Of a DNA stretch of 64,000 bases, positions 1 to 64,000 are shown in pieces. The notes under the pieces were generated by a model that saw nothing but the letters and a program-made list of their open reading frames with translations, was not told where the DNA came from and searched no databases. The position numbers were made by a program, and so were the translations under genes. The first letter of the stretch is position 1. Every line of letters begins with the position of its first letter. This DNA is from Candidatus Kaiserbacteria bacterium (lineage in GTDB: Bacteria > Patescibacteriota > Minisyncoccia > Phycocordibacterales > Phycocordibacteraceae). Location of the stretch: NCBI GenBank assembly GCA_963699165.1, contig OY969413.1, positions 660,562 to 724,561 of the forward strand, read 5' to 3'.

Positions 1-1324
1 GAGTTTGAATCGCCGCAAAAGCGGTTTTGAGCGCTAATAGATTTGAGTTATCGAGCGATTCGGCGGTAGAAGAAGAATTGCCGGAAGGCGCTTGCGCCGC
101 CGTTGGCTGTGAGCTATTCGGTTGCATGACCTGCGTCGTCGTCGGTTGCGCGCCAACTGTCTGATTGAGTTGAACAGTCGTGGAAGCGGTGAAAGCCGTC
201 GAGGTCGCCGTTGCGGGTGAATTAAGATGGATGGAATTCCCGAAAAACGCCGCCATCCAAAGAAACATGCTTACGAACAGCACCATTAGGATGATATAGG
301 CAATAGGACCAAAAACAGCGCAAAATATGAGAAAGCCGCGGCCTTTTGTTGCGGGGTTGGCTTCAAGCGAGGGCTTAAGCGCCTTAAGATATTGGTACAC
401 CTTATATCCATAGACTAAGCCAAACGTCGATATCAGCAGTGAAGGTATGATCATAACTGCCGAGGAGAAATCACGCAATTTAGTCGGATCTCCGCCTGCT
501 TTGAGAAATGCAAATGCCGCAGCAAAATCGAACGGTATGCTCACCGCGTAATACACAATCAGAACAACGAACGAGACGATTATTGACCTGACGGCGATTG
601 GCCACCAATATCCGCGCACGTATTCGCGGCTTTGAATCAAAGCGCCCAGTCCGCGCCTTCCTTCAAGCGCAAAAACATAAGCGGCAACAAAGAATTGAAT
701 GCTCATCATAACGCCGGGAACAACCAAGAGAGCGAAACCGCCGACGAGAACACAACAAGTTAGAATTCCCAGCCAAAGCCCCGGCAACAATAATGCAGAG
801 CCGCCCGCTAACGATTGTCCAACGTTCGAACCTCGGTGAAGAGATAAAATGGCGCCGTAATATGCGCAAAACAAGAGAATAAATCCAAGGCCGATACAAA
901 CGACTTCACCCGCTACCGGACCACCGTACAGTGGCAACATTTCGCCGGCGAAAACAAGAAGAACGGGAATCGCGTACAGTGCCAGCAAGACACCAAATCG
1001 CAGTCGGTACAGCGCCCACGACTCGGAGAGCAGCTGCCACGCGGAGGGCAGTTCGCCGGTGATTTGGCCGGGAGAATTTGTCGCTTCGGCCGACTGTTGC
1101 GCCATAACGGATGAATTAGGATTTTGGGCTTCAATTGCCGGTGCAACGGGGACTTGCGGCTCGGCCGGCGGAGCCGGCCGAGCCGATTGCTCAATCATAA
1201 AAAACGCATCGGTTATGTCCTGCGCACCCCACCCGACGGATGCAAGACTCCTCTGTAAATTTTCTTTCGGCACTCCTGCGGCTAGCTGTTCGCGAATATA
1301 GTCCAATATCTCTTTGGTCAGCAT
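1..1324 (-). CDS. Polytopic membrane protein, C-terminus cut by window edge. N-terminal ~45 aa cytoplasmic domain (MLTKEILDYIREQLAAGVPKENLQRSLASVGWGAQDITDAFF) is paralogous to the next gene.
   Basis: Manual translation of the minus strand from ATG at 1322-1324 gives an open frame to position 1 that the ORF track does not list because it lacks a stop. N-terminal domain ~60% identical to ORF 1387..1806, followed by a Pro/Ala linker and hydrophobic stretches. Confidence 0.45.
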   Translation of the reverse strand, partial: MLTKEILDYIREQLAAGVPKENLQRSLASVGWGAQDITDAFFMIEQSARPAPPAEPQVPVAPAIEAQNPNSSVMAQQSAEATNSPGQITGELPSAWQLLSESWALYRLRFGVLLALYAIPVLLVFAGEMLPLYGGPVAGEVVCIGLGFILLFCAYYGAILSLHRGSNVGQSLAGGSALLLPGLWLGILTCCVLVGGFALLVVPGVMMSIQFFVAAYVFALEGRRGLGALIQSREYVRGYWWPIAVRSIIVSFVVLIVYYAVSIPFDFAAAFAFLKAGGDPTKLRDFSSAVMIIPSLLISTFGLVYGYKVYQYLKALKPSLEANPATKGRGFLIFCAVFGPIAYIILMVLFVSMFLWMAAFFGNSIHLNSPATATSTAFTASTTVQLNQTVGAQPTTTQVMQPNSSQPTAAQAPSGNSSSTAESLDNSNLLALKTAFAAIQT

Positions 1325-1386
1325 CGGGACTATTGTACCTCCGAAAAAGCGGGCGCAGCGCGCTGTTCACACTGCCCGCAAGCTCA

Positions 1387-1806
1387 TCATTTCCCCGGCA
1401 CAATACCGGCGCTGATTATCGCCTCTGCGCTTTGCGCTTGCGAACGGACAACGGACCGCGCGGCTGGATTTATGAAAATAATTCCTACACCCGCAAGAAC
1501 AATCACCGCGAGTATGCCGAGCACGACCGAGAGCGTGCTAATCGCGCTCGACGCACCCTGCGCGTCGCCCGTGCGCGGATATGCCGAATGGTACGCCGGA
1601 AAAGCATTTTCGGTGATGACTGCCTGCGTCTGCGGAAGCGGCTGCACGGAGGGCGACGCGGGGCGCGCCCCACCCACAGCGAAAAACGCATCATTGATGT
1701 CCTGCACGCTCCATCCGGTCGCTATCAACACTTTCTCCAATTCATCTTTCGACATTCCGGCAGCAAGCTGTTGGCGAACATAGTCCAAAATTTCTCTCGT
1801 GAGCAT
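1387..1806 (-). CDS. Small membrane protein (139 aa) with the same conserved N-terminal domain (MLTREILDYVRQQLAAGMSKDELEKVLIATGWSVQDINDAFF) and a single C-terminal TM helix.
   Basis: ORF track. Paralogy with the upstream partial gene. Hydrophobic C-terminus TLSVVLGILAVIVLAGVGIIF. Confidence 0.5.
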   Translation of the reverse strand: MLTREILDYVRQQLAAGMSKDELEKVLIATGWSVQDINDAFFAVGGARPASPSVQPLPQTQAVITENAFPAYHSAYPRTGDAQGASSAISTLSVVLGILAVIVLAGVGIIFINPAARSVVRSQAQSAEAIISAGIVPGK

Positions 1807-1869
1807 GGGATGAATAATGTATTAAAAGATACACCCATATTCTACCTTGCGCATGGACGCCGTCGGCAC

Positions 1870-2529
1870 TTATCCACGCGAAACCCCGGGACCGACGGTC
1901 CCGGGGCAACATTTCGTCCAAATTCTGCCCGCACAGACGGGCTTTCTCGACAGTAGAACATGGCCGTCCCCCCAATGAAGCGAGGGAGCGGACCAAATAT
2001 CAATCGCCCAGAAACCAACTACCCATCGGGCGGCGACCAAGGCGAGTTCGCCATGCCTGTCGGGTATGTTTGCGACGAGAAATGTTTCTTCGTTCGGCGA
2101 TGCGATGGATTTGATCGCGAAATCTAAGTCGCACAAACCGATGTGCGCGATTTCGTTGCCCTCTTCGCCCCATTTGTCCTCGGGAAGCGGCAAAACATTG
2201 TCGGTATCTGACGTGTTTTTGTCAATCCACCGACATAGGTAAACGGGATGCGGCTCTATACCGTAGTCGCTTTTCGGCATGAACGAGTTGCGAAATGGGT
2301 CGCCTAGCACCCTTGTTCCTAACCCGCCGCAAAAATCGCGACACGGCCTGAACTCCTTCAGCCCGGGTACTTGGAGCACGCGTTCATCCCCGACAAAAAA
2401 CGCTTGCCTTTCCTGTATTTCGTACATGTTTCCTCTGATAAAAGATAATGGTAAGAACTGGTTCGGCTGAAGGGAGCATAGACCTCCCGTAGGCAAAGTC
2501 AATGGGTCGGATTGCACGAGACGGAACAA
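1870..2529 (-). CDS. Hypothetical protein. Its predicted start (TTG) abuts the IS1595 target-site duplication, so it may be 5'-truncated by the IS insertion.
   Basis: ORF track only. No recognisable motifs. Spurious ORFs are common in GC-rich sequence. Confidence 0.25.
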   Translation of the reverse strand: MFRLVQSDPLTLPTGGLCSLQPNQFLPLSFIRGNMYEIQERQAFFVGDERVLQVPGLKEFRPCRDFCGGLGTRVLGDPFRNSFMPKSDYGIEPHPVYLCRWIDKNTSDTDNVLPLPEDKWGEEGNEIAHIGLCDLDFAIKSIASPNEETFLVANIPDRHGELALVAARWVVGFWAIDIWSAPSLHWGDGHVLLSRKPVCAGRIWTKCCPGTVGPGVSRG

Positions 2530-2533
2530 TTGA

Positions 2534-3377
2534 GGGTATTAAGAACGAGTTGGCACAAGCGTTAATGATTTTAATAAGTAAGTGCGCGGATTTCCGAACA
2601 ATTCCGGTGAGGAAAATCTGAAGCAGAATTCCCTCACGTATTGCTCGAGGTTCTCGCTCCAGTGATGATGATACATCCTCCGCACAAAGGTGCGGTATAC
2701 GCCGAACACGCCTTCGATTTCGGAGGTATGTTCGAACTCGAATTTTGAATGAATGTCTCTGCTGTGGGAGACCGGCCATCGCTTGCCGACACCCCGGTAT
2801 ATCGAACCGCCATCGGTCCACAACTCGCTCCCCGGCTTCACTTTGGCAAAGAGAAAGTCCATCACGTCCGTCTTGTTCGGGAAGCGATTGTGCATGACGG
2901 TATAGGCAAGCTTTCTCGTTCCTTTCTGCTTGGCCATCACGAGAGCTGCGTTCTTGAAATATGCCTCGTCCATCTGCACGATACGCTCGAGAATATGCTC
3001 TTCTTGGGGCAAATGCTCACGAAAGGTGGCATACCAGCGGCGTATCGTTCGTTCAGGCAAATGCGTGAGCTCCATGGCCTGCAAGACGGGTTCTCGTATC
3101 GTCCAGCACCAGAGGAGCATCCACCACGTCTGGAGCGGAAGCTTGAGGTTTGAGAGCCAGGTATGCGAGAGGAGCGAGAACCTTCGGCGGCAGGCAACAC
3201 ACCGGTACCGGTCTTCGTACCGCACAATCCTGCGCGAGCGGCAGAGCGGGCAAAACACATTCTTTCCGAACAACGTTCGCCGCAAAAACTTTCTAATCTG
3301 CACTTCAGACGGAATTTGTTTGAGCGTGTACATAGCTTCCATGATACGGGAGCTGTGCCAACAGAGTCTGAATACCC
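2534..3377 (-). mobile_element. IS1595-family insertion sequence, copy 1 (844 bp). Imperfect ~27-bp terminal IRs GGGTATTcAGActctGTTGGCACA, flanked by an 8-bp TSD ACAATTGA (2526-2533 and 3378-3385).
   Basis: Identical to the element at 27049..27892 in inverted orientation. The TSD is read directly from the sequence. Confidence 0.8.
2539..3342 (-). CDS. IS1595-family DDE transposase (267 aa) with an N-terminal zinc ribbon (CPLCRS...CVACRRRF).
   Basis: Same protein as 27084..27887. The ORF-track N-terminal extension to 3456 is read-through into flanking DNA; the true ATG is 35 nt inside the IS end. Confidence 0.8.
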   Translation of the reverse strand: MEAMYTLKQIPSEVQIRKFLRRTLFGKNVFCPLCRSRRIVRYEDRYRCVACRRRFSLLSHTWLSNLKLPLQTWWMLLWCWTIREPVLQAMELTHLPERTIRRWYATFREHLPQEEHILERIVQMDEAYFKNAALVMAKQKGTRKLAYTVMHNRFPNKTDVMDFLFAKVKPGSELWTDGGSIYRGVGKRWPVSHSRDIHSKFEFEHTSEIEGVFGVYRTFVRRMYHHHWSENLEQYVREFCFRFSSPELFGNPRTYLLKSLTLVPTRS

Positions 3378-3488
3378 ACAATTGAAGCATTGACAGTATG
3401 TCAAACGAGGCGTAAACCAATATGTAGAGAACCCCTTTTGGGTTCGCCCTCCGCACTTCGGTGCGGTTTGTCCTTGGGAGTTACTTTT

Positions 3489-3743
3489 ATGTCAACTGGA
3501 TTCACGATTGTTCTCGCCGTGCTGGCATTCGTCATCCTCTGTATGCGTTACCGCGTGAGGAAATGCGGATGCGGTTGGTGGATTGCGGTCTTCAACGAGA
3601 CTCAATCGTCCGACGCTAGCAATGAAGACGTGGAGCATGTGCTCGGTACGTTTACGTGCACGCGATGCCGCGTCTCAACATCTCTACCGCCATACCGTCG
3701 GCCAGCCAAATCAACACGAGCAGTGACTTACCACTGGCTGTAG
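3489..3743 (+). CDS. Small Cys-rich membrane protein (84 aa; TM helix then CGCGWW ... CTRC).
   Basis: ATG preceded by GGGAG. Hydrophobic N-terminus. Weak support. Confidence 0.25.
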   Translation: MSTGFTIVLAVLAFVILCMRYRVRKCGCGWWIAVFNETQSSDASNEDVEHVLGTFTCTRCRVSTSLPPYRRPAKSTRAVTYHWL

Positions 3744-3852
3744 AGCCGGCACAAACCTTTCGGGCCGTCGCGGTTTCGCGACGGCCCGAATTTCATAGAA
3801 ATTTGACAAAAGATACAATATTGTGTTATTTATTATTCCAGAAAGGTCTCTC

Positions 3853-4110
3853 ATGAAGACCTTTGCACCTTTCGGAGGTCACATGGATTCAACGCTTTGG
3901 CAAAGTTTGTTCTATCTCTTGGCGGTTGTGGCGGCATTCCTCTTGTGGCCATCCCGGCATATCAAAAAGTGTCCGGAGTGCCACGAAATTGACTCTCTAA
4001 TTACGAGAAGAGAAAGGATGCCCGACAACGGTGGTTCGAAAAAAATCACCTATGCTTGCTGCGAGAATTGCGGCCACAGGTTTACGGCGTCCGTTCGGTG
4101 GATCCCATAG
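3853..4110 (+). CDS. Small TM-anchored zinc-ribbon protein (CPEC ... CENC).
   Basis: ORF track. TM helix FYLLAVVAAFLLW, two CxxC pairs, followed by a clean intrinsic terminator. Confidence 0.35.
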   Translation: MKTFAPFGGHMDSTLWQSLFYLLAVVAAFLLWPSRHIKKCPECHEIDSLITRRERMPDNGGSKKITYACCENCGHRFTASVRWIP

Positions 4111-4128
4111 ACCGCGAGGCGCTATCCT

Positions 4129-4167
4129 TTCAAACCGCCGCCGAGACAGGACTCGGCGGCTTTTTTT
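4129..4167 (+). terminator. Rho-independent terminator: GCCGCCGAG ... CTCGGCGGC followed by TTTTTTT.
   Basis: GC-rich hairpin plus T7 run read directly. Sits between convergent genes. Confidence 0.6.
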
Positions 4168-4171
4168 ATCC

Positions 4172-5556
4172 TTACATTTTGTTAACGCCGTCCTTGCCAA
4201 TCGTCCACTTTTGACCGTATTCGGGGACAACTGCGCGTGCGTCTAGATAGTCGTGGATGCGCTGGGCAAGGAATCGCTCGGCCGATGGCTCGCCGAGAGC
4301 CGTGAAGATGGTTTTCGGGCGCGGAAGCGTCGCTTGCGCAAATTTCAAAAGCTCGTCGCGGTCGGCGTGCGCGGACCAACCTTCGAGAACTTCAACGGTT
4401 GCGCGCGTTGCGACTTCGCTTCCATTCAGTTGAATTGAGCGCGCGCCTTCTTGAATGCGCCGTCCCGGACTTCCGGGAGCTTGGTACCCGATAATGAGAA
4501 GCGTTGTCTTCGGGTCCGGCAGATATTTCGTTTCCCAGCCGCCAATTCGTCCGCCGTGGCTCATGCCCGCGCCCGCCATAATGATTTTCGGATTTGGAAT
4601 TTTCTCGATGTCCTGCGAATCCTCGCGCGAAAGCGTCTGCTTCAAAAAAGGAAATTCGAAAATGCTTCCTTCGCGTTTCATCTCGTCCTCGGTTTCCGGT
4701 TTGAAATATGTCATTCCCCACTTTTCGTAGACGGCCGTGACTTTAATCGCAAGCGGCGAATCCAAAAAAACGGGAATTTTCGGAAGCGAACCGTCGGCGA
4801 AGAAATTTGAAAGTTCATACAGCATGAGCTGCGTGCGCTCAAGCGAAAAGGCGGGAATGAGAATCGCGCCGCCGCGCGCTATTGCGCGACTCAGCGTGTC
4901 GCGCAAGCGCGACACGCGCTCCGCCTGCGGCGGATGCAACCGGTCGCCATACACGCTTTCCATCACTATTGCGTCCGCGTCCGGAATCGGCTCCCAATCG
5001 GGAAGCAGCGGCGACGGCGAATTGCCGATGTCGCCCGTGAGCGCAACCGCATCGCCATCTTCGTCTTTGATGCGCACGCTCGCCGAGCCCAAAATGTGTC
5101 CGGTGTTTCTCAAAAAGACGGAGAGCCCCGGAGCGATTTCCTTTTCGATGTGATAGTCGAGCGTTTCAACGAGTGAAAACATTTCATCGATGTCTTTTTG
5201 TTCGTAGAGGGCGGGAATGCGCCGGCGAAACGCGTCCTGCGCGAGAATGCCGACCGAGTCCTCCAAAATAAGTATTGCAAGGTCGCGCGTCGGCGGCGTC
5301 ATGTAGATTTTCCCGCGGAAGCCGTCTTTCACGAGTTTGGGAATGCGGCCGACATGGTCGAGATGCGCGTGCGTGAGAACAAGCGCGTCGATTTTAGTCA
5401 CGTCGTACGGAAACGGTCCGTACACGTCCGCCTCGCAAACGTCGGCGCCCTGTTCGATGCCGCAATCGACAAGAATTTTTCCGCGCGCTCCCTCTACTAA
5501 AAAATTCGAACCCGTCACCTTTCCCGCGCCGCCGTAAAAAGAAAGTGTAAGCATAC
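4172..5556 (-). CDS. MBL-fold metallo-hydrolase of the beta-CASP ribonuclease family (RNase J/CPSF-like), 461 aa.
   Basis: HAHLDHVG (HxHxDH) motif and beta-CASP-like downstream region. Start taken at MLTLSFYGGAGKVTG; the track ORF extends further upstream. Confidence 0.75.
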
Positions 5557-5590
5557 AAGAACAGTAGCATATCGCGAATGATGCTCCACG

Positions 5591-5622
5591 GAAAAACCGC
5601 TCTTTGCAGAGCGGTTTTTTGG
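5591..5622. terminator. Palindromic bidirectional terminator AAAACCGCTCTttgcAGAGCGGTTTTTT.
   Basis: Perfect 8-bp stem flanked by an A-run and a T-run. Lies downstream of the 890-aa surface protein gene (minus) and the MBL gene region. Confidence 0.45.
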
Positions 5623-5855
5623 CGGAGTCATCCCCAAGATTCGACTTAGGTTTGCCAGGTGGGTGCGGCAACGACATTTTTCGGACTTCCTCACGGACTT
5701 CACCCAAATGTCTTAATGCTAAGCTCCCGAATGATAGGCAAGTCGTTTTTAAGAACGACCCCACTTACAAGTATATCCCTGCCGGATGAAAACAGTATGT
5801 GGACAACTTATTCTAGTAACCCCAGCTTTAGTTATGTCCAAACTGAAATCGCCGC

Positions 5856-8528
5856 CTATTGTATCTGGGTAAGCGACAGGAGACTGAATGTCGTTAATGA
5901 GCCGCTGGGGTAGACAACATTTTGTAGCGAACATGAAAGACCGACTTTATTGCCGTAGTTATTGTTGGCTGCAATAACGATAGGCGTCGAGGTTGCAATT
6001 ACGGTTGCCCCAGGTGTCCCGTAATATTCATAGAGATTGGGATAACCGGGCGCACCACCACCCACACTGCAAGATGCGCCCTGCTGACCGTTCCCGATAG
6101 TCGTAGATGCCATAGCGATGCGAAAAGATGCAACATACACACCACCCGAGACAACCGGAATACCAGCAGTGTAAACGTAGGCACCGTAGTTTGGGTTCGC
6201 CCCGGTGCCAGTGAAATTGAAAGATGGGTTGCCTAAATCATCTGTACCAAGCACAACTCCACCCTGTGCGGTCCACTTATACGAGGAAATGAGTTGCGGA
6301 TTTGGAAGCAGGTTCCCTCCCATCAGAGTGACAGTTTGGTCAGTGGAGGTCGCGACGGGACTTTGCCCATTCTGGCTTACGACAGCGAAATGGTATGTGC
6401 TGCTAGCGGTGAGATTTTGAAGTGTCACAGTATGACTTGTGACGAGCGACGCATCAAGCGGCGAGGACGCGCCATACCCACTCGTGGGGCCGTATGCGAC
6501 TTGCGAACTTGATGGCAGGTCGGTTGTCCAAGTAATTGTAGTGCCGGTCGCCGTTGTCGAGCCAGTGGATATATTGCTAATGGTTGGCGCCCCGTACAAA
6601 GACGAGCCATTCAATTCCTGCCCTTTCCCTTGGAAGAAAGCGAAGTTACCAGTCGAACCTTGCCAATAAAAACTCGATGAGTTCGCTCCGGTGTATTGGT
6701 TGCGATCAAAACTATTGCCTTGCGTTGTAAACATTGCCGCATTCGAACCGTCAGAGTCGTATGCCCCATTTATGCTACCGGCGGCCATAGTCATGGTGTT
6801 GTTGTGTACATGAACATTCTGTACTAGCCACGGACCGTTCGATGGATACAATGTCGACGTACCCCTAGATGAGTTTAGCAACATTACGGCAGCACCGAGA
6901 TTGCTTGGAAGCATTGTGTTTGCTGATATTTCGACAGATTTTCCGTTAATTCCACCCGAGTTTGCAATAAATATATCCCCAGACCACATATTCCGATTTG
7001 ACCCATGAAAGTTATTGGCTAAATAGTTATCGTGGATTGACGCATCCCATGATATTTCCAAATCAATACCGGACGACCAATTATTCTCCACGTCATTATG
7101 CGCAATGACCGCGCCCTCGTTGTCGGTGTCCAACCATATGCCAGGCCCATGATTATCGTGAACGTAATTGTAAATAATTTGTATATTTTCTGTCTGCCAT
7201 GATTTGCCACCACCGCACTCTGCGGTAGACGGATTAGTGCAATAAACATCGGCTGGATTGTTATTCGATATGATGTTGTCGCTAATAACCGCTCCGCCGA
7301 GATCTCCGGTGCCTCCGGTTTCATACACTTTGTACCCCTCTTGTCCATTGTCGTGAATGTAGTTGGCCACTATCTTGTCGCCTGCGCCTATATTGACTCC
7401 GCTCGCACCGTTAAACGCTAACTCGTTATTGGAAATCACTGTGCTTGTACCATATACCTGTAATTCAGAACTTCCTGCTGACGAATTGTAATTTTTAATT
7501 ATTAGGTTCTGTATCGTTACATAACTGCCCGTATCAAAAGCACTGGTCGTTGTAGCCGCCCCATCTAATACCGCACCATAAGAACCGATTATGGTATCTC
7601 TGTCAGGAATCCAAGCATGTTGACTGGTATACGTACCGGCAGCGAGACAGAATGAAGTGCCAGAAGGATAGCTATTTACAACGGTATTGATGTTATTCCC
7701 AGGCGAGATAGCAACTGAACCGGCGGGACATGTTATTGACTGCTGCGGCCCTACTGCAACACGAGGTCCGTAGTTCTCGATGGCCGAACACTGTGCGGTA
7801 CTGCCGCCATTGCTGCCTCCGCAGCTCCATGTCCACGGACCCGAGCCCGAAACGCTTGAAGCATTACCCACGGTGCAGAGGTTAGTGGTCGGAGCACTCA
7901 CGAGAGTCTGACCGTTCGAAGAGCCGCAGACGCCGTTGATTGGTGTGATGCTATTGATTGGTGTGATGCTAGGTGTTTGCGTCTGATTTCCAGAAAACAC
8001 TCCTCCGAAAGCGGAGCCATTGCCGGTCGGAACCCACCATGGTTGTGAATTTGCTGATGCGGTTGTGGTTGCACCGGTCGTTTGATTTGTGGGTGGAGTT
8101 GTCGTCGCTGTCGTATTTTGCAGTGTAGGAATCACGGATGATTGGTTGCTGGAAGTGTCTTGGGTTGTAGCAACTGAACTACTGCCCGCAGAGATAGTTG
8201 CAATTTTGGCGCGCGTCAACGGACCAAGAAATCCTGTGGCCGGCAAATTTTGCGATGCTTGAAATCGCACTAATGCTTTGTACGTGAGAAGACCGAAAAA
8301 ATCGGTTTCGTTTCCGGGAGAACCGTTGCCTTTTTGAGCAATGACAAAACCCTGCGAGTTGAGAAATTGCTGAAGCTGAAGAATTTCTGTTCCTGTATCG
8401 TTGAGTTGATGGTTTTTAACTAACGAGGGAGGGGTGGCAGCGAATGTTTGAGTAGCAAAAGTGACCGCAACGAAGATTCCAGCGATTAGTGCCACTCGTG
8501 AAGATATGTTCGATACCATATGTCTCAT
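5856..8528 (-). CDS. Large secreted or cell-surface protein: signal/anchor, PG_binding_1-like domain, Thr-rich linker, right-handed parallel beta-helix (pectate-lyase-like) repeats, FN3-like domain.
   Basis: N-terminal hydrophobic segment. LQQFLNSQGF...GNGSPGNETDFFGLLTYKALVRFQ resembles PG-binding domain 1. NNxxAxNGxxG beta-helix repeats. TWTTDLPSSSQVAYG...YHFAVVS is FN3-like. Confidence 0.7.
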   Translation of the reverse strand: MRHMVSNISSRVALIAGIFVAVTFATQTFAATPPSLVKNHQLNDTGTEILQLQQFLNSQGFVIAQKGNGSPGNETDFFGLLTYKALVRFQASQNLPATGFLGPLTRAKIATISAGSSSVATTQDTSSNQSSVIPTLQNTTATTTPPTNQTTGATTTASANSQPWWVPTGNGSAFGGVFSGNQTQTPSITPINSITPINGVCGSSNGQTLVSAPTTNLCTVGNASSVSGSGPWTWSCGGSNGGSTAQCSAIENYGPRVAVGPQQSITCPAGSVAISPGNNINTVVNSYPSGTSFCLAAGTYTSQHAWIPDRDTIIGSYGAVLDGAATTTSAFDTGSYVTIQNLIIKNYNSSAGSSELQVYGTSTVISNNELAFNGASGVNIGAGDKIVANYIHDNGQEGYKVYETGGTGDLGGAVISDNIISNNNPADVYCTNPSTAECGGGKSWQTENIQIIYNYVHDNHGPGIWLDTDNEGAVIAHNDVENNWSSGIDLEISWDASIHDNYLANNFHGSNRNMWSGDIFIANSGGINGKSVEISANTMLPSNLGAAVMLLNSSRGTSTLYPSNGPWLVQNVHVHNNTMTMAAGSINGAYDSDGSNAAMFTTQGNSFDRNQYTGANSSSFYWQGSTGNFAFFQGKGQELNGSSLYGAPTISNISTGSTTATGTTITWTTDLPSSSQVAYGPTSGYGASSPLDASLVTSHTVTLQNLTASSTYHFAVVSQNGQSPVATSTDQTVTLMGGNLLPNPQLISSYKWTAQGGVVLGTDDLGNPSFNFTGTGANPNYGAYVYTAGIPVVSGGVYVASFRIAMASTTIGNGQQGASCSVGGGAPGYPNLYEYYGTPGATVIATSTPIVIAANNNYGNKVGLSCSLQNVVYPSGSLTTFSLLSLTQIQ

Positions 8529-8537
8529 CTATAGTAA

Positions 8538-8546
8538 CCCCCCCCC
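8538..8546 (-). repeat. Homopolymeric C9 (G9 on the coding strand) 9 nt upstream of the ATG of the 890-aa surface protein, acting as its Shine-Dalgarno/spacer.
   Basis: Read directly: ...TTTTCGGGGGGGGGTTACTATAG ATG on the minus strand. Confidence 0.6.
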
Positions 8547-8741
8547 GAAAATCCTGTCTTCGGACAACTGGGGATAACTTTTTTCTCGCTAGTCATAAAA
8601 ATGAAAAGGGCTCCTAAGTCACTAGACCTTTCGGATCCCTCTTCGTCTTGATGAGCGCATTATACACGCGTCGAATTGATTTGCAATGAAGGCGTGTGCA
8701 CTTTAAGCACTGCTGAATAGCAGCGCGGACTGGCCACAAAC

Positions 8742-9347
8742 CTACTCCAAAATCCCGTCGAGATTTACGTCGTAAAGAATGGCTTCGTTAATGAGACGAT
8801 ATTTGACGATTTCCTCAGGAGCAAACCAGTGTTTGATTTCTGCGTCTGACTCGGCTACCGAACCGGATGCGTGAATCAGGTTACGAACAGCCCGCTTGTC
8901 AGTATCGGATATCTGGTACGAATCCAAAACAAAGTCACCTCGAATGGTGCCGACATCAGAACTAAGCGGTTCAGTACCTCCCGTAATCTTGCGAACAATC
9001 TTGACCGCGTGTGCGCCCTCGATGACGAGGAAAATCGCCGGACCGGAAGTCATATATTTTTTCAAACCCTTCAGAATGGCTGCGGTAATTTCGAGCGGAT
9101 CTTCAGACGGCGGCGTAAGTCCTTTTTCTTTATAGGAACGGATAGTCTTCTCGCCCGTGACGCGGCGCCACTCCGGGTCAAGTGTGTAGTGCTGTTCGAT
9201 TTTCTCTTCAGTCGGAATCAACATCTTCATCGCAACGATTTTCAGTCCAACACGCTCGTAGCGCTGGATAATCTCTCCGATGAGCGAGCGCTGAATACCG
9301 TCTGGCTTTACGATGACGAGCGTTTGTTCTGTTTTAGGATGTGCCAT
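8742..9347 (-). CDS. ndk: Nucleoside diphosphate kinase (long form with an internal insertion).
   Basis: TLVIVKPDG, IGEII.RYE, GTIRGDF and FAPEE motifs. Confidence 0.85.
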   Translation of the reverse strand: MAHPKTEQTLVIVKPDGIQRSLIGEIIQRYERVGLKIVAMKMLIPTEEKIEQHYTLDPEWRRVTGEKTIRSYKEKGLTPPSEDPLEITAAILKGLKKYMTSGPAIFLVIEGAHAVKIVRKITGGTEPLSSDVGTIRGDFVLDSYQISDTDKRAVRNLIHASGSVAESDAEIKHWFAPEEIVKYRLINEAILYDVNLDGILE

Positions 9348-9379
9348 GGTTTAAAAATAAAAACGCTTAAAGGGGGCGC

Positions 9380-10144
9380 TTATGCGGTGATAATACGCGC
9401 TCCGTTCTTTTCTATCAAGATGGTGTGTTCGAAGTGTGCGCTTTTCGAGCCGTCCTTTGTGCGATACGTGTAGCCGTCGGGCGCGAGCGTCACGGCGGCT
9501 TTCCCGGCGGTCGCAATCGGTTCGAGCGCGAGCACCATACCCTCCTCAATGAGCGGCCCCTGATTCGGACGGCCGAAATTCGGAATAAACGGTTCCTCGT
9601 GCACAACGTCGCCGACGCCGTGACCGCCGAGTTCTTTCACGACCGAAAATCCAGCGCCTTCGATTTCTATTTGAATCGCATTTGAAACTGCACCCATTCG
9701 ATTGCCAGGTAGTGCTGCAGCAATGCCGGCAGCGAGCGCGACTTCGGTCGCGCGAAGAAGCTTTTTCGTTTGGTCGCTTATCTCGCCGACCGGAACCGTA
9801 ATCGCCGCATCAACGACAATGCCATTGTGAATGAGACCGAGGTCGAGCGAGACGATGTCGCCCGTTTTCAGCTTCTTTGGCGATTCGTTTGGAATGCCGT
9901 GAACAACCTCGTCGTTTATGGAAACGCAGAGCGTCGCGGGATACGCGCGGCGCGCGCCTTCGGGCGTGTAATTAAGAAATGCGGGCTCGTCGCCGCCGTC
10001 GCGGATGACCTGCTCGGCCAAATCATCCAGCTCTTCGGTCGTCACGCCGGGCGCAACTTTTGAGCGCAGCGTTTTCAGGAGCGCGCCGAGACGCTTCCCC
10101 GCTTCGATGAGATTCGCCCGTTCTTCGTCGGTCTTGATAATCAT
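9380..10144 (-). CDS. map: Methionine aminopeptidase type I.
   Basis: Typical MAP-I sequence with metal-ligand residues. Conserved position after adk. Confidence 0.9.
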   Translation of the reverse strand: MIIKTDEERANLIEAGKRLGALLKTLRSKVAPGVTTEELDDLAEQVIRDGGDEPAFLNYTPEGARRAYPATLCVSINDEVVHGIPNESPKKLKTGDIVSLDLGLIHNGIVVDAAITVPVGEISDQTKKLLRATEVALAAGIAAALPGNRMGAVSNAIQIEIEGAGFSVVKELGGHGVGDVVHEEPFIPNFGRPNQGPLIEEGMVLALEPIATAGKAAVTLAPDGYTYRTKDGSKSAHFEHTILIEKNGARIITA

Positions 10145-10731
10145 GCGATATGGAACGCCGCGCGGATGTCGCGAGCGACTTCGTCAGGAGATTGTTCGCC
10201 ATTTATATCGACTACTGCTCCTTTCGTGCGGAAAAAATCGACGGCCTCTTTTGTATGCTTTGCGAACTCATCGAGCCGGATGCGTATTTTTTCTTCCGTG
10301 TCGCTATCCGGCCGGTGCTCTGCGCGCGCGCGGCTAAGCTGCCGGCGCATGACTTCTTCTTCACTGACTTCCAGATTGATGACGCGGTATGGGCGATTAA
10401 GCCATTCCGCCACCTCGTCGAAAAGCTCGGCTTCCTCTTTCCAGCGGCCCGTTCCTTCGAAGATAACGCCCGCGCCATGCGGCAGATGCAGAAGCGCGTC
10501 TTCAAAAAGATACTCGGCAAACCATGTGGGCAAAAGTTTGCCCGTGTCATACACCTGCTTCACGCGCTCGCCGAGCGCATCGCGGTGTTCGCGCAATTCC
10601 CGAAATCGCTCGCCGGTCGAAAATAAATGGTACCCGGTAAGCTCGGCGAGCCGGCGGGCTTGCGTCTCTTTGCCCGAGCCGGGACGGCCGATAAAAAGAA
10701 TCGTGCGAACGTCTGGATTATTCTGCGTCAT
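10141..10731 (-). CDS. adk: Adenylate kinase (short, no zinc lid).
   Basis: P-loop GRPGSGKETQ. Synteny secY-adk-map. Confidence 0.9.
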   Translation of the reverse strand: MTQNNPDVRTILFIGRPGSGKETQARRLAELTGYHLFSTGERFRELREHRDALGERVKQVYDTGKLLPTWFAEYLFEDALLHLPHGAGVIFEGTGRWKEEAELFDEVAEWLNRPYRVINLEVSEEEVMRRQLSRARAEHRPDSDTEEKIRIRLDEFAKHTKEAVDFFRTKGAVVDINGEQSPDEVARDIRAAFHIA

Positions 10732-10736
10732 GCGCT

Positions 10737-11336
10737 CTATGATACTCCCTTCGCCTCGCGAATGACAGAGCCGACGAGCGCGGAAAACTTGTCTTTCGCC
10801 GCATCGAGCTCGCCGTTTCTGTTCGAAATGATGACATCCGCATTATTTTTATATGCCGTCTCGTGTTCGTAGCGCACTTTGCGTTTCTCGAGCTCCGTTT
10901 CGGGAATCGGGGCGCGCGCGAGGATACGCGCGCGCAATTCCTCCCACGAACCGGCATCGACAAAAACGGTCCTTAGAGCTTCTTTTGGCAACAGCTTCTC
11001 AATCGCCTGCACGCCCTGCATTTCGATTTCGTGCAGTACCACGTGACCGCTCGAAAGCGCATCGAGCACTTCCCGTTTCGGCGTGCCGTACAGGTTTCCG
11101 CCATATTCCGCCGACTCGAGAAATTGCCCCGAATCGCGCTCGCGCTCGAATTCTTCGCGCGTTACAAAATGATATTCTTTCCCGTTTGTTTCGCCGGGGC
11201 GCATGGAACGCGTGGTCGACGAAACCGGAAAACGCAGTTCCGGGTACAGGGAAAGCGCGTAGCGCATGAGCTCGCCTTTGCCGCTTCCGCTTGGTCCGAA
11301 CACGAGGATGATTTTTCCTGTGATGTGCGGCTCCAT
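10737..11336 (-). CDS. gmk: Guanylate kinase.
   Basis: GPSGSGK ... TTRSMRPGETNGKEYHFV ... matches Gmk. Confidence 0.85.
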   Translation of the reverse strand: MEPHITGKIILVFGPSGSGKGELMRYALSLYPELRFPVSSTTRSMRPGETNGKEYHFVTREEFERERDSGQFLESAEYGGNLYGTPKREVLDALSSGHVVLHEIEMQGVQAIEKLLPKEALRTVFVDAGSWEELRARILARAPIPETELEKRKVRYEHETAYKNNADVIISNRNGELDAAKDKFSALVGSVIREAKGVS

Positions 11337-11344
11337 GGCGGTTA

Positions 11345-12619
11345 TTAATATTCCCGCAACGAAACTTGAGCGTTTATTTTGTTGGCAAGATCGAGCGTCA
11401 CCTGCACGGCAATGAGAAGAGCGGTGCCGCCAAGAACGATGGTCGTAACGCCGGTAAGCCCCTCGATGATTGACGGCGCGACGGCGATGAGGCCGAGAAA
11501 TACCGCGCCGGGGAACGTGATGCGGTTCACCACCTTGCCGATGTATTCTTCAGTCTCACGACCTGGGCGAACGCCTGGAATGAATGCGCCGGACTTCTGA
11601 AGATTTTCAGCGACGCGGTGCGGTTCAAACGTGACGGCGGTGTAGAAGTACGTAAAGAGAACGACAAGCACGAAATACACCGAGCCGTATTTCCACGGAT
11701 TCGAGAGGAATGCGGAATACCAGAGCGACGCGCCTGCGGCAAACGAGATATGAAGCGAGCTAAGCACCGAAAGAGCCATTTGCGGAAGAAGCAAAAGCGA
11801 AAGCGCGAAGATAATTGGAATCACGCCGGCCTGCAGGAGGCGAATCGGAAGGTATGTCGCTGCGCCTTGCGAAGCCGCGGTGCCCCGCACTGCACGCGCG
11901 TAGGCAATCGGAATCGAACGCTCCGCGTCCGACACGACGACGACCGCGTAAATCATGGCGAGCGCGAGGAACAGAAAGGCAAGATACGACGGAATATTTG
12001 CAGCCGAAGCCGCGAAGATGCTCTGAGAGACGCCCGCCGGAATGCGCGCAAGTATGCCCGCGAGGATGATGAGCGAGACACCGTTGCCGATGCCGAATTC
12101 GGTGACGAGTTCGCCGAGCCACATAAGGAACATCGAGCCGGCCGCGACAAGCAGAATATTTGCGATGAGCCCTATCGGGCTCAAGTGCGCAATGACACCC
12201 TGACTTTGCAACAGAAAAAGAAACGCTACCCCTTGCAAAATCGCAATCGGAATGGTGAGCAGGCGGCTCCATTCGATGAACTTCGCGCGGCCGGCCTCGC
12301 CTTCCTCAAAGTACGCCTGCTTCACTTGCGGGAAAATCATAGTGCCGAGCTGCATGATAATTGACGCCGTGATGTACGGACCGACGCCGAGCATCACCAC
12401 CGAAAGCTGGGCGAGGCCGCCGCCGGAAAAGAGGTTCAGGAGTCCGAAAAATTGATTGTTTGCAAAAAAGGAAGCGAGCGCATTCTTGTCGACGCCCGGA
12501 ATTGGAATAGACGCGAGAAAGCGGAAGAGCACAAGCGCGCCCGCAAGGAAGAAAATACGGAAACGAATTTGAGAATCGCCGAACGCGAGTTTGAGTTTGT
12601 GAATAAAAAAATTAAGCAT
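11345..12619 (-). CDS. secY: Preprotein translocase subunit SecY.
   Basis: Ten-TM SecY pattern. Start taken at MLNFFIHK; overlaps the rplO stop by 8 nt. Confidence 0.9.
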   Translation of the reverse strand: MLNFFIHKLKLAFGDSQIRFRIFFLAGALVLFRFLASIPIPGVDKNALASFFANNQFFGLLNLFSGGGLAQLSVVMLGVGPYITASIIMQLGTMIFPQVKQAYFEEGEAGRAKFIEWSRLLTIPIAILQGVAFLFLLQSQGVIAHLSPIGLIANILLVAAGSMFLMWLGELVTEFGIGNGVSLIILAGILARIPAGVSQSIFAASAANIPSYLAFLFLALAMIYAVVVVSDAERSIPIAYARAVRGTAASQGAATYLPIRLLQAGVIPIIFALSLLLLPQMALSVLSSLHISFAAGASLWYSAFLSNPWKYGSVYFVLVVLFTYFYTAVTFEPHRVAENLQKSGAFIPGVRPGRETEEYIGKVVNRITFPGAVFLGLIAVAPSIIEGLTGVTTIVLGGTALLIAVQVTLDLANKINAQVSLREY

Positions 12620-13064
12620 GGCTTGTGCCGCCGGCGGCGGCAAGCGCGGCACGCGCGCCCTTCGAAATGGCACAGTCCTCGACGATGAGCGCCTTCGTGA
12701 GCGGACCGGCCCCGAGAATCTTCACCGCGGGCGCGCGGCCTTTCGAGCGGCGCACGAGGCCTTTCGCGAGAAGCGTTGCGGGAGAAATCGTCTCGCCCGC
12801 TTTGTAATTGAGCTCGATGTCGGCAAGATTGACGGCTGTTACCGCGATGCGGTTCGTGCGAATTGTGCGTGCACGGTTTTGCCCGTGTCCGCGGAGCTTC
12901 GGAAGTTTTTTGATTAGATCGCGGACTTCCGGACGGATTTTGTGTCCCGCGCGCGCGGTCTGCCCTTTGCCGCCGTGGCCGGACGTCTTGCCGCGCTTGC
13001 CGCCGCGCCCGACGGGCGCGTTCTTTTTGTTTTTTGTGCGGGGTGAAAGCGAGTTGAGTTGCAT
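12612..13064 (-). CDS. rplO: 50S ribosomal protein L15.
   Basis: Only the C-terminal 150 aa of the 334-aa track ORF are L15 (GRGGKRGKTSGHGGKGQ...). Start at ATG 13062-13064. Confidence 0.9.
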   Translation of the reverse strand: MQLNSLSPRTKNKKNAPVGRGGKRGKTSGHGGKGQTARAGHKIRPEVRDLIKKLPKLRGHGQNRARTIRTNRIAVTAVNLADIELNYKAGETISPATLLAKGLVRRSKGRAPAVKILGAGPLTKALIVEDCAISKGARAALAAAGGTSHA

Positions 13065-13074
13065 GGTACGGAAA

Positions 13075-13692
13075 TTATTTTGCGCGGAGCTTTTTGAGAG
13101 CGGCGACCGTTGCGCGAGCGATAGTGAGCTTGTTTTTCGAGCGGGTGTGAATCTTGGTGACGACATCGGTGACGCCGGCAAGTTCAAGCACGGTGCGCAC
13201 TGCCGAACCGGCAACAAGGCCGCGGCCTCTCGAAGGAATGATTTCAACCTCCGAAGACGCATACTTTGTCGAGACCTGATGCGGAATCGAGCCGGACGCT
13301 GTGCGAGGTACCGTGAAAAGATGCTTCTTTGCGTCGCGCGTTGCCTTGTCGATGGCAAGCGCAGTGTCGACGCCTTTACCAAGACCGACGCCGACGCGGC
13401 CCTTGCGGTCGCCGATGACGACAACCAAGCTGAAATTGAAGCGGCGGCCGCCTGCCATGACGCGCGCCACGCGGCGGGCATCAATGGTGACCTGGTCGAA
13501 CTCGCCGCGTTCGCGCGGAGCTCGTGCGCGATTGCCGCCGCGAGGCGCGCGTCCGCGGATTGCGCCGCGGCCCGTGCGCGCCGGTGCTGCGGTTTCGACC
13601 GGAACAGCGGCCGCAAGAACCGCCTCTTCAGCGACCGCTTCCGCTGCGCCTTCAGTTACTGCTACTTTCTCCTGTTCCATGTCAGTTGCCAT
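13075..13692 (-). CDS. rpsE: 30S ribosomal protein S5. No rpmD (L30) gene lies between S5 and L15.
   Basis: S5 core. Start at MATDMEQEK. The 10-nt gap to rplO leaves no room for L30. Confidence 0.9.
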   Translation of the reverse strand: MATDMEQEKVAVTEGAAEAVAEEAVLAAAVPVETAAPARTGRGAIRGRAPRGGNRARAPRERGEFDQVTIDARRVARVMAGGRRFNFSLVVVIGDRKGRVGVGLGKGVDTALAIDKATRDAKKHLFTVPRTASGSIPHQVSTKYASSEVEIIPSRGRGLVAGSAVRTVLELAGVTDVVTKIHTRSKNKLTIARATVAALKKLRAK

Positions 13693-13696
13693 ACTA

Positions 13697-14047
13697 TTAA
13701 AAAGTGAGACCGGCCGCACGTGCAGCATCGGCAAGCGACTTCACCTGTCCGCCATAGCGGTAGCCGCCGCGGTCAAACACGATTGCGGTAACGCCGAGCG
13801 CCTTTGCCTTCTTTGCGATTGCTTCGCCGACGGATGTTGCCTGCACCGACTGCGGTCCTTTGAATTCTCGGCCGTGCGATGCGGCAATCGTCTTCCCTGC
13901 CGCGTCGTCGATAAGCTGCGCCGAAACAAAGCGGTTGCTGCGGTACACCGCAAGGCGCGGGCGTTCGGGAGTGCCTTTTATTTGCGAACGCACGCGCAAG
14001 TGGCGGCGCTTTCGAAGTTCGGAATTGGTTGTTGGTTTTTTGTTCAT
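13697..14047 (-). CDS. rplR: 50S ribosomal protein L18.
   Basis: L18 sequence and synteny. Confidence 0.9.
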   Translation of the reverse strand: MNKKPTTNSELRKRRHLRVRSQIKGTPERPRLAVYRSNRFVSAQLIDDAAGKTIAASHGREFKGPQSVQATSVGEAIAKKAKALGVTAIVFDRGGYRYGGQVKSLADAARAAGLTF

Positions 14048-14053
14048 AAATTT

Positions 14054-14584
14054 CTACACGGACTTCTTGCCCTGCTTGCGGCGAATGACTTCCCCATCAT
14101 AGCGAATGCCCTTGCCGAGATACGGTTCCGGCGGCTTCACGCGGCGAATGTTTGCGGCAAACTGCCCAAGCGACTCTTTATCGATGCTTTCGAGCTTGAT
14201 GACGTTCTTTTCGACGGTCGCCGTGATGCCTTCCGGAATCGCAAGCGGCACCGTGTGCGAGAAGCCGACGGTAAGCACGATGTCCTTCCCCTTCACTTCG
14301 ACCTTAAAGCCAACGCCTTCGAGAATAAGCTTTGTAAGATACGGCGTCTCAACGCCCTGCACCATGTTTTTTACGTGCGAAGCAAACGTGCCGGTAAGCG
14401 CTTTTGCGAGACGTGAATTGTCCTTCGGAGTAACGAGGACGCCGGTCGGCTCGACTGCGATGCCGATTGAAGGATGGACGCGCTTCGTAAGCGTGCCCTT
14501 CGCGCCTTTCACGGTGAGCACACCGCTCGCCACGGAGACGTTCGTCTTTCCTACTGAAATCGGTTTTTTAGCAAGGCGTGACAT
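14054..14584 (-). CDS. rplF: 50S ribosomal protein L6.
   Basis: L6 sequence and synteny. Confidence 0.9.
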   Translation of the reverse strand: MSRLAKKPISVGKTNVSVASGVLTVKGAKGTLTKRVHPSIGIAVEPTGVLVTPKDNSRLAKALTGTFASHVKNMVQGVETPYLTKLILEGVGFKVEVKGKDIVLTVGFSHTVPLAIPEGITATVEKNVIKLESIDKESLGQFAANIRRVKPPEPYLGKGIRYDGEVIRRKQGKKSV

Positions 14585-14729
14585 GGCTAGATTTTATTAT
14601 GAGCGGAGCGAATTAGAAAATCAGCCACCCTGTTAAATACATTTGCTCCGCATGCTCCGCAAATGTCCCGCTTGGCGGGATTTAACAGGGTAAGCAAACT
14701 GTAATTCATTTCATTCATAACAGTATTGC
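14585..14729 (-). promoter_or_regulatory. Highly structured 145-nt spacer between rpsH and rplF: nested inverted repeats CCCTGTTAAAT/ATTTAACAGGG, TCCCGC/GCGGGA, CATTTGC/GCAAATG, and GGTAAGCAA/TTGCTTACC.
   Basis: Inverted repeats read directly. Unusually long for an intra-operon junction where neighbouring genes are 1-10 nt apart. Confidence 0.4.
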
Positions 14730-15134
14730 TTACCAAATCTCGAAGAGGTCTTCTCCGCCGACGCGGTTCTTGCGTGCCTCCGCATCGGAAATGATGCCGA
14801 GCGAAGAAGACATGATGCGCGCTCCCGTGCCGCCCTTCACGCGATGCGCCTCCGTGTGCGGAGCGTAAAGGCGGCGGCCCGGCTTGCTGATGCGCTTCAC
14901 GCCGCGGAGCTTTGCCTGACCGCGCTCGTTATAGGCGAGTGTAACAACAAGATCTTTCTTAATCTCGCTTTCGCCGCGCGCCTTCACATCGACGCTTTCA
15001 ATAAAGCCAAGCTCCTTGAGCTTCTTTGCGATTGCCGAAAGATGCACCGAGTACGGCACCGTCACATCGCGCTTGCCGATGAGTGCGGCATTTTGCAAAC
15101 GAATTATGAAATCTCCAACGCGGTCGCTTACCAT
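14730..15134 (-). CDS. rpsH: 30S ribosomal protein S8.
   Basis: S8 sequence and synteny. Confidence 0.9.
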
Positions 15135-15397
15135 GATGCTTTCTTAACGCCCGGAATCTTTCCCTCGAGCGCGAGCTCGCGGAACTGGATGCGGGACAAC
15201 CCAAAGGTGCGCATATAGCCGCGCGAACGACCGGTAATCGCGCAGCGGTTCTTCAAACGGGACGGAGCGGAGTTTCTCGGGAGCGCCTGCAGGCCTGCAG
15301 AATCACCGGCCAGCTTCAAAGCCGCACGCTTTACCGCGTACTTCTTCACGAGTTTCGCCTTTTTGGCGTATCGCGCGAGCTGGGATTTTTTGGCCAT
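15128..15397 (-). CDS. rpsN: 30S ribosomal protein S14 (long, non-zinc form).
   Basis: ...[42 protein letters not shown]. Confidence 0.85.
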
Positions 15398-15523
15398 AAG
15401 GTTGCTTACTTTCGACGTTCGTTCGGAAAAAGAGAAGCGAACCTTCTCTTTTTACTCACTCACTGGAAAGTAAAAAATAAAGCTCCGAGGAGCGTTCAGG
15501 TACTGTATCAAATAGCGTCTACG

Positions 15524-16616
15524 GCGTCAAACCTGTGTACGCGTCCAGTACTTTTGGCAGTCCCCGACGGTTAATGTACACACAATATACCGCAAGGGGG
15601 ACACCATGCCGAGCGACTGGTGCGGGCGTTTGGTGTTGTACCAAATCAGCCAGTCGACAAGCTTCAGATTGAAGGAATGAATATCGTCCCGCAGCAGGCC
15701 CCGATTCAGCATGATGAAGTCCTCGGAGACGGTGCGATTGAATCGTTCGACGTGGGCATTCATCTTGGGAGTGCGGGGGCGGGTGTGAAAGTGCGTGAGC
15801 CCGAGTTCGGCACAGGCATCCTCGAAGTGTTTGGCGAACTCGCTCCCGTTGTCGGTCTGCAACTCGTCGATATCGAAGGGGCAAACCTCGATGACTCGGC
15901 GAAGGAAGTCGTCCGCGCTTCTCGACGAGTGGTTCGTATACGCGCCCGCAAAGGCGAACTTCCGCTCCACGTCCACTGCCGTGAGGACGTACCGCTTCAC
16001 GCCGTCGATGAAGCGGACGACGGTATCGAGCTCCATGCCGCGCTTGCCGGTGCGGCGAAGCTTGGTACGGCGTTTCTGCGGTGTTTCCGTGTGATTGCCC
16101 GTACGTGCGTGGAACGAGAGCCGGCTCTGCTGCGGGAGCAGACCGCGGTTCTTCAAATCCAGAATGACCCGCCCAACGTATGACTCCGACACGGAGTACC
16201 CTTCTTCGCGCAGGAGAACGGCAAGCTTTGCTTTCCCAAGCCGGGGATGCGCCTGTCGTTCGCGGATGATGAAATCCTCGACCTCGGGCAGAACAGTCCT
16301 CCTTCGACGCGCCTTCGGCGCAGTGCTCTTCGGGTCAAGTGCATCAATGCGGCCCTCGTGGGCTTTGAGTTCCTCCTTCCAGCGATACAAGGTGCGCTCC
16401 GAGGTGCCAAAGGCGTCGTATGCGGCCTCCGTCCCGTGCATGTCCCAGAATCCCAATATCTTCACCCGTCTGTCGACTTCCTTTGGTTTCCGCATATGCC
16501 GCAATCGTATCGTCCTTTCCCACATGCTCAACCAGCCCTTCGTACCCCTGAAATTGCTTCTGATGTGCATATATCCTCGGTTATGAGGACTGCCAAATGT
16601 ATCTGAACTTATGCAA
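15524..16616 (-). mobile_element. IS481-family insertion sequence, copy A (~1.09 kb), inserted between rplE and rpsN. Imperfect ~30-bp terminal IRs TGTACGCGTCCAGTACTTTTGGCAGTCC / TGCATAAGTTCAGATACATTTGGCAGTCC.
   Basis: Near-identical direct copy of 21898..22989. IRs read directly. The left boundary is ambiguous by ~10 bp because both copies share CGTCAAA, then 4 mismatches, then TGTAC. Confidence 0.75.
15527..16570 (-). CDS. IS481-family DDE transposase (rve integrase core; 347 aa).
   Basis: N-terminal HTH region, then D...D...E core with LQTDNGSEF and ERFNRT...[11 protein letters not shown]. Confidence 0.8.
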   Translation of the reverse strand: MHIRSNFRGTKGWLSMWERTIRLRHMRKPKEVDRRVKILGFWDMHGTEAAYDAFGTSERTLYRWKEELKAHEGRIDALDPKSTAPKARRRRTVLPEVEDFIIRERQAHPRLGKAKLAVLLREEGYSVSESYVGRVILDLKNRGLLPQQSRLSFHARTGNHTETPQKRRTKLRRTGKRGMELDTVVRFIDGVKRYVLTAVDVERKFAFAGAYTNHSSRSADDFLRRVIEVCPFDIDELQTDNGSEFAKHFEDACAELGLTHFHTRPRTPKMNAHVERFNRTVSEDFIMLNRGLLRDDIHSFNLKLVDWLIWYNTKRPHQSLGMVSPLRYIVCTLTVGDCQKYWTRTQV

Positions 16617-16661
16617 CCTGATGGTGAGCAGGAATCGTGCTACCCGATAGAGGCAAAATGC

Positions 16662-17195
16662 TCAAGAATTTAACAAAACATCAACCAGCAATCTCAGGGT
16701 TTTATAACCGTTCTCAACTAACAATCTGTCTCTTCTATCATCAGGATTCTTCGCGCCATGGAATAAGTTATTTCTTATGGAATGCCAGAACTCAATCATA
16801 TTAACCCAATCCGAAAGATCCCTGATTTTCCCTTGTTCTACGCATATATGCTCTCTCGGATTCTCCTTTCCCGCGTGTGAACATTCCCAATACCAGATCG
16901 TATCAATCTCACCATTTTCACCGAGTGTACCCAACGGGCGAGTATCGAGCTCCTCTTTAATTATTTGCCAGGACTGATTCAGTTCTTGCTTTTCCTTAAC
17001 TAACGCCAAATATTCGTCCTTGTAGTAAGTGTCACGCTTTAATTCTCTGATTGCATTTGAATCAAGATTCTGGTCTACATATTTAACTCTCTTTAGAAAT
17101 CCTACAAAGGCGAGGTACTCAAAAACATATTTTGAAAAGTAGTCGTCATCTCCAGCTTTCAAATGCCAATTTCTAACAAGCTGCGTGTAATCCAT
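16662..17195 (-). CDS. Hypothetical 177-aa protein with a C-terminal Rx4HG (WHSIRNNLFHG) HEPN-like motif; candidate RNase toxin or abortive-infection effector. Sits in an AT-rich islet.
   Basis: ORF track. The motif is read directly. Composition is visibly AT-richer than the flanking r-protein genes. Confidence 0.45.
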   Translation of the reverse strand: MDYTQLVRNWHLKAGDDDYFSKYVFEYLAFVGFLKRVKYVDQNLDSNAIRELKRDTYYKDEYLALVKEKQELNQSWQIIKEELDTRPLGTLGENGEIDTIWYWECSHAGKENPREHICVEQGKIRDLSDWVNMIEFWHSIRNNLFHGAKNPDDRRDRLLVENGYKTLRLLVDVLLNS

Positions 17196-17215
17196 ATTTA
17201 GGCCTTAGACCAGCG

Positions 17216-18076
17216 TCATTTATCCCAATGTCTTTCTGGAGGTTGCAAATGGAGATTGGTCAAATCTGAGAGTTTTGTTCCCTGGCCTTCTTTATTTCTC
17301 GATACGATAAGTTGTTTCCCAGCTTGAGCAAGATCTCTCACGTCTTTGTCGTCAGATTTCAGCGCTTCATCTACGGCGTCTTCCGCCCACACGTTGCCAT
17401 ATTCCTCATAGAAATTGAAGACTGGCCGGAGTCTTTGCAATATTTCTTTTATTGCCTCAATCTCCTTAACGGAAAAAATGCTTAGTCCTTTATCGTCCGC
17501 TGGGAACCATTTCTCGGCTAAATCCTTTACAAAATAAGAATTCCAGCTCGCCACAAATCTGGGAAGAACCTCTTTGCCACCGATAAACGCAGCTCCGAGC
17601 CATGTAATTTTCTTTTGCAGAGCGTCAAAGATAAACGCGGAAAGCTGATCCCTGGCTTCTTGATTTGGAAATGATTCGAGGAAAATTTCCAAAACATCGT
17701 TCGCAGGCGGGTTCTTTCCGAAAATGTAAAGTTCGGCGAATTTGTCTACCTCGCCAATCGAATAAAATTCTTGTACAAGAAAAGAATCCTGAGTTCTATT
17801 TAAATTTCTCGCATTGAGGGCCAGTTCGTCAAATTTTTTCAAGCGCTCCGAATCTGAATCACCTATATTGCCCCGCATGTCAGCAACAATAGATTCCTTT
17901 ATTCCCCGTACGATACTTTCTTCAGCCTCATTTTCTACGCGTACTGGAGTGGTAAGTAATCGAGACATATCACCAATATTCACATTGGCCTTATCGATAA
18001 TTTCTTTCTTGACCAAGCCCATCCATTCCGGAAGTGGCAGATGATCTTTAAGAAATGGGTTAGTTTGTTCGCGCAT
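17216..18076 (-). CDS. Hypothetical 286-aa protein, upstream partner of the HEPN-like gene, in the same AT-rich islet. No recognisable motif.
   Basis: ORF track. 20-nt spacing to the downstream gene suggests co-transcription. Confidence 0.45.
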   Translation of the reverse strand: MREQTNPFLKDHLPLPEWMGLVKKEIIDKANVNIGDMSRLLTTPVRVENEAEESIVRGIKESIVADMRGNIGDSDSERLKKFDELALNARNLNRTQDSFLVQEFYSIGEVDKFAELYIFGKNPPANDVLEIFLESFPNQEARDQLSAFIFDALQKKITWLGAAFIGGKEVLPRFVASWNSYFVKDLAEKWFPADDKGLSIFSVKEIEAIKEILQRLRPVFNFYEEYGNVWAEDAVDEALKSDDKDVRDLAQAGKQLIVSRNKEGQGTKLSDLTNLHLQPPERHWDK

Positions 18077-18129
18077 GGCCTTTGCTATGTCAGATGAACT
18101 CAGATCATCTCTTTTGGTTTTATTGGAGA

Positions 18130-18678
18130 CTATTTCTTCCCCGCCTCAACGATGAGCGGCATGCCGAGATGACGGAAGAAAGCCTCGGCCTCGGCCTTCC
18201 CTTTTGCGGTCGTCACAATGGTGATTGCGAGCCCGAAAACATCCTTAAGGTCTTCATCGCTCGTCTCGGGGAAAATGGTATTTTCCTTAATGCCGATCGT
18301 GAAATTACCCATGTCGTCGATGGCTTTCGGAGACAAGCCGCGGAAGTCGCGCGTTCGCGGAAGAGCGATGTGAATGAGTTTGTCGAGAAAATCGTACATG
18401 CGGGCGCCGCGAAGCGTCACTTGAAGTCCGACCGTGTCGCCTTGGCGAACCTTGAAGGACGCGATTGAGAGGCGCGCGGCGCGCGGCGCGGGCTTCTGCC
18501 CCGTAATCGTGGCGAGGCGGTCTTGAATAAGTTCAATCTGCTTCTTGTCGCGCTTCTTGCCGACGCCGGTCGAGACGACGACTTTGCTAATGCGCGGACC
18601 TTGCATCGGACTCGTGTATCCGAAAGTTTCCGCAAGTGCGAGATAGGCTGACTGCTGGCGCTGTTTGGTAATTGACAT
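18130..18678 (-). CDS. rplE: 50S ribosomal protein L5.
   Basis: L5 sequence. Follows rplX. Confidence 0.9.
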   Translation of the reverse strand: MSITKQRQQSAYLALAETFGYTSPMQGPRISKVVVSTGVGKKRDKKQIELIQDRLATITGQKPAPRAARLSIASFKVRQGDTVGLQVTLRGARMYDFLDKLIHIALPRTRDFRGLSPKAIDDMGNFTIGIKENTIFPETSDEDLKDVFGLAITIVTTAKGKAEAEAFFRHLGMPLIVEAGKK

Positions 18679-18680
18679 AT

Positions 18681-18899
18681 TTATTTTTCTAGACGCTTCA
18701 CGTTCGAGGCGTTAATCGGGCGCGAGCGCTCGACGATGCGTCCGACTTCTCCCGTACGGCCTTTCAGGTGGCGCTTATAGAGCGCGACGCCCTCAACGAC
18801 TACGGCATTGTCTTTCGGCAATGCGCGGACAATGAGGCCGGTCTTGCCCTTGTCCTTACCCGCTATCACTTTTACCTTGTCTCCTTTTTTTACGTGCAT
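18681..18899 (-). CDS. rplX: 50S ribosomal protein L24 (72 aa).
   Basis: MHVKKGDKVKVIAGKDKGKTG... KOW motif. The track ORF is extended upstream in error. Confidence 0.85.
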   Translation of the reverse strand: MHVKKGDKVKVIAGKDKGKTGLIVRALPKDNAVVVEGVALYKRHLKGRTGEVGRIVERSRPINASNVKRLEK

Positions 18900-18909
18900 A
18901 CAAAAGAAA

Positions 18910-19287
18910 TTAGACGACATCAGCCGCAAGAGACACGATGGAGTGCCAGCCGCGCTCGGAAAGTTCGCGAGGCACCGGACCGAAAATGCGGTTTCCTTTC
19001 GGGCCCATTTCCTTGCCCTGCTTTTCGATGAGCACGACCGCGTTCTCATCAAAGCGAACATACGAACCGTCTTTGCGGGCAAAGGGTTTCACTTGGCGCA
19101 CGACAATGGCGCGGTATACATCCTTCTTCTTCACGGCCTTGCGCGGCTCTGCCGTCTGGATGGATACAATGACCGTATCGCCGATGCGCGCATAGCGGCG
19201 CTTGCTTCCGCCGATCACTTTGAAAACGCGGGCGATTTTACCGCCTGAATTGTCCGCGACCGTGACGATGGATTGTGGCTGCAACAT
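18910..19287 (-). CDS. rplN: 50S ribosomal protein L14.
   Basis: MLQPQSIVTVADNSGGK... matches L14. Confidence 0.9.
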   Translation of the reverse strand: MLQPQSIVTVADNSGGKIARVFKVIGGSKRRYARIGDTVIVSIQTAEPRKAVKKKDVYRAIVVRQVKPFARKDGSYVRFDENAVVLIEKQGKEMGPKGNRIFGPVPRELSERGWHSIVSLAADVV

Positions 19288-19288
19288 A

Positions 19289-19624
19289 TTATTTTTCCGA
19301 AGCGGCGGAACCTGCGCCCGCGACAATCGCAAACCGCTTCAACTTTGAAATCGGGCGCGTTGCCTGAATGGTGACCGTGTCGCCGACCTGCGCCGCGTTG
19401 CCCGGATTATGCGCAAGAAACTTCTTCGAGCGCACAAAGTACTTCTTGTACTTTGCATTCTTCTCGAAGCGGTCGACCTGAACGGTGGCCGTGTCTTTCA
19501 TCGCCGTCTTTATGACAACGCCGGTGAATGATTGGGGGCGGGTCCCGTTAGAAGCGCCCTTAGCGAGCGCATCGGACGCCTTTGAATCATTGTTTCTAAC
19601 GGGACGGGTAGTTTTTTGTTCCAT
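19289..19624 (-). CDS. rpsQ: 30S ribosomal protein S17 with a ~30-aa N-terminal extension that contains hairpin H1.
   Basis: S17 core FTGVVIKTAMKDTATVQVDRFEKNAKYKKYFVRSKKFLAHNPGNAAQVGDTVTIQATRPISKLKRF. Confidence 0.85.
   Translation of the reverse strand: MEQKTTRPVRNNDSKASDALAKGASNGTRPQSFTGVVIKTAMKDTATVQVDRFEKNAKYKKYFVRSKKFLAHNPGNAAQVGDTVTIQATRPISKLKRFAIVAGAGSAASEK
19542..19605 (-). repeat. Hairpin H1: arms GTCCCGTTAGAA / TTCTAACGGGAC (12-bp perfect inverted repeat) inside the rpsQ N-terminal extension.
   Basis: Read directly. Member of the CCGTTAGA/TCTAACGG family. Confidence 0.6.
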
Positions 19625-19628
19625 AAAA

Positions 19629-19895
19629 TTATTTTGCTTTCTGCGCTCGTGCTCCGTTAGAGGCGCTCGCGGTAGCCGAGCCAGACGCCAAAGGCGTCTT
19701 GCCTCTAACGGAGCGAGCATGCTGCTCGGTAAGAATGCGGGCGACCGTTGCGCGAAACTTCCGCGCGGCGTTTGGGTTCTTCGGGCGAGAACCGGCCTTG
19801 GCAAAGCGCTCGCCGCGCAAATCCGCGCGCGTCGCCGCAAGAAGCTTTTCAAGCTCCTCTCCCGTTTTCCCTGCCATGGTATCTTTTTTTGTCAT
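19629..19895 (-). CDS. rpmC: 50S ribosomal protein L29 with a C-terminal extension that contains hairpin H2.
   Basis: L29 core EELEKLLAATRADLRGERFAKA... between rplP and rpsQ. Confidence 0.8.
   Translation of the reverse strand: MTKKDTMAGKTGEELEKLLAATRADLRGERFAKAGSRPKNPNAARKFRATVARILTEQHARSVRGKTPLASGSATASASNGARAQKAK
19649..19719 (-). repeat. Hairpin H2: arms GCTCCGTTAGAGGC / GCCTCTAACGGAGC (14-bp perfect inverted repeat) inside the rpmC 3' end. The loop holds a smaller hairpin GACGCCaaaGGCGTC.
   Basis: Read directly. Confidence 0.6.
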
Positions 19896-19914
19896 AAAAA
19901 TGGTGAAAATGCAA

Positions 19915-20337
19915 TTAGCTGCGCGTTATGATGGTCGTTTTCACCGGCAACTTCATGCCTGCCTGGCGCAAATGCGCGCGGGCGATATTCTCCGGCACGC
20001 CGTCGATTTCGAAAAGCACGCGGCCCGGACGCACCTCGAAAACGTAGAACTTCGGATCGCCTTTGCCGCTACCCATGCCCACTTCAGCCGGCTTCATCGT
20101 GACCGGCCGGTCCGGGAAGACGCGAATCCAAAGTTTGCCCGTCTTTGCGGTTGCGCGCGTCAGCACCTTGCGGGCCGCTTCAATCTGATTGCTCGTCATG
20201 CGCGCGCTCGAGAGCGCTTTGAGTGCAAACGAACCGAAGGCCGCAGTCGTGCCGCGCGTATCAGGACGATTCAAACGCTTATCGCTTTTGCGCTGCGTCT
20301 GCCACTTTCGGTGTTTTACTTTTTTAGGAAACAACAT
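19915..20337 (-). CDS. rplP: 50S ribosomal protein L16.
   Basis: L16 sequence and synteny. Confidence 0.9.
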
Positions 20338-20347
20338 ACGAAAAATA

Positions 20348-21058
20348 TTATGCGCGCGTCGCAGCTTCCGGCATGCGGACCGCCGTCTTCTTGTCCTGAT
20401 AGATATTGCCGCGATAAATCCACACTTTGATGCCGATGACGCCGTACGGGAGGTATGCCTGCTCGTGTGCGAAGTCGATGTCGGCGCGGAAGGTCTGAAG
20501 CGGGATGCGTCCCTTTTTGAGCTCCTCCTTGCGGCTCATTTCGGCGCCGCCAAGGCGTCCGGAGACCGCGATGCGCACACCTTCAACCTCGCGCACCGCG
20601 ATGACCTTTTCAATCGTCTGCTTGAGCACGCGGCGGAACGGCATGCGCTTCTCAAGACCCTCGGCAATCATGTATGCGACGACTGCCGCATCCGTTTCCG
20701 GCTGGCGGACTTCATTGATGTCGAACTTGACCTGCTTGCCGGCCGGAAGCGCCGTTGCGGAAACCTTGCGGACAACATCCGTGAGTTCTGCGCGGAGCTT
20801 GCCGGCGTTTTCGCCGGAGCGGCCGATGACGAGGCCCGGGCGCGCCGTCGAAAGCACGATGCGAAGCTCGTTTTCGGAACGCTCGATTTCGATGCCGCTC
20901 GTGTAGGTGCCGCGAAGGCGCTTCGTCAAAAAACGGCGAATGGTCTCGTCGACTTTGATGTTCTCGCGGAACGCCTGCTTGTCCGCGGTGAACCAACGGC
21001 TCTTCCAGCCGCGGACGGTGCCGAGGCGGTGTGCGTAAGGATGTACGGTGTGTGTCAT
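20348..21058 (-). CDS. rpsC: 30S ribosomal protein S3.
   Basis: KH and S3-C domains; synteny. Confidence 0.9.
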   Translation of the reverse strand: MTHTVHPYAHRLGTVRGWKSRWFTADKQAFRENIKVDETIRRFLTKRLRGTYTSGIEIERSENELRIVLSTARPGLVIGRSGENAGKLRAELTDVVRKVSATALPAGKQVKFDINEVRQPETDAAVVAYMIAEGLEKRMPFRRVLKQTIEKVIAVREVEGVRIAVSGRLGGAEMSRKEELKKGRIPLQTFRADIDFAHEQAYLPYGVIGIKVWIYRGNIYQDKKTAVRMPEAATRA

Positions 21059-21065
21059 ATAAAAA

Positions 21066-21467
21066 TTATGCGAGCGTTACTTTGACGCGGCTTTTCTTGC
21101 GGCGAATCGCAGAAGCGCGGCCGAAGGCGCGCGGCATGTAGCGCTTCATCATGCCCGCGCTTTCGACGACAATCGACTGCACTTTGAGCCCCTCGACGTC
21201 TTTGCCGTCGTTCTTCGCATTGGCGGCCGCGCTCTTGATGAGCTTTGCAATCGGCTCTGCGGCGCGCTTCGGAAGAAACTCGAGTGCGGCAAGCGCGGAC
21301 GTAACCGTCTTCCCTTTTACGAGGTCGGTCACAAGGCGGACCTTGCGCGGTGTCTGGTTGTAGGTTTCGAGAGATGCGCGCGCCCCGTTAGACACAACAG
21401 AAACAGTCGCCGCGTTGCTTTTGCGGACGCCTTTTGTTTTCTTTTCTGTTGTAGCTGTTTTAGTCAT
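21066..21467 (-). CDS. rplV: 50S ribosomal protein L22.
   Basis: L22 sequence and synteny. Confidence 0.9.
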   Translation of the reverse strand: MTKTATTEKKTKGVRKSNAATVSVVSNGARASLETYNQTPRKVRLVTDLVKGKTVTSALAALEFLPKRAAEPIAKLIKSAAANAKNDGKDVEGLKVQSIVVESAGMMKRYMPRAFGRASAIRRKKSRVKVTLA

Positions 21468-21482
21468 AGGTGTCTAACGGGG
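21383..21482 (-). repeat. Hairpin H3: arms CCCCGTTAGACAC / GTGTCTAACGGGG (13-bp perfect inverted repeat, ~75-nt spacer) enclosing the rplV start codon and 5' coding region.
   Basis: Read directly. The upstream arm lies in the rpsS-rplV spacer; the downstream arm encodes VSNGA of L22. Confidence 0.6.
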
Positions 21483-21493
21483 TGTGCCATAGA

Positions 21494-21838
21494 TTATTTC
21501 TTTTTTGGTGCCGGCGCCTCCTTTGCGGACTTTGCGGACGCGATTTCCGCCTGCTGCTTCTTCTGCTCCATTTCCTTCTGCATCTTGCCTCCGTGGCGAA
21601 CGAACTTCTTCGTCGGGGAGAATTCGCCAAGGCGATGGCCGACCATTTCCTCGGAAACAAGGACTTCGAGGTGCTGCTTGCCGTTATGGACGCCAAAGGT
21701 AAAACCTATCATTTCCGGGCTAATTTGGCTGCGCCGCGCCCACGTCTTAATCACCCCCGCCGTTGACGGTTTTGCGTTTGCAACCTTCTTGAGGAGTTTG
21801 ACGTCCACAAAAGGGCCTTTGGATAGTGAGCGTGACAT
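21494..21838 (-). CDS. rpsS: 30S ribosomal protein S19 with a Lys/Ala/Gln-rich C-terminal tail.
   Basis: [12 protein letters not shown] ... [27 protein letters not shown]. Start at ATG 21836-21838; the track ORF runs on into IS-derived sequence. Confidence 0.85.
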
Positions 21839-21897
21839 AAGCAATGAAAAGCCCGCGCAAGCGCGAGATAGGTAGAATGTACAGGAATGCAAGCGAA

Positions 21898-22989
21898 TCG
21901 TCAAATAGTTGTACGCGTCCAGTACTTTTGGCAGTCCCCGACGGTTAATGTACACACAATATACCGCAAGGGGGACACCATGCCGAGCGACTGGTGCGGG
22001 CGTTTGGTGTTGTACCAGATCAGCCAGTCGACAAGCTTCAGATTGAAGGAATGAATATCGTCCCGCAGCAGGCCCCGATTCAGCATGATGAAGTCCTCGG
22101 AGACGGTGCGATTGAATCGTTCGACGTGGGCATTCATCTTGGGAGTGCGGGGGCGGGTGTGAAAGTGCGTGAGACCGAGTTCGGCACAGGCATCCTCGAA
22201 GTGTTTGGCGAACTCGCTCCCGTTGTCGGTCTGCAACTCGTCGATATCGAAGGGGCAAACCTCGATGACTCGGCGAAGGAAGTCGTCCGCGCTTCTCGAC
22301 GAGTGGTTCGTATACGCGCCCGCAAAGGCGAACTTCCGCTCCACGTCCACTGCCGTGAGGACGTACCGCTTCACGCCGTCGATGAAGCGGACGACGGTAT
22401 CGAGCTCCATGCCGCGCTTGCCGGTGCGGCGAAGCTTGGTACGGCGTTTCTGCGGTGTTTCCGTGTGATTGCCCGTACGTGCGTGGAACGAGAGCCGGCT
22501 CTGCTGCGGGAGCAGACCGCGGTTCTTCAAATCCAGAATGACCCGCCCAACGTATGACTCCGACACGGAGTGCCCTTCTTCGCGCAGGAGAACGGCAAGC
22601 TTTGCTTTCCCAAGCCGGGGATGCGCCTGTCGTTCGCGGATGATGAAATCCTCGACCTCGGGCAGAACAGTCCTCCTTCGACGCGCCTTCGGCGCAGTGC
22701 TCTTCGGGTCAAGTGCATCAATGCGGCCCTCGTGGGCTTTGAGTTCCTCCTTCCAGCGATACAAGGTGCGCTCCGAGGTGCCAAAGGCGTCGTATGCGGC
22801 CTCCGTCCCGTGCATGTCCCAGAATCCCAATATCTTCACCCGTCTGTCGACTTCCTTTGGTTTCCGCATATGCCGCAATCGTATCGTCCTTTCCCACATG
22901 CTCAACCAGCCCTTCGTACCCCTGAAATTGCTTCTGATGCGCATATATCCTCGGTTATGAGGACTGCCAAATGTATCTGAACTTATGCA
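21898..22989 (-). mobile_element. IS481-family insertion sequence, copy B, inserted between rplB and rpsS. A handful of SNPs relative to copy A.
   Basis: Direct comparison with 15524..16616. Same terminal IRs. Confidence 0.75.
21901..22944 (-). CDS. IS481-family DDE transposase, copy B (start MRIRSNFRG; the track ORF is extended into flanking sequence).
   Basis: Near-identical to 15527..16570, apart from a few substitutions such as H2R. Confidence 0.8.
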
Positions 22990-23032
22990 GCAGTTGGCCA
23001 CGAGCGACAACTTTTTGCTACACTGTCCTTAT

Positions 23033-23812
23033 ATGAAGAAAAATTCTCTTATTGCTGGAATTGTTGTCCTCGTTGTCATCGCTGCCGCCGTAGCGCTCTA
23101 TGCGACCGGAAAAATCTTCCCGCGCGAGCAGGCGACGGCAAACAATCCTGCCATTACTCTCCCGCCCAGCAGCTACTCTGAAAACGCGAAGTATTACGAC
23201 ATTGCGGCAAACTACGCCTCCACAACCCCTTTACTCACGACTGCGGGCGCTTTAGCGGACGCAACTGCGCGCTCGACGATGTACGGCTTCATCCGCGATA
23301 CCATCGTTCAATTCAAAACCGACGGCAATTTCGACAAACTCACGAGCGACGACGTGAAGGCGATGGGTTTTGACCAGGGCCGCAAAGAGAAACTGCAAAT
23401 CGTGTACATGATTTCGTCTTCTCCGCGGACGGTATCGTACATTTTTACGATTACCACAGATACGCTCGGCGCGCATCCGAATACCGCGTTCCGCACGTTC
23501 ACATTCGACACCAAGACGGGCGCGGAGCTTTCGCTTTCGGATATTTTTGCGCCGGGTTCAAACTATCTCGACACTCTCTCAACGATAAGCCGCACACAAT
23601 TGCCTACGATTATCGGTCCCGATGCGGACACGACATTCATCGCGAACGGAACCACGCCAAACGATTCTAACTTTGCGAATTTCTTCGTCGATAACAGCTC
23701 GCTCGTATTTCTCTTCCCGCCCTACCAAGTCGCTCCGTATGCGGCAGGACCGCAGACGCTTCCAATCGCGCTCTCGCAATTAAGCGGAATTTTGAAGGCG
23801 GAATACAAATAA
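23033..23812 (+). CDS. Membrane-anchored DUF3298/RsiV-like extracytoplasmic protein, encoded antisense to the S10 operon between rplB and rpsS.
   Basis: N-terminal TM helix MKKNSLIAGIVVLVVIAAAVALY. C-terminal FPPYQVAPYAAGP motif recalled from the DUF3298 family. Own strong terminator. Confidence 0.5.
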   Translation: MKKNSLIAGIVVLVVIAAAVALYATGKIFPREQATANNPAITLPPSSYSENAKYYDIAANYASTTPLLTTAGALADATARSTMYGFIRDTIVQFKTDGNFDKLTSDDVKAMGFDQGRKEKLQIVYMISSSPRTVSYIFTITTDTLGAHPNTAFRTFTFDTKTGAELSLSDIFAPGSNYLDTLSTISRTQLPTIIGPDADTTFIANGTTPNDSNFANFFVDNSSLVFLFPPYQVAPYAAGPQTLPIALSQLSGILKAEYK

Positions 23813-23852
23813 CGAAATGCCCGCGCCGAAGGCGCGGGCATTTCGTTATTTT
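23813..23852. terminator. Perfect 17-bp hairpin AACGAAATGCCCGCGCC gaag GGCGCGGGCATTTCGTT followed by TTTTTT. Bidirectional; abuts the rplB stop codon.
   Basis: Read directly. Confidence 0.65.
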
Positions 23853-24704
23853 TTAGGCGGCCTTTCGCTTCTTGCCAACCTTTCGTCTGCTGACAATAAA
23901 TACATTTGAATACTTTTTCGGAGTCCTCGTCTTCTGGCCCTTGCCGGACGGCTTGCCCCACTTCGTCTTTGCGCGGCGCAAACCGCGTCCTTGGCGTCCT
24001 TCGCCGCCGCCATGCGGATGGTCTACCGGGTTCATCGCTGTTCCGCGCACCGTCGGGCGCTTGCCCATCCAGCGGCTGCGGCCCGCTTTGCCGATGACGA
24101 CGAGATTGTATTCCTCGTTCCCCACCGTGCCGATTGAAGCCCACGCGAGGTCGGAAATCTTGCGAATTTCAGTCGACGGAAGTTTGATTTGCGCGTAGCC
24201 CGCATCATGCGCGACGACTTCGGCGAAGTTGCCTGCCGAGCGAACCAAGCTCGCGCCCGAAAGCGGAGCGATTTCGATGTTGTAGATAAAGGTTCCAACC
24301 GGAATCTTGCCAATCGGAAGGCGGTTGCCCGGAACGAGCGGCGCATTTTCCGAAACGATAAACGTGCTGCCGACTTTCACTTCCTTCGGGAGAATCACGT
24401 AGCGGCGCGCGCCGTCGCGGTAGAGCGCAAGACCGATGAAGGCCGAGCGGAACGGATCGTATTCAACCGTTTCGATTTTGGCCGGAATGTCTTTCTTGTC
24501 GTACTTGAAATCGATGTCGCGCAAACGGCGCTTGTGTCCGCCGCCTTGGTGGCGTGTCGTGATGCGACCGAAACCGTTTCGTCCGCCTTGGCCGCTTTTC
24601 ACCTTGAGGAGCGCCTTGTGCGGCGCATTGCCCGAAAGCAACTCCTTGTAAGGGAGCGTGGTCATGTGGCGGCGGCTTTTTGATGTTGGGCGGTACGTTT
24701 TCAT
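23853..24704 (-). CDS. rplB: 50S ribosomal protein L2.
   Basis: L2 sequence (GRN..G.IT.RH.GGGHKR, PVDHPHGGGEG). Confidence 0.9.
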   Translation of the reverse strand: MKTYRPTSKSRRHMTTLPYKELLSGNAPHKALLKVKSGQGGRNGFGRITTRHQGGGHKRRLRDIDFKYDKKDIPAKIETVEYDPFRSAFIGLALYRDGARRYVILPKEVKVGSTFIVSENAPLVPGNRLPIGKIPVGTFIYNIEIAPLSGASLVRSAGNFAEVVAHDAGYAQIKLPSTEIRKISDLAWASIGTVGNEEYNLVVIGKAGRSRWMGKRPTVRGTAMNPVDHPHGGGEGRQGRGLRRAKTKWGKPSGKGQKTRTPKKYSNVFIVSRRKVGKKRKAA

Positions 24705-24712
24705 AGAAATAA

Positions 24713-25087
24713 TTAAGCAAACTGAATGCTGTCGCCCGCGTTCAGGTACACATAGGCCTTGCGGCGAGCGGCACGAGTCCCGACACCGCGGCGCGTGCGC
24801 ATCGCCTTCTTCTTTGCGGGAAGATTCACCGTGCGAATGGCACGCGGTTCGACATTGTAAATTTCTTTAATCGCTGAAGCGATTTCGGCCTTCGTCGCGC
24901 GCGGCGCAACTTCGAAGACGTAGACGCCTTTCTCCGTGATGATGAGCGCCTTCTCGGAAAACCATGGCGCGCGGATGATGTCATGCGCCGCGCCGCCTGC
25001 GTGCTTTGTGGTGCGCGCGCGGTACTTGCGGACAACTTTGTCCTTCTTTTCCTTCTTATTCTTTGCGGTGGTTCCGAAGATAGCCAT
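24713..25087 (-). CDS. rplW: 50S ribosomal protein L23 with a basic N-terminal extension.
   Basis: L23 core IRAPWFSEKALIITEKGVYVFEVAPRATKAEIASAIKEIYNVEP. Confidence 0.85.
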   Translation of the reverse strand: MAIFGTTAKNKKEKKDKVVRKYRARTTKHAGGAAHDIIRAPWFSEKALIITEKGVYVFEVAPRATKAEIASAIKEIYNVEPRAIRTVNLPAKKKAMRTRRGVGTRAARRKAYVYLNAGDSIQFA

Positions 25088-25093
25088 GATAAT

Positions 25094-25807
25094 TTATTTA
25101 GCTTTGACGCGGGCCGTGAGTGCTGCAAATGCCGCCTCCGGCTTTTCGATGATGAGATACTTATTCGTCATCACGTCGAGCGGATTCAAGTTGCGAAGCT
25201 CCTCGGTCGAAACGTTTCCGAAGTTGCTGAAGCTCTTGATGACATTTGCATCGTATGCGGAAATTGCGAGAAGCGCTGCGTTCTTTTTCTTCGTCGCGAG
25301 CGTTGCGGCGCTTGCACCCTTTGCGATTGCGCCGAGTGCGCTCTTTGCCGTTGCCGTCTTCGGTGCCGCAAAAACGAACTTGTCGACAAGAATGATTTCG
25401 CCGTCCTTCGCTTTTCGCGAAAGCACCGAAAGGAGCGCGCCAATGCGCATCTTGCGGTTGATTTTCTCGCTGTAGTTGCGCTCGTTGCGCGGACCAAACG
25501 TGATGCCGCCGTGGCGCCAAATCGGCGAGCGCGTCGAGCTGTGGCGTGCTTGACCGGTTCCCTTTTGCTTCCACGGCTTCTTGCCGCCGCCAGCGACTTC
25601 GGCGCGGTCCTTTGTGTGTGCGCGATTCTGGCGCGCATTTGCCTGCATCGCAGTCGTCACTTGGTGCACGAGGTCGGAGCGCCAAGGTGCGCCGAAAATG
25701 TCCGCCGGAAGCGTGATGCTGCCAACCTTTTCACCGGCCATCGAGAAAATAGGCGCTTCAATCGGCGTGTACTCGGCTTTCTTTGTGATTTTTTTTGCGG
25801 TAGCCAT
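25094..25807 (-). CDS. rplD: 50S ribosomal protein L4.
   Basis: L4 sequence. Start taken at MATAKKI. Confidence 0.85.
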   Translation of the reverse strand: MATAKKITKKAEYTPIEAPIFSMAGEKVGSITLPADIFGAPWRSDLVHQVTTAMQANARQNRAHTKDRAEVAGGGKKPWKQKGTGQARHSSTRSPIWRHGGITFGPRNERNYSEKINRKMRIGALLSVLSRKAKDGEIILVDKFVFAAPKTATAKSALGAIAKGASAATLATKKKNAALLAISAYDANVIKSFSNFGNVSTEELRNLNPLDVMTNKYLIIEKPEAAFAALTARVKAK

Positions 25808-25817
25808 GGTATGAAAA

Positions 25818-26432
25818 TTATGCGGAGATGACTTCAAGAAGCGTTCCGCGGCGGCCCGGAACGGCGCCGGAAACGATAATCTCGCCCGCCTTCGCGTCGA
25901 CTGCGAGGACTTTGAGATTCATGACCGTCACGCGGTCGGCGCCCAAACGGCCCGCCATGCGAATGCCCTTTGCGACACGGCCGCCTGCACGGCCGCCCGA
26001 TCCGCCGATTGAACCCGGAGAGCGCTCGGTGTGCTTCTGGCCGTGACTGCGCGGACCGCCATGGAAGCCGTAGCGCTTGATGCCGCTTGCAAAACCTTTT
26101 CCCTTTGTGATGCCGGATACGCGGACAACATCGCCGACCGCAAAGAGCGATGCGTCGATCGTTGCTCCGACTTCGGCAGCCGTGTCGGTGCGGAATTCGC
26201 GAATGGCTTCATAGCCCTTGCCCTTCGTGTGGCCGAGAACGGCTTTGCTCACGTTTTTCGTCTTGCGCACGCCCTGCCCCACCTGAACAGCCGAATATGC
26301 GTCCTTGCCGTTTGCGGACTTCACCTGCGTGACGGTTACCGGATCGGCAATGAGAATGGTTCCCGCGCGGGCGCGGCCATCATCCCCGAAAATACGGGTC
26401 ATTCCTTCCTTTTTTGCGAGAATGAATTTCAT
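25818..26432 (-). CDS. rplC: 50S ribosomal protein L3.
   Basis: L3 sequence. rpsJ is not directly upstream; it lies 4.6 kb away at 31003. Confidence 0.9.
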   Translation of the reverse strand: MKFILAKKEGMTRIFGDDGRARAGTILIADPVTVTQVKSANGKDAYSAVQVGQGVRKTKNVSKAVLGHTKGKGYEAIREFRTDTAAEVGATIDASLFAVGDVVRVSGITKGKGFASGIKRYGFHGGPRSHGQKHTERSPGSIGGSGGRAGGRVAKGIRMAGRLGADRVTVMNLKVLAVDAKAGEIIVSGAVPGRRGTLLEVISA

Positions 26433-26440
26433 TGTGTTGG

Positions 26441-26478
26441 TAAAGCAAATCGCGCCACAGCAATCGCGGGGCGCGATT
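26441..26478 (-). promoter_or_regulatory. 13-bp perfect hairpin AGCAAATCGCGCC ... GGCGCGATTTGCT 9 nt upstream of the rplC start; possible leader or attenuator element.
   Basis: Read directly. Confidence 0.35.
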
Positions 26479-26593
26479 TGCTGGAGGTCCTGCTTCAGGA
26501 TGCCCGAATGGGCGCCCGCGAGGACATAGCGATTTGGCTACTCTACACGAGGCACGAAAAAGATGCAAATATCTGCAATAAACGGCGCTTACT

Positions 26594-26602
26594 CCCCCCC
26601 CC
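26594..26602. repeat. Homopolymeric C9 tract in the rplC upstream region and sigma-like ORF leader.
   Basis: Read directly. Confidence 0.5.
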
Positions 26603-26661
26603 GCAGTACACTCGAGAACTTGACAGCAAGTGGTCTAAACTTATAGTTCTCGACAGAAAGG

Positions 26662-27048
26662 TTGGGCCGATCGGTGAGTCAACTACGAAAAAGAAACGAA
26701 GCCGCAAGACGAATGAGGTACATCGCAGGTCGTCTTAACCTCGGAGGCGATGTCCGACAAGCACTGCGCGATCTGATCGCCAAAGCGTACGAACAATGCA
26801 AAGATGTCGAGCCATACCACGAAAGGCACGTCCGCGCGGCAGAACTGTACTACGCAATCGATGGGGATCCGCAGACGTTCAAGAAAATCGGGCAAACCTT
26901 GGGGGTGTGCCCGTCCGGTGCCCGCAAACTCGCAAGGTACGGATTGGTTATTCTCGGAAAGGTTTGCAGGGGGATACCAATCCAGAAACCGCGGCGAGAT
27001 AATCGCCCTCTCCCACTAGCCTTGTGCTTTAGCGCGGACGACCAATCG
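26662..27048 (+). CDS. Small sigma-70 region-4-like HTH protein (TFKKIGQTLGVCPSGARKLARYGLVIL). Its 3' end is interrupted by IS1595 copy 2, and the ORF reads on into the IS.
   Basis: HTH motif recognition. The TSD ACCAATCG lies at the end of the native part. Confidence 0.3.
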
Positions 27049-27892
27049 GGGTATTCAGACTCTGTTGGCACAGCTCCCGTATCATGGAAGCTATGTACAC
27101 GCTCAAACAAATTCCGTCTGAAGTGCAGATTAGAAAGTTTTTGCGGCGAACGTTGTTCGGAAAGAATGTGTTTTGCCCGCTCTGCCGCTCGCGCAGGATT
27201 GTGCGGTACGAAGACCGGTACCGGTGTGTTGCCTGCCGCCGAAGGTTCTCGCTCCTCTCGCATACCTGGCTCTCAAACCTCAAGCTTCCGCTCCAGACGT
27301 GGTGGATGCTCCTCTGGTGCTGGACGATACGAGAACCCGTCTTGCAGGCCATGGAGCTCACGCATTTGCCTGAACGAACGATACGCCGCTGGTATGCCAC
27401 CTTTCGTGAGCATTTGCCCCAAGAAGAGCATATTCTCGAGCGTATCGTGCAGATGGACGAGGCATATTTCAAGAACGCAGCTCTCGTGATGGCCAAGCAG
27501 AAAGGAACGAGAAAGCTTGCCTATACCGTCATGCACAATCGCTTCCCGAACAAGACGGACGTGATGGACTTTCTCTTTGCCAAAGTGAAGCCGGGGAGCG
27601 AGTTGTGGACCGATGGCGGTTCGATATACCGGGGTGTCGGCAAGCGATGGCCGGTCTCCCACAGCAGAGACATTCATTCAAAATTCGAGTTCGAACATAC
27701 CTCCGAAATCGAAGGCGTGTTCGGCGTATACCGCACCTTTGTGCGGAGGATGTATCATCATCACTGGAGCGAGAACCTCGAGCAATACGTGAGGGAATTC
27801 TGCTTCAGATTTTCCTCACCGGAATTGTTCGGAAATCCGCGCACTTACTTATTAAAATCATTAACGCTTGTGCCAACTCGTTCTTAATACCC
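27049..27892 (+). mobile_element. IS1595-family insertion sequence, copy 2 (844 bp), flanked by a perfect 8-bp TSD ACCAATCG (27041-27048 and 27893-27900).
   Basis: Identical to copy 1. TSD read directly. Confidence 0.85.
27084..27887 (+). CDS. IS1595-family transposase (267 aa).
   Basis: Identical to the 2539..3342 product. Confidence 0.8.
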   Translation: MEAMYTLKQIPSEVQIRKFLRRTLFGKNVFCPLCRSRRIVRYEDRYRCVACRRRFSLLSHTWLSNLKLPLQTWWMLLWCWTIREPVLQAMELTHLPERTIRRWYATFREHLPQEEHILERIVQMDEAYFKNAALVMAKQKGTRKLAYTVMHNRFPNKTDVMDFLFAKVKPGSELWTDGGSIYRGVGKRWPVSHSRDIHSKFEFEHTSEIEGVFGVYRTFVRRMYHHHWSENLEQYVREFCFRFSSPELFGNPRTYLLKSLTLVPTRS

Positions 27893-28023
27893 ACCAATCG
27901 CGTATTGCGCGGCTCGCGAAACGGTGGGGAGTTACTCCCACCGAAGCGGTGATGAGAGCCGTCGAGGACAAGACCTTCAAAGAGGGCCTCGTCCGGTAAG
28001 AGAGCTTAATCCCTGGAAAATGC

Positions 28024-28055
28024 GCCGGCGGCCAACCGCCGGTGTATTTATTTTT
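28024..28055. terminator. Terminator hairpin GCGCCGGCGG ccaa CCGCCGGTG followed by TATTTATTTTTTG.
   Basis: Read directly. Downstream of the DUF2339-like gene (minus) and outside the IS on the plus strand. Confidence 0.5.
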
Positions 28056-28101
28056 TGTAATGCACTCCGACCCTGCAGGCAACTTACGTTCGAAACGCCG
28101 C

Positions 28102-30375
28102 TTACAAACCTTCCGTCTGCGAAGGTTGCGGAGAATACGTTGCCGGTGCGGGCGCAGGAGTGGGAGTATCCGCTTGAAGGCCGACAAATGAGTGGATGCG
28201 CGACTTAAAGCGGAAGTAGAGATACCCAACGACAAGCAAGATGAGTCCGAGCGTGATGAAGGAGAAGAACCGATACAAATCGCTCAACTGAAGCGAGTCG
28301 TAGAGGAAGACCTTGAGAGTTGTGAGCGCAAAGAGCAAAATCGCGAGTTGGCGGGAGAAAGTTGAGCGCCGTGCAATACCGAGAAGAAGTCCAAGGATGC
28401 CGTAGAGGAGCCAGAAGACCGAGATGCTAAAGCGCTCCATAAAGTCGTTGCCGCCGAGCGCCGACAAACGATAGTAGGTTTGAATTTCAAATGTGAAAAC
28501 TAAAATGATGACCGCATTTGCGCATACCAAGAGGACCTGACGGACCGCGACGAACTCATCGGCAAAATCGCTTTCGGTTTTGAGCGTCGCATACATCACG
28601 GCGGCAAGTGCCGCCGTGGCTAGAGCACTGCCGATGTATAGATTGAAGAAAATGATGTGGTCGCCGCTGAAAGCAGCCGCGATGATGCTGAGCAGACTTG
28701 CAATACCGAGCGCTCCGTACCCGACGTAGCGGAGAGCTGCCTCGCGCGCACTTACCCCGAGCGCGTACATGCCAATCGTCACGAGCGCGAGCGCAACGAC
28801 ATCAGCCGCCAAAAATTCCTGAGTGGCGAGCGTAAGGCGATGGACTTCAAACAGAACCGCCGCAAGCGTCATGAGGTAGAAAAGTACGGCATCAATGACG
28901 CGAAACGTACGCACCGTTTCCTTGTCATAGGTCGGAGAACGCCAGAGGTGCGCTCCCCATGCGGCGCCAAGACTAATCGCGGAAAGAGCGAGGGTGAGCG
29001 TGCGTCCATTGAATACGAGCGGACCGTCCGGACTCGTAGTCGCCGCATAGATGAGCGCACCAAAGAGACCGACAATGAGAAGGAATTGGCCCAAATAGTA
29101 TTGAAAGCGATTATCAAATGTGAGCGCGCTTATGACGACGAGTGCGCCTTCTATTGCGAGCAATATGACACGAGTATCGCCTTCGAAATAATAGGCAAAG
29201 CCAATGGCGAGGAAAGCCGGCGCAATGAGCATCGCCATCTCGGCAAACTTTTTGAGGGCAATGTTTCCATCCGTAAACGCATGTACGACGATTCCCATAA
29301 GTCCATACGCGGCTGCAACGCCGAAGGCGAGAAGTCCCGAGTTCTCATTGCTGTTCAGGAGCGGCGAGAGGTAGACGAAAAACGCGAACGGAGTCGCATA
29401 GAGATTGAAACTCTGCCACGTCGTGTATTCGTTTTGCGAAGCGCTGAAGTTGAAAAGGGTCGAGAGCGTGAAGATGCCATAGAGTATTGAGACGAGCGGA
29501 ATCACGATGGAGAGCGAGACGGTATTCACCGCGGTCCACGAATAGAGTGCGAGCGTGGTGAAGACCAGTCCGGCCGTTACGATTTCAGGCCATTTACGGA
29601 AGTAACTTGCGAAGACAACCAAGAAAGCGAGCAATAACAAGGTCGCAAATCCGCCCGTTACGGAAAGCGCACCGATATAGAGGAAAATGCTCACGTATCC
29701 GCCCGCAAGAGCAACTGCCGCCAATTGCTTCGCATCGTACAAGAGAGCAAGCGCAACTCCGATGAACGCCACAAGCACCACGACCACAAAACTCGGGAAC
29801 GCCGGCAGAAGTGAATAGAGCGCATATGCCGCGTAGAACGATATATAAATAACACCAAGACCAAGACCGACGAGCGTAAGGCCGTAGCTGCGATATTTTT
29901 CTTTAAGCCAATGACCGATGCCAATCAGCACCAGCCCAAAGGCAACGCCGAGCATTATGCGCACGGGCTCCGATATAAGGTTGTTTGCAAATGCGTACCG
30001 GAAGAAGAATCCTATGCCAAGCAATACCGCGATTGCACCCGCACCAAGAAACCACTCGGAACCGATGGTGAATTCCGTGCTTTTACTCTCGCGTGCCGGC
30101 GCTTCCGCAAACTGTGTCGGCGGTTCTTCCGAAACGGCCGGTGTTGGCGCAGGAATTGGATGCGGCCCCGCCGCAGGCGGCAAAGGTACGACTGCAGACG
30201 GATGAACGCCCGGCGGTCGCCGCAATTTTTCTACCGTCTTTTCAAGCTGACCGACGCGCCCATAAAGAGGAATCACTATAAAAGCGAAAACGACGATGAG
30301 AAAAATTTCCATGGCGAGATGAAGACTCGACTTGACTGTAGCACGTCCGTACGCCGTCATTTTCATTATCCCCAA
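28102..30375 (-). CDS. Large polytopic membrane protein (757 aa): N-terminal coiled-coil/Pro-rich region then ~20 TM helices; DUF2339-like architecture.
   Basis: Hydropathy pattern by eye. Inserted between rpsJ and rplC. Confidence 0.6.
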   Translation of the reverse strand: MGIMKMTAYGRATVKSSLHLAMEIFLIVVFAFIVIPLYGRVGQLEKTVEKLRRPPGVHPSAVVPLPPAAGPHPIPAPTPAVSEEPPTQFAEAPARESKSTEFTIGSEWFLGAGAIAVLLGIGFFFRYAFANNLISEPVRIMLGVAFGLVLIGIGHWLKEKYRSYGLTLVGLGLGVIYISFYAAYALYSLLPAFPSFVVVVLVAFIGVALALLYDAKQLAAVALAGGYVSIFLYIGALSVTGGFATLLLLAFLVVFASYFRKWPEIVTAGLVFTTLALYSWTAVNTVSLSIVIPLVSILYGIFTLSTLFNFSASQNEYTTWQSFNLYATPFAFFVYLSPLLNSNENSGLLAFGVAAAYGLMGIVVHAFTDGNIALKKFAEMAMLIAPAFLAIGFAYYFEGDTRVILLAIEGALVVISALTFDNRFQYYLGQFLLIVGLFGALIYAATTSPDGPLVFNGRTLTLALSAISLGAAWGAHLWRSPTYDKETVRTFRVIDAVLFYLMTLAAVLFEVHRLTLATQEFLAADVVALALVTIGMYALGVSAREAALRYVGYGALGIASLLSIIAAAFSGDHIIFFNLYIGSALATAALAAVMYATLKTESDFADEFVAVRQVLLVCANAVIILVFTFEIQTYYRLSALGGNDFMERFSISVFWLLYGILGLLLGIARRSTFSRQLAILLFALTTLKVFLYDSLQLSDLYRFFSFITLGLILLVVGYLYFRFKSRIHSFVGLQADTPTPAPAPATYSPQPSQTEGL

Positions 30376-30435
30376 AGCAAAAGCCCCCTTGATGTAATCG
30401 CCGGGGCCCCGCGACGGACGGGTCTACCGTTCGTC

Positions 30436-30618
30436 TTACGATGAGTTCGGCCGATGGCGTCCCTGCCTCGTTAAAACGACGAAGTTGCCGGACGCAATTT
30501 CACCTTCTCCCCGCCTAATTGCCTCCTGAACGCGAGGGTCTGCAAGCAATGCCGCGTCACGTTTTTTCCGTTCCTCCATGAGATTCTTTTCGGTTTGTTT
30601 GCTTTTATCCATCTGCAT
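30436..30618 (-). CDS. Small basic hypothetical protein (~60 aa: MQMDKSKQTEKNLMEERKKRDAALLADPRVQEAIRRGEGEIASGNFVVLTRQ...).
   Basis: ORF track only. Confidence 0.25.
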   Translation of the reverse strand: MQMDKSKQTEKNLMEERKKRDAALLADPRVQEAIRRGEGEIASGNFVVLTRQGRHRPNSS

Positions 30619-30940
30619 GTTTCTCCCTGAATGGTGCTGCCTAGAGGACAATTATACCTCATGAAAACAAAGCCGCCCGTAAGGGCGGCTTTGTTTTGTT
30701 CTTGGCTGTCTTTAGAATTTCAGGGGTTTCAAAAATACTGCAGATACGAGGCGCGCGACGTAAATTTCTGGAGTTGTACTTTTGGTACGACGGAAGAAAT
30801 TTCCGGAACTGCAACGAAGCAGGTGCGGTATTTTTGGAAACCCTAGTGCGAGTGCGAAAAGAATGTTTCGAGGGAGTCGGGCGTGTTCATCTCTCCCGAA
30901 AAACATTCTTTCCGCACATCGACGCAATCTTTACCCCAGT

Positions 30941-30975
30941 ACCACAAACGCCGCCCTCGGAAGGGCGGCGTTTGG
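30941..30975 (-). terminator. Hairpin AAACGCCGCCCT tcggaa AGGGCGGCGTTT about 30 nt downstream of rpsJ.
   Basis: 12-bp perfect stem. Weak U-run on the minus strand. Confidence 0.4.
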
Positions 30976-31002
30976 CTACGGGACAGGCGTCTTGGCAATC
31001 GC

Positions 31003-31392
31003 CTACACCATTTTCACATCGATAGTGACTCCGGACGGGAGATTGAGGTTCGTGAGGGCCTCAATTACCTTTGGGGCCGGGTTCATGATGTCGATAAGGC
31101 GCTTATGGATGCGCATTTCAAACTGCTCGCGCGCGTCTTTGTGGACGAAGGTCGAGCGGTTGACCGTCCAGCGCTTGATTTCGGTCGGAAGCGGCACGGG
31201 GCCGACGACGACTGCATCAAGGCGGGCTGCGGTATCCATAATCTGCTTCACCGAAAGGTCGAGAATCTTGTGCTCATAGGCGCGAACGCGAATCCGCAGC
31301 TTGTGCTCGGCAACAACCGGAGCTGCTGCTTTCTTCGCGACACGTTTCGGTGCGCTTTTTGCGTCAGATTTTGCTTTTGCAACGGTTGCCAT
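31003..31392 (-). CDS. rpsJ: 30S ribosomal protein S10 with a Lys/Ala-rich N-terminal extension.
   Basis: S10 core HKLRIRVRAYEHKILDLSVKQIMDTAARLDAVVVGPVPLPTEIKRWTVNRSTFVHKDAREQFEMRIHKRLIDI. Confidence 0.9.
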   Translation of the reverse strand: MATVAKAKSDAKSAPKRVAKKAAAPVVAEHKLRIRVRAYEHKILDLSVKQIMDTAARLDAVVVGPVPLPTEIKRWTVNRSTFVHKDAREQFEMRIHKRLIDIMNPAPKVIEALTNLNLPSGVTIDVKMV

Positions 31393-31419
31393 ATGAGTAG
31401 TGATTCGGTTGCTACTGGC

Positions 31420-32619
<1,200 letters not shown>

Positions 32620-32951
32620 AATCGGATAATTTAGTTAGTAATTCACGAAATAAATCCGACGTGAGTCGGAACAAACTCCAAACCCTTCACACTAAGATGG
32701 CGTTGTCCTGCGACAAAACTCTCGATTTTGAGAAATATGTTAGCGCCTACACTTTACGCCAGCTTGAAAGGTGGCGCACTGCAGGACGCTAAGTCGCGAC
32801 GCCATCTTGTGTGCGGGGCAAAGAGCGACGCCAAGATGCGTTATAGGCACTATACGAGAAGCTGTGAGGAAATGCAAGAACAGGAATCTGAATTTACCGA
32901 TACAAGGCCTAAAACAAAAATGCGGGATTGCTCGTGTGCTTTTGGACAAGC

Positions 32952-33581
32952 TTATTTATTCAAAAATTTGAAACTTTGCCAGACACGCTTCGTTTCGTCA
33001 GGCGAAAGGTTGGTGATTATTCCGCTCCACAGTTGTTTATTGTAGTAGAAAAGCACGTCAGTATTCGGATATTCTCCGATTTGAAATTCTGGGGCTTCCT
33101 TGGAAATTCCAAATTTCACGTTATCGACTATTTGATACTTGAGATTTGGATAAGCAAATCCGGGAGATGGCTGGCTATGAACGAAGGACACGAAATCTTC
33201 TACGGAAGAAAACTGCTTTGGGTAAATGGTAAAAAGTATATTTTTGTAGTTTCCAGCGGCAGTTGGCGCAGAAATATTATTGTTAGCGATAACGATAGTG
33301 GAGGTGCCGGCCGGACCGTTCATTATTAAGTGAATTTCATTTGACGGATATTCGAATGAGAAACCATATGCCGTATCGGTATATTGCGACCAACCTCCTC
33401 CAATATCAGTCACGGTCGCATTCGCGTTTTGTACGTTCTGAGTATTTGGTATTGCCTTAATGCCAGAAACTTGAGATGCACCCTCGGTAGGACTTTTCGA
33501 GATAATTTTGGAATACAAAACCGAGCATACTACTGCGATAAGTAACAGGGCAACGATTGTGGGGGCAGTATAGTTTCTCAT
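32952..33581 (-). CDS. N-terminally anchored secreted protein, family A (GGGWSQYTDTAYGFSFEYPSNEI ... SFKFLN).
   Basis: TM anchor plus conserved motif shared with 36202..36879. Confidence 0.55.
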   Translation of the reverse strand: MRNYTAPTIVALLLIAVVCSVLYSKIISKSPTEGASQVSGIKAIPNTQNVQNANATVTDIGGGWSQYTDTAYGFSFEYPSNEIHLIMNGPAGTSTIVIANNNISAPTAAGNYKNILFTIYPKQFSSVEDFVSFVHSQPSPGFAYPNLKYQIVDNVKFGISKEAPEFQIGEYPNTDVLFYYNKQLWSGIITNLSPDETKRVWQSFKFLNK

Positions 33582-33710
33582 GAATTTAACTAGAAACTGG
33601 GCAGCACTTTCATGCTGCCCAGAGTAACACGGACTAAATCCTCTTGTCGCATTGTGAATTTGGCAATTTAGTAAAAGGGCGGTGCCTGTTTTTTTAAAAC
33701 TCTCGTTGCA

Positions 33711-34379
33711 CTAAAACGAAAATGTAAGTTCTCGCACTTTCTTTGGTACGCCCTGTACCCACACGTATGTGTTGATGGTGAAAGAAGTATCGGTATGCGT
33801 TGCTTGTAGATCTTGCTCGCCTCCCATGCAACCGCCGCAATGATCGTATGTCTCATTGCCAGACAGCTTCGCTCCAGGTAGTTGGGTTTCTGACGACTGA
33901 TCCGGCTTATATGTATAGATGTTTTGGCCTTCTACATATACCGCAACTTTGTCAGTTTTAAATAAGGGTTCCCCGGAAATATATGAATCAGATGTTTGAG
34001 ACATGGAATCAAGAATCTGAATCGGGGCAGGGTTGTCAGTCGGCCGCACGACACTAAAAGCCACATATCGCTTACCTACCGCCGACAACGCAATCCCGTT
34101 CTGCAAATAATATTCTTGATTGTTGGGCTCTTGGGCAAGAAGAATGGCTATAATATCTTTTTCAATTCTGTGGAGAACGTCAGCAGAGAGTGTGGTGTGT
34201 TCGTCAATAAATTGTGGTGTGATTCCCTGCAAGTCAGATTGAAGTTGTGCAGATGCGGCTTGAGCAACAGGCGGGACAGAAATAGTTGTCGTAGAAGAAT
34301 GCAACTTCCATATCGCAAAAACGCAGACAAGCATGGCCGCAGCGATAATAATAACGGCAAGAAGAAAATATTTTTTCAT
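33711..34379 (-). CDS. N-terminally anchored secreted protein, family B (C-terminal LSGNETY ... motif).
   Basis: TM anchor. C-terminal ~120 aa paralogous to 34857..36122. Confidence 0.55.
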   Translation of the reverse strand: MKKYFLLAVIIIAAAMLVCVFAIWKLHSSTTTISVPPVAQAASAQLQSDLQGITPQFIDEHTTLSADVLHRIEKDIIAILLAQEPNNQEYYLQNGIALSAVGKRYVAFSVVRPTDNPAPIQILDSMSQTSDSYISGEPLFKTDKVAVYVEGQNIYTYKPDQSSETQLPGAKLSGNETYDHCGGCMGGEQDLQATHTDTSFTINTYVWVQGVPKKVRELTFSF

Positions 34380-34390
34380 AAAGTTGTTTC

Positions 34391-34852
34391 CTATTTTGTC
34401 GGGGCAGTGATAACGTCCTGCGGGTTTGGGCGAACAATAAAATGCACTATGTAATCAGGCATATCTTTTATTGCACTTTTTACCGTCAAATCCACTTCTC
34501 CGTTACCGTCAAATTCATTATAGTAAGACCAACATGCCGGAGTTGCTTCAGAAGCAAATCCCGGAAGTCCGCCATTGGAAATATATCCTGCGGTTGCGTT
34601 ACCGCTCACTGTTTTGAATTGCAGATTATGATCTTTATCGGGATACACGTCTTTGGGCAGATTGATGAATAATCTCGTCGTATCAATTACATTCTGCGTT
34701 GACCCGTTCGGGATGCCGCCGCACAGAAGCACTTTCGCATCGTCGGATGGGATAGAAGTGGGAGTATGCAATTTCAATATTGCAAAAATACAAGCCAGCA
34801 CGGCGAGCACAACGACGGCGACGAGTATTATCTTTGTATTAGTGACTTTCAT
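34391..34852 (-). CDS. N-terminally anchored small secreted protein (154 aa).
   Basis: TM anchor MKVTNTKIILVAVVVLAVLACIFAIL. Confidence 0.45.
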   Translation of the reverse strand: MKVTNTKIILVAVVVLAVLACIFAILKLHTPTSIPSDDAKVLLCGGIPNGSTQNVIDTTRLFINLPKDVYPDKDHNLQFKTVSGNATAGYISNGGLPGFASEATPACWSYYNEFDGNGEVDLTVKSAIKDMPDYIVHFIVRPNPQDVITAPTK

Positions 34853-34856
34853 ATCT

Positions 34857-36122
34857 TTACTGGAACGAAAGCGTCTTTTGCCCAACCTTTGCATACATAT
34901 TGCCTCCGTCCGGATTAGGTACCAACGTGCTTGAGTCATAGGTAACTATGGTAATGCTGCTGTTCGTATGTGTCTCCCGCAGCGTGATTGGGCCCATGCC
35001 ATCGAGTACGCCAAGGTACGTTTCATTTCCCGAAAGCTGCGAACCTGCAACAAGGGTGGTTGTTGATTGATCGAGTGAGTAGGTATACAGAGCCTGGGTC
35101 GTGACATACAGCGCAATGTTTCTCTTGGGTGCGAGATACAAAGCGATGTTGCCCGGTATCGGTGTAATTTCTCCGTTTTGAGAATCGAGAATTGCGTCAC
35201 TCGATTTGTCTGCGCCCGATTGGGTGAAAAGAATGTACCGCTTACCGATAGCATCGAGCCATATGTCGAATTGGAGCATCTTCTCCGGACTAAGAGGAGG
35301 ATTGTTCGGAAACGCCGCAGAATATTGGGAGCTCATCACTATGGCGACATCCGTAGCTATTTTTTTCTCTTCGGCAGTCAAATTCTGCTCCTGCTGCCAC
35401 GTTGGGACAATGAAATGAGGTGTGACGGGGAGCAAATCCGTCCGCAATTGAGAAAGCGCAACATCATCGGGTGAAGGTTCCGTGGAAGTGCTGAACGCAA
35501 ACGTGCCAATCATTTCTTCGGCACTTTTGTCATAGAGAGGATACCGGATGAGAAGTTTAGTGCCATCGTTATTTTCGACGGTTATAAGATTTTGCGTAAC
35601 GCCGTCCGGAATGATACTGCCATTCCCTTCGGCAGTGTTCGTAAATCCTTTGGTGAGCGAAAAGGAATACGCTCGGTGTCCCGCAAAAGTTATCGGTACG
35701 AGAGCGCCTATCTGCCGGTCTTTTAGGTTCGGGTTCGAATCGTCAACTTGATACTGCCGAAGCGTCGAAGCGAACTGCTGAAGCGGTTCTGCTAGTAGGT
35801 CATCGTATTCTTTACCGGAATGCAGTCCCGTCGCGAATGCTTGTATGTCGATTTCGGTCGTGGTTCCCGGCAAGTAAATCATTGCGTAAGAGGTTTTGTT
35901 TTGAGATTCGTTCTCTTCTTCTATAAAACGATCGACTAGAGAACCTGGCGCATATTTTATCGAATATTTATAGGCGGTGTTGCTGTATATCGACCACGAA
36001 GCAGTATCGACGGTTGCCGTGACTGCGTGAAATTCCCACACCGCAATACACACAAGACCCGCGATAATCGCGAGCGATGCAATTAGAATGATGGGTTTTT
36101 TGTTTTTTGTGGAAAGGGCCAT
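34857..36122 (-). CDS. N-terminally anchored secreted protein, family B (421 aa).
   Basis: TM anchor. C-terminal paralogy with 33711..34379 (GKRYI.F, LSGNETY, TLSF). Confidence 0.55.
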   Translation of the reverse strand: MALSTKNKKPIILIASLAIIAGLVCIAVWEFHAVTATVDTASWSIYSNTAYKYSIKYAPGSLVDRFIEEENESQNKTSYAMIYLPGTTTEIDIQAFATGLHSGKEYDDLLAEPLQQFASTLRQYQVDDSNPNLKDRQIGALVPITFAGHRAYSFSLTKGFTNTAEGNGSIIPDGVTQNLITVENNDGTKLLIRYPLYDKSAEEMIGTFAFSTSTEPSPDDVALSQLRTDLLPVTPHFIVPTWQQEQNLTAEEKKIATDVAIVMSSQYSAAFPNNPPLSPEKMLQFDIWLDAIGKRYILFTQSGADKSSDAILDSQNGEITPIPGNIALYLAPKRNIALYVTTQALYTYSLDQSTTTLVAGSQLSGNETYLGVLDGMGPITLRETHTNSSITIVTYDSSTLVPNPDGGNMYAKVGQKTLSFQ

Positions 36123-36201
36123 ATATTGAAGCCGAGAGGTATGAGATAAGTATACAGAATAGGGAGGTCTCCGATGATAGGAATGTCAAAAAATCCGGCA
36201 C

Positions 36202-36879
36202 CTATTCTCTGTTGAGAAAAGCTATACTCTTTACCATGCGCTGTGTATCGGCTTGAGAAAAACCGCCGATACTCATGAACACCTCTTTATTCTTATGCAT
36301 ATAAATTAAGTTCGTTTCCGGAGGTTGGTCCCATTTATCCGTTTTCGTGATGTAATCGTCCGGCGCAAGAGAACTAAAAATTAATACCCTGACGCCATTC
36401 ATCGTTTCAAACCTAAGGTTCGGAAACTCATCGCTAAGGAGCAGTCCGCGCTTGAGAATTTGGGCCTGCTGTTCAGCAAGCCAGTTATCAATCGTCCCTA
36501 ACCCATCCGTCGATGTTGCAGAAATTTCAATTTCTTTAAAATCTGTTCCCGGTGAAGCGGAATTTACAAAATTGTCCATTTGCATAAAACTCGCATTAAA
36601 GTCGGCGGGATTACTCCCCCAATTCTGACGAATTTCATCTGACGGATACTCGAACGACATGTCCAACGCCGTATTTGTATATCGCGACCATCCTCCGCCC
36701 AAGTCCTGCAAGCTTCCAAATGTCTTCAGGTCTTGCACCGGCGTCGGAATTTTTTGCGCATCCAAAGTATTCAAAGCATTTTGCCGGTACAAAAGAGCGG
36801 CCTCGGTGCCAAGAAGCAATACAAGGAACATCAGCACATAGAAAATATTGCTTCCCACTGGTTTATTAAAAAATCGCAT
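36202..36879 (-). CDS. N-terminally anchored secreted protein, family A (GGGWSRYTNTALDMSFEYPSDEI ... SIAFLN).
   Basis: Paralog of 32952..33581. Confidence 0.55.
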   Translation of the reverse strand: MRFFNKPVGSNIFYVLMFLVLLLGTEAALLYRQNALNTLDAQKIPTPVQDLKTFGSLQDLGGGWSRYTNTALDMSFEYPSDEIRQNWGSNPADFNASFMQMDNFVNSASPGTDFKEIEISATSTDGLGTIDNWLAEQQAQILKRGLLLSDEFPNLRFETMNGVRVLIFSSLAPDDYITKTDKWDQPPETNLIYMHKNKEVFMSIGGFSQADTQRMVKSIAFLNRE

Positions 36880-36967
36880 GACGACATGCTAGCACGATAG
36901 ACGAATCATAAGCGCCGAAAAATTTCTATGCTTATATCCAAGCTTGACCCTCGTAAAGTACCTTAAC

Positions 36968-37210
36968 TTATTTTGGCCAAGCAAGATAAATTTGAACTCC
37001 AGAAGCAGTAATTGATAAAATTATCGCGATGATTGCAATTGTCAGTGAGTAGACCGCGAATCTTTTTGATGACCTTGAATCTTCTAACGAAATCCTCCTC
37101 AGGAGTTCGTATGACGCTAGAACGCCGTGCGAAGGATCGCTTATGTTGATGTACTCCAGCAATTCCGTTTCTGTAAGATTTTGAATTGGTTTGCCAAAAT
37201 TGTTTATCAT
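36968..37210 (-). CDS. Small protein with a C-terminal TM helix (80 aa).
   Basis: ORF track. Hydrophobic C-terminus. Confidence 0.3.
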   Translation of the reverse strand: MINNFGKPIQNLTETELLEYINISDPSHGVLASYELLRRISLEDSRSSKRFAVYSLTIAIIAIILSITASGVQIYLAWPK

Positions 37211-37404
37211 TTTAATTCTTCGTGGTCAGTATTATAATCCAAATACAAGAGAATAGGGGTTTGGGGAGCTTTATTGTTTAACCATTTCCAGAGGTTTCAA
37301 TGCGGACAAAGCCGCGGTAAAATTGTATATATGAAAATCGTAAAAATTGTGGTCGGGAAAGATGATGATATTTTCGGGCTTGGCGACGATAATCTCATGT
37401 ACAT

Positions 37405-37653
37405 TTGGAATCAGTATTCAGCGTCTTGGGATTTGATCTCAGTCAAAAAGCCATGAAAGGAGTAGGCGGGGCAATCCTTTTTGGATTTGGGCTACTTGGG
37501 CTAATCGGAACTCAACAGAAAGAATTGGGGCTGTTGTGGCTCTGTATATTCATGGCCATTTTTGCAGTTGGACTTTATTTTTGGGTGGACGATATGTTAG
37601 ACACGAAATTAGAAAAATTAAAGAAAGAGATTCTCTCGGAAATCGGACATTAA
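37405..37653 (+). CDS. Small two-TM membrane protein (82 aa).
   Basis: ORF track. Two hydrophobic helices. Confidence 0.3.
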   Translation: MESVFSVLGFDLSQKAMKGVGGAILFGFGLLGLIGTQQKELGLLWLCIFMAIFAVGLYFWVDDMLDTKLEKLKKEILSEIGH

Positions 37654-37844
37654 GGTATCATTTGTATTTTCCCCGTTAAGAAGTAATTTCAGCACGCAAT
37701 GACCCCTTTACCACAACACCGCCGGATTACCGGCGGTGTTGTGATGCGCGGCAGGTGTCCGCCGCGTTGGTTTACTTTCTGGACGCGATTTTTTGATTAC
37801 GAGGCTCGACCTCATAAAAAACGGAGTGCCACGCGGACTTATCT

Positions 37845-38201
37845 CTAATTTTTTATCTCGGGAATCGGATGTTCTTCGAGGTACTTCGCGAGCGGCGCTT
37901 CAGTCTCGTGCAATTTTGAAATGACGTCATTCCACACGAGCGACAGCAAAATTTCATAATATTCATGTACGACAACATCCCGAAAGCCGGCGATTTTCTT
38001 CCACGGCAAATCTATTTCGGCTCTTGCTTCTTCGGAAACGCGTTTCGCCGTCTCGCCTATCTGTTGCAATTGCATCAAAACGGCATCTTGGGTTTTGCTG
38101 TCCTCGAGAAACTCTTCGTACCTTTGCGTGCCAACATACTGTCGTATGTGCGATATGCATTCGAGCATTTGAGCAATGTACGGACTATCACTCTTTTTCA
38201 T
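37845..38201 (-). CDS. hepT: HepT-like HEPN toxin (DUF86) of a HepT/MntA type VII toxin-antitoxin pair.
   Basis: Rx4HxY motif FRDVVVHEY. Overlaps the end of the upstream MNT gene by 14 nt. Confidence 0.75.
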   Translation of the reverse strand: MKKSDSPYIAQMLECISHIRQYVGTQRYEEFLEDSKTQDAVLMQLQQIGETAKRVSEEARAEIDLPWKKIAGFRDVVVHEYYEILLSLVWNDVISKLHETEAPLAKYLEEHPIPEIKN

Positions 38202-38484
38202 ACAGCATTTTGAGTTCCGGAACGATGTAGGGACGCATAAATTTATTGATAGTTCCTTCGGCCACAACATCGACTTCCCGCTCGAGATTTTGCTCAAGCT
38301 GTTCTTTCAAGTCCATATATGAATACAATCCCATCTGCGGGTCGATTTTAACGAGAATGTCGACATCGCTTTTCGGAGTCGCTTCACCACGCGCAAAAGA
38401 ACCGAATATTTGCGCACGCGTTACGCCGTACTTCTCAAATACGGGGCGTGCCTTTTCTGCGATTTCATCCACTGTCGGTTGCAT
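38188..38484 (-). CDS. mntA: MntA-like minimal nucleotidyltransferase antitoxin (Pol-beta superfamily).
   Basis: GSFARGEATPKSDVDILV nucleotidyltransferase motif. Confidence 0.8.
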   Translation of the reverse strand: MQPTVDEIAEKARPVFEKYGVTRAQIFGSFARGEATPKSDVDILVKIDPQMGLYSYMDLKEQLEQNLEREVDVVAEGTINKFMRPYIVPELKMLYEKE

Positions 38485-38500
38485 GAGCGGATTTTACCAT

Positions 38501-38543
38501 AAAACACATGCGTGACCGGCGAAGCCGGTCACGCATGTGTTTT
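38501..38543. terminator. Perfect 20-bp hairpin AAAACACATGCGTGACCGGC gaa GCCGGTCACGCATGTGTTTT between fusA and mntA.
   Basis: Read directly. T-runs on both sides. Confidence 0.6.
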
Positions 38544-38562
38544 CTATTTTGTTTGCGATGGT

Positions 38563-40710
38563 TTACTTTCTGGACGCGATAATGTCCGCAGCGACGTTGT
38601 TTGGCACGGTGTCGTAGTGGTCGAATTCCATCGTCATTGAGCCGCGGCCTTCGGTCATGGAGCGAAGAGTGGTCGTGTAGCCGAACATTTCGGAAAGTGG
38701 CACTTTTGCGCGGATGGTTTTGTTCATGCCGCGGTCTTCCATGCCTTCGATTTGTCCGCGCTTGCCCGAAAGCGAGCCCGTGATGTCGCCCATGAATTGC
38801 TCCGGCACGATGACTTCGACGCGCATAATCGGTTCAAGAATTACCGCCTTCGCGCGGCCTGCCGCTTCCTGAAACGCCATCGATGCGGCGATTTTGAATG
38901 CGATTTCCGAAGAGTCGACATCGTGGTAGGAGCCGTCGTAGAGGTCGACGGAAATGTCCACCATCGGGAAGCCCGCGAGGAAGCCGCGCGCCATCGCTTC
39001 GCGAACACCCTTCTCCACTGCGGGAATGTATTCCTGCGGAACCACACCGCCTTTGATGTTGTTGATGAATTCAAAGTGGTCTTCGCGTGTGATGTTTTTT
39101 GCAATCTTCGCGCCTTCCACAAGCGGCTCCATTTTCTTCATCTTGATTTTCACGTGACCGTACTGGCCGCGGCCGCCGGTCTGCTTGATGTACTTCCCTT
39201 CTGCATCGGCAGAACCAAGAATCGTTTCGCGGTACGCCACCTGCGGTTTGCCCACATCGGCAACGACATTGAATTCGCGCTTCATGCGGTCAACGAGAAT
39301 TTCAAGATGCAACTCGCCCATGCCCGAGATAATCGTCTCGTTGGTTTCCTCATCGGTCTTGATGCGGAAAGTCGGGTCTTCGTCGGAGAGTTTGCGAAGC
39401 GCAATACCCATTTTCTCTTGGTCGGCCTTTGTCTTCGGCTCGATGCGAAGCGACACCACCGACTCCGGAAACTTAATCTCTTCAAGCACAATCGGACTCG
39501 CCTCATCGCAGAGCGTGTGCGACGTCTTTGTGTCTTTGAGACCAACGGCTGCAGCTATTTCTCCTGTGAAAACCTTTTCAACTTCTTCGCGCTTGTCTGC
39601 TTGAAGGCGGACGATACGGCCGACGCGCTCTTTCGAGCCGGTCGTCGAGTTGTATACATACGAACCGGCCGTGAGCGTACCGGAGTACACGCGGAAGAAG
39701 GTGAGTGCGCCGACAAACGGGTCGGTTTGAAGTTTGAATGCAAGCGCGCAGAACGGTTCGTCGTCGGATGCATGGCGTTCAATCGGCTCATCTGTCTTCG
39801 GGTCTTTACCGGTCGTAGGCGGAAGGTCGAGTGGCGAAGGAAGATAGTCCACAACAGCATCAAGCACGAGCTGTACGCCCTTGTTTTTGAGCGCACTGCC
39901 GCAGTACACCGGAAATACTTCATTGTGAATAACCGCCTTGCGAAGAAGCGCCTTGAGTTCATCAATGCTCGGCTCCTTGCCTTCGAGATAGGCATTCATC
40001 GCCGTGTCGTCCTGCTCGACGATGCGCTCGATGAGTTCGCCGCGGAATTTCTTCGCGTCGTCCAAAAGATTTGCCGGAACTTCGCCTTCGACAACGTCTT
40101 CGCCCATGTTGCCCGTAAAGGTGTACGACTTCATCGAAAGAAGATCGACGACGCCTTCATGCGCGGACTCTTCGCCTATCGGAATCTGCATGCGAATCGC
40201 TTTCGGCGATAGGCGGTCAAGAATGCTTGCGTACGAGCGCTCAAACGATGCGCCCGTGCGGTCGAGCTTGTTGATGAAACAAACGCGCGGCACTTTTGCC
40301 TCATCGGCGTAGCGCCAGTTGGTTTCGGACTGCGGTTCGACGCCGGCAACGCCGTCAAAGACGACGACTGCGCCGTCGAGAACGCGCATGGAGCGCTTCA
40401 CTTCGGCAGTGAAGTCGATGTGTCCCGGCGTGTCGATAACATTGAAACGGAATTTCTTCGCTTTATCTTTTTTGTCCTTCTCGCTCGTGCGCGTCCAGAA
40501 ACAGGTAATGGCGGCGGCCGTGATGGTGATGCCGCGCTCGCGCTCCTGCTCCATCCAGTCGGTGGTCGTCTCGCCTTCGTGCACTTCGCCGATTTTGTGC
40601 TGCGAACCGGTATAGAAAAGCACGCGCTCGCTGGTCGTCGTTTTACCGGCGTCGATGTGGGCGATGATTCCGAAATTACGAACTTTCTCGAGTGGATAGT
40701 CGCGGTTCAT
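38563..40710 (-). CDS. fusA: Elongation factor G.
   Basis: AHIDAGKTT GTPase motifs; 715 aa; after rpsG. Confidence 0.95.
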
Positions 40711-40791
40711 ATAATGGTTACAAAAATAAAATGCGCGGAGCGCAGGTTGATAGTATCACGCACCGAACTGCTCTGCGAGTGAACGCAGAAA

Positions 40792-41256
40792 TCACCACGC
40801 AAAGTGAGCAAATGCCTTGTTGGCGTCTGCCATGCGGTGCATCTCGTCCTTCTTCTTGATTGCATCGCCTTCGTTCTTTGCGGCAAGCAGGAGTTCGGCG
40901 GCGAGTTTCTCGGCCATCGGCTTCCCTTTCTTTGCGCGGGCGGCATTGATAATCCAGCGGAACGAGAGTGCGAGGCGGCGCGTCTGCGGAACTTCGCGCG
41001 GCACTTGGTAGTTGGCGCCTCCGACGCGGCGGGAGCGGACTTCCATCAAAGGAGACACGTTGCGAAGCGCGGACTCAAACGTCTCAAGTGGATTCTCTCC
41101 GCCCTTCTCGATGACGGCGAGCGCATCGTATACGACTGCACGGGCAGTGTCTTTCTTTCCGTCCCACATGACGGCATTGATAAAGCGGGAGAGGGTCTCT
41201 GAACCGTATTTGAGGTCAGGACGCCACGTTCGTTTCTTTTTAAGAGGTCGGCGCAT
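40792..41256 (-). CDS. rpsG: 30S ribosomal protein S7.
   Basis: S7 sequence. Start taken at MRRPLKKKR. Confidence 0.9.
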   Translation of the reverse strand: MRRPLKKKRTWRPDLKYGSETLSRFINAVMWDGKKDTARAVVYDALAVIEKGGENPLETFESALRNVSPLMEVRSRRVGGANYQVPREVPQTRRLALSFRWIINAARAKKGKPMAEKLAAELLLAAKNEGDAIKKKDEMHRMADANKAFAHFAW

Positions 41257-41386
41257 ATCAGTTTTTGAAAGCACCAATTCCCAAATTCGAAATATCAAAC
41301 AAGTCGGAAACGCCGTTCGAATTTGCTGTCTTGTATTTTGAGAATTGAGATTTCATATTTATTTGGAATTTGTTGCTTCGAATTTT

Positions 41387-41803
41387 TTATTTTGCTTTAC
41401 TGGGGCGCTTCGCACCGTAGCGAGAGCGGCCGCGGCGGCGCTTCTCAATGCCGCTCGTGTCGAGCTTCCCGCGAACGATGGTGTACTGCACGCCGATGTC
41501 TTTCACGCGGCCGCCGCGAAGCAAGACCACGGAGTGTTCCTGCAGGTTGTGGCCTTCGCCCGGAATGTAGGCCGTGACTTCCATGCCGTTTGTGAGGCGG
41601 ACGCGGGCGATTTTACGAATAGCGGAGTTCGGTTTTCTCGGGGTCTTGGTGGTCACTTTCGTGCACACGCCGCGCTTAAACGGCGAGGAGTAGAAGGTAG
41701 GACGGTTCTTAAGTGCGTTAAAACCGCGGGCCAATGCAGGCACGGTCGTCTTGCGCGACTTGTTCTTGCGTCCTTTCTTTGAGAGTTGGTTAATTGTAGA
41801 CAT
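41387..41803 (-). CDS. rpsL: 30S ribosomal protein S12.
   Basis: S12 sequence (PKKPNSA.RK ... GGRVKDLPGVRY-like). Confidence 0.9.
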
Positions 41804-41916
41804 TTAGAAAAAGAAGACCCGAGAAGGGTCAGAGCCAATATAAAGGAATACCGCCCAGAATGCAAACCCGCCGCTCGCTGTCTGTCCATAGCCACGCAAA
41901 CAATCACCAACAACCA

Positions 41917-41950
41917 ATACGCAAATACTACCATATATGGTAGTATTTGC
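41917..41950. promoter_or_regulatory. Perfect 34-bp palindrome ACGCAAATACTACCATAT|ATATGGTAGTATTTGCGT ending 2 nt before the ATG of the YerC/TrpR-like gene. Candidate operator.
   Basis: Read directly. Core ACTACCATATATGGTAGT is shared with 42396..42436. Confidence 0.5.
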
Positions 41951-41952
41951 GT

Positions 41953-42375
41953 ATGAAAAAGAAGACGGAAGAATTGAGTGAGACGGAACGCACACGGACA
42001 CTCGATGCGCTTTATACCGCGGCCGGAGCAGTGCGGGGCCGCTCCGCCATGAAGCTTTTCCTACGAGATCTTCTAACCGAAAGCGAACGAATCATGCTCG
42101 GCAGACGAATTTTAATCGCCCGGCTTCTTCTGCAAGATGATACTTACGATTCCATCAGGCAACGAACAGGAGCGGGGTATTGCACGATTGAACGCGTTCA
42201 TCGATGGCTGAAAGATCAGTTGCCCGGCTATGAAACCGCCATTGCCGCAATGGAGAAAGAGTTCGATGCGCGCGATTCAAAAAAGGAGTATTCTGAAAGC
42301 CCTCTCTTTCGACTAAAGAAAAAATATCCTCTTCATTTTCTTCTTTTTCCGGAGCCGAAACAGAAAAAGAAATAG
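41953..42375 (+). CDS. TrpR-like DNA-binding protein of the YerC/YecD family.
   Basis: TESERIMLGRRILIARLLLQDDTYDSIRQRTGAGYCTIERV matches the YerC/YecD HTH pattern. Divergent from rpsL. Confidence 0.6.
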   Translation: MKKKTEELSETERTRTLDALYTAAGAVRGRSAMKLFLRDLLTESERIMLGRRILIARLLLQDDTYDSIRQRTGAGYCTIERVHRWLKDQLPGYETAIAAMEKEFDARDSKKEYSESPLFRLKKKYPLHFLLFPEPKQKKK

Positions 42376-42395
42376 ACAGGTGCTCCGCGCACGGC

Positions 42396-42436
42396 AAAAC
42401 AAGACACTACCATATATGGTAGTGTCTTGTTTTGCC
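42396..42436. promoter_or_regulatory. Second perfect palindrome CAAAACAAGACACTACCATAT|ATATGGTAGTGTCTTGTTTTG with the same 18-bp core. Lies between convergent genes and could also act as a bidirectional terminator.
   Basis: Read directly. Confidence 0.5.
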
Positions 42437-42460
42437 GTGCGAGATTCTTTCCAGCTACAT

Positions 42461-43408
42461 TTACTCAACTGGCTCGCGATACGGGTCGGTCGAATAGGGC
42501 TTTGCGGCAGGCGGGGGCGCAATCGGGGTGCTAGCTGTGGGGGGCAGCGGCGCGGCGGGCGGAAAGATTCGTGAGGGCGGTGCAAACGAAGGGGGCGGCG
42601 GCATTATTCGATTAATAGAAGGGGGCGGCGGAATCCGGTTTATCGACGGCATTGCCGGCGGCATTGCGCCCGGAAGATTCGGCGGAGGCGTTGGGGTGCG
42701 TGCCGGTTGTTGCGAGACGCCATTGTTGAATGAAATATGCGGCTCTTCACGGTCTTCCAAAAGCTTTTCATTTTCGGCAATCGGGCTTTGCGTGTATCGA
42801 GGCGGAAGCGGCGGCGGAACGGCGCGCGGTGCCTGCGCAGGTTGCGGATGCGCGGGTGCCGGATGCGCGGGCGCATGCGGCGCGGGTGACAACGAGGACG
42901 AACGGTCCATGGTCTTTACGAAAATATCGTTGTATTCGGAATGCAGGTAGCGCGGGGACTGCAGCGGCGGCGCATAATTATCAGCGGTCTTTTTTTCATC
43001 CGGACGATTTGCCGCAGGAGCCGGAGGAGCCACGGGCGAAGGCGGCGCGGCTTCCGGAGCTTTCGCGGCAGTTCCCTTTTCCATCTTATCGCGCAGGGGA
43101 ACGAATATTCGTTCATTAACATCTTTCATAATGCCCGTAACGAGCGCGTCCGGAATCCCGCCGTCGTTTTTTAGCGCGGCGGCGAATTCATTCGGGTCTT
43201 CTATGCCGAGCAAAAGCAAAATGACGTTGCGTACTAATACGCCCGCCTGGTCGATATGCAAGGAGTAGGTCGCCGAGAGGTCCTGCACAACGGGAATGTA
43301 TGCGCTGTCCTCGAAATATTGCCGAATCGCCGCCGGAAGAGTCCGCATTATCACATTCAGACTTTCTTCAAACTGGGAATCGTTTATGCTGTTGCCATCG
43401 GTATCCAT
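42461..43408 (-). CDS. Hypothetical protein: ~110-aa N-terminal domain followed by a long Pro-rich low-complexity tail. Last gene of a four-gene envelope operon.
   Basis: ORF track. 10-nt gap to the upstream gene. Confidence 0.45.
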   Translation of the reverse strand: MDTDGNSINDSQFEESLNVIMRTLPAAIRQYFEDSAYIPVVQDLSATYSLHIDQAGVLVRNVILLLLGIEDPNEFAAALKNDGGIPDALVTGIMKDVNERIFVPLRDKMEKGTAAKAPEAAPPSPVAPPAPAANRPDEKKTADNYAPPLQSPRYLHSEYNDIFVKTMDRSSSLSPAPHAPAHPAPAHPQPAQAPRAVPPPLPPRYTQSPIAENEKLLEDREEPHISFNNGVSQQPARTPTPPPNLPGAMPPAMPSINRIPPPPSINRIMPPPPSFAPPSRIFPPAAPLPPTASTPIAPPPAAKPYSTDPYREPVE

Positions 43409-43417
43409 ATGAATAGA

Positions 43418-45706
43418 TTACTTCCCTTTTTCTTCTCCGCCCTCTTTCTTTTCCTCCTTTTCCCCACCCTCCTCTTTTTCCGCATTCTTTGCCGCCTTTC
43501 TGATGGCCGCGAGAATTCGCTCATTGTCATCCGAGGCCTTAAGGTCGGAATCCGACTTTTTGCCCGCAAGACGCTTCTTAATCGCTAGCGCGGCGTCTCT
43601 ATTTGCTTTCGGATCTACGCCCAGCACGTGTGCGCCACCCGCATAAATCGCCGCGGCGGCGGGTATTGCCGCGGCACCGGTGCCGACAGCAGCGGATGCA
43701 AACCCCGCCGCAAATAGAGAGCGAGGAAGCGAACCGGCGGCACTGCCCACCGCTCCCATAGCTTTCCCGGATAGGGTGCTCCCCGCATTCTCGAGATTTT
43801 CCGCATATTTCGTTTGTCTTGCAAGGGCAGAATTTGGTTCCTCAATGCGTTTTCTCGTATCCGCTTCTTCTTTGGTGGCCGCCGCCAAGTTTCTCGTCGC
43901 TTCTTCAAGGTCGGTCGCCGCGGTAGCAAGTTTGGTTTCGTTACCGGCAAGGTCTGCTTTCGCCTTCGTTAATTCCGCCTCTTTGGCGGGGTCGAATGAA
44001 CGGCCCTTCACCGCCTTTTCCGCTTCAAGACCCCGTATCATCTCTTTGATTCTCGTTGATTCCTGCGCGATGGTTGTATGCTCGCTTTTAGCCGCGTTGT
44101 ATGTATCTTTCGCGCCCCTGCTTGCGTCCTCCGCCCGCTGAATCTCGGCGGTGTCTTTTTCGGTTAGTTTGCGCGCCGAAATTGTTTTAGCATAATCTGT
44201 ACGGGCTTTCGTAGCAGCTTCTTCGGACTGCCTGTACCCGCCCTTGTAAGCGGTCCCCGCATCAATTTTGGCCGACTTGAGCCCCGCCTTCACCGGAGCA
44301 ATGCCGCGAATGTCCCAATTACCGGTTGCACCCTTATCAGCAAGGGCCGCGAGATGTCTTCCAGCTTCGGTTGTGCCAAGCTTGGAAGAGCGAATTCCGC
44401 GTGCAGCACCCTGCAAAGCGCGTCCGGCGGTATTGCGCATCACAAAAGAGGAGGTGCCCCCCATGATTTTGCCGGTCATTTGCGTCGCCTGCTTCGTCCA
44501 AAACGCTTTCAACTGGCCGGCGGCAACGACGACGTAGCCGAGAAGACCCATTGCAACGAGGAAGGAAAGGAACACACCGGCGAAGCCAGGTACCGTCGCG
44601 GCATTCGGGTTCCCAGTGAAAGCCGTCCACGCATCGCTTGCGCATTGCGACGCGCCGGAAGTGGCCGAACAGGTTCCCATAAGAAACTGCGCATCCGTGA
44701 TGACCGCAAGCGCTATATAGAGGAGAAGGAGGAGTATTGGAGCCGTTATGGTTTGGTCGGAAAGCATCTTCCACCACCATTTAGCGGTGCCCTGCAACTG
44801 CGGCACGATGTATCCGGCAAAACCGAGCGGCGAAAGAATGATGAGGAAAAGCAGCATAACGAAACGCGCGATGAGTATGAAGGCAAGCGTGAACAAAACG
44901 AACGTCGCAACAAGAAAAATGATGCTCGCCATAAAGCCGATGAGCAATGTGTTCCCCGCCCTGAAAAACCCGTTGTCCGTCTGCGAGTGTTCGTAGATGG
45001 TGGCCAAGCCGATATTTCCCAAAATTTTGTCTGAAATGCTTTCGTTGCCCGCAGTATGCGCCGGCTGACCGCCGTTGATTTGCGTATAAAATTCGGTTGC
45101 AAAAAGATTGCCGACATCGACAATCGCTTCGGATATAAATAGCGAGAAATTGAGAAAAATCGCGGCAATGAGCATCATCGGGAGCATTTTTTTGCCTCCG
45201 CCGTACCAGTTCACGTTAAGAATGGTCGTGATGCCGACGGCGAGAAAACCGAAGATGAGCAGAATGTTGCCGATATCGCGGAGAATGCGCCACGCAACGC
45301 CGACGGCGGTGAGCTGCTTCACGTAGCTGCCCATAATGACGATGGTGAAGTACACCGCATTGTCGAGCGTGATTGCGGCAATGCCGAGAAGCCACGCGAA
45401 CAGCTTCATGATTTGCAGCATCGCCAAACTGAACGGGTCGCTCGCATCTGCGGAAGCGCCTGTTGGATTTGTGGGCTGATCGGTTGCCGAAGGCGTATAT
45501 GTCGACGAGCCGGGAACACCTCCGTAAGCCGTTGGCGACATACAAACTGCCGCATTCGGATTGCCGTCTTCTCCGGAGTATTCGCAAACATCGCCTCCCG
45601 TACATGCCGGTGTGCAGGTTTGGGCGTGCGCAAGGCGCGCAAATCCGATTGCCCCGCCGGATGAGAGCGAGAGCGTTATGAGCAAAAGAATGAGGAATCG
45701 TTTCAT
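43418..45706 (-). CDS. TrbL/VirB6-like polytopic membrane protein: signal peptide, Cys-rich segment, ~7 TM helices, ~370-aa hydrophilic coiled-coil C-terminal tail ending in a KE-rich stretch.
   Basis: Architecture by eye, including a Trp-containing TM cluster (AKWWWKML). Start taken at the signal peptide MKRFLILLLITLSLSSGG. Confidence 0.4.
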   Translation of the reverse strand: MKRFLILLLITLSLSSGGAIGFARLAHAQTCTPACTGGDVCEYSGEDGNPNAAVCMSPTAYGGVPGSSTYTPSATDQPTNPTGASADASDPFSLAMLQIMKLFAWLLGIAAITLDNAVYFTIVIMGSYVKQLTAVGVAWRILRDIGNILLIFGFLAVGITTILNVNWYGGGKKMLPMMLIAAIFLNFSLFISEAIVDVGNLFATEFYTQINGGQPAHTAGNESISDKILGNIGLATIYEHSQTDNGFFRAGNTLLIGFMASIIFLVATFVLFTLAFILIARFVMLLFLIILSPLGFAGYIVPQLQGTAKWWWKMLSDQTITAPILLLLLYIALAVITDAQFLMGTCSATSGASQCASDAWTAFTGNPNAATVPGFAGVFLSFLVAMGLLGYVVVAAGQLKAFWTKQATQMTGKIMGGTSSFVMRNTAGRALQGAARGIRSSKLGTTEAGRHLAALADKGATGNWDIRGIAPVKAGLKSAKIDAGTAYKGGYRQSEEAATKARTDYAKTISARKLTEKDTAEIQRAEDASRGAKDTYNAAKSEHTTIAQESTRIKEMIRGLEAEKAVKGRSFDPAKEAELTKAKADLAGNETKLATAATDLEEATRNLAAATKEEADTRKRIEEPNSALARQTKYAENLENAGSTLSGKAMGAVGSAAGSLPRSLFAAGFASAAVGTGAAAIPAAAAIYAGGAHVLGVDPKANRDAALAIKKRLAGKKSDSDLKASDDNERILAAIRKAAKNAEKEEGGEKEEKKEGGEEKGK

Positions 45707-45713
45707 GGTGTTA

Positions 45714-47342
45714 CTATCCTCCGCCATCGCCGGAAACCGGATTGGAGGTTGCTGGTGCGCAAAGAGCGGCGGCGGCATTCGCATTTGCGGTTATGAGGTT
45801 CATCTGGTCCTGAAGCGTGCCGCCCGAGACGGTGAGCGAACCGACGGGATTCGCTTTCGCTTGTCCGGTCGTTTGTGCGTCCCCTTGCGCGGTTTGGACA
45901 TCTGCCGCGGTCGGCGTGTCTCCCATGAGCGTTGACAGGTCGGTTGAAAACGTCGTGATTTCTTCCTGCGTGGTCGGACTGCTTTCCGCGTTTACCTTTG
46001 CGGCGAATTGCCGCGTGGCTTCCGCGGTCGATATCGACGTCTGCGCTTGCGTTATCACCGGCGTTATCTCGCTATCAAGCGCCGCCTGCGCTTGCGCGGC
46101 CGTCACTCCGCCGCCGAATACGCTCGCGTTCGCGGCGCATGCCGTGCCCGCCGCGCGGACGGCTGACTCGGCCGCATTCGCCGCCGAAAGAACGGTATTC
46201 CACGCGCTTTCATAGGAATTTATATTCGCAATGGTGTCGTTTACCACGGAATTCGCCGCGCTCGACGCTGAAGACGACGCGGTCTGGGTAGGCGCGCTGT
46301 TGACGTACTGCTCGATGAGCGAACTCGAGCCGCTGCCCGAGGACGGCTGGGTGGAACCGAAGAGACCTCCTTCGACGCCGCCGATGACTTTGTTGAGAAT
46401 CGAGGACATGAGGTCCGAAATCAAATCATTAATCTGGTTCGCCGAAACGATTTTGTCGACATTCGCGCCAAGTGATTTGTTGAGGGACGCAACGATGACC
46501 GAACCCGGAGTATCTACGGTGCCCTCGCTGCCGTCCGCGTTCACGCATTGCACGGGAGCAACCGCGTTAACCGCCGTGCTTGATTCGCACGCATATGAGG
46601 GTTTGCCGTCTTCCATTCCGGTTTGCGAGCAGGTTTGTCCGCCCGGACATGTGCCGCAAGGCCCTCCGGCGCTCGAAACATTCGTGCTTCCGCCGCCGCA
46701 CCATGACATGAAACCTTGTCCCCAATTCAGCTGTTGCTGTTTGGTCGATTGCGCACCTCCTACAAGCGAGGCCAGCTGATTCTGCGAATTCTGATACAGC
46801 ATGAACGGATTATTCTGGTCCTGCGTCGTGAGAGCAAGCCAAGCCGATACGCCGCCCTTTGTCCAATCGCCCGCGAGAAAGTCGTTGATAGTCGCCGGGT
46901 TAAGAGTGCACTGATTTTTCACCCAAAATCCGCCGGTACCGGTGTTCTGCAGATAATTAGTGCGCAACGATGAGACAATTGACGATGCAAACGGGGAGTT
47001 TGAATTCTGCATAAATTGAGTTAAAAATGCATTTGCTTGCGTGTCGCCGATATTTTGCAGAAGTTGCGACAGATTTTGCACATACATCGGACTGCTGTTG
47101 TTGCCCGGATTATTTACGAAATTCACTACACTGCCGGTAATGGATTGAATTAATTTTGAAGAAACCTCGAACTGTAGCGCGTCGAGAAATTCGTGGGCTA
47201 TTTTGCTCCAAAGCGTAGAACCCTCTGTTAGGAAATCGGCCACCGGCACGCCGAGTTGCGCATGCGCCGGACGCGGAGCACTCAAAAAAGCGGCCGGCGC
47301 GACGAGGATGAAAACCGCGATGAGCGCAAGCTGTTTCCTCAT
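45714..47342 (-). CDS. Secreted Gln/Asn/Ser-rich protein (542 aa) with signal peptide and a Cys cluster. Second gene of the operon.
   Basis: Signal peptide MRKQLALIAVFILVAPAAFLSAPRPAHAQ. 4-nt ATGA overlap with the upstream gene. Confidence 0.5.
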   Translation of the reverse strand: MRKQLALIAVFILVAPAAFLSAPRPAHAQLGVPVADFLTEGSTLWSKIAHEFLDALQFEVSSKLIQSITGSVVNFVNNPGNNSSPMYVQNLSQLLQNIGDTQANAFLTQFMQNSNSPFASSIVSSLRTNYLQNTGTGGFWVKNQCTLNPATINDFLAGDWTKGGVSAWLALTTQDQNNPFMLYQNSQNQLASLVGGAQSTKQQQLNWGQGFMSWCGGGSTNVSSAGGPCGTCPGGQTCSQTGMEDGKPSYACESSTAVNAVAPVQCVNADGSEGTVDTPGSVIVASLNKSLGANVDKIVSANQINDLISDLMSSILNKVIGGVEGGLFGSTQPSSGSGSSSLIEQYVNSAPTQTASSSASSAANSVVNDTIANINSYESAWNTVLSAANAAESAVRAAGTACAANASVFGGGVTAAQAQAALDSEITPVITQAQTSISTAEATRQFAAKVNAESSPTTQEEITTFSTDLSTLMGDTPTAADVQTAQGDAQTTGQAKANPVGSLTVSGGTLQDQMNLITANANAAAALCAPATSNPVSGDGGG

Positions 47343-48370
47343 GGCGTTGCCGTCGTGCTCGCCTCCTCCAGATTTTGCTCGAAGTTCACGATGGAGGCGC
47401 CCGGTTCTCCGTTTTCGATCGTAACGCCTTCGGCCGCATATTCGTCATCCATGTCGGAAAATGCCCGCACGAGCGCGGAAACCGCGCCTTCATATTGACC
47501 GAGCGCGAGCATGGTCGCGAGCGGGTCCGTGTTGACCTCGGCAAAATCGCTCGATATTTCTCCGATACGCGCCGCCGCGTTTATGATTTGCAGGTCTTCC
47601 GACAGCAATTCTTTCGGCACCGGTAGTGCCGAAAGGCCCGCGGCCGAATCGCGGAAGGCCTTTGCTTTTTTCGCGACGCTGTCGAGGGCGGTGGCATCGC
47701 CGTTCATGGCGTCCTGCAGGTAGGCCAGCGCGCTTTTCGGCAAATGGGAATCATTCTTCGCCAGTACGCCCTCGGCGAGAACGGCAAAATTCTTAAGCGC
47801 GTCCGGACCCGAACCGGACACCACGAGGTCGGACGACGATTTGAAATCGGGCGCGGATGCGACGCTGCTCTCGAGTCCGCTCAGCGCTTGCTGTTCAACG
47901 GTGTTTATCTGATCTTGAGTGAGGTCGGCGCCGTTATTTGCGTTTTTCGCAGCGATATAAAGCGTGAGGAAACTTTTTGCAAACGTATCGGTGAGCGTCC
48001 CTTCAGGCGCGGCGGCCGGAGCGTCCGGGGTCCCGGTTTCGGCGCTCGACGTTGCCACCGGAACATCCGCAATTGCCTTCGGAACGACCATCCCCTGCGC
48101 AACGGCCTGACCGTCCGTCATGCCCAAATGAAAGTAATCGGTTGTCGTACTATTTAAAGGAATGCCGTACAGCGTCTTTTCCCAGTCGGGCAATCCGTCG
48201 CCGTTCGAATCCTTTGATGCGATTTGCTGCAAGAGCGCGGTCTCGGTCGATGCCTGCGCGATAGGCGGAGAAGCTACGCCCTTCGCGAGCAGATACGCGC
48301 CGACGACGAGTCCGACCGACAATAGCGTCGCGGCAAATATTCGCCAATTTCCAACTATTCTTTCCCCCAT
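47339..48370 (-). CDS. N-terminally anchored bitopic protein (343 aa), first gene of the operon. Position and size are compatible with a VirB8-like role, but no homology was verified.
   Basis: TM helix IFAATLLSVGLVVGAYLL then a hydrophilic domain. Confidence 0.45.
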   Translation of the reverse strand: MGERIVGNWRIFAATLLSVGLVVGAYLLAKGVASPPIAQASTETALLQQIASKDSNGDGLPDWEKTLYGIPLNSTTTDYFHLGMTDGQAVAQGMVVPKAIADVPVATSSAETGTPDAPAAAPEGTLTDTFAKSFLTLYIAAKNANNGADLTQDQINTVEQQALSGLESSVASAPDFKSSSDLVVSGSGPDALKNFAVLAEGVLAKNDSHLPKSALAYLQDAMNGDATALDSVAKKAKAFRDSAAGLSALPVPKELLSEDLQIINAAARIGEISSDFAEVNTDPLATMLALGQYEGAVSALVRAFSDMDDEYAAEGVTIENGEPGASIVNFEQNLEEASTTATP

Positions 48371-48481
48371 AGTATCACTTGAAAGTATAGCAGTAGCCGG
48401 CCGAAAAAAGTCCAGACGCCTGTATATAAAAGTGCATTACGCGCGACGAAAAGCGGACCGCGGGCATGGTACGATATTTCC

Positions 48482-49459
48482 ATGCGAATATTCTTCTCCG
48501 CTTTGTCGATTTTCCTGCTGTTTTCGTACGGACCCCGCGCATTCGCGCAAACGAGCGCGCTAAACATCTTTTCGTCAAACCTGTCCATCGGCGCTTCCGG
48601 CGTATCGGTAACCGCGCTCCAAGAGGAGCTCAACCGCGACCCCGATACGCAAATCGCAAGCGCGGGACCCGGTTCTCCGGGAAACGAGACGGGATATTTC
48701 GGCGCGCTCACGAAAGCGGCCGTCATACGATTCCAAAATAAATACGCGGCGGAAGTTTTGGCGCCCGCCGGCCTTGCGGAAGGGAGCGGGTTCGTTGGTT
48801 TGTATACCCGGACGAAATTGAACGCGCTTGCCGCGACGCCACCCGCCACGCCCGCGGGCGGGAATACGACATCGTCCTCGCCGTCCGCTTCTTCGACCGC
48901 GGCGCAACAGACCTCCGCTGCCGCTCAAAATCCGAATACCGCGAATTTGGACGCGTTTATCGCAACCGTGGACGCCGAAGGAGTCAAAGAGGGATTCTCT
49001 TCGTCGAGCATCGCCGCCGCCAACGAAAAAATACGGGAAGTCGCGGCGACCACCACCGATTTGCGGGCAAAGTTCATCAACGTCCTGCAACAGAATTCCC
49101 GCGTCGCCAAAAGAGACGATTCCATTGCGGCGAAAATTCTTGCTTTTTTAACGCGACTGTTCGTTCCCGAACGCGCATACGCTTCCTTTGTGGGCGTTCC
49201 GTTCGGGGGCATCATCACGTTCGCCCTGCCCTGCAATGACGGATGGAATGTCGCCATCACGCCCTTGCCGCCCACGATGGTTTCCCTGCTCACCTATATT
49301 ATGGGTTCGCAGGCGTTCCCGTACTACACGCTGAACGGTGCGCATCCGGGTATGGGCGTTGTCGGCTCGTATACTCCCGGTCCGGGCGCATGCGTCCTCG
49401 GCATCATCCCCATCCCGTCCGAGGGCATAATCAGCCCGTTCACGAGTTCATCTCCTTAG
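48482..49459 (+). CDS. Secreted peptidoglycan-binding protein (PG_binding_1-like domain plus a C-terminal domain), divergent from the envelope operon.
   Basis: Signal peptide. LQEELNRDP...GPGSPGNETGYFGALTKAAVIRFQ matches the PG-binding domain in the 890-aa protein. Confidence 0.55.
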   Translation: MRIFFSALSIFLLFSYGPRAFAQTSALNIFSSNLSIGASGVSVTALQEELNRDPDTQIASAGPGSPGNETGYFGALTKAAVIRFQNKYAAEVLAPAGLAEGSGFVGLYTRTKLNALAATPPATPAGGNTTSSSPSASSTAAQQTSAAAQNPNTANLDAFIATVDAEGVKEGFSSSSIAAANEKIREVAATTTDLRAKFINVLQQNSRVAKRDDSIAAKILAFLTRLFVPERAYASFVGVPFGGIITFALPCNDGWNVAITPLPPTMVSLLTYIMGSQAFPYYTLNGAHPGMGVVGSYTPGPGACVLGIIPIPSEGIISPFTSSSP

Positions 49460-50222
49460 CGAGCGAAAGCCACACGGTAAGCAAAACGTCTTCGGCGCGC
49501 GCTTTTTCCGGAAGTCCGTCCGCGGGAAGTCCGGCCTCGGCGAGATTTTTGCGCGCGAATTTCCGTTTGTGCGCAAATCCGGCATGCAGGAGCGCGAAAA
49601 ATTTTTCTTCGGCCTCTTTATTCGGAAAATTTTTCCGCGAAATACCCCGGACGGAAAGCACCGCGGAATCGACGTTCGGCGCCGGAACAAATGCGCCGCG
49701 CGGAACAGTAAACAAATACTTCGGCATGCCGTACGCTTTTACCGACAGAGAAAGAATGCTTTCTTTTTTTGAACGTGCGATTCGTTCGGCGACTTCTTTC
49801 TGCACAAGAAGCGTCATCGAACATGGCTGATTCTCCGATGACAAAAACTTTCTGAAAATTTCTCCGGTGAGGTAGTACGGAATATTTGCGACAAGCGCAT
49901 ATCCTTTCGGAAGCGCAGTGATGTCGAACGTACGCACGTCGCCATGCATAAGTTCCAATTTTCCCGATGCAATTTCAGACGCGAATTCTTGCGCAAGGCG
50001 CTCAAACAAGTCCCCGTCGGCTTCGAGCGCAATGACTTTGCGCGCGATTTTCAAAAGTTCGCGCGAAAGCATGCCGGTGCCGGGACCGATTTCAAATACG
50101 ACTGATTCGGGAAAAAGTTTTGCGGAAAGCGCAATGCGCTCCGCGATGCGCGCATGCATCAGAAAATTTTGTCCGAGCGACTTCTTAGGCCTCGATGATT
50201 TCTTCTCCATCGGTTTCATCAT
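49440..50222 (-). CDS. rsmA: 16S rRNA (adenine1518/1519-N6)-dimethyltransferase RsmA/KsgA.
   Basis: SLGQNFL, EIGPGTG, ALEAD and NIPY motifs. Start ambiguous (50210-50222). Confidence 0.8.
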   Translation of the reverse strand: MMKPMEKKSSRPKKSLGQNFLMHARIAERIALSAKLFPESVVFEIGPGTGMLSRELLKIARKVIALEADGDLFERLAQEFASEIASGKLELMHGDVRTFDITALPKGYALVANIPYYLTGEIFRKFLSSENQPCSMTLLVQKEVAERIARSKKESILSLSVKAYGMPKYLFTVPRGAFVPAPNVDSAVLSVRGISRKNFPNKEAEEKFFALLHAGFAHKRKFARKNLAEAGLPADGLPEKARAEDVLLTVWLSLAKEMNS

Positions 50223-52104
50223 AAAGCATCGCGCCGTTTGCGGACGGAATGTCGGCCAAAAACGACGACGGGTCGGCGGCGAAATCGCTGCCGTAAATCT
50301 TTCGCACGCGCGCAAGCGTCAAGTAAATACGCTCTTTTGCGCGAGTGAGGGCGACATAAAATAGACGGCGTTCTTCTTCCTCGTCGCGGTCTTTATCGTT
50401 TCCCATATCGCCGTGCGGGAACAGCCCTTCCTCCATGCCGGTGATAAATACCGTACCGAATTCAAGCCCTTTCGCCGCATGCACGGTCATAAGCGTCACG
50501 CCCGTTTTCTCGCCCTGGTCGAGCTCATCCTGGTCGCTTGAAAGCGCTGCCTCCGCGAGAAATGCGGCAATGCTTTCCTTCCCCGCCGCCGCATCATGCC
50601 GCGTTGCGACCGATGCGAGTTCTTCGATGTTTTCAAACCGCTCGCGGTCTTCCATGCTTCCCTCCTCGTAAAGCGCGCGGCGCATGCCGCTTTTTTCAAT
50701 CACGAGCTTTACGAATTCCGAAGGCACGAGCGTTTCGGCCGCGGCCGAAAGTTCATTCACGATTTTTTCAAATTGTTCTACCTTTGCAAGTTCACCGGCG
50801 CGCAACTGCGAGCGCTGTCCTGCTGCAAGCTTCCCGAGGGTGACGCGACCGATGCCGCGCGGCGGCGAAGCCGCCGCGCGGACTTTATCCGTTTCGCGCG
50901 ACGGGTCCATCGCAAGACGCATCCACGCGAGCGCGTCTTTCACTTCTTTGCGCGCGAAGAAATGCGTGCCGAGCAATTTGTACGGCACGCCCGCGCGGAG
51001 CAATCCTTCTTCGAGCGCTCTCGATTGAAAATTGGTGCGAAAAAGAATCGCAATGTCCTCAGGCGCTGTTCCCGACCGCATGAGCTCGCGAATTTTAAGC
51101 GCGACCCAGTGCGCTTCGTCTTCCGCGCTTCGCGCCATGTGAAAAACAATCGGCTCGCCTGCCGGATGGTTGGTGGTCGATATTTTTTCTTTTCGGTTTA
51201 CGTTTTTTTCAATGACGGCATTGGCCGCATCGACGACATTTTTCGTGGAACGGTAATTGCGCTCGAGAATAATCGTCTGCGCCTCCGGATAGATTTTGTC
51301 AAAATTCAAAATATTTTCCATTTTCGCGCCGCGCCATCCGTAAATCGCCTGGTCGCCGTCGCCCACCACGAAAAGATTCCGATGTTTATTCGCGAGTATG
51401 CCCGCAAGCCGTTCCTGCAATCCGTTCGTATCCTGATATTCATCGATGTGAATGTATTGCCAGCGATTTTGCGCAAGCTCTCGCACGTCCGCGTGTTCTT
51501 CGAGCATGCGAACGGGCAGTGCAATCAAATCATCGAAGTCGAGCGCCTTTTCTGCGGCGAGCGTTTTCTCGTAGCGCAGCCACGCTTCGGAAACAATGCG
51601 CGCGCCGAAACCGCCGCGCGAATTTTTCTCATAAAATTCGCGCGCAACGGTTCCCTCCCCTTTTGCGCGCGAGATGCGTCCTAGCACCGAACGCGGTGAA
51701 AGTTCTTTCGTCTCTACATCGAGCGCTTTGAGCGCGGACGCAATCGCCTTCTCCGAGTCATCGCGGTCGTACACGCTGAAAAAACGCGGCACGCCGATAA
51801 CCTTGCCGTAACTCTCGAGCAGTTCCCTGCCGAGCCCGTGAAAGGTTGCGATGAACGGCGTCTCGAAAGAATCATCCTCGCCGAGCATGCCGCGAACCCG
51901 CTCCCGCATCTCGCGCGCGGCCTTGTTCGTGAAGGTAACCGCAAGAATCCGGCTCGCGGGGACGCCTTCGCGGATGAGGTGGTAGATACGGGTGGTGAGC
52001 ACCTTCGTCTTCCCACTTCCGGCGCCGGCCAAAACCGAGACCGGACCCTCTACGGCCAGCACCGCCTTCTTCTGTTCTTCATTTAATCCTTCGAGATATT
52101 TCAC
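50185..52104 (-). CDS. UvrD/PcrA-family ATP-dependent DNA helicase (639 aa).
   Basis: LNEEQKKAV, GAGSGKT Walker A, TFTNKAAREM and other SF1 motifs. Confidence 0.85.
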   Translation of the reverse strand: MKYLEGLNEEQKKAVLAVEGPVSVLAGAGSGKTKVLTTRIYHLIREGVPASRILAVTFTNKAAREMRERVRGMLGEDDSFETPFIATFHGLGRELLESYGKVIGVPRFFSVYDRDDSEKAIASALKALDVETKELSPRSVLGRISRAKGEGTVAREFYEKNSRGGFGARIVSEAWLRYEKTLAAEKALDFDDLIALPVRMLEEHADVRELAQNRWQYIHIDEYQDTNGLQERLAGILANKHRNLFVVGDGDQAIYGWRGAKMENILNFDKIYPEAQTIILERNYRSTKNVVDAANAVIEKNVNRKEKISTTNHPAGEPIVFHMARSAEDEAHWVALKIRELMRSGTAPEDIAILFRTNFQSRALEEGLLRAGVPYKLLGTHFFARKEVKDALAWMRLAMDPSRETDKVRAAASPPRGIGRVTLGKLAAGQRSQLRAGELAKVEQFEKIVNELSAAAETLVPSEFVKLVIEKSGMRRALYEEGSMEDRERFENIEELASVATRHDAAAGKESIAAFLAEAALSSDQDELDQGEKTGVTLMTVHAAKGLEFGTVFITGMEEGLFPHGDMGNDKDRDEEEERRLFYVALTRAKERIYLTLARVRKIYGSDFAADPSSFLADIPSANGAMLYDETDGEEIIEA

Positions 52105-52166
52105 CTACCGACTATAGCGCACAAACCGATGTCCACAGCCCCACTTTAAGGCGGTTGACTCCCCTC

Positions 52167-52194
52167 CCCGCTTGGCTATACTCGCTGTATTGAC
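52167..52194 (+). promoter_or_regulatory. Near-consensus sigma-70 promoter TTGACT-N16-TATACT upstream of the LysM-M23 peptidase gene.
   Basis: Read directly. A small hairpin AAATGGCttatgtagGCCATTTTT follows. Confidence 0.45.
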
Positions 52195-52303
52195 CGATAC
52201 GGTGGTACTCAAGAAATGGCTTATGTAGGCCATTTTTGTATGCGGAAGCCCGACAGAATTCCTTTGTTTACCTATTGATTTAAACCCTAAAAATACCGAC
52301 CCG

Positions 52304-53431
52304 TTGCCGCAGAGCGCGAGATTGGATACATTCGAGATTTTGGAGCGATGCGCGGTTTGCGTCGTTAGCGTTTCGTTTGTCATCTTTGGCGCAATCCTCA
52401 TTCCCTCTCGGGTCAGCGCGTTCTGGCCTTTTTCGACCGATGCCGATGCGGCCGCAAGCTCGGTGCAGCCCGTCTCGGCAACTCCCGTTCTCCAGGCCTC
52501 CACAAATACCGACCCGAACCCTTACAAGGGCCTTTTGGCAGATGCCGACGTATCAAGCGACAATGCGCTGCTAGCCCAGGCCGGCCCCTCAGGCACAACG
52601 GCCGACATTGTAGGAACCACGCAAATCGACCGCATTTCGGTCTATGTCGTCCGCCCGGGCGATACGCTCTCGGATATAGCAAATATGTTTGGCGTGTCGA
52701 AAAACACGATTCTTTGGGCGAACAACTTGAAAAGCGCGAAGGACGTGCACCCGGGCGATACGCTCATTATCCTTCCGATTACCGGCATTCAGCACGTCGT
52801 GGTCTCCGGCGATACGCTGAAGTCGCTTGCGAAGAAGTTCAACGGCGACCCGGACGAAATCGCGGAGTTTAACGGTCTCGACCCAAATGAGGCGCTCGAT
52901 ATCGGCTCGACCGTTATCATTCCGGGCGGCGAAGTGGTTGAATCGGAGACGCCGACCGCGCCGAAAACGAAGAGTTCTTCGCAAAAGACCTCCGCGCGCA
53001 AAGCATCGAGCTCGAGCGAACCGTATCTTGGCGGCAGCGGAGCTCCGCAAGACGGCTATTACGGCAACCCGCTTCCGGGAGCGATTCTCACGCAAGGCAT
53101 TCACGGCTGGAACGCCGTCGATTTGGGTGCGCCGCGCGGCACGCCGATTCACGCGGCGGCCGATGGAACGGTCATTATCGCCAAAAACGGCGGGTGGAAC
53201 GGCGGCTATGGCAACTATGTTGTTATCACGCACGATAACGGCACTGAAACGCTCTACGCGCATATGAGCAGTGCGATTGTTTCTCCGGGAGAATCAGTTT
53301 CCGCGGGACAAACCATCGGCTACGTCGGCATGACCGGACTCACGACCGGACCGCACCTCCACTTCGAAGTGCGCGGCGCGGCAAATCCATTCCGCGATTG
53401 CAGCGAGGGCTCGGTGTGCTCGCCTGAATAG
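52304..53431 (+). CDS. Membrane-anchored peptidoglycan hydrolase: two LysM domains plus a C-terminal M23 (LytM) metallopeptidase domain.
   Basis: LysM motifs YVVRPGDTLSDIA and HVVVSGDTLKSLA. M23 HxxxD and HxH motifs (HGWNAVDLGAP ... GPHLHFEV). Confidence 0.85.
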   Translation: MPQSARLDTFEILERCAVCVVSVSFVIFGAILIPSRVSAFWPFSTDADAAASSVQPVSATPVLQASTNTDPNPYKGLLADADVSSDNALLAQAGPSGTTADIVGTTQIDRISVYVVRPGDTLSDIANMFGVSKNTILWANNLKSAKDVHPGDTLIILPITGIQHVVVSGDTLKSLAKKFNGDPDEIAEFNGLDPNEALDIGSTVIIPGGEVVESETPTAPKTKSSSQKTSARKASSSSEPYLGGSGAPQDGYYGNPLPGAILTQGIHGWNAVDLGAPRGTPIHAAADGTVIIAKNGGWNGGYGNYVVITHDNGTETLYAHMSSAIVSPGESVSAGQTIGYVGMTGLTTGPHLHFEVRGAANPFRDCSEGSVCSPE

Positions 53432-53443
53432 GAGCTCGCAGAT

Positions 53444-53484
53444 AAAATCCCCGCCGGCGCAGCGCCGGCGGGGATTTTATTTGC
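53444..53484 (+). terminator. Terminator AAAATCCCCGCCGGCGC agcg CCGGCGGGGATTTTATTT.
   Basis: Read directly. Confidence 0.65.
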
Positions 53485-53508
53485 AGAAATTCACATTCAA
53501 CTGATAGG

Positions 53509-54366
53509 ATGCGAGTAATGAAAAAGTGGATTCGTTACATATTCTTCGGCCTAGTGGGATTGTTTGCTCTCATCGGTCTCGTCTTTACCGCGGTCTTCGT
53601 CGGCATGCGCTTCGGCCTTTTCAACGTGCGCGGATCAATTGCAGAGCGGAATCAATTTTTTGCGCAGACAAGCAGCGCGGCAACGAGTACGCCGCCGTGC
53701 GTCGATACAGCCGTCTCCGTATGCGCATGGAATGCAACGCCTGAATGGACGGTCATCAAGGGCGGCTTGGAAAAAGACGCTCCCGTCATAGCGCGCGTAA
53801 GCGCGGAGACCGGCGTGCCGGAGCGCATTCTCGCGGCAACCGTCGTGCCGGAACAGACGCGATTTTTCACCTCCGAACGCGACATTTTTAAAAGTTATTT
53901 TGAGCCGCTTAAAATACTCGGCTCGCTCTCGCAGTTCTCGCTTGGCGTCACCGGCATCAAACAAGAAACCGCAAATCAAATCGAGATGTTTGCGGCAAGT
54001 ACGACCTCGCCGTTTTATCCGGGCGCAAGCGCGGCAACGCTCATCGCCTATCCGGCGGGAACGGTTCACGACACCGAACTCTTCAATCGGCTTACCGATG
54101 CGAAAAATCATTACTACTCGTATCTCTATACGGCGCTCTATATAAAAGAAATCGAATCGCAGTGGAAAGCGGCGGGTTACGATATCGGCAACAAACCGGG
54201 CGTTATCGTCACGCTTTTCAATATCGGCTTTCAAAATTCAAAGCCGAACGCGTCGCCTAATATCGGCGGCTCCTCGGTCGAGTCGGGCGGCAACACATAC
54301 ACCTATGGAGAGCTCGGGCAAGATTTTTACGATTCGAACGAATTGACTGATATCTTCCCGAAATAA
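53509..54366 (+). CDS. Membrane-anchored hypothetical protein (285 aa).
   Basis: ORF track. N-terminal TM helix. Confidence 0.5.
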   Translation: MRVMKKWIRYIFFGLVGLFALIGLVFTAVFVGMRFGLFNVRGSIAERNQFFAQTSSAATSTPPCVDTAVSVCAWNATPEWTVIKGGLEKDAPVIARVSAETGVPERILAATVVPEQTRFFTSERDIFKSYFEPLKILGSLSQFSLGVTGIKQETANQIEMFAASTTSPFYPGASAATLIAYPAGTVHDTELFNRLTDAKNHYYSYLYTALYIKEIESQWKAAGYDIGNKPGVIVTLFNIGFQNSKPNASPNIGGSSVESGGNTYTYGELGQDFYDSNELTDIFPK

Positions 54367-54380
54367 AGCGAGGCCGGCAA

Positions 54381-54417
54381 AATAAAAATCCCCGAGCAGC
54401 TCGGGGATTTTTATTTT
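54381..54417. terminator. Bidirectional terminator AAAAATCCCCGAGC agc TCGGGGATTTTTATTTT between convergent genes.
   Basis: Read directly. Confidence 0.7.
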
Positions 54418-54429
54418 GCCGGATGTTAT

Positions 54430-57400
54430 TTAGGTGTTGCCGCCCCGCCCGTTCCCCCACCCAAACCAACCGACGCGATTATCGAGCCCGTGCGTGATTG
54501 CTTTCTGTGTGTTGCCGAAATCATCATGCTTCGACACCGCGCCCGAATATATCAGCACCGGCCCCGGATGGTCCGTCTGTCGCCATCCTGCCTGCGATAC
54601 TTCGGAGAGTTTGTAGACGCCCGGACCGAGATTCGCAAACGAGTAGTTGCCGTTTGCGTCGGTAACGGTCGATATAGTCGAGCCGTCGGGTTTTTTGAGC
54701 TGAATCGTCCAGCCCGCAAGTCCGCCTTCGCCGTTATCCTTGTGTCCGTTGCCGTTTTTGTCGTTGTACTTCTCGCCGGAAATTGTTCCGAGTTTGAAGT
54801 TGCCGAAGTTTTTGTTTTTTGCGATTTGTCCTGCGGCAAGCGCGATGTCATATGTGTCGCTTATCGCTATTTTCGACGGATACGTAGACGTCCAGCCGGT
54901 TTGCTGAACTTCACGCACGTGGTACGTGCCCGCCGCAAGTCCGGTGAAGCGATACGCGCCGTGGCTGTCGGTCACGGTCGACGGCTCGCCGGGATCCAAT
55001 ATCCCGTTATTGTTGGTATCGAGATAGATAGTCCATCCCGAAAGTTTTTTCTCCCACGGACTCTCAAACGCCCTGCCGCCGCCATCCCAATCCTCGAACT
55101 TCACGCCGCGGATTTCTCCGAGTTTCGGATTCTTGGTGTTGGTAACGATACACGTTGTCGGTGCGCCTGCGGCAATGACGACGCTTGAGCATTCGTTATC
55201 GCTCAGCGTCCAGCCCGTTGTCGGCGTTTCACTCACGTGATACGTGCCCGGTGCGAGGTTAGCGAATGTTTGACTCGAGCCCGTTCCGCCGGTCGCATTG
55301 CCGGTCGTCGTAATCTGGAAGCTGCCGAGGTCGCCGGTGAATTTGAATGTGCCGTTGCCGCCGACGGTGTCTTTCTCGACGATAAGGCCGCCGGTGGTCG
55401 GACACGATTCGTTGTACACGAGCACATATTCATCGGCAGCCAATCCGTAGAGATTGACGGCCGTGGTTGTCGCCTGCGATGCAGCATCCGCGAAACTCAC
55501 CGAGCTCGTTTTGTAGCCGTCGAGGAGGTATTTGCCCGGCGTGCAGAGCGCGGGACTTGCCACGACTTGGCTTGCGGTATCGGTGACTTCGGCGGTGCCG
55601 TAATTTGCAGGTGCCTGCATCGGTGCCGTGTCTGCGCCGTAGAGGTCGGCCGCGCCGCCGAAGTTATTTCCGAGCACATAATTTCCCGTCGATGTCGCGC
55701 CGCCGTTTAAGTTCGCGGCCTGCCACACCGCCGTCATCGGGAACTGATAATTATTTGCCGATGCTGCCGCCGCTTTCTGTCCGTTCAGATATTTCAATAC
55801 ATGAACTTTGAGCGTCGGCGCTTGAATGCAGGTCTTATTCCAGACAATCACGTACTCATCACTTTGCAGATTCGTGAAGTTGGGAGCGTCGGCCGTCGGC
55901 GTTCCCTGCTCTGCCGCGGCCAGCGTCGCGCCCGCAGTGTATCCGACAAGCGCGAATGGATTGCCCGCATCGCACGTTGTCGGGCTGTTTTCACTCGTTG
56001 TATAGCTTGCGCCGGGAGTCATGTCGACCGTCACCGCCTCATACGGATTCGGGCTGTTGAAACCGATCGGACCGAGCGCATACGAACCGGTTCCCTCTCC
56101 GGTGCTTGTTGAATTCCATGTCGCCGTCATCGAGAACGACGTGCTGCTTGCGCTCGCAGCAGTCGCCATCGAACCGTTCAGGAATTTATCAATCGTCACT
56201 TTCACCGGCGGAGGAATTTTGTCATACGCGACACAATTGACCGTTGCATTTGGCGAAACAAACGTAAGTTCCTGATTGTCATTGGTGTTCGAAGTGTCCC
56301 CGTCTCCCTGGCAATAGAGACCCAGAATGTCACCGGCGGCGAGCTGCTGATTACTGCTATCGGTTTCGACAACCAGATACCGTCCGGTTGCCGGAAGGTT
56401 CGGAATCGTCAGAACGCCGCTCCCATTCGTTGCCCCGCCCGCCGTTAGCGGCGCGCTTAACTCGGGATACGGAGCATTCGCATCGATTTGCGTTCCATGC
56501 ACGTAGCCGAATGTTTTGCCCGAATCCGGAACGCATCCGGTCGGAACGGTCTGCCCGACCCCGTTTGCGGCCCGCGTTACCGTCGTGCCGTCGGGACATG
56601 CGTATTTGGTAATAACTATGGTACCCGTTTCCACCGGCGTCGGACCCGAGAGAAGCGAAAGATTGTCGATATAGTAGCCCTTCCCGAGGTCAGCCGGCGT
56701 CGCCGTGCCGCGCGCCTGGAAAATAACCGTCTTTACGATGCGCGGGCTCTGTTCGGAACTTTGTTCCGGGTCATAACGGTAGAAGTCCTCCCAACTGCCG
56801 CCCGTGTGTTTCAATACGCCGTCGATGTACACCTTAACGACGTCGTTTGCCGCACCGTCCGCAACATCCATCGTGAGTTTGATTGTGTGCGGAGCGGTAC
56901 GGCTAATCGTACCGACATCGTATTCGTTGAATGTCGCCGTTGTGCCGACCGGCCCGGGGTCCGTCACGTCGTCAAAGAATACGTGTATGCCGTCCTCCAA
57001 ATCATCGAACCGCAAGTAACTCATGCGCGAACCGTCGCCGCGGTCGGGCGATACGGAAAGGTGCATGCCCGGCTGTTGCGTTGCTTGCGTCGACATAATG
57101 TCAAACTGCACTTCGAAATGCGTTTGCTTGGTTCCGGCGGCGAAACTGCCGGCGGTTGCCGAGGTCTCTCCAACGGAATTAATCAGCGGCTTTGCAAACA
57201 CCCAATCGCCGAAAGTCCCGCTTGTAACCGCATCCGACATTCTGAAACTTTGCGCCCCGAAACTTGCGGGCAGCGTGCTTGTCGCCACCACCGCCTGGTC
57301 ATAGGTTGGATTGACCGCACTGCTCCATCCGTCTTGCCCGCTAATTGAACCGACCGTATAGGTTGGGCTCTCGAAATTTATCGGCCCGACCGTATCTGCG

Positions 57401-57480
57401 GAAACGATACCCGGAAGAAAGAACAAACTCGCGGCCGCAGCTGCAGCCGCGACCGACACCGCACATTTAGTGACATTCAT
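54430..57480 (-). CDS. Very large secreted surface protein (~1000 aa) with C-terminal tandem SdrD-B/Cna-B-type repeats.
   Basis: Signal peptide. Repeats with DxDGxG...GxY (GVKFEDWDGGG...GAYRF.GLAAGTYHV and GEKYNDKNGNGHKD...GNYSFANLGPGVYKL). Confidence 0.7.
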   Translation of the reverse strand: MNVTKCAVSVAAAAAAASLFFLPGIVSADTVGPINFESPTYTVGSISGQDGWSSAVNPTYDQAVVATSTLPASFGAQSFRMSDAVTSGTFGDWVFAKPLINSVGETSATAGSFAAGTKQTHFEVQFDIMSTQATQQPGMHLSVSPDRGDGSRMSYLRFDDLEDGIHVFFDDVTDPGPVGTTATFNEYDVGTISRTAPHTIKLTMDVADGAANDVVKVYIDGVLKHTGGSWEDFYRYDPEQSSEQSPRIVKTVIFQARGTATPADLGKGYYIDNLSLLSGPTPVETGTIVITKYACPDGTTVTRAANGVGQTVPTGCVPDSGKTFGYVHGTQIDANAPYPELSAPLTAGGATNGSGVLTIPNLPATGRYLVVETDSSNQQLAAGDILGLYCQGDGDTSNTNDNQELTFVSPNATVNCVAYDKIPPPVKVTIDKFLNGSMATAASASSTSFSMTATWNSTSTGEGTGSYALGPIGFNSPNPYEAVTVDMTPGASYTTSENSPTTCDAGNPFALVGYTAGATLAAAEQGTPTADAPNFTNLQSDEYVIVWNKTCIQAPTLKVHVLKYLNGQKAAAASANNYQFPMTAVWQAANLNGGATSTGNYVLGNNFGGAADLYGADTAPMQAPANYGTAEVTDTASQVVASPALCTPGKYLLDGYKTSSVSFADAASQATTTAVNLYGLAADEYVLVYNESCPTTGGLIVEKDTVGGNGTFKFTGDLGSFQITTTGNATGGTGSSQTFANLAPGTYHVSETPTTGWTLSDNECSSVVIAAGAPTTCIVTNTKNPKLGEIRGVKFEDWDGGGRAFESPWEKKLSGWTIYLDTNNNGILDPGEPSTVTDSHGAYRFTGLAAGTYHVREVQQTGWTSTYPSKIAISDTYDIALAAGQIAKNKNFGNFKLGTISGEKYNDKNGNGHKDNGEGGLAGWTIQLKKPDGSTISTVTDANGNYSFANLGPGVYKLSEVSQAGWRQTDHPGPVLIYSGAVSKHDDFGNTQKAITHGLDNRVGWFGWGNGRGGNT

Positions 57481-57547
57481 AATATTTTCGCCAGCGAATT
57501 TATCGAATAATGCGCTCATTTACGCACAGTCGGTATGTGGAAATCAT

Positions 57548-57596
57548 GAATACGGAAAGTCCCGCGACGCTTCGCGTCGCGGGACTTTCCGTATTC
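57548..57596. repeat. Perfect 23-bp stem hairpin GAATACGGAAAGTCCCGCGACGC ttc GCGTCGCGGGACTTTCCGTATTC between comM and the surface-protein gene.
   Basis: Read directly. Confidence 0.5.
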
Positions 57597-57600
57597 ATTG

Positions 57601-59181
57601 CTATTCAAACCCAAACAATCCTCGCGGACGGTATTGCAACGCTTCATGCACGAATGCGGGCGTCACTTTTTCGGAACCGGCAAGGTCGGCGACGGTGCAC
57701 GCAACGCGCATGGTGCGATGATAGCTGCGCGGAGAAAGATTGAGCCGCGTCGCCGCGTTCGTGAGCGCTTCTTTCGCTTCGGCGGTAAAACCGCTTTTCT
57801 CATCGAGCTCGCGGCCGGAGAGCGCGGCATTTGTGAATCCCGGCTTGCCGGTGCGTTTCTCCGCACTCTTTCTCGCAGCGACGACTCGCTCGCGAACTTT
57901 CTCGGACGGTTCGCCGTTTGAAAGTTTTGCGAGCGTGTCATGCGGAACGAGCGGCACTTCAATCCATAAATCGAGACGGTCGACGATGGGACGCGAAATG
58001 CGGCGCGCCTGTTTTGCCGCGGCGCGAAGCGCAACGCGCGAATCGGAAGCAATGGTGTCCGCCGGATTCATCGCGGCTACAATCATGCAGTCCGCGGGAA
58101 AGGTAATCGTCGCGCGTGCGCGCGAAATGGTTACGATGCGGTCTTCGAGCGGCTGGCGAAGCGCCTCGAGCGCTCGAGAATCAAACTCGGGAAATTCGTC
58201 CAAAAACAACACGCCTTTATGCGCAAGCGTTACTTCTCCCGCCTTCGGAAAGGCGCCGCCGCCGACGATTGCAACGTGCGAAACCGAATGATGCGGCGCG
58301 CGAAATGGCGGCCAGTACACCGCTTCCCCGCCTTGCAACAGTCCGGCGGTCGAATGTATGGCCGTCACTTCAAGCATTTCATCATCGCTTAACGGCGGAA
58401 GGATTCCGGCAAGCGCGCGTGCGAGCATCGTCTTCCCCGTTCCCGGCGGTCCGTAAAAAACGATGTTGTGACGGCCTGCGGCGGCAATCTCGAGCGCGCG
58501 TTTCGCGCTCTCCTGCCCTTTTACATCGGCAAGGTCGAGCGCGGGCGGCGGCAACTGCGCACGGCGGTCGCGCACCAACCGAGGCAGCGGCCGCTCGCCT
58601 TTTAGGTGATGCAAAAGTTCCGCGAGCGAACGCGGCGCATAAATCGCCACGCCTTCCGCCAAAAGCGCCTCACGTGCATTTCCGGGCGGCACGAAAATAA
58701 TTTTTGTGCCGTGTCTTTTTGCGGCAAGTACCTGCGGCAATACGCCGCGCACATCGCGCAGCGTGCCGTCAAGTGCGAGCTCGCCGATAAAAAGCATTTC
58801 GTCGACCGGCGAGAGCACTTCGCCCGCGGCGATAAGGTATGCAAGCGCAAGCGCGAGGTCAAAATGCGAACCCTCCTTTTTCAAATCGGCGGGCGAGAGC
58901 GAAAGTACGATGCGCTTGTTCTGCTGCTTCGGAGGTTTGTAGCCCGAGTGGCGGATTGCGGCGCTGATTCTGTCTCGCGCTTCCTCGACCGCCTTGTCGG
59001 CGAGGCCGACGACGGAAAAACTGTGCAGGCCGCGCGTGAGGTCGGCTTCAACGCTGACCAATTCGGCACCGGAGCCGACCGGCTGCGCCGCAAGCGTTTT
59101 TGCGTAACCGACTTTAACCGTTGCGCTTGCGGCGCGCACAGGTGTATTAATTTTCGCGGGCGCCGTCTTTGACGCGGCCAT
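57601..59181 (-). CDS. comM: YifB/ComM-family Mg-chelatase-like AAA+ ATPase.
   Basis: Lon-like N-domain, Walker [10 protein letters not shown]-terminal Mg-chelatase domain. Confidence 0.85.
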
Positions 59182-59187
59182 GGAATT

Positions 59188-59568
59188 CTATAGATGCGCA
59201 ACGCACGTGAGCGCGGCCGGGTCCGCGTCGAGACGCTTCCCTTCGATGCTTTTCCCGCACACTTCGCACGTTCCGTACGTCCCGTTTCCAATCCGTTCGA
59301 GCGCCGAGAGAATCGTATCGTACCGCGCTTCGAGGTCTGCAAGGATTGCATTATTGCTTTCGTGGCTAATGACCACATCGGCCTGGTCGGCAAGGTCCGC
59401 TTCCGAGCCAATTTCCGAGGGGGCCGATTCCCAATCGTTCGGAAGAGCCGGATTTCTCCGGCCGACGCCTCCCATTTCCGTCTCGAGTTTCTTCTTCTCG
59501 GCCAAAAGCCGTTCTTTAAACCGGTCGGTATTCGTCCCGTTAGAGGCAGGTGCCATGTGTTTCCGCAA
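59188..59568 (-). CDS. DksA/TraR-family C4-type zinc-finger protein (variant CxxC-x17-CxxH).
   Basis: CEVCGKSIEGKRLDADPAALTCVAHL at the C-terminus. Coiled-coil N-terminus. Confidence 0.55.
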   Translation of the reverse strand: MRKHMAPASNGTNTDRFKERLLAEKKKLETEMGGVGRRNPALPNDWESAPSEIGSEADLADQADVVISHESNNAILADLEARYDTILSALERIGNGTYGTCEVCGKSIEGKRLDADPAALTCVAHL

Positions 59569-59663
59569 TTATACGTTCCGCGCTAATAATATGTAAATCC
59601 CCAAGGATATCGCAATGGCGGCCTTTAACGGGATTCATGCGGGAATGATAGCAGATTGAGCTT

Positions 59664-60977
59664 TTATGTGTGCGAGTTTGCCAGCCGGCCGATTATTTCG
59701 GAAAACGCGGCCGGGTCGCGCGCAATAACGAGCGTCGTCTGATTCCAATAGCCGTACAACAAAACGATTCGGCCGGCTTCGTCGCGATATACGCGCACGT
59801 CATGATTGTTCACCGACTCGTCGTCAAAGCCCCCCCTCTTGGCCGCAATCGCAATCGTTGTCGTCGCGTTTTTTGTTGTTTTTGAGGTTGTTGTTGCGAC
59901 CGGTGCCGGTGCCGTGTTTGCCGCGGGCGCAAACGGCGGGAAAAGCGCCGCCAAATCGGTCGCCATCATCGGTTCCCAGGCAAGCATGCCCCCGAATGTC
60001 ACGCTATAAGAAGAAACCGAAAGAATGAAAAACGGACTCTGTATTCCGCCGGCATTAACGATGCCCGCCATACTTCCATCGGCATTTATATTCCGCACGA
60101 GTTCGTCCGGCGCAGACGGTTGCAAAGCGGCAAACACATTGTCCGTGCCCGTACCGGTCGTCGTTGCCAAATACAAAAGACGAACGGCACCGGCAGCAAG
60201 CGGGCTTTGGACCGAATCCTCGATTGCGCGGGACAACGCGGTGCCTTCGCCCGAGACCGACACTCGTTCATCCACGAATATCGGCGCAGCCGCCACTCCG
60301 ATAGGCGCAACCGGCGCATTCTCTGCAGTGAAATGCGTGTATGCAACATATGCGCCTATTCCGCCCAAAACCAAAAATAATACCCCCGCGGCAATATATA
60401 AAATATTCGCGATGTTCATCGGCGCTCGCTGCGGAGCATTCGGTTCCGTCGGGAGCGGCCCCGCATCCTGTTCGGCGGCGAGTATGCTTGCGGTCGACGC
60501 ATGTGTTTCCTTCAGACGATTCGAAAAATCGCTTGAGTATGTTTCAATCGGATTTTCTGCCGGCGCTTTGCGCGCGGGCGGCGGAGGCGAAGATGGCGGA
60601 AAAATTTCCACCGGTTGTGGCGCCGGCTTCGTAGGCGGCGGAATCGGCTTCGGAGCCGGTGGTGGAACCGGTGCGGAGGGAGGAACCGGTATCGGTTCAG
60701 GTTCAGGTATCGGTTCGGGCGCGGGTTCTGGAACGAACTCCGGTTCCGGTATCGGCTGCTGCATAGGAGACGGAATCGGCGGAGGAGGAACCGGCCCTTT
60801 CGATGCAGACGAACCGTCGGGCTCTGAAGAGGACTCCGAGTTCTTTGGCACAAAAGGCGCAAGATCCAGAGATCCTCCCTGCTTCACTATTTCCATATCA
60901 CCCGCAAATGTGCGGATGTACTTCTTCGGGAGCTTTCCGCCGGAACCGGCATTCGAGGTGGCATCGTGCGTTTCCAT
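59664..60977 (-). CDS. Bitopic membrane protein: Pro-rich cytoplasmic N-terminus, one TM helix, extracytoplasmic C-terminal domain.
   Basis: ORF track. TM helix ILYIAAGVLFLVLGGIGAYVAY. Confidence 0.5.
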   Translation of the reverse strand: METHDATSNAGSGGKLPKKYIRTFAGDMEIVKQGGSLDLAPFVPKNSESSSEPDGSSASKGPVPPPPIPSPMQQPIPEPEFVPEPAPEPIPEPEPIPVPPSAPVPPPAPKPIPPPTKPAPQPVEIFPPSSPPPPARKAPAENPIETYSSDFSNRLKETHASTASILAAEQDAGPLPTEPNAPQRAPMNIANILYIAAGVLFLVLGGIGAYVAYTHFTAENAPVAPIGVAAAPIFVDERVSVSGEGTALSRAIEDSVQSPLAAGAVRLLYLATTTGTGTDNVFAALQPSAPDELVRNINADGSMAGIVNAGGIQSPFFILSVSSYSVTFGGMLAWEPMMATDLAALFPPFAPAANTAPAPVATTTSKTTKNATTTIAIAAKRGGFDDESVNNHDVRVYRDEAGRIVLLYGYWNQTTLVIARDPAAFSEIIGRLANSHT

Positions 60978-61016
60978 CTCTTCTATAGTAGCGCATCGAG
61001 AGCGCTGTCACGCGAG

Positions 61017-61532
61017 TTATGCTCGGGAACCGATGGTGAACTTGCGCGGGTCGTCGCACATATCGGTAAACGCATGCGCGGCCTCCTTCAGTTTGCTCGA
61101 TGACGATTTGCCGAATGAAATGACTTCCACCTGGCAACCTTCGTTCATGTCGAGGTATTGGATGAGCGGTACGAAATCGCCGTCGCCCGTCACGAGAACG
61201 ACCGTATCGAGTTTCGGCGCCATTTTTACGGCATCGATGGCCATGCCGAGGTCCCAATCGGCTTTCTTTGCGCCGTCGGCGAAGATTTGCAGATCCTTTA
61301 CCTTGGTTTCGATGCCCATTTTCGTAAGAGCGCCGAAGAAATTATTTTCCTCGCCCGTCTCGGTTGAGATAACGTATGCGATTGCGCGCACGAGAATGCG
61401 ACCGCCGACGGCTTCTTCGAGAATTTTGCCGAAGTTAACGCGCGCTTTGTAAAGATGTTTTGCGCTGTGGTAAAGATTTTGCGTATCGATGAAGACCCCT
61501 ACCCGCTGCGCCGGATGTTTGATGACTGCCAT
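61017..61532 (-). CDS. NYN-domain (LabA-like, PIN-like) protein.
   Basis: VFIDTQNLYHS ... ADWDLGMAIDAV ... VVLVTGDGDFVPL. Confidence 0.75.
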   Translation of the reverse strand: MAVIKHPAQRVGVFIDTQNLYHSAKHLYKARVNFGKILEEAVGGRILVRAIAYVISTETGEENNFFGALTKMGIETKVKDLQIFADGAKKADWDLGMAIDAVKMAPKLDTVVLVTGDGDFVPLIQYLDMNEGCQVEVISFGKSSSSKLKEAAHAFTDMCDDPRKFTIGSRA

Positions 61533-61666
61533 ATAAATATGTTGTTAGTTGGTAGGGAGAAGTTTGTAGTCAAATCCGACTCCCATCGTTATTAAAATTG
61601 CGGCGCTGCCGCCGAGTTCATACTACCACCTCAAAATACGGATACCCATTCGGCGTCCGCGATCTG

Positions 61667-61933
61667 TTACTTCTTCAAACCGAGTTTTTTCGTGAGCGCG
61701 TTGTAGCGGCGCTTGTCGTGCGTCTCAAGATAGCGCAAGTGGGTGCGGCGGTCGGAAACCATCTGAAGCAGTCCTCGGCGCGAATGAAAATCCTTCTGGT
61801 TTTTCTTCAAATGCTTTGCAAGTTCGTCGATTTGCTTCGAAAGAAGCGCAACCTGAACTTCCGGCGAGCCGGTATCCTTGTCGTGTCGGGCGGCGGTTTT
61901 AATGATTGCCGTCTTTTTCTTGGTGGTAAGCAT
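61667..61933 (-). CDS. rpsO: 30S ribosomal protein S15.
   Basis: TGSPEVQVALLSKQIDELAKHLKKNQKDFHSRRGLLQMVSDRRTHLRYL ... matches S15. Confidence 0.85.
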   Translation of the reverse strand: MLTTKKKTAIIKTAARHDKDTGSPEVQVALLSKQIDELAKHLKKNQKDFHSRRGLLQMVSDRRTHLRYLETHDKRRYNALTKKLGLKK

Positions 61934-62088
61934 GTCGCGACACATTACCACGTCTTCATTATATATGCAAGTTGCGGCGGCCGTGCAAATATTATGCCAG
62001 ACAGAGCAAATTTTGCAAAATTTGCTCTCCGGCGATACTCATTTTTGAGTTGCAAATATTGTGCGCACTTTGATGCTACACTTTAAGT

Positions 62089-63009
62089 ATGGAATCTGAA
62101 GCGGCAAAGCGGCAATTTCTTGAATATATTGAAATCGAGCGCGGACGCGCCGTAAAAACAATCGAAAATTACGACCGTTATCTCACCCGCTACTTCTCGC
62201 AAATGCATATCAAGAACGTGGGCGACATCACCGAGCAAAACGTGCGCGAATTCCGTATCTGGCTCAACCGCCAACCGGGAACCAAAAGCGATTCGATGAA
62301 ACGCCGCACGCAAAATTACTACATGATTGCGCTTCGCGCCTTCCTCAAGTTCCTCAGAAAGCGCGATATTCCCGCGATTTCTCCGGAAAAAATCGAGCTC
62401 GCCAAACTCCCCGAACGCCAGCTCGACCTCATCACCTCCGCCGAGCTCGAACGCCTCATGCGCGCGCCGCGCGAAGCATTCGAAAAAGAAGGCCGTCCTG
62501 AAAAAGCCATATGCTATCTACGCGATACGGCGATTCTCGAGCTTTTGTTCTCGACCGGGCTTCGCGTCTCCGAGCTTTGCGCTCTAAATGCCGATATCGA
62601 TCTCACGCGCGACGAACTTTCCGTTCGCGGAAAGGGCGAGAAAGTACGGGTGGTATTCCTCTCCCCTGCCGCCAAAGATGCGGTACGCACCTATTTGAAA
62701 GCGAGAAAAGATATGGAGGAAGCGCTGTTTGTCGACGGCAGGCCGGGAAAGCCGCACCGCATTTCACCGCGAGACATTCAGCGGCACCTAAAGGCGTACG
62801 TCTCGCGCGCCGGCATCACAAATGTCGTCACGCCCCATACCCTCCGCCACGCTTTCGCAACGGATTTGCTGAGCAATGGCGCCGACATCCGCTCCGTACA
62901 GCAGCTTTTGGGCCATGCATCTATCAACACGACGCAAATTTACACGCATATCACCGACTCGCATTTGCGCGAGATTCACAAGAAATTCCACGGGAGAAAT
63001 AGAGTTTAA
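62089..63009 (+). CDS. Tyrosine site-specific recombinase XerC/XerD.
   Basis: R...HxxR...Y catalytic motif region (TPHTLRHAFATDLL ... LGHASINTTQIYTH). Confidence 0.85.
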   Translation: MESEAAKRQFLEYIEIERGRAVKTIENYDRYLTRYFSQMHIKNVGDITEQNVREFRIWLNRQPGTKSDSMKRRTQNYYMIALRAFLKFLRKRDIPAISPEKIELAKLPERQLDLITSAELERLMRAPREAFEKEGRPEKAICYLRDTAILELLFSTGLRVSELCALNADIDLTRDELSVRGKGEKVRVVFLSPAAKDAVRTYLKARKDMEEALFVDGRPGKPHRISPRDIQRHLKAYVSRAGITNVVTPHTLRHAFATDLLSNGADIRSVQQLLGHASINTTQIYTHITDSHLREIHKKFHGRNRV

Positions 63010-63044
63010 ACTACGGTTCCGCAAACACGGTGTAGAATATGCCT

Positions 63045-63809
63045 ATGAAAATCGTCTCATGGAACGTAAACGGCCTGCGCTCGCTTGAGAAAAACGGATA
63101 CTGGGTAGATTTTTTAAAGGGGGTAAAGCCCGACATCTTCTGCCTGCAGGAAACCAAGGCCTCGCCCGAACAGCTTTCCGAAGCATTGCTCTCCCCTGCC
63201 GGATTTTCTTCATTCTTTTCCTCATCGCAAGTCAAAAAGGGCTACAGCGGCGTCGCGCTCTATTCGAAAGTCGAACCGTTGTCGATTATTTACGGCATGG
63301 GAATAAAAGAGTTTGACCAAGAAGGTCGGCTGGTCGGTGGCGAGTTCGACGACTTCTGGCTGTTAAATGTCTACTTTCCAAACGGCGGACAAGGGCCGGA
63401 ACGGCTTGATTACAAGATGCGCTACTATGATGCCTTCCTTGGATTCGCTGAAAAATTGCGCGCAAAAAAACCGGTGATTTTCTGCGGCGACATCAACACC
63501 GCGCATGAAGAAATCGACCTTGCCCGCCCCAAAGAAAACGAAGAAAATACGGGCTTTTTGCCGGAAGAACGCGCGTGGCTCGACGAAGTCGTCGACGCCG
63601 GATACGTCGATTCGTTCCGCCATTTTCATCCGCATACAAAGGATGCCTACACTTACTGGGATATGGTGACTCGCGCACGCGATAGAAACGTTGGTTGGCG
63701 AATCGATTATTTTTTCGTATCAAGCGAGCTTTTAAAAAAAATAAAGAAGGCCGAAATACATCCTGAAATTTACGGCTCCGACCACTGCCCTCTTTCGATT
63801 ACGCTCTAA
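63045..63809 (+). CDS. xth: Exodeoxyribonuclease III.
   Basis: MKIVSWNVNGLR ... CLQETK ... DHCP ExoIII motifs. Confidence 0.9.
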   Translation: MKIVSWNVNGLRSLEKNGYWVDFLKGVKPDIFCLQETKASPEQLSEALLSPAGFSSFFSSSQVKKGYSGVALYSKVEPLSIIYGMGIKEFDQEGRLVGGEFDDFWLLNVYFPNGGQGPERLDYKMRYYDAFLGFAEKLRAKKPVIFCGDINTAHEEIDLARPKENEENTGFLPEERAWLDEVVDAGYVDSFRHFHPHTKDAYTYWDMVTRARDRNVGWRIDYFFVSSELLKKIKKAEIHPEIYGSDHCPLSITL

Positions 63810-63811
63810 AG

Positions 63812-63845
63812 GACACGTTATCCACAGCGTGTCCTTTACATTGTC
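63812..63845 (+). terminator. Hairpin GGACACG ... CGTGTCC followed by a TTTACATTGTCTTT T-rich tail, after xth.
   Basis: Read directly. Confidence 0.45.
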
Positions 63846-64000
63846 TTTAATAGATATATCTTTACCACAGGAGGTAGTTCCTTACTGGCTCTTTGGAATC
63901 GGCACTAATTTGTTTGTCGTTTTCGGTCCCTGCCTACGCTCGGCGGCGAATCCGCCCTTAAGTACTGCGCACGGAGATCTTGCGGCTGGCACAGAAGTGC

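Follow-up and report, generated by a model that had tools for sequence, protein, structure and literature searches.

Ribosomal protein gene cluster

The window, by which we mean the whole stretch of 64,000 nucleotides analysed here (GCA_963699165.1, OY969413.1:660562-724561), carries the main ribosomal protein (r-protein) gene cluster of a Candidatus Kaiserbacteria-like bacterium (Paceibacterota, CPR). All r-protein genes lie on the minus strand and, with gene identities checked against NCBIfam and Pfam, NCBIfam equivalog models match every gene in the expected order, rpsL-rpsG-fusA-tuf-rpsJ-rplC…secY-gmk-adk-map-ndk. The principal genes, all minus strand, are:

41387-41803, rpsL
40792-41256, rpsG
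38563-40710, fusA
31420-32619, tuf
31003-31392, rpsJ
25818-26432, rplC, followed by rplD and rplW
23853-24704, rplB
21494-21838, rpsS, followed by rplV, rpsC, rplP, rpmC, rpsQ, rplN and rplX
18130-18678, rplE
15128-15397, rpsN, followed by rpsH, rplF, rplR, rpsE and rplO
11345-12619, secY, followed by gmk and adk
9380-10144, map
8742-9347, ndk

This is the co-directional order, from rpsL to secY-adk-map, of the str-S10-spc cluster of E. coli and B. subtilis, from which the present cluster differs in that gmk has been added between secY and adk, uL30 is absent, and no gene of the alpha operon turned up in the window. Absence of uL30 is known from other CPR bacteria too (PMC9297842). The alpha operon had been counted as part of the cluster in an initial sequence-only reading of this DNA, but none of rpsM, rpsK, rpsD, rpoA and rplQ was found in the cluster span or among 24 further ORFs, a set made up mostly of the larger ORFs and leaving out about 15 smaller ones (70-375 aa) outside the cluster. 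Downstream of map are ndk, a PG_binding/beta-helix protein and a beta-CASP RNase, and ARAGORN found no tRNA or tmRNA genes.

The same reading described the gene order as kept, with extra DNA at four junctions, and the NCBIfam and Pfam matches confirm this: the gaps measure 5943 bp at fusA|tuf, 4570 bp at rpsJ|rplC, 2014 bp at rplB|rpsS and 2732 bp at rplE|rpsN.

Contents of the gaps

The four gaps contain the following features:

32952-38484, minus strand, island 1 (fusA|tuf): MNT gene (38188-38484), HepT gene (37845-38201), 80-aa ORF (36968-37210) and five N-terminally membrane-anchored genes (36202-36879, 34857-36122, 34391-34852, 33711-34379 and 32952-33581; Pfam, NCBIfam)
28017-30695, minus strand, island 2 part a (rpsJ|rplC): predicted terminator (30663-30695), 60-aa ORF (30436-30618), DUF2339 membrane protein gene (28102-30366), predicted terminator (28017-28049)
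26662-27999, plus strand, antisense 161-aa ORF split by IS1595 (26662-27048 and 27901-27999), from the reconstructed pre-insertion sequence
27041-27900, plus strand, IS1595-family element (27049-27892) with target duplication ACCAATCG at 27041-27048 and 27893-27900
23033-23812, plus strand, DUF3298 gene (rplB|rpsS; Pfam), convergent with rplB
21910-22989, minus strand, IS481-like copy B, transposase-distal tip 5 bp upstream of the rpsS -35 hexamer
16662-18076, minus strand, island 4 cargo (rplE|rpsN): low-GC ORFs of 286 and 177 aa
15531-16620, minus strand, IS481-like copy A (element 15536-16615), tip 5 bp upstream of the rpsN -35 hexamer

By Pfam and NCBIfam these contents are as previously described, apart from a supposed sigma-like fragment in the rpsJ|rplC gap, which is the split 161-aa ORF and has no Pfam match. 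In island 1, the adjacent MNT and HepT genes overlap by 14 nt and match Pfam Polbeta/NTP_transf_2 and HepT-like respectively; MntA and HepT are also the best NCBIfam matches, both below cut-off. The gene arrangement is that of a putative type VII MntA-HepT toxin-antitoxin pair, a nucleotidyltransferase antitoxin with a HEPN RNase toxin. The five genes formerly labelled as secreted have N-terminal membrane anchors and include two paralogous pairs (222/421 aa and 209/225 aa). The MNT gene alone matched candidate defence models; neither PADLOC nor PHROGs returned anything for the membrane-anchored genes or the low-GC cargo, and the island 4 ORFs are likewise without a Pfam match.

Codon composition separates these genes from their surroundings, GC3 being 0.40-0.42 in the island 4 cargo and 0.38-0.53 in the island 1 array, as against 0.61-0.77 in core genes, and the low-GC cargo was probably acquired. 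The DUF2339 gene (Pfam E=1.5e-66) has a GC3 of 0.60 and the DUF3298 gene one of 0.63. An integron-like or integrase-driven origin of the islands was considered and rejected, as no integrase and no repeats were found at the junctions, and an XerC/D-like gene (62.1-63.0 kb) is far off.

Insertion sequences and the assembly

The recent events in the cluster are three IS insertions, of IS1595 once and of the IS481-like element twice. The former has the tips GGGTATT…AATACCC and a transposase with Pfam domains PF12762 (DDE_Tnp_IS1595) and PF12760 (N-terminal zinc ribbon) that scores 83.8 bits against NCBIfam NF033547 (cut-off 75). A second, inverted copy at 2534-3377 is 100% identical, and both copies are flanked by perfect 8-bp target duplications (ACCAATCG and ACAATTGA). 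Transposase, inverted repeats and duplication length place the element in the IS1595 family.

The other element has a transposase with Pfam domains rve, rve_3 and HTH_32 that, among NCBIfam models, scores highest against IS481 (182.9 bits, below the curated cut-off of 224), followed by IS3 (93.7 bits). Its tips, TGCATAAG… and …GCGTACA, share a TTTGGCAGTCC core. It has in common with the IS481 family a single ORF, HTH domains with an rve DDE core, ACA-type tips, imperfect inverted repeats and a short target duplication; it departs from that family in its sub-threshold score and in a duplication of 5 bp, where most members make one of 6 bp (PMC10045372). Copy A is flanked by the duplication ACCTG (plus strand; 15531-15535 and 16616-16620), whereas the 5-mers flanking copy B, ACTGC and ACTAT, match at 3/5 positions and form no clean duplication. 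The two copies are 99.6% identical. Identity between copies and the target duplications together show the IS copies to be real, recent insertions, which supports the earlier view of them as acquired DNA.

That view came with a worry about assembly error: the contig may have been wrongly joined at the repeated IS copies, making the interruption unreal. Short-read contigs of the same population (GCA_049279115.1 and a Logan contig, ERR10755936) do end inside each IS copy, and joins across the copies are present only in the window's own assembly, so this part of the worry is justified. We nevertheless regard a false join as extremely unlikely. IS1595 copy A has perfect 8-bp duplications on its flanks and IS481-like copy A a 5-bp duplication, and swapping the IS481-like joins gives worse duplication matches. 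The two IS481-like copies differ at 4 positions and have therefore been resolved as separate copies, and the non-IS cargo lies inside single short-read contigs. Finally, the flanks of every IS are as predicted by synteny with 80 relatives, with no r-protein gene missing or duplicated. Exact-protein look-ups with tuf, uS19 and uS14 found no IS-free allele, returning only contigs 100% identical to the window.

Comparison with related genomes

A scan with the uL3 protein yielded 80 Kaiserbacteria/Paceibacterota loci at 72-87% identity, the nearest relative being at 87%. Gaps of more than 300 bp occur at only five junctions, rpsG|fusA (26/47 relatives), fusA|tuf (42/54), rpsJ|rplC (49/68), rplB|rpsS (44/63) and rplE|rpsN (16/50), and the other 19 junctions with data are tight in every relative. 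The sequence-only reading judged the degree of tolerated disruption unusual, but the junctions interrupted in the window are open in many of its relatives. The fusA|tuf and rplE|rpsN gaps of the window do exceed those of all relatives compared (at least 50), making it an extreme case of a family-wide layout rather than an exception.

What fills the gaps differs greatly from genome to genome: 56 ORFs of at least 100 aa at fusA|tuf fall into 51 families, and 72 such ORFs at rpsJ|rplC into 56 families. The DUF2339 segment is absent from the 80 related loci, and homologues of island 1 were found in none of them except for MNT-HepT in two (L026 and L039). The exception to this hypervariability is the antisense DUF3298 gene, which 31 of 63 relatives also carry at rplB|rpsS in antisense orientation and which on this account is old rather than acquired in this genome. 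The claim that foreign segments sit at all four junctions is thus not supported: composition marks the fusA|tuf array and the rplE|rpsN cassette as foreign and the IS copies are insertions, but the DUF3298 gene at rplB|rpsS is no newcomer. Gaps that are hypervariable across one family, with one of them holding a conserved antisense gene, set the Kaiserbacteria cluster apart from that of E. coli and B. subtilis. In Gammaproteobacteria and Bacilli, insertion of a few genes between transcription units has been described as a tolerated first step of cluster break-up (Brandis 2021, PMC8046335).

Predicted promoters, leaders and terminators

Plain sigma-70 consensus scans of the window showed no enrichment over shuffled sequences (11 sites versus 8.3 expected; 19 versus 13.9), nor did a terminator consensus scan, and we therefore used conservation across genomes instead. 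A strict generic promoter score also failed to detect the rpsL, tuf and rplC -35 boxes, which are of the TTGCAT type and called for gene-specific motifs. On this basis the cluster divides into six candidate transcription blocks, all on the minus strand:

40792-41865, block 1: predicted promoter (41837-41865), leader hairpin and U-tract (41807-41830), rpsL, rpsG
38501-40758, block 2: predicted extended -10 (40750-40758), leader hairpin and U-tract (40722-40744), fusA, strong predicted terminator hairpin (38501-38543)
30942-32877, block 3: predicted tuf promoter (32849-32877), long leader, tuf, rpsJ, predicted terminator (30942-30973)
23811-26568, block 4: predicted rplC promoter (26540-26568), structured leader, attenuator-like hairpin (26442-26481), rplC, rplD, rplW, rplB, predicted bidirectional terminator (23811-23847)
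18130-21904, block 5: predicted rpsS promoter TTGACG-17-TACATT (21876-21904), leader hairpin and U-tract (21846-21867), rpsS to rplE
8742-15530, block 6: predicted rpsN promoter TTGACG-17-TACAGT (15502-15530), hairpin and U-tract (15472-15493), palindromic leader element (15408-15471), rpsN…secY-gmk-adk-map-ndk

The rpsL promoter/hairpin motif is found in 40 of 42 relatives and before no other gene, the tuf promoter-leader motif in 54 of 61 and before tuf only. The rplC promoter motif recurs in 66/74 relatives, the rpsS promoter/leader motif in 51-58 of 63 and that of rpsN in 46-47 of 50; the fusA promoter/leader motif is present in about half (25/49). Essentially no matches to these block-specific motifs occur upstream of block-internal genes. 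All six are intact in the window, those of tuf, rplC, rpsS and rpsN standing downstream of the inserted DNA and ahead of the start codon. The promoter is also kept where a relative's rplB|rpsS or rplE|rpsN junction is tight. Folding places terminator hairpins downstream of fusA (-38.8 kcal/mol), rpsJ, the DUF2339 gene and rplB; none was found between rplE and the island 4 cargo. We infer that these motifs are active promoters and terminators. The pattern departs from three long operons (str, S10 and spc) with one upstream promoter each, given the candidate promoters before fusA, tuf, rplC, rpsS and rpsN and the predicted terminators after fusA, rpsJ and rplB.

The leader of the rplC block, which encodes uL4, shows covariation in 6 of 8 stem pairs of its hairpin. 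The RNAalifold consensus contains the terminator-like stem alone, a variable hairpin further upstream having been lost in alignment gaps; the loop of the terminator-like hairpin repeats the 3' arm, making an alternative pairing possible. In E. coli the S10 leader mediates attenuation by L4. The rplC block resembles that operon in having a conserved leader that ends in a terminator-like hairpin, and differs in that the leader precedes rplC rather than rpsJ and has no match in Rfam. Across the whole window Rfam gave no match at gathering thresholds, and hence no known r-protein leader RNA; at permissive E-values the only matches, to Thr/Leu leader models at 23.8 and 30.7 kb, owed their scores to terminator hairpins. 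The conserved leader of each block is thus absent from Rfam.

How, then, did the cluster come to be interrupted? One account has an ancestrally continuous supra-operon recently broken at four places by foreign DNA, its downstream blocks left promoterless and reliant on read-through or new promoters. The IS copies are indeed recent, two sets of cargo are foreign in composition, two of the gaps are larger than in relatives, and, as rplE has no terminator before the low-GC cassette, a degree of read-through is plausible at that point. We consider this account very unlikely all the same, because the same junctions are open in most relatives, the DUF3298 gene is common to nearly half of those compared, strong predicted terminators follow fusA, rpsJ and rplB, and conserved promoter/leader motifs stand intact directly before tuf, rplC, rpsS and rpsN. 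The last point goes against the earlier statement that every downstream block has lost its native promoter context, each of these four apparently retaining a family-conserved promoter and leader downstream of the insert.

It seems probable instead that the cluster in this family consists of six self-promoted blocks, that the islands lie upstream of block promoters, and that the IS481-like copies reached block boundaries through promoter-adjacent integration. The blocks would be rpsL-rpsG; fusA; tuf-rpsJ; rplC-rplD-rplW-rplB; rpsS…rplE; and rpsN…secY-gmk-adk-map(-ndk), each with its own conserved promoter and 5' leader and most ending at an intrinsic terminator. The gaps between them would be the only sites where added DNA spares essential transcription units, and for this reason accessory genes would be kept and swapped there by the family. 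In the window they would hold the old antisense DUF3298 gene, the DUF2339 gene, the three recent IS, and probably acquired low-GC cargo (the toxin-antitoxin pair, the five membrane-anchored genes and the two-gene cassette). Because every insert sits upstream of a block promoter, transcription of each block from its native promoter should persist, and the earlier reading overstates the disruption.

The predicted unit boundaries fall inside the canonical str (rpsG|fusA, fusA|tuf), S10 (rpsJ|rplC, rplB|rpsS) and spc (rplE|rpsN) operons, and, unlike in E. coli and B. subtilis, there is none at rpsQ|rplN. Operon boundaries in this CPR family would thus differ from those of model bacteria, a point of relevance to the coordination of r-protein synthesis in ultra-small bacteria. 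The inter-block gaps would act as family-wide slots for variable genes, and the block layout matters wherever binning or phylogenomics treats the cluster as one contiguous marker.

Insertion sites of the IS481-like element

The proposed targets of both IS481-like copies, the rpsS and rpsN promoters, have the -35 box TTGACG. A protein-based scan of metagenomes added relatives of the element at 23 evaluable sites (53-76% transposase identity), giving 25 independent insertion sites with the 2 in the window; a search of metagenome contigs for an exact 28-nt match to the tip had no result. At all 25 sites the tip stands 5 bp upstream of the -35 hexamer in a single orientation, positions +6 to +10 past the tip being T (25/25), T (25/25), G (24/25), A (23/25) and C (22/25), and in about 20 of the 23 relatives a spacer of 17 nt separates the hexamer from a TA…T -10 signal. 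The transposase frame reads through the IS tip and usually ends at the TGA within TTGAC. Given the 5-bp duplications at copy A and at four metagenome sites (L089, L090, L097 and L100), the hexamer lies beyond the end of the element. Many metagenome contigs are without matching duplications, possibly because of chimeric assembly of repeats.

Could TTGAC-N17-TAnnnT be an outward promoter borne by the IS? This was rejected, as the duplications lie between tip and hexamer and the rpsS and rpsN promoters are the same in relatives free of the IS, so that the TTGACG boxes are native.

Promoter adjacency could also reflect survival of harmless insertions in a gene-dense genome, the element inserting randomly or with weak preference. 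With little non-coding DNA in CPR genomes, surviving insertions are necessarily confined to the space between transcription units; two promoters take up almost all of the DUF3298-rpsS spacer, which measures only about 114 bp, and selection against harmful insertions could add to the association. However, selection alone leaves the same 5-bp offset and single orientation at 25/25 sites unexplained, the copy-A site offered about 50 bp of apparently free spacer and shows the same offset nonetheless, and promoter-targeted DDE transposition has precedents in TnGBS, ISLre2 and ISKra4 (PMC3942029). Random or weakly selective insertion is therefore unlikely. The fixed geometry suggests promoter-targeted integration, and we infer that the element actively recognises promoters; if this lineage integrates in one orientation at a distance of 5 bp before sigma-70-type -35 hexamers, that would explain its copies at block boundaries.

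TnGBS, ISLre2 and ISKra4 are Mutator-like DDE elements that target sigma-A promoters, with oriented insertion at a distance of 15-17 bp on the upstream side of the -35 box (Guerillot et al. 2014, PMC3942029). The IS481-like element appears to work in the same way without being a member of that group. As with those elements, one particular end always abuts the promoter and the core promoter is left intact; it differs in having a retroviral-integrase (rve) transposase closest to IS481/IS3 rather than a Mutator-like one (p-MULT), an offset of 5 bp, equal to the target duplication, and a transposase frame that runs through the tip. No report of promoter-adjacent targeting in the IS481 family was found in the literature searched. 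On balance we lean towards the broader view that an IS481-like lineage, common in groundwater-type metagenomes and found here in a CPR genome, recognises sigma-70-type promoters, integrates upstream of them in the fixed geometry described and takes its stop codon from the TGA of TTGAC, the strong block promoters of a natively modular r-protein cluster serving as landing sites. If this is true, the lineage would represent a second, unrelated class of promoter-targeting transposase after the Mutator-like TnGBS/ISLre2 group.

Targeted integration avoids gene disruption in other systems, as with Ty3 and Tf1 in yeasts and TnGBS in streptococci, and targeting of promoters would do the same in compact genomes. 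The element thus looks like a clear example, open to testing, of a retroviral-integrase-type transposase with promoter-targeted integration, and its fixed 5-bp geometry could help in studying how transposases read promoters.

Gene order and content of the cluster

The ribosomal-protein cluster (8742-41803) lies on the minus strand, and each gene named in the sequence-only reading was confirmed with NCBIfam and Pfam. That reading was also correct in describing the gene order as carrying extra DNA at four junctions, referred to here as islands 1-4.

Gene order in the cluster, with islands and gap sizes
Upstream part, minus strand: rpsL, rpsG, fusA, island 1 (fusA/tuf, 5943 bp), tuf, rpsJ, island 2 (rpsJ/rplC, 4570 bp)
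Middle part, minus strand: rplC, rplD, rplW, rplB, island 3 (rplB/rpsS, 2014 bp)
After island 3, minus strand: rpsS, rplV, rpsC, rplP, rpmC, rpsQ, rplN, rplX, rplE, island 4 (rplE/rpsN, 2732 bp)
Last part, minus strand: rpsN, rpsH, rplF, rplR, rpsE, rplO, secY, gmk, adk, map, ndk

The uL30 gene is absent between rpsE and rplO (12612-13692), a recognised CPR trait (PMC9297842). Between secY and adk sits a guanylate kinase gene (gmk, 10737-11336), and several r-proteins (uS10, uL4, uL23, uS5 and uS17) carry N-terminal extensions. The alpha operon had been counted as part of the cluster, but this is unsupported: its genes are absent from the window ORFs scanned, which were all but some 15 of the smaller ones beyond the cluster. 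A 38-nt palindrome with 17 base pairs (ATACGCAAATACTACCATATATGGTAGTATTTGCGTAT, 41917-41954) separates rpsL from the divergent YerC/TrpR-like gene at 41947-42375 and is likely an operator or a bidirectional terminator.

The same junctions are open across the family

A uL3 protein scan of species-representative genomes yielded 80 related loci (72-87% identity; L002-L081), all from Candidatus Kaiserbacteria, Paceibacterota or Parcubacteria MAGs. We placed all 25 cluster genes in these loci by tblastn and measured each intergenic distance, treating a gap of more than 300 bp as an expanded junction. Only five junctions ever exceed this length in the relatives.

Expanded junctions (gap > 300 bp) among relatives
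rpsG/fusA: 26 of 47
fusA/tuf: 42 of 54
rpsJ/rplC: 49 of 68
rplB/rpsS: 44 of 63
rplE/rpsN: 16 of 50

The remaining junctions are tight in each relative, the gap data reaching as far as secY. The view of the cluster as an unusually disrupted operon is therefore not borne out: since the same junctions are expanded across relatives, the four in the window are normal open junctions of the family. In this family the cluster has a natively modular build, with junctions that are slots for accessory genes. The window stands at the large end of the family's gap-size range, its gaps at fusA/tuf and rplE/rpsN being larger than any relative's (maxima 3276 and 1734 bp).

Gap contents are hypervariable: counting ORFs of 100 aa or more, the 56 at fusA/tuf fall into 51 families and the 72 at rpsJ/rplC into 56, although these ORFs were called mechanically and may include spurious ones. 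DUF3298 stands apart: 31 of 63 relatives carry a homologue (47-66% identity) in the rplB/rpsS gap, antisense in all, so the gene is old in this lineage. We also observed a protein family of about 197 aa with a PaaX_M/Cas2-like domain at rpsG/fusA, rpsJ/rplC or rplE/rpsN, depending on the relative (L015, L021, L022, L043, L044, L056, L073 and L077), sometimes with two copies per genome. Insertions between r-protein operons are known in other bacteria (PMC8046335); the present case differs in the positions of the boundaries and their variation across the family, in its conserved antisense gene, and in an IS that apparently targets block promoters.

Predicted promoters of the six blocks

The open junctions separate six gene blocks. 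Promoter and leader motifs were derived by aligning upstream regions across relatives, and each block start is preceded by a distinct conserved motif; essentially zero matches occur before internal genes.

Conserved block motifs, with predicted promoter positions in the window
rpsL, 41837-41865, minus strand: TTGCAT-N-TATATT, hairpin GACCC…GGGTC, U-tract; 40 of 42 relatives
fusA, 40750-40758, minus strand: -10, hairpin CGCC…GGCG, U-tract; 25 of 49 relatives
tuf, 32849-32877, minus strand: TTGCAT-N-(C)GTATAGT, followed by ~100 nt of leader; 54 of 61 relatives
rplC, 26540-26568, minus strand: TTGCATC-N-TGTAGAGT, then a leader of ~80-135 nt; 66 of 74 relatives
rpsS, 21876-21904, minus strand: TTGAC(G/T)-17-TGTATCTT, hairpin CCCGC…GCGGG, CTTTTCATT, ATG; 51-58 of 63 relatives
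rpsN, 15502-15530, minus strand: TTGAC-17-TGATAnnCT, hairpin GCTCYTCGGAGC, TTTATTTTTT, ATG; 46-47 of 50 relatives

Relatives with tight junctions keep the block promoters. Where rplE/rpsN is tight, the rpsN promoter lies within the 3' end of rplE, and where rplB/rpsS is tight, the rpsS promoter begins directly behind the stop codon of rplB. The window has all six motifs, each between inserted DNA and start codon (the fusA element was positioned by hand from the sequence), and strong terminator hairpins follow fusA (38501-38543), rpsJ (30942-30973), DUF2339 and rplB (23811-23847). Sites from a plain consensus scan of the window were not enriched over shuffles. From motif conservation we infer that every block keeps its own promoter. 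With these predicted elements intact, the proposal that the downstream blocks had lost their promoter context finds no support.

An IS481-like element beside block promoters

Two IS481-like copies, 99.6% identical, lie before rpsN (copy A, 15536-16615) and rpsS (copy B, 21910-22989), and both have their transposase gene running in the direction of the cluster. In each copy, 5 nt and then TTGACG follow the transposase-distal tip (…GGACGCGTACA); beside copy A this hexamer is the -35 box native to the rpsN promoter, and beside copy B that native to the rpsS promoter. A transposase-based search of metagenome contigs returned 26 loci (L085-L110; 53-76% identity), 23 of which had flank enough to evaluate, so that with the window's two copies 25 insertion sites could be compared. 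Positions +6 to +10 past the tip read T (25/25), T (25/25), G (24/25), A (23/25) and C (22/25), and further on T at +29 (19/23), A at +30 (21/23) and T at +34 (20/23). Judged by these positions, a complete predicted sigma-70-type promoter, spaced by 17 nt, follows the tip at a constant distance. In several long flanks a gene starts 41-79 nt past the tip, and the opposite flank carries no motif among the sites compared. The element appears to target block promoters.

At all 25 sites a -35-like TTGAC hexamer begins 5 nt past the tip, with a -10-like TAnnnT 17 nt beyond. The five variable nucleotides between tip and hexamer are the target duplication, which places the hexamer outside the element; they match the other flank in copy A and in four metagenome loci (L089, L090, L097 and L100). 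Many short metagenome IS contigs have no matching duplications, likely through repeats having been assembled across different copies. The transposase frame lacks its own stop codon and, because the offset is fixed, continues through the tip; an in-frame TGA lies inside TTGA at 22 of the 25 sites, and in metagenome locus L085 an earlier in-frame TAA ends the frame first.

The Mutator-like TnGBS, ISLre2 and ISKra4 elements are known to insert in one orientation ahead of sigma-A promoters, at 15-17 bp from the -35 box, a property termed unusual for prokaryotic transposable elements by the authors of that work (PMC3942029). The window element differs in its 5-bp offset and its rve-type transposase, which is nearest to IS481 (182.9 bits, against a curated IS481 cut-off of 224). 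We found no report of promoter-adjacent insertion by IS481-type elements in the literature searched, which is weak evidence given its incomplete coverage.

Islands and cargo

Island 1 holds overlapping MNT/HepT toxin-antitoxin genes, an 80-aa ORF and five N-terminally membrane-anchored genes with two paralogous pairs among them (E = 8e-20 and 1e-13). All are low-GC (GC3 0.38-0.53, against 0.61-0.77 in core genes), and MNT-HepT recurs at fusA/tuf in two relatives (L026 and L039, ~60% identity). Island 2 comprises a 60-aa ORF, a DUF2339 membrane protein gene of near-native composition (GC3 0.60) and a 161-aa antisense ORF split by an IS1595-family element of 844 bp, which is flanked by a perfect 8-bp target duplication. 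Island 3 contains copy B (1080 bp) and the antisense DUF3298 gene, with a strong bidirectional terminator common to this gene and rplB; island 4 contains copy A and two low-GC ORFs without a match in Pfam, PADLOC or PHROGs. The sequence-only reading had taken this DNA to be acquired: the recent IS insertions are real and the low-GC cargo was probably acquired, but the claim does not extend to DUF3298, given its age.

The second IS1595 copy (2534-3377) is identical and inverted, with its own 8-bp duplication. Near it is a beta-CASP/metallo-beta-lactamase RNase (4172-5764), whose top NCBIfam match, a type VII CRISPR Cas14 model, falls far under that model's cut-off. Another genome (L078, ~5555-6370) has a distant IS1595-family transposase (25% identity) in its rpsJ/rplC junction, which is an independent IS insertion.

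Short-read contigs give no confirmation of the joins across the IS copies, at which they break: contigs of the short-read MAG GCA_049279115.1, found by exact-protein look-up and 100% identical to the window, stop inside each copy, and a Logan contig from run ERR10755936, a read set of this population or a near-identical one, likewise ends inside the IS. The flanks of copy B match at only 3/5 positions. Nevertheless, the joins are favoured by the 8-bp duplications and the 5-bp duplication flanking copy A, and by four copy-specific differences separating copies A and B; swapped IS481-like joins would give poorer flank matches, and the joins fully agree with family synteny.

Leaders and small elements

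The block leaders had zero matches in Rfam. Upstream of rplC, a leader (26433-26539) conserved and structured in L002-L081 comprises a variable-length hairpin and then a terminator-like stem (GCAAATCGCGC…GCGCGATTTGC) with U-tract, the loop repeating the 3' arm of the stem; compensatory changes affect 6/8 pairs of this stem. This leader is a possible attenuator of the uL4-encoding block. The tuf leader (~100 nt, AACGCATCTTGGCGTCGCTCTTTGGCTTGTCTGC…GGAGTTTGTTCCGACTCACGTCGGATT) is highly conserved in 54/61 relatives, and in the window (32620-32848) has an additional insert of ~100 nt.

In many relatives (e.g. L002, L003, L009 and L013) the stretch separating the start of DUF3298 from the rpsS promoter contains a conserved element of ~50 nt (TTGTCAAGGTTCTGGAAnnGnnTAGGATTTATGAGGGTGTTT), which is absent from the window and may be a divergent DUF3298 control region. 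A palindromic element of ~50-65 nt (CAAGCGAGTGAGTGAAAAAGA…TCTTTTTCCGAACGAGCG) recurs in 5' UTRs of differing blocks: that of rpsN in the window (15408-15471), and those of fusA, tuf, rpsL or rpsN in other genomes (L003, L016, L022, L026, L046, L050, L053 and L081). It resembles a small leader module that is mobile or recurrent.

Four block leaders (41807-41830, 40722-40744, 21846-21867 and 15472-15493) share one design, in which a short GC hairpin just past the predicted transcription start is followed by a U-rich tract and the start codon; all four lack a Shine-Dalgarno sequence. Such a hairpin may both terminate the preceding block and stabilise the 5' end of the next transcript.

Follow-up and report, generated by a model that had tools for sequence, protein, structure and literature searches.

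Two insertion sequence copies among ribosomal protein genes

The window, a 64,000-nucleotide stretch of Candidatus Kaiserbacteria DNA (GCA_963699165.1, OY969413.1:660562-724561), contains two directly repeated IS481-like copies of 1080 bp each, with the transposase gene on the minus strand in both. Copy A (15536..16615, minus strand) lies between the genes for S14 (rpsN, 15128..15397, minus; Pfam Ribosomal_S14 and a gene call in a same-strain contig) and L5 (rplE, 18130..18678, minus; Pfam), and copy B (21910..22989, minus) between those for L2 (rplB, 23853..24704, minus; Pfam) and S19 (rpsS, 21494..21838, minus; gene call in the identical contig L001, and translation), such that rpsN and rpsS are the first genes downstream of copies A and B, respectively. 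The 5.3 kb between the copies includes rpsS, rplV, rpsC, rplP, rpmC, rpsQ, rplN, rplX and rplE, together with two orphan genes. The initial annotation had recognized two near-identical direct copies of the IS481 family at essentially these coordinates, and had reasonably argued that deletion of the essential genes they bracket would be lethal.

Alignment of the copies, comparison of their inverted repeats and the target-site duplication (TSD) of copy A place its IRR and IRL tips, named in transposase orientation, at 15536 and 16615; copy B is delimited by alignment with copy A, and related elements have perfect TSDs at the same termini. The ends are TG..CA, with imperfect terminal inverted repeats of ~31 nt (22/31 matching) whose tips, TGCATAAGTTCAG.. 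and ..CTGGACGCGTACA, are conserved across 49 related elements; an invariant TG(G/A)AC, resembling TTGAC, is found 8-12 nt from each tip. Copies A and B are 99.6% identical, with four internal differences (15644, 15800, 16198 and 16566), of which two are non-synonymous (H2R and Y125H) and two synonymous. The H/R difference at transposase residue 2 had been noticed previously, and the recent activity proposed at that time is borne out by this identity and by at least two further copies elsewhere in the same strain that are 99.6-99.9% identical. Four consecutive mismatches reported near one end are also present (15532-15535), but they fall outside the element, in the flanking 5-mer.

A perfect 5-bp TSD directly abuts the inverted repeats of copy A, the right copy (15531..15535) being identical to the left (16616..16620) and reading ACCTG on the plus strand and CAGGT in transposase orientation; the layout is CAGGT/IS/CAGGT-TTGACG. 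Comparable arrangements occur in two relatives, L004 (CATCC/IS/CATCC-TTGACA) and L006 (GTGGA/IS/GTGGA-TTGACG). At copy B the TSD is broken, the IRR-flanking ACTAT (21905..21909) and the IRL-flanking ACTGC (22990..22994; both in transposase orientation) matching at 3/5 positions, and another copy, L169, has ACTAT as its left flank. Perfect 5/5 TSDs are present in 21 of 49 complete elements (copy A and 20 related), with TTGAC following in 14 of the 21; a matching TSD is absent or broken in 28 (copy B and 27 others), the ends of which rest on homology to verified elements. The elements without a matching TSD are MAG mis-joins or real rearrangements. A composite transposon was also considered and rejected: what lies between the copies is the native rpsS-rplE block, which keeps its synteny in all relatives, and the outer 5-mers, ACTGC (22990-22994) and CAGGT (15531-15535), do not match.

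The transposase genes (copy A, 15527..16570; copy B, 21901..22944; both minus) each encode 347 aa, with Pfam rve, rve_3 and HTH_32 matches in copy A. The best of seven NCBIfam family models is the IS481 model, NF033577 transpos_IS481 (E 9e-54), although its 182.9 bits are below the curated cut-off of 224; the IS3 model gives 93.7 bits against a cut-off of 160. A single open reading frame begins 45 nt from the IRL tip and runs through the element and on past the IRR tip, with no programmed frameshift. It has no stop codon of its own in the element: it leaves the IRR tip (..TGG ACG CGT ACA), reads through the TSD (NNN NNT) and is terminated by the TGA within T-TGA-C, the protein of copy A ending in ..WTRTQV and that of copy B in ..WTRTTI. 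The two stops (15529-15527 and 21903-21901) lie inside the -35 hexamers of the predicted rpsN and rpsS promoters, respectively. The CGTCAAA that the initial annotation found beside both copies (15525-15531 and 21899-21905) is real, and consists of the last TSD base plus the -35 hexamer TTGACG, outside the element; the variable stretch separating it from TGTAC is the TSD and is 5 nt rather than 4 nt long, its fifth base being T in both copies by chance. Of the two explanations offered then, target preference is retained, and the stop is indeed beyond the inverted repeat, although the DNA it lies in is the host's rather than an outer conserved part of the element. Among 120 transposase homologs, most of which share the length of 347 aa, 92 end in WTRT plus two residues; K, E, Q, M and W are all absent from the final position, which is what a last codon NNT ahead of TGA would predict.

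Both adjoining promoters were found by an independent promoter scan (15530-15502 and 21904-21876) and are supported by relatives. The predicted rpsN promoter (15502..15530, minus) has a -35 TTGACG (15530-15525), a 17-nt spacer and a -10 TACAGT (15507-15502) with TG upstream, and is followed by a leader hairpin (15472..15495, minus; ACGCTCCTCGGAGC, then a T-run) that relatives retain at the same place, between promoter and rpsN ATG. The predicted rpsS promoter (21876..21904, minus) has a -35 TTGACG (21904-21899), a 17-nt spacer ending ..TTCCTG and a -10 TACATT (21881-21876), and its leader hairpin (21852..21867, minus; CTCGCGCTTGCGCGGG, then CTTTTCATT) is likewise conserved in relatives. Empty sites are readily found, with an orthologous rpsN promoter and the same hairpin in more than 15 IS-free relatives (the spacer reading gcgtaggagctatttga there and ccgtagacgctatttga in the window), and the same rpsS promoter and leader in nine (L095 and eight further distinct relatives). 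The same strain also carries a copy that reads IRR/CGGGC-TTGACA-N18-TATACT, followed by AAAGGAGG and an ATG. Of the 83 TTGAC sites in the window, just 6 are correctly spaced from a -10, and an IS is present at two of these six. Consensus, conservation and position suggest that the motifs beside the IS copies are active promoters. The rpsN leader in the window contains two terminator-like hairpins between promoter and gene, which counts against the reading proposed below.

A probable promoter target across the Patescibacteria

The family to which these copies belong is widespread in Patescibacteria, as seen from related elements in Patescibacteria MAGs, and is composed of elements of ~1.05-1.15 kb with TG..CA termini, a 5-bp TSD and a single 347-aa DDE transposase. 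A logo built from 57 right flanks in Patescibacteria MAGs, non-redundant and chosen by IRR sequence only, reads five uninformative nucleotides, TTGACA, 17 nt and TAtAnT. Positions +1 to +5 beyond the IS tip carry no information; +6 to +11 have information contents (IC) of 1.49, 1.38, 1.38, 0.83, 0.94 and 0.34, and +29 to +34 of 0.45, 0.82, 0.19, 0.46, 0.01 and 0.96. The -35 element is conserved more strongly than the -10, its first three positions being T in 91%, T in 89% and G in 89% of flanks. The signal is plainly asymmetric: the hexamer falls at exactly +6 to +11 in over 85% of flanks and only ever on the IRR side, and in the left flank IC is at most 0.17 at all 60 positions.

A TAnnnT follows the hexamer by 16-18 nt in 49 of the 57 right flanks. 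It is present at this spacing in 32 of 37 flanks with TTGAC versus 28 of the 449 TTGAC sites elsewhere in these loci (Fisher p = 2.6e-28), and in register in 17 of the 20 flanks lacking an exact TTGAC as well. By a crude orientation call, 34 loci have a co-oriented downstream gene and 12 an oppositely oriented one. The logo, the scan matches, the IS-free relatives and the mostly co-oriented genes all fit a sigma70-type promoter pattern (-35 TTGACA, 17±1 nt, -10 TATAAT). A few elements depart from the rule, with L049, which has a perfect TSD, at a promoterless site and L015 and L017 at a shifted distance.

We consider it probable, at roughly 85%, that this divergent IS481-like family integrates in one orientation exactly 5 bp upstream of sigma70-type -35 hexamers, that in the window it targeted the internal promoters resident ahead of rpsN and rpsS, and that the neighboring genes are not passengers. 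Because such insertions fall just outside the -35, both promoters would be left intact and the essential ribosomal genes downstream would still be expressed, which may be why the IS is tolerated inside the ribosomal cluster. Promoter-proximal insertion would thus let an IS sit among essential ribosomal genes of the tiny-genome Patescibacteria without silencing them. Upstream of the same internal promoters is where accessory genes collect in this lineage, and the IS would have gone for the promoters. We found no description of promoter-proximal targeting of this kind in the searchable literature, although an earlier account may exist.

Target recognition and alternative readings

The transposase presumably reads the -35 sequence, although recognition could be either by direct readout of the -35 or through DNA bound by RNA polymerase. 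In the latter case the promoter would be recognized as a protein-DNA complex, through the RNA polymerase holoenzyme (sigma region 4 or alpha-CTD) or the DNA bend that it imposes upstream of the -35, at about -40, and not as bare sequence. The -10 in register in 17 of 20 flanks without an exact TTGAC is consistent with this, as is the fixed orientation, which needs an asymmetric cue; moreover, an extended -10 (TGnTATAAT/TATACT) lies at the exact 17-nt register in each of three flanks with no recognizable -35 (L035 GGGTGG, L050 ATGCAA and L060 TTTTCT). However, these are only three cases, most of the non-TTGAC hexamers are one or two mismatches from TTGACA, and the stronger conservation of the -35 fits direct reading of TTGAC, such that we regard guidance by the holoenzyme as unlikely, with perhaps one chance in several of being right. 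If true, bacteria would have a counterpart to tethered integration of the Ty3 or Tf1 type, and this would explain both the exact register at extended -10 promoters without a -35 and the harmless exchange of flanks in about half of the copies, recombination then reshuffling intact transcription units.

It is considerably less probable that there is no target choice at all, and that insertion is near-random with only promoter- and gene-sparing copies surviving in gene-dense 1-Mb genomes. These genomes are indeed tiny and dense, the off-rule copies L049, L015 and L017 exist, and part of the -10 signal could arise in this way if only TTGAC were read. Selection, however, cannot set a single-nucleotide register, as positions further upstream or the other orientation would be equally harmless; the placement of the hexamer at exactly +6 to +11 on the IRR side in more than 85% of flanks, and of exactly two extra residues in 92 of 120 proteins, speaks against it. 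We therefore infer that the position rule reflects target choice and not merely the survival of harmless insertions.

Cargo-carrying IS481-family elements exist (PMC6794481), and the initial annotation had taken the adjoining genes for passengers, in which case the IS and its non-ribosomal neighbors would move as one, in the manner of TnRErm46, and would have arrived in the ribosomal cluster on two occasions. Non-ribosomal genes do lie on the IRL side of both copies. Next to copy A are two orphan genes, one of 177 aa (16662..17195, minus; AF2 model pLDDT 49) with no match in Pfam, NCBIfam or PADLOC, and one of 286 aa downstream of rplE (17216..18076, minus) that matches only itself among 5.8 billion proteins and has four remote homologs. 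This two-gene cassette is strain-specific, and its absence from all 80 related operons fetched marks it as an insertion. Next to copy B is a DUF3298 gene (23033..23812, plus; 259 aa, Pfam DUF3298), divergent from rpsS, whose likely start is the ATG at 23033, as in the NCBI MAG, the ORF start at 22985 inside the IS being an ORF-finder artefact. Copy B, moreover, lacks a matching TSD. Nonetheless, the passenger reading is already largely refuted and seems very improbable. The IRL is 45 nt upstream of the transposase start, which leaves the supposed cargo outside the inverted repeats, and no extra inverted repeat copy is present in the window at up to five mismatches. The perfect TSD of copy A encloses the 1080 bp alone, from which we conclude that copy A moved by itself, the cassette lying outside this TSD as well. 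The two supposed cargoes are unrelated to one another, and the DUF3298 gene is a resident, found between rplB and rpsS in the same place and on the same strand in the IS-free L095, L111 and L120. The 286-aa gene is found nowhere else beside this IS, its remote homologs being in XRE-HTH cassettes without it, and relatives have other accessory genes at the same ribosomal junctions in the absence of any IS.

The weakest alternative, that TTGAC(G) with the stop codon is a conserved outer segment of the IS or that the IS carries an outward-facing promoter, could draw on the identical TTGACG beside both copies, the 347-aa length of most homologs and the outward promoters for which IS481 is reportedly known, but has next to no chance of being correct, since a variable 5-mer duplicating the opposite flank separates the IRR tip from TTGAC in 21 elements, A, B and the L170 copy diverge in sequence past TTGACG, the IRL side shows no inverted equivalent and the same TTGAC promoters at empty sites in IS-free relatives already refute it.

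Relation to other mobile elements

Orientation-specific insertion at a recurrent intergenic sequence, with genes spared, is shared with IS1397 and ISKpn1, which seek REP/ERIC, with IS110/IS1111, which use bridge/seeker RNA, and with Tn7, which inserts at attTn7. Those elements use dedicated proteins or RNAs to read their targets, which are either repeats or one attachment site, whereas the targets here are ordinary promoters of many unrelated genes and only a DDE transposase is encoded. Among eukaryotes, Ty3 (at Pol III start sites), Ty1 and Tf1 are promoter-targeting retroelements, with transcription-factor tethering shown for Ty3 and Tf1. By analogy, the elements described here may resemble them in that integration falls a short, constant distance upstream of a transcription unit and leaves it functional, although hosts and enzymes are unrelated in detail and tethering here is a hypothesis only.

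The closest likeness is to the IS481 family (IS481, IS1002, ISRe46/TnRErm46), with which these elements share a single rve DDE transposase with an N-terminal HTH and no frameshift, TG..CA termini, imperfect inverted repeats, a short TSD and a stop codon supplied by the target. With the IS3 family they share a related rve-type DDE core and TG..CA ends, but they have a single ORF instead of two overlapping ORFs with a -1 frameshift, and the IS3 model score is below that of IS481. The TSD of IS481-family elements ranges from 2 to 15 bp and is mostly 6 (PMC10045372), and the classical IS481 target is a palindromic NCTAGN within a 6-bp TSD, with no orientation rule (PMC6794481; PMC10045372), this being a trait of classical members and not a strict criterion for the family. 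Here, in contrast, the TSD is 5 bp and uninformative, there is no palindromic target of the CTAG type, and the motif, TTGACA with a -10 seventeen nucleotides on, is outside the TSD and on one side only. Unlike TnRErm46-like transposons, these elements have no passenger genes between the inverted repeats or inside the TSD. In ISRe46 the TAG of the CTAG target repeat serves as the transposase stop (PMC6794481), whereas the stop used here is a TGA taken from the -35 box.

Two copies of an IS481-like element

Two direct copies of a single insertion element, each 1080 bp, are present in the window, which comes from a member of the Patescibacteria (Minisyncoccia): copy A lies at 15536-16615 upstream of rpsN and copy B at 21910-22989 upstream of rpsS. 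Their limits were set by aligning both copies with their flanks and by comparing the two ends within each copy. In transposase orientation the left inverted repeat (IRL) is TGCATAAGTTCAGATACATTTGGCAGTCCTC and the reverse complement of the right inverted repeat (IRR) is TGTACGCGTCCAGTACTTTTGGCAGTCCCC; both are imperfect, about 31 nt long, have TG..CA termini, and contain an invariant TG(G/A)AC at 8-12 nt from the tip. The transposase is encoded by a single minus-strand open reading frame of 347 aa with HTH_32, rve and rve_3 domains, and the four internal differences between the copies correspond to H2R, Y125H and two silent changes. Its top NCBIfam match is the IS481 model (182.9 bits, with 93.7 for the IS3 model), yet this score is under the curated IS481 cut-off of 224, and judging from the predicted protein we therefore regard the element as a divergent IS481-like IS.

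Neither transposase variant has an exact match in the contig index, and nor does P0001, a protein in a 90%-identity cluster of which this transposase is the representative. A genome scan with a 33-nt exact IRR pattern was likewise empty, the collection scanned evidently lacking the species genome. Among the members of the P0001 cluster are many proteins annotated as translation initiation factor IF-3 (167-200 aa), probably through an artefact of clustering, or through a gene call that is fused or reads through where a copy precedes infC.

Copy A is preceded by CATCAGGT and followed by CAGGT-TTGACGCC, giving a perfect 5-bp target-site duplication (TSD) and then TTGACG. Copy B is preceded by CCAACTGC and followed by ACTAT-TTGACGAT, and its two 5-mers, ACTGC on the left and ACTAT on the right, are unrelated. 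The same layout as in the window is seen at unrelated loci in two relatives fetched through their proteins, which are 70-74% identical to the window transposase: CATCC-IS-CATCC-TTGACA in L004 and GTGGA-IS-GTGGA-TTGACG in L006. The family elements together with the TSD of copy A thus settle the ends, which the initial annotation had proposed to define from other copies, at the 1080-bp limits. Duplications of 5 and 6 bp are inseparable by sequence, as a T follows the TSD and a T is also the first base of IRL; we prefer 5 bp and TG..CA ends, a choice that leaves TTGAC whole within host DNA, just as it stands in empty sites. The initial annotation also noted that both copies adjoin CGTCAAA, and considered either a target preference or an outer segment of the IS. 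The former is correct and can be made precise, since CGTCAAA is not IS sequence: it is the reverse complement of T+TTGACG, that is, the final TSD base plus six flank bases, with the four variable bases that were remarked upon being the remainder of the TSD.

At least two further near-identical copies are present outside the window in a MAG of the same strain, GCA_049279115.1. One (L169) lies 7 nt past the stop codon of a 420-aa gene, and its left flank, ACTAT, is identical to the right flank of copy B; the other (L170) precedes a 165-aa gene, with IRR followed by CGGGC-TTGACA-N18-TATACT, then AAAGGAGG and ATG. Three other data sets have contigs that match the stretch between copies A and B at 100% identity and break inside the IS, and the arrangement is therefore real and recurrent. 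Look-ups of L5, S14 and DUF3298 returned same-strain contigs only, all broken in the IS, with no true empty-site allele of the strain.

Predicted resident promoters at the insertion sites

A promoter scan predicts minus-strand promoters next to both copies, TTGACG-17-TACAGT at 15530-15502 for rpsN and TTGACG-17-TACATT at 21904-21876 for rpsS. TTGAC occurs 83 times on both strands of the 64-kb window and has a correctly spaced -10 at six of these positions, two of which carry the IS. We compared the sites with eighty ribosomal operons of relatives (L5 48-88% identical), from all of which this transposase is absent. More than 15 close relatives share the rpsN promoter, in the form of TTGAC(G/T), a 17-nt spacer (e.g. 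gcgtaggagctatttga; ccgtagacgctatttga in the window) and TACAGT or TACATT, followed in the window and these relatives alike by a leader hairpin, ACGCTCYTCGGAGC-TTTATTTTTT, and ATG. The promoter is kept where the rplE-rpsN gap is 43 bp and it overlaps the end of rplE, and also where 0.5-2.5 kb of other genes part rplE and rpsN.

Nine relatives without the IS have TTGACN-N17(..ttcctg)-TATCTT in front of rpsS, together with the leader hairpin. In one of them, L095, a DUF3298 gene on the opposite strand likewise lies between rplB and rpsS, and the locus is an empty site orthologous to that of copy B. The neighbourhood of copy B retains ancestral synteny despite the mismatched 5-mers; the mismatch may stem from a tandem double substitution, from a pair of insertions close together with a later deletion (between DUF3298 and rpsS there are about 120 nt in the window versus about 190 nt in L095), or from recombination between copies. 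No Rfam model reaches its gathering threshold anywhere in the window, and the leader hairpins of rpsN and rpsS therefore belong to no known family.

Several smaller features lie close to these promoters. In the rpsN leader (15398-15471, minus strand) about 72 extra nt separate the conserved hairpin and T-run from the ATG, which in relatives comes straight after the first T-run; the stretch includes a second terminator-like hairpin, AAAAAGAGAAG-GTTCG-CTTCTCTTTTT, and could be an attenuator or an insertion scar. On the plus strand at 22995-23035, TGGCCA-N18-TACACT begins 5 nt from the IRL tip of copy B and ends 8 nt before the DUF3298 ATG (23033); it would be a putative divergent promoter, possibly of a leaderless mRNA, and IS B is thus situated between two back-to-back -35-like boxes. 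A search for solo inverted repeats with up to 5 substitutions found none in the window and the 80 related operons. By eye, what remains of an IRR tip, ATGCCAAGTAATGGATGCGTACA, can be seen directly upstream of the rpsN promoter of one relative (L087:9148-9170), with ATGGT and TTGACG after it. This decayed tip differs from TGCCAAAAGTACTGGACGCGTACA by a 2-nt gap and 2 mismatches, no transposase remains, and it resembles a scar from an old insertion at the same promoter but in a separate lineage.

A probable one-sided target in front of predicted promoters

The transposase frame has no stop within the element and runs ..TGG ACG CGT ACA, then NNN NNT, then TGA, the stop being the TGA of T-TGA-C. 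Among the best 120 homologs, mostly from short metagenome contigs, there are 92 in which the protein stops exactly two residues after WTRT. K, E, Q, M and W never occupy the last position and the penultimate one is unrestricted, as predicted for a codon NNT followed by TGA.

At the DNA level, a scan of species-representative genomes found the family at 80 loci of Patescibacteria MAGs, where the transposases are 36-71% identical, and right ends picked solely by IRR sequence gave 57 non-redundant flanks. Counting from the IS tip, positions +1 to +5 are uninformative, +6 to +11 give TTGACA (information content 1.49, 1.38, 1.38, 0.83, 0.94 and 0.34), +12 to +28 are of low information, and +29 to +34 give TAtAnT (0.45, 0.82, 0.19, 0.46, 0.01 and 0.96); by its sequence this reads as a textbook sigma70 promoter with a 17-nt spacer. 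TAnnnT is found 16-18 nt past the hexamer in 49 of the 57 flanks; it is in register in 32 of the 37 flanks with TTGAC versus 28 of 449 other TTGAC sites at the same loci (p = 2.6e-28), and also in 17 of the 20 flanks without exact TTGAC. The IRL flank holds no information at any of 60 positions in 60 elements, and the rule is therefore one-sided, with a fixed orientation. By a crude ORF criterion the gene downstream of the IS is co-oriented at 34 loci, opposite at 12 and unclear at 3.

A perfect 5-bp TSD flanks 21 of 49 complete elements (chance expectation 0.05), and in 14 of these 21 TTGAC adjoins the TSD; lying beyond the duplication, it is therefore host DNA. The other 28 complete members (among loci L007-L086) have unrelated 5-mers at the two ends, a bimodal distribution of perfect or random, which reflects either frequent inter-copy recombination or real IS-mediated rearrangement (compare PMC11708052), or MAG assemblies that join the flanks of different copies.

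The element thus integrates with IRR toward a promoter, duplicates the 5 bp up to the -35 hexamer, takes its stop codon from the TGA of TTGAC, and leaves the promoter sequence intact. The promoter would be expected to stay active after insertion, which would then be non-polar for essential downstream genes. Transposase expression may come by read-through from upstream, as the 45 nt between the IRL tip and the transposase start hold no convincing promoter. A circle-junction promoter, with -35 TGGACG in IRR and a -10 in IRL, fits only with a 7-9-nt spacer where 5 is expected, and was dropped. The promoter scan also picks out TCGGCA-17-TATATT inside the IS near IRR (15584-15612 and 21958-21986, minus strand), facing outward to the flanking promoter; its 9/12 match is not significant alone.

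We infer that the target is chosen and not merely retained by selection, because the one-base register and fixed orientation go beyond what selection explains. We give roughly even odds (about 0.5) to a transposase that reads the -35 sequence directly, with the -35 positions being about 90% conserved, above those of the -10, and the TG(G/A)AC in both inverted repeats resembling TTGAC. Recognition of promoter-bound RNA polymerase is rather unlikely, although three flanks without any -35 have an extended -10 in exact register; the remaining probability goes to mixed or other mechanisms.

Members of the IS481 family have TG..CA termini and TSDs of 2-15 bp, mostly 6 (PMC10045372), and a target-supplied stop is known among them, in that the ISRe46 transposase ends at the TAG of its CTAG target duplication (PMC6794481). 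The window element is alike in its termini and in its target-supplied stop, here TGA; new are the uninformative 5-bp TSD, the one-sided promoter motif outside it, the fixed orientation, and the derivation of TGA from a -35 box. We found no account of IS481-like elements directed at promoters or -35 boxes, or of IS481 in Patescibacteria, in the searchable full-text literature, and such -35-adjacent specificity was not found for IS481-like or other bacterial IS in the literature searched. If the rule holds, the target of this DDE IS is asymmetric, fixed in orientation and situated immediately outside the -35 of ordinary promoters, which would explain how transposons persist in the ~1-Mb genomes of Patescibacteria with almost no spare DNA, including in the ribosomal cluster. 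It would provide a free, sequence-only promoter marker for uncultivated lineages, because each right end points at a promoter, and a simple one-protein system for promoter reading by a transposase, with possible use in promoter-proximal integration; it also points to a way in which genomes could be shuffled with their operons preserved. The ribosomal cluster in the window lineage would be divided into three or more transcription units, and islands of accessory genes lie upstream of the promoters of rpsS and rpsN.

Neighbouring genes and the supposed passengers

The gene order, on the minus strand unless noted, is rplB, DUF3298 (plus), IS B, rpsS, rplV, rpsC, rplP, rpmC, rpsQ, rplN, rplX, rplE, a 286-aa ORF, a 177-aa ORF, IS A, rpsN, rpsH and onward. 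ISRe46-type elements are able to carry cargo between their inverted repeats (PMC6794481), and the initial annotation read the non-ribosomal neighbours here as passengers. Its observation of the paired copies is confirmed, and the element is best read as an IS481-like IS with promoter-proximal, orientation-specific targeting. The cargo reading is rejected: the neighbours are outside the element because the IRL tip is only 45 nt from the transposase start, and those of copy A are also outside a perfect TSD. DUF3298 is resident, occupying the same place in IS-free L095; its ORF start at 22985, which falls inside the IS, is an artefact, and 23033 is the likely start.

Interruptions of the ribosomal cluster in this lineage fall at exactly two junctions, rplB-rpsS and rplE-rpsN, where relatives (L087-L121) have 0.5-4 kb of accessory genes that differ per genome, including a PaaX/Cas2-like regulator, a MazF toxin, a Bro-N protein, an aspartyl protease and a 1176-aa secreted protein, none with the IS; in other relatives the genes are adjacent. 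The window inserts occupy 16621-18129 and 22990-23852. The right boundary of such inserts is conserved and is always the internal promoter. From the resident DUF3298, the position of the genes outside the IS, and the IS-free relatives with other inserts, we therefore conclude that the association is indirect: accessory genes gather upstream of two internal promoters, and the IS targets promoters.

The 177-aa and 286-aa proteins have no match in Pfam, NCBIfam or PADLOC, and their single-sequence AlphaFold models have pLDDT values of 49 and 43, respectively. The 286-aa protein has no match but itself in a search of 5.8 billion proteins, and an exhaustive HMMER search gave four remote homologs. 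One belongs to a cassette of XRE-HTH, 295-aa and ~100-aa genes near a resolvase fragment, outside any ribosomal operon and not adjoining this IS. The sole sizeable homolog (32% identity; loci L171-L173) always follows a 73-aa XRE-type HTH gene and is itself followed by a ~100-aa gene, with a resolvase fragment adjoining once, which suggests a small mobile or defence-like cassette.

Follow-up and report, generated by a model that had tools for sequence, protein, structure and literature searches.

Hairpin elements in ribosomal protein genes and a dksA-like gene

The stretch of DNA analyzed here (the window, 64 kb in its full length) carries on the minus strand the ribosomal protein genes rpsQ (S17; 19289..19624; 111 aa), rpmC (L29; 19629..19895; 88 aa) and rplV (L22; 21066..21467; 133 aa), as well as a DksA/TraR C4 zinc-finger gene (59188..59556; 122 aa). 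The corresponding proteins are shorter elsewhere, with 89 aa for S17 and 66 aa for L29 in relatives free of the element described below, 106 aa for L22 in most relatives, and 115 aa for the DksA-like protein in almost all of them. A sequence-only reading of the locus had pointed out three perfect inverted-repeat pairs, all of which are present in the host genes on the minus strand: pair A (GTCCCGTTAGAA at 19542-19553 with TTCTAACGGGAC at 19594-19605) in rpsQ codons 7-28, pair B (GCTCCGTTAGAGGC at 19651-19664 with GCCTCTAACGGAGC at 19701-19714) in the C-terminal tail of rpmC, and pair C (CCCCGTTAGACAC at 21383-21395 with GTGTCTAACGGGG at 21470-21482) straddling the rplV ATG (21467-21465). The three pairs share the core CCGTTAGA/TCTAACGG, A and B each measure exactly 64 nt between the outer ends of their arms, and a GGCGTC block common to the interior of A, B, and C represents the 3' half of a conserved inner hairpin. 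Besides, a fourth copy, D, absent from that earlier reading, occupies 59531-59637 including its flanking duplications, and its partner arm has one mismatch.

The 8-mer CCGTTAGA occurs seven times on both strands of the 64-kb window, while shuffled sequences contain 1.45 +/- 1.12 and none of 100 shuffles reached seven; six of the occurrences are arms of pairs A, B, and C and the seventh is part of copy D. Moreover, the spaced pattern CCGTTAGA-N42-TCTAACGG is found twice in the window, against 0.00 expected. The TCTAACGG arm is in frame and encodes S-N-G in rpsQ (ASNGTR), rpmC (ASNGAR), and rplV (VSNGAR), as the sequence-only reading had noted, although this coincidence of frames is weaker evidence than was thought at first, because one of the three phases of each arm contains TAG or TAA and two phases are possible. 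None of the four copies is more than about 90 nt away from a start codon. Three of them fall inside 2.2 kb and the remaining 62 kb of the window has one more, a clustering that is odd for random transposition; the copy count for the source organism refers to the 64-kb window.

Insertion polymorphism between closely related lineages

In a sister lineage (L132, L005, L006, L139, and L140), whose copies of these genes are about 92% identical in DNA, none of the four elements is present and the sites are cleanly empty. The alignment of the window with L132 (91.9% identity over 2,345 nt) has as its sole internal indels 104, 66, and 66 nt, placed exactly at C, B, and A, and the empty sites for A and B are confirmed by L005 and L006. 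Each empty site holds one copy of the 4-mer that is duplicated in the window, and the inserts of 66, 66, 104, and 103 nt each consist of a 62-nt or approximately 100-nt element plus a 4-bp target duplication. The earlier suggestion of miniature palindromic elements that entered the ends of genes and turned into coding sequence is supported by these empty sites and by the copies found in many phyla. Likewise, the hairpins coincide with lineage-specific extensions of rpsQ and rpmC that are absent in element-free relatives, and ortholog alignments revealed that extensions and hairpins are also co-inherited in other lineages.

Element A is a 62-nt copy (19543..19604, minus strand) of the form T-CCCGTTAGAA...TTCTAACGGG-A with a predicted hairpin fold, which encodes VRNNDSKASDALAKGASNG plus junction residues and represents a 66-nt insertion relative to L005, L006, and L132. 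Comparison of the empty site (ACT A CCCG C CCC) with the filled one (A CCCG T[...]A CCCG C) identifies CCCG duplications on both sides (upstream 19605..19608, downstream 19539..19542, minus strand), and the S17 N-terminus accordingly reads METKTTRPQSF in relatives and MEQKTTRP[22 aa]QSF here. The S17 site is occupied in five lineages, in which the arms are perfect and the inner extensions differ; the duplications are also perfect in all five, in four different sequences, which needs recurrent insertion or re-insertion at one site and is left unexplained by the reading preferred below. Element B (19652..19713, minus strand), C-TCCGTTAGAGGC...GCCTCTAACGGA-G, is likewise a copy of 62 nt; it lies in the C-terminal tail of rpmC and amounts to a 66-nt insertion relative to the same three sequences. 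It retains an intact three-way-junction architecture with the inner hairpin AGACGCC-TTT-GGCGTCT, and is flanked downstream by CACG (19648..19651, minus strand), identical to the L005 empty site, and upstream by CTCG (19714..19717, minus strand), with one substitution relative to the CACG of the empty site.

Element C (21383..21482, minus strand) is a 100-nt copy, C-CCCGTTAGACAC...GTGTCTAACGGG-G, located in codons 2-3 of the ancestral rplV, where it forms a 104-nt insertion relative to L132, carries the current rplV ATG and codes for a 27-aa N-terminal extension. Its upstream duplication copy, CACA (21483..21486, minus strand), is the same as the empty site, while the downstream copy (21379..21382, minus strand) now reads CGCG, differing from L132 by two A-to-G changes that lengthen the stem and replace His with Arg. 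A remnant of the ancestral rplV start, read from the sequence and compared with L132, extends over 21464..21490 on the minus strand: ATG GCA CAC now runs into arm 1, which creates a mini-ORF of 8 codons (MAHPVRHL*) whose TGA overlaps the new rplV ATG (ATGA) and which is probably translated. The description of the rplV AUG as lying in the hairpin loop with one arm upstream was factually right, but this layout is better explained by insertion into ancestral codons 2-3 than by a device gating translation; secondary effects of the hairpins on translation are possible.

Element D (59535..59633, minus strand) is a 99-nt copy, T-CCCGTTAAAGGC...GCCTCTAACGGG-A, with one arm mismatch, which sits in the start codon of the DksA/TraR-type gene, contains its current ATG at 59556 and reads ASNGT. 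In silico deletion of its 99 nt and one copy of the 4-nt duplication yields a gapless alignment with L139. The upstream duplication copy, TGAA (59634..59637, minus strand, from the L139 comparison), forms together with base 59638 the ancestral ATG, from which an ORF of 32 codons now runs into arm 2 and ends there, and the downstream copy, CGAA (59531..59534, minus strand), differs from TGAA by one change. Additionally, D contains a promoter-like site (TTTACA-18-TATAAT, 59568..59597, minus strand) pointing at the dksA-like gene, a candidate recognized by its 11/12 matches to the consensus.

A family of elements spread across bacterial phyla

A scan of 185,579 genomes returned at least 120 matches, with approximately 35 chance matches estimated for the whole collection, and the motif is abundant beyond the window. 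The family counts given here rest on the matches listed, together with 815 kb of DNA flanking them (120 loci in about 100 genomes). The hosts among these matches comprise Patescibacteria, Planctomycetota, Nitrospirota, Nitrospinota, Omnitrophota, Cloacimonadota, and others, from at least a dozen phyla, and single genomes may carry several copies, with at least six loci in one Planctomycetota MAG and at least four in one Kaiserbacteria MAG. Six copies were counted in 2.9 million viral contigs, a number that is uninformative on phage carriage between phyla.

The ends CCCCGTTAGAAR / YTTCTAACGGGG are common to the window copies and to 146 copies from other genomes among the matches listed. The conserved ends can be written C-CCCGTTAGAAR...YTTCTAACGGG-G, as terminal inverted repeats of 12-13 nt (5'-C CCCGTTAGA A(A/G)(T/C) ... 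(A/G)(C/T)T TCTAACGGG G-3') whose outermost pair is C..G in 119 and T..A in 12 of the listed copies. The interior measures from 7 to 111 nt and the whole elements about 30 to 135 nt, and the 164 + 164 arms present in the 815 kb of flanks are all paired within 111 nt. Identical 4-nt flanks surround 77 of the 146 listed copies, against 7.6 in a shuffled control, and the variable middle bases of the flanks agree in 82 of 123, against 13.8 in the control; the duplicated target is YNNR, mostly TTTA, TTCA, TGAA, or TAAA. A 6-bp duplication, or a recombinase core site consisting of arm, 6-bp spacer, and arm, was also considered and rejected, as positions -1/+1 are borne by the element (C in 105/123, G in 107/123) and positions -6/+6 vary. 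The 4-bp model accounts for every empty site as well.

Open frames of at least 450 nt contain 75 of the 123 listed copies, with the element read through as P-V-R...S-N-G 54 times and as P-L...L-T-G 20 times, and unselected lengths are multiples of three in 16/26 cases (p = 0.003). An ATG occupies positions -6..-4 at 20 of 292 element ends, where 4.2 would be expected. One match, in L021, proved to be of a chance kind, corresponding to the P-type ATPase motif IPLDG...SLTGES without a duplication. Such a match illustrates how codon usage or amino-acid composition in lineage-specific tails could imitate the arms by coincidence, but this explanation is refuted for the family by the window statistics, the exact indels relative to relatives and the occurrence of at least 120 members with shared flanks and duplications, and we regard it as hardly conceivable.

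The second possibility raised in the sequence-only reading was that RNA structures acting in processing or translational coupling constrain the protein. Widened to include autoregulatory protein binding, it would make the hairpins cis-acting signals dedicated to the ribosomal protein operon, with selection on the RNA structure constraining the protein. The very stable predicted hairpins speak for such a role (B plus A at -84.6 kcal/mol, z = -6.7; C at z = -4.4), as do the perfect arms around diverged interiors, the compensatory differences between lineages, the proximity of every window copy to a start codon, and the 21 of 75 in-frame copies that fall in the first tenth of the frame. A pairing of B arm 2 with A arm 1 around the rpsQ start was examined and discarded, since the minimum-energy and centroid folds hold A and B apart. 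As an origin of the hairpins, however, dedicated RNA signals are unsupported and largely refuted, because the sister lineage does without them in the same operon, because the same element lies inside unrelated genes and intergenic DNA of many phyla, and because target-site duplications flank the copies. Insertions confirmed by Pfam were found inside S17, RsmH, DNA polymerase III alpha (DnaE), a HypE-like protein, Dus, and ApbE, in addition to those in histidine-kinase genes, and most S17, L22, and DksA homologues have no extension. In Rfam 15, the window matched no family at gathering scores, and seven loci with canonical copies gave nothing relevant at E up to 1. We consider an origin as RNA signals very unlikely.

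Movement of the element and relation to known palindromic sequences

The smallest copies are plain hairpins of 27-30 nt and the larger ones have additional hairpins in the loop, with a common 62-nt form in which a 12-bp outer stem encloses two 7-bp hairpins (a three-way-junction subfamily). The inner helices of this form covary, with changes on both sides in 7/7 and 6/7 pairs. No autonomous copy was found in the 815 kb of flanks from about 100 genomes, that is, no arm pair more than 150 nt apart and none spanning a gene. Clustering of the 887 ORFs of at least 150 aa from the 120 loci yielded no protein family present in more than five loci; the top clusters recognizable by sequence are housekeeping-type proteins, and no integrase or RAYT-like gene recurs in these flanks. 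The sole transposase in the window belongs to an rve-type IS between rplB and rpsS, which was dismissed as the parent of the elements given that no arm-like 8-mer flanks it.

The hairpin architecture, the covariation, and the lack of an autonomous partner with the same ends in the 815 kb of flanks would also fit hairpins moved as folded single strands by a tyrosine (HUH/RAYT-like) transposase or by an integron-like tyrosine recombinase, which would place the element nearer to REP/REPIN sequences or to attC sites than to MITEs. The integron attC box consensus is GTTRRRY / RYYYAAC in the order 5'-RYYYAAC ... GTTRRRY-3', and the cores GTTAGAC and GTCTAAC of the present element fit it; attC sites are also hairpins of similar size with a variable central structure. 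Identity with attC was nevertheless rejected, as the box order is reversed here (GTTAGA 5' and TCTAAC 3' on either strand), which puts the loop at the other end of the duplex, and as the copies carry a 4-bp duplication. Moreover, the present copies are dispersed and lie in housekeeping genes, with neither cassette arrays nor a nearby integrase in the 815 kb of flanks. REP/RAYT and IS200/IS605 elements are not known to make a target duplication, whereas a clear 4-bp duplication surrounds most copies of the present family. REP/REPIN sequences resemble the element in being short, high-copy hairpins with conserved stem nucleotides, sometimes intragenic, often at gene ends and arranged in doublets or tandems (PMC3733652). 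The same source defines REP superfamilies by a GTAG or CGTC tag, links REPs to RAYT genes, and leaves target-site duplications unmentioned, while the ends CCCCGTTAGA of the present element are without such a tag and no RAYT-like gene was seen near the copies in the 815 kb of flanks. Movement as a single strand by such enzymes appears improbable.

[quoted passage not shown] Shared terminal repeats, a target duplication, small size without a transposase of its own, dispersed copies, and presence/absence polymorphism, which are among the features by which MITEs are recognized, are all found, and our verdict is that of a MITE-like, coding-compatible palindromic element functionally similar to the Rickettsia palindromic elements. 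The 4-bp duplication suggests a staggered cut followed by fill-in, as performed by cut-and-paste transposases of the DDE type, and the mobilizing enzyme, probably of this type, would act in trans. There may also be a likeness to transposons of the piggyBac superfamily and the bacterial IS1380 family, with a 4-bp TTAA-like duplication, CCC...GGG ends, and a resemblance of CCC(GT)TAGAAA to the piggyBac end CCCTAGAAAG, although this likeness covers about nine bases and the target is a relaxed YNNR here rather than strictly TTAA. PiggyBac excises precisely, which would fit the clean empty sites.

Known bacterial MITEs such as Correia/NEMIS, ERIC, RUP, Nezha, and the Coxiella QMITEs likewise have terminal repeats, duplications, and noncoding, dispersed copies, form stable RNA hairpins if transcribed, and occasionally produce in-frame fusions or donate promoters (PMC10969869, PMC5896051). 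These families usually measure 70-300 bp, are restricted to a genus or family and have a traceable parent IS (PMC10969869, PMC5896051), whereas no parent IS was found for the present element in the window or in the 815 kb of flanks, its ends are kept across phyla, its interior spans 7 to 111 nt, and one subfamily has a covarying three-way junction. Rickettsia palindromic elements (RPEs), as far as they are summarized in PMC10969869, are also small palindromes placed in frame in unrelated, often essential genes, are translated as extra peptides at tolerant positions, and vary in presence between relatives. According to that summary, RPEs (Ogata et al. 2000 and 2002) comprise several sequence families of about 100-150 bp confined to Rickettsia, and this description sets the present element apart by length, hosts, and conserved sequence: it is commonly 62 nt and as short as about 30 nt, with different, strongly conserved ends, a clear 4-bp duplication, and hosts in at least a dozen phyla. 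PARCELs are comparable in being palindromic repeats translatable in either orientation that spread horizontally among distant microbes, but they occur as tandem repeats within genes for surface proteins, in Mollicutes and some eukaryotic microbes, rather than as single dispersed insertions with terminal repeats and duplications (PMC2996958). A literature search on the motif, on MITEs of Planctomycetes and CPR bacteria, and on IS1380/piggyBac returned no description of this family and yielded primer coincidences and general reviews.

The reading of the hairpins as a MITE would also account for their compatibility with coding sequences. The palindromic ends are free of stops in two of three phases on either strand (CCC GTT AGA / TCT AAC GGG and C CCG TTA GA / T CTA ACG GG), and the commonest insert adds 62 + 4 = 66 nt, or 22 codons, so that a copy would simply be translated, as P-V-R...S-N-G or P-L...L-T-G, wherever the gene tolerates it. 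The landing sites here are the S17 N-terminal tail, the L29 C-terminal tail, codons 2-3 of L22, and the start codon of the dksA-like gene. In rplV and the dksA-like gene, the old ATG was severed from the gene and an ATG within the element now starts the protein. Cells presumably make and tolerate the extended proteins, and expression may be influenced by the RNA hairpins or by the promoter-like site in D.

Some observations sit less comfortably with an ordinary, decaying MITE. MITEs do not usually keep a 12-nt end across more than a dozen phyla, and the covariation of the inner hairpins hints at a role for the folded single strand, with which DDE transposition agrees less well. An alternative that we judge unlikely is that the element belongs to a class of structured hairpins that are mobile across phyla, adapted to a life inside genes and moved by an unrecognized, widespread enzyme. 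This possibility draws on the absence of stops from the conserved ends in two phases of either strand, on the excess of lengths divisible by three, and on the covarying three-way junction, which suggests a folded single strand, DNA or RNA, as the active form. It also draws on the preference for start codons, at which an ATG is retained or provided by the element, in some cases along with a promoter, and on the clean empty sites and lineage-specific duplications at the S17 site, which would fit repeated precise excision and re-insertion.

Whatever its mode of transfer, the conserved ends define a recognition site for a mobilizing enzyme that must be very widespread. The essential proteins S17, L29, and L22 of a minimal-genome Patescibacteria lineage gained tails of 22-27 residues from selfish DNA, a process so far documented mainly for Rickettsia, and the lineage-specific insertions and N-terminal extensions of proteins in uncultivated bacteria may generally owe more to this element than has been noticed. 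It also gives rise to annotation errors, including shifted start codons, spurious upstream ORFs, and contig breaks, and strains in metagenomes could be told apart by its clean filled and empty alleles.

Hairpin copies in the window and their empty sites

The hairpins of the window are very probably copies of a non-autonomous MITE (miniature inverted-repeat transposable element). The element shows each of the five features that define a MITE: it is small and present in multiple copies, it ends in terminal inverted repeats, it is flanked by a duplication of fixed length, and its insertions are polymorphic. The S10/spc ribosomal protein genes of the window are encoded on the minus strand, including rplV (21066-21467), rpsC (20348-21058), rplP (19915-20337), rpmC (19629-19895) and rpsQ (19289-19624). 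The sequence-only reading had placed three inverted pairs in rpsQ, rpmC and rplV (copies A, B and C, respectively), and all three were found there as perfect pairs, with arms of 12, 14 and 13 nt. The arm sequences of the element are CCCGTTAGA / TCTAACGGG; the core CCGTTAGA occurs seven times in the window against 1.45 expected, a count reached by no shuffle, and the arrangement CCGTTAGA-N42-TCTAACGG occurs twice against none expected. In both A and B the outer ends of the arms span exactly 64 nt, and an internal GGCGTC block is common to A, B and C. The TCTAACGG arm encodes S-N-G alike in rpsQ, rpmC and rplV, as had been noted from the sequence, a coincidence of frame that is less telling because TAG or TAA is present in one of the three phases of each arm. 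The seventh 8-mer, at 59537, has a partner with one mismatch at 59624-59631 and thus revealed a fourth copy, D, which spans the start codon (ATG) of a gene for a DksA/TraR zinc-finger protein, where it is read as A-S-N-G too. Three of these four copies are located within 2.2 kb, an arrangement that does not fit neatly with a MITE.

Comparison with homologues, whose source names, where given, point to Patescibacteria (Minisyncoccia/Kaiserbacteria-like), indicated that most lack the tails: S17 has 80-95 aa in most homologues vs 111 here, L22 has 106 vs 133, and DksA has 115 vs 122. The S17 nearest to that of the window, at 95% identity, has METKTTRPQSF in place of MEQKTTRP-VRNNDSKASDALAKGASNGTRP-QSF. 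The sequence-only reading had proposed that palindromic elements were inserted here, with dedicated RNA signals as the other choice, and the insertions are borne out by sister-lineage contigs carrying empty sites. Over 2,345 nt the window is 91.9% identical to one of these contigs (L132), and the only internal indels are one of 104 nt, at C, and two of 66 nt, at B and A; two further contigs (L005 and L006) confirmed the insertions at A and B. Removal of 99 nt plus 4 nt from D restored a gapless alignment with a fourth contig (L139), running upstream through the old start codon, the gap being placed by this in silico deletion while MAFFT alone put it elsewhere.

All four copies follow the same grammar, in which a 4-bp target stretch that is single in the empty site is doubled in the filled one, and the element lies between the duplication copies with its outermost bases paired as C..G or T..A. 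On the minus strand, copy A (62 nt) reads A[CCCG]T-CCCG...CGGG-A[CCCG]C against an empty A[CCCG]C, and copy B (62 nt) reads G[CTCG]C-TCCG...CGGA-G[CACG]A against G[CACG]A. Copy C (100 nt) reads G[CACA]C-CCCG...CGGG-G[CGCG]C against G[CACA]C, and copy D (99 nt) reads A[TGAA]T-CCCG...CGGG-A[CGAA]T against A[TGAA]T, also on the minus strand.

Distribution and flanks of the element family

The pattern YCCGTTAGA-N42-TCTAACGGR, scanned in one genome per species (185,579 species), matched at least 120 stretches, against a chance expectation of about 35 in the whole 596 Gb if equal base frequencies are assumed. Hosts among the matches listed include Planctomycetota (Pirellulales, Phycisphaerae, Sedimentisphaerales), Nitrospirota, Nitrospinota, Omnitrophota, Cloacimonadota, WOR-3, Latescibacterota, Aegiribacteria, Armatimonadota, Ignavibacteria, Deltaproteobacteria, Bdellovibrionales, Spirochaetales and many Patescibacteria (Kaiser-, Zambryski-, Nealson-, Berkel- and Saccharibacteria, Paceibacter), and several genomes contributed multiple loci to these matches. 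In the 815 kb around the matches listed, all 164 + 164 arms were paired within 111 nt, and 26 more copies with other interior lengths were found (7 to 111 nt between the 8-mers), the shortest being simple hairpins, for example CCCGTTAGAAAT-TCC-ATTTCTAACGGG.

The decisive evidence on the element family comes from the flanks. Among the matches listed, position -1 is C in 105 of 123 copies and +1 is G in 107 of 123, while the next 4 nt outward are the same on both sides in 77 of 146 copies compared to 7.6 in a shuffled control. TTTA, TTCA, TGAA and TAAA are the most frequent duplications in this set, and the outermost bases pair as C..G in 119 copies and as T..A, the type of window copies A and D, in 12. 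One match (L021, 4303-4362) was rejected as a chance match: it lacks a duplication and corresponds to the P-type ATPase motif IPLDG...(x12)...SLTGES. This motif encodes CCGTTAGA-N42-TCTAACGG by chance, and searches by motif only will therefore pick up ATPase genes as contaminants.

Copies with the same ends were also observed in six predicted viral contigs from IMG/VR (L133-L138), some with matching 4-bp flanks (e.g., TCTG/TCTG in L138), and two of these contigs (L133 and L136) apparently carry one element in opposite orientations. Tandem, nested or degenerate arrangements of arms occur in L067 (31-90), L128 (4584-4643), L041 and L050, for example as two minimal 28-nt hairpins with 6 nt between them, which suggests that the elements insert beside or into one another.

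At one and the same S17 site, the element of each of five lineages is flanked by a perfect duplication, and four sequences are represented among these (CCCG, TTCG, CTCG, TCCG and CTCG), with the two variable positions always the same left and right. The interiors at this site are related pairwise despite the differing duplications, a pattern that fits a MITE less than neatly and needs at least two independent insertions, excision followed by re-insertion, or parallel drift.

Reading frames, host genes and RNA folds

Two phases through the element ends are open on both strands, CCC GTT AGA / TCT AAC GGG (P-V-R...S-N-G) and C CCG TTA GA / T CTA ACG GG (P-L...L-T-G), and the third meets TAG and TAA, as can be read directly from the sequence. 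Among the matches listed, 75 of 123 copies lie in an open frame that is 450 nt or longer; of the 75 copies whose frame reaches 600 nt or more, 54 use the P-V-R...S-N-G phase and 20 the P-L...L-T-G phase, and 21 sit in the first tenth of the frame. Insert length is a multiple of three in 16 of the 26 copies, among the matches listed, whose length was unselected by the pattern (p = 0.003). Pfam placed the segment within or between domain matches of the host proteins, which include S17 of a Saccharibacterium, RsmH, DNA polymerase III alpha (inside HHH_6), a HypE-like AIR-synthase-fold protein, Dus and ApbE. Elements have repeatedly inserted exactly into a start codon: an ATG occupies -6..-4 at 20 of the 292 element ends of the matches listed, against 4.2 expected, and 12 of these 20 ATGs open ORFs of at least 100 aa starting MNPVR...SNGV.

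The favored target, either G[TTCA]C or G[TTTA]C and seen in the flanks at many loci, also encodes the Gly-Phe-Thr string that marks prepilin-type N-termini (G|FTLIEL). Elements were observed exactly at this string in L094 (Pirellulales) and L107 (Patescibacteria), e.g., KLG[FTPLE...LLTG]FTLIEL, where the junction GFTPLE from the element preserves three residues of the prepilin cleavage motif (Gly -1, Phe +1, Glu +5).

In the genome studied here, the element adds 22 residues to S17 after residue 8, 22 residues to L29 ahead of the last five, and 27 residues to L22 at the N-terminus. The old rplV start, ATG GCA CAC, is kept 3 nt past the rpsS stop and now runs into arm 1; its frame stops after eight codons, and its TGA overlaps the new ATG (ATGA). 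This overlap makes termination-reinitiation a plausible route by which L22 may be produced. Two A-to-G changes in the downstream duplication copy of C add two stem pairs and replace His with Arg. In the dksA-like gene, the old ATG opens a 32-codon ORF ending in arm 2, and the new ATG lies inside element D, 82 nt downstream of the old one. A promoter-like site in D, a consensus match only (11/12 to TTGACA-N18-TATAAT), is directed at this gene.

A compact three-way junction, with an outer stem of 12 bp and two 7-bp hairpins closed by 3-nt loops, is fitted by about one fifth of the 62-nt copies; 21 sequences form 12 or more of the 14 inner pairs, compared to about 0.1 expected from shuffled interiors. 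In an ungapped alignment of 20 copies from several phyla, both-side changes were found in 7/7 and 6/7 pairs of the two inner helices, and the three inner pairs of the outer stem also covary in the same copies. Sliding the partner columns lowered pairing from 95% to about 40%; this set was picked for fitting the fold, so the percentage paired is circular while the variety of pair types is not. The selected set includes window copy B and the S17-site copies of L008 and L130, the S17-site copies of L009 and L131 align to the same fold, and in copy A the first inner hairpin is lost. The RNA folds predicted for A and B are independent and very stable, and they keep the two copies separate instead of pairing them around the rpsQ start. 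The covarying inner hairpins, together with the conservation of the ends across phyla, exceed the expectation for a decaying MITE.

Affiliation of the element and neighboring features

The closest functional precedent is the Rickettsia palindromic element (PMC10969869), and related phenomena include REPs inside genes (PMC3733652), Coxiella QMITEs (PMC5896051) and PARCELs (PMC2996958). The element is outside the RPE, REP, QMITE and PARCEL sequence families, it falls outside the definitions of both REP and attC, and it matched no Rfam family. The literature searched for the motif and for MITEs of these phyla, whose coverage was incomplete, contained no description of the element, so that an earlier description is possible. 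We rate the element as a coding-compatible MITE of unusual breadth.

No parent insertion sequence with the same ends was detected in the 815 kb around the matches listed, where no arm pair encloses a gene, and no recurring protein family was found near the copies at these loci. The only transposase of the window, in the rve-type insertion sequence between rplB and rpsS, lacks these ends. The 4-bp duplication and the weak palindromy of the target match the staggered cuts made by DDE transposases, and an enzyme of this type may move the element. The piggyBac and bacterial IS1380 families show 4-bp TTAA-like duplications and CCC...GGG ends, and piggyBac excision is precise; kinship with these families, suggested by this resemblance, would be a lead.

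Other S17 end tails recur in related lineages, namely C-terminal ...S(G/D)S(R/H)P(T/M)K (homologues P0010, P0025, P0060, P0080, P0086 and P0106) and N-terminal inserts ...HS(T/P)(S/R)S(A/V)P(S/A)(A/V)... in the place of element A (P0044, P0082, P0083 and P0086), and they may represent further coding repeat families. In L008 (ENA contig_690), many ribosomal protein genes are in fragments (EF-Tu, L2, S8, L16); these splits look like frameshift errors of long-read assembly, and its gene calls, including the truncated S17 start P0013, are therefore unreliable.

The S10 operon is interrupted at 21901-23812, between rplB (23853-24704) and rpsS (about 21494-21838), by a minus-strand rve-type (IS481/IS3-like) transposase ORF and a plus-strand DUF3298 gene. 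The NCBI contig of the same organism (L001) ends just upstream of rpsS, and non-ribosomal ORFs between L2 and S19 are also present in relatives L008, L009 and L132. After rplE, where the rest of the spc operon is expected, two minus-strand ORFs of 177 and 286 aa (16662-18076) had no Pfam match; GC drops to 0.466 in this segment, and the same ORF pair occurs in L001-L003.

Two long perfect palindromes at 42388-42441 and 41917-41954, about 470 nt apart, have the common center ACTACCATA|TATGGTAGT, one with 27-nt arms and no loop and the other with overlapping 21-nt arms, and may form an operator pair or belong to another repeat family. Five further hairpins (57546-57598, 54374-54422, 53438-53484, 38501-38543 and 23807-23851) are 96-100% complementary, with arms of 20-25 nt and loops of 1-3 nt, and no obvious T-tract followed them in the stretches inspected. 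Two of the five were compared with the ORF map and both are located at gene ends: 57546-57598 is just after the stop of ORF 57601-59181, and 23807-23851 lies between the converging DUF3298 and rplB genes. These hairpins are possibly an unusual terminator type of the lineage.
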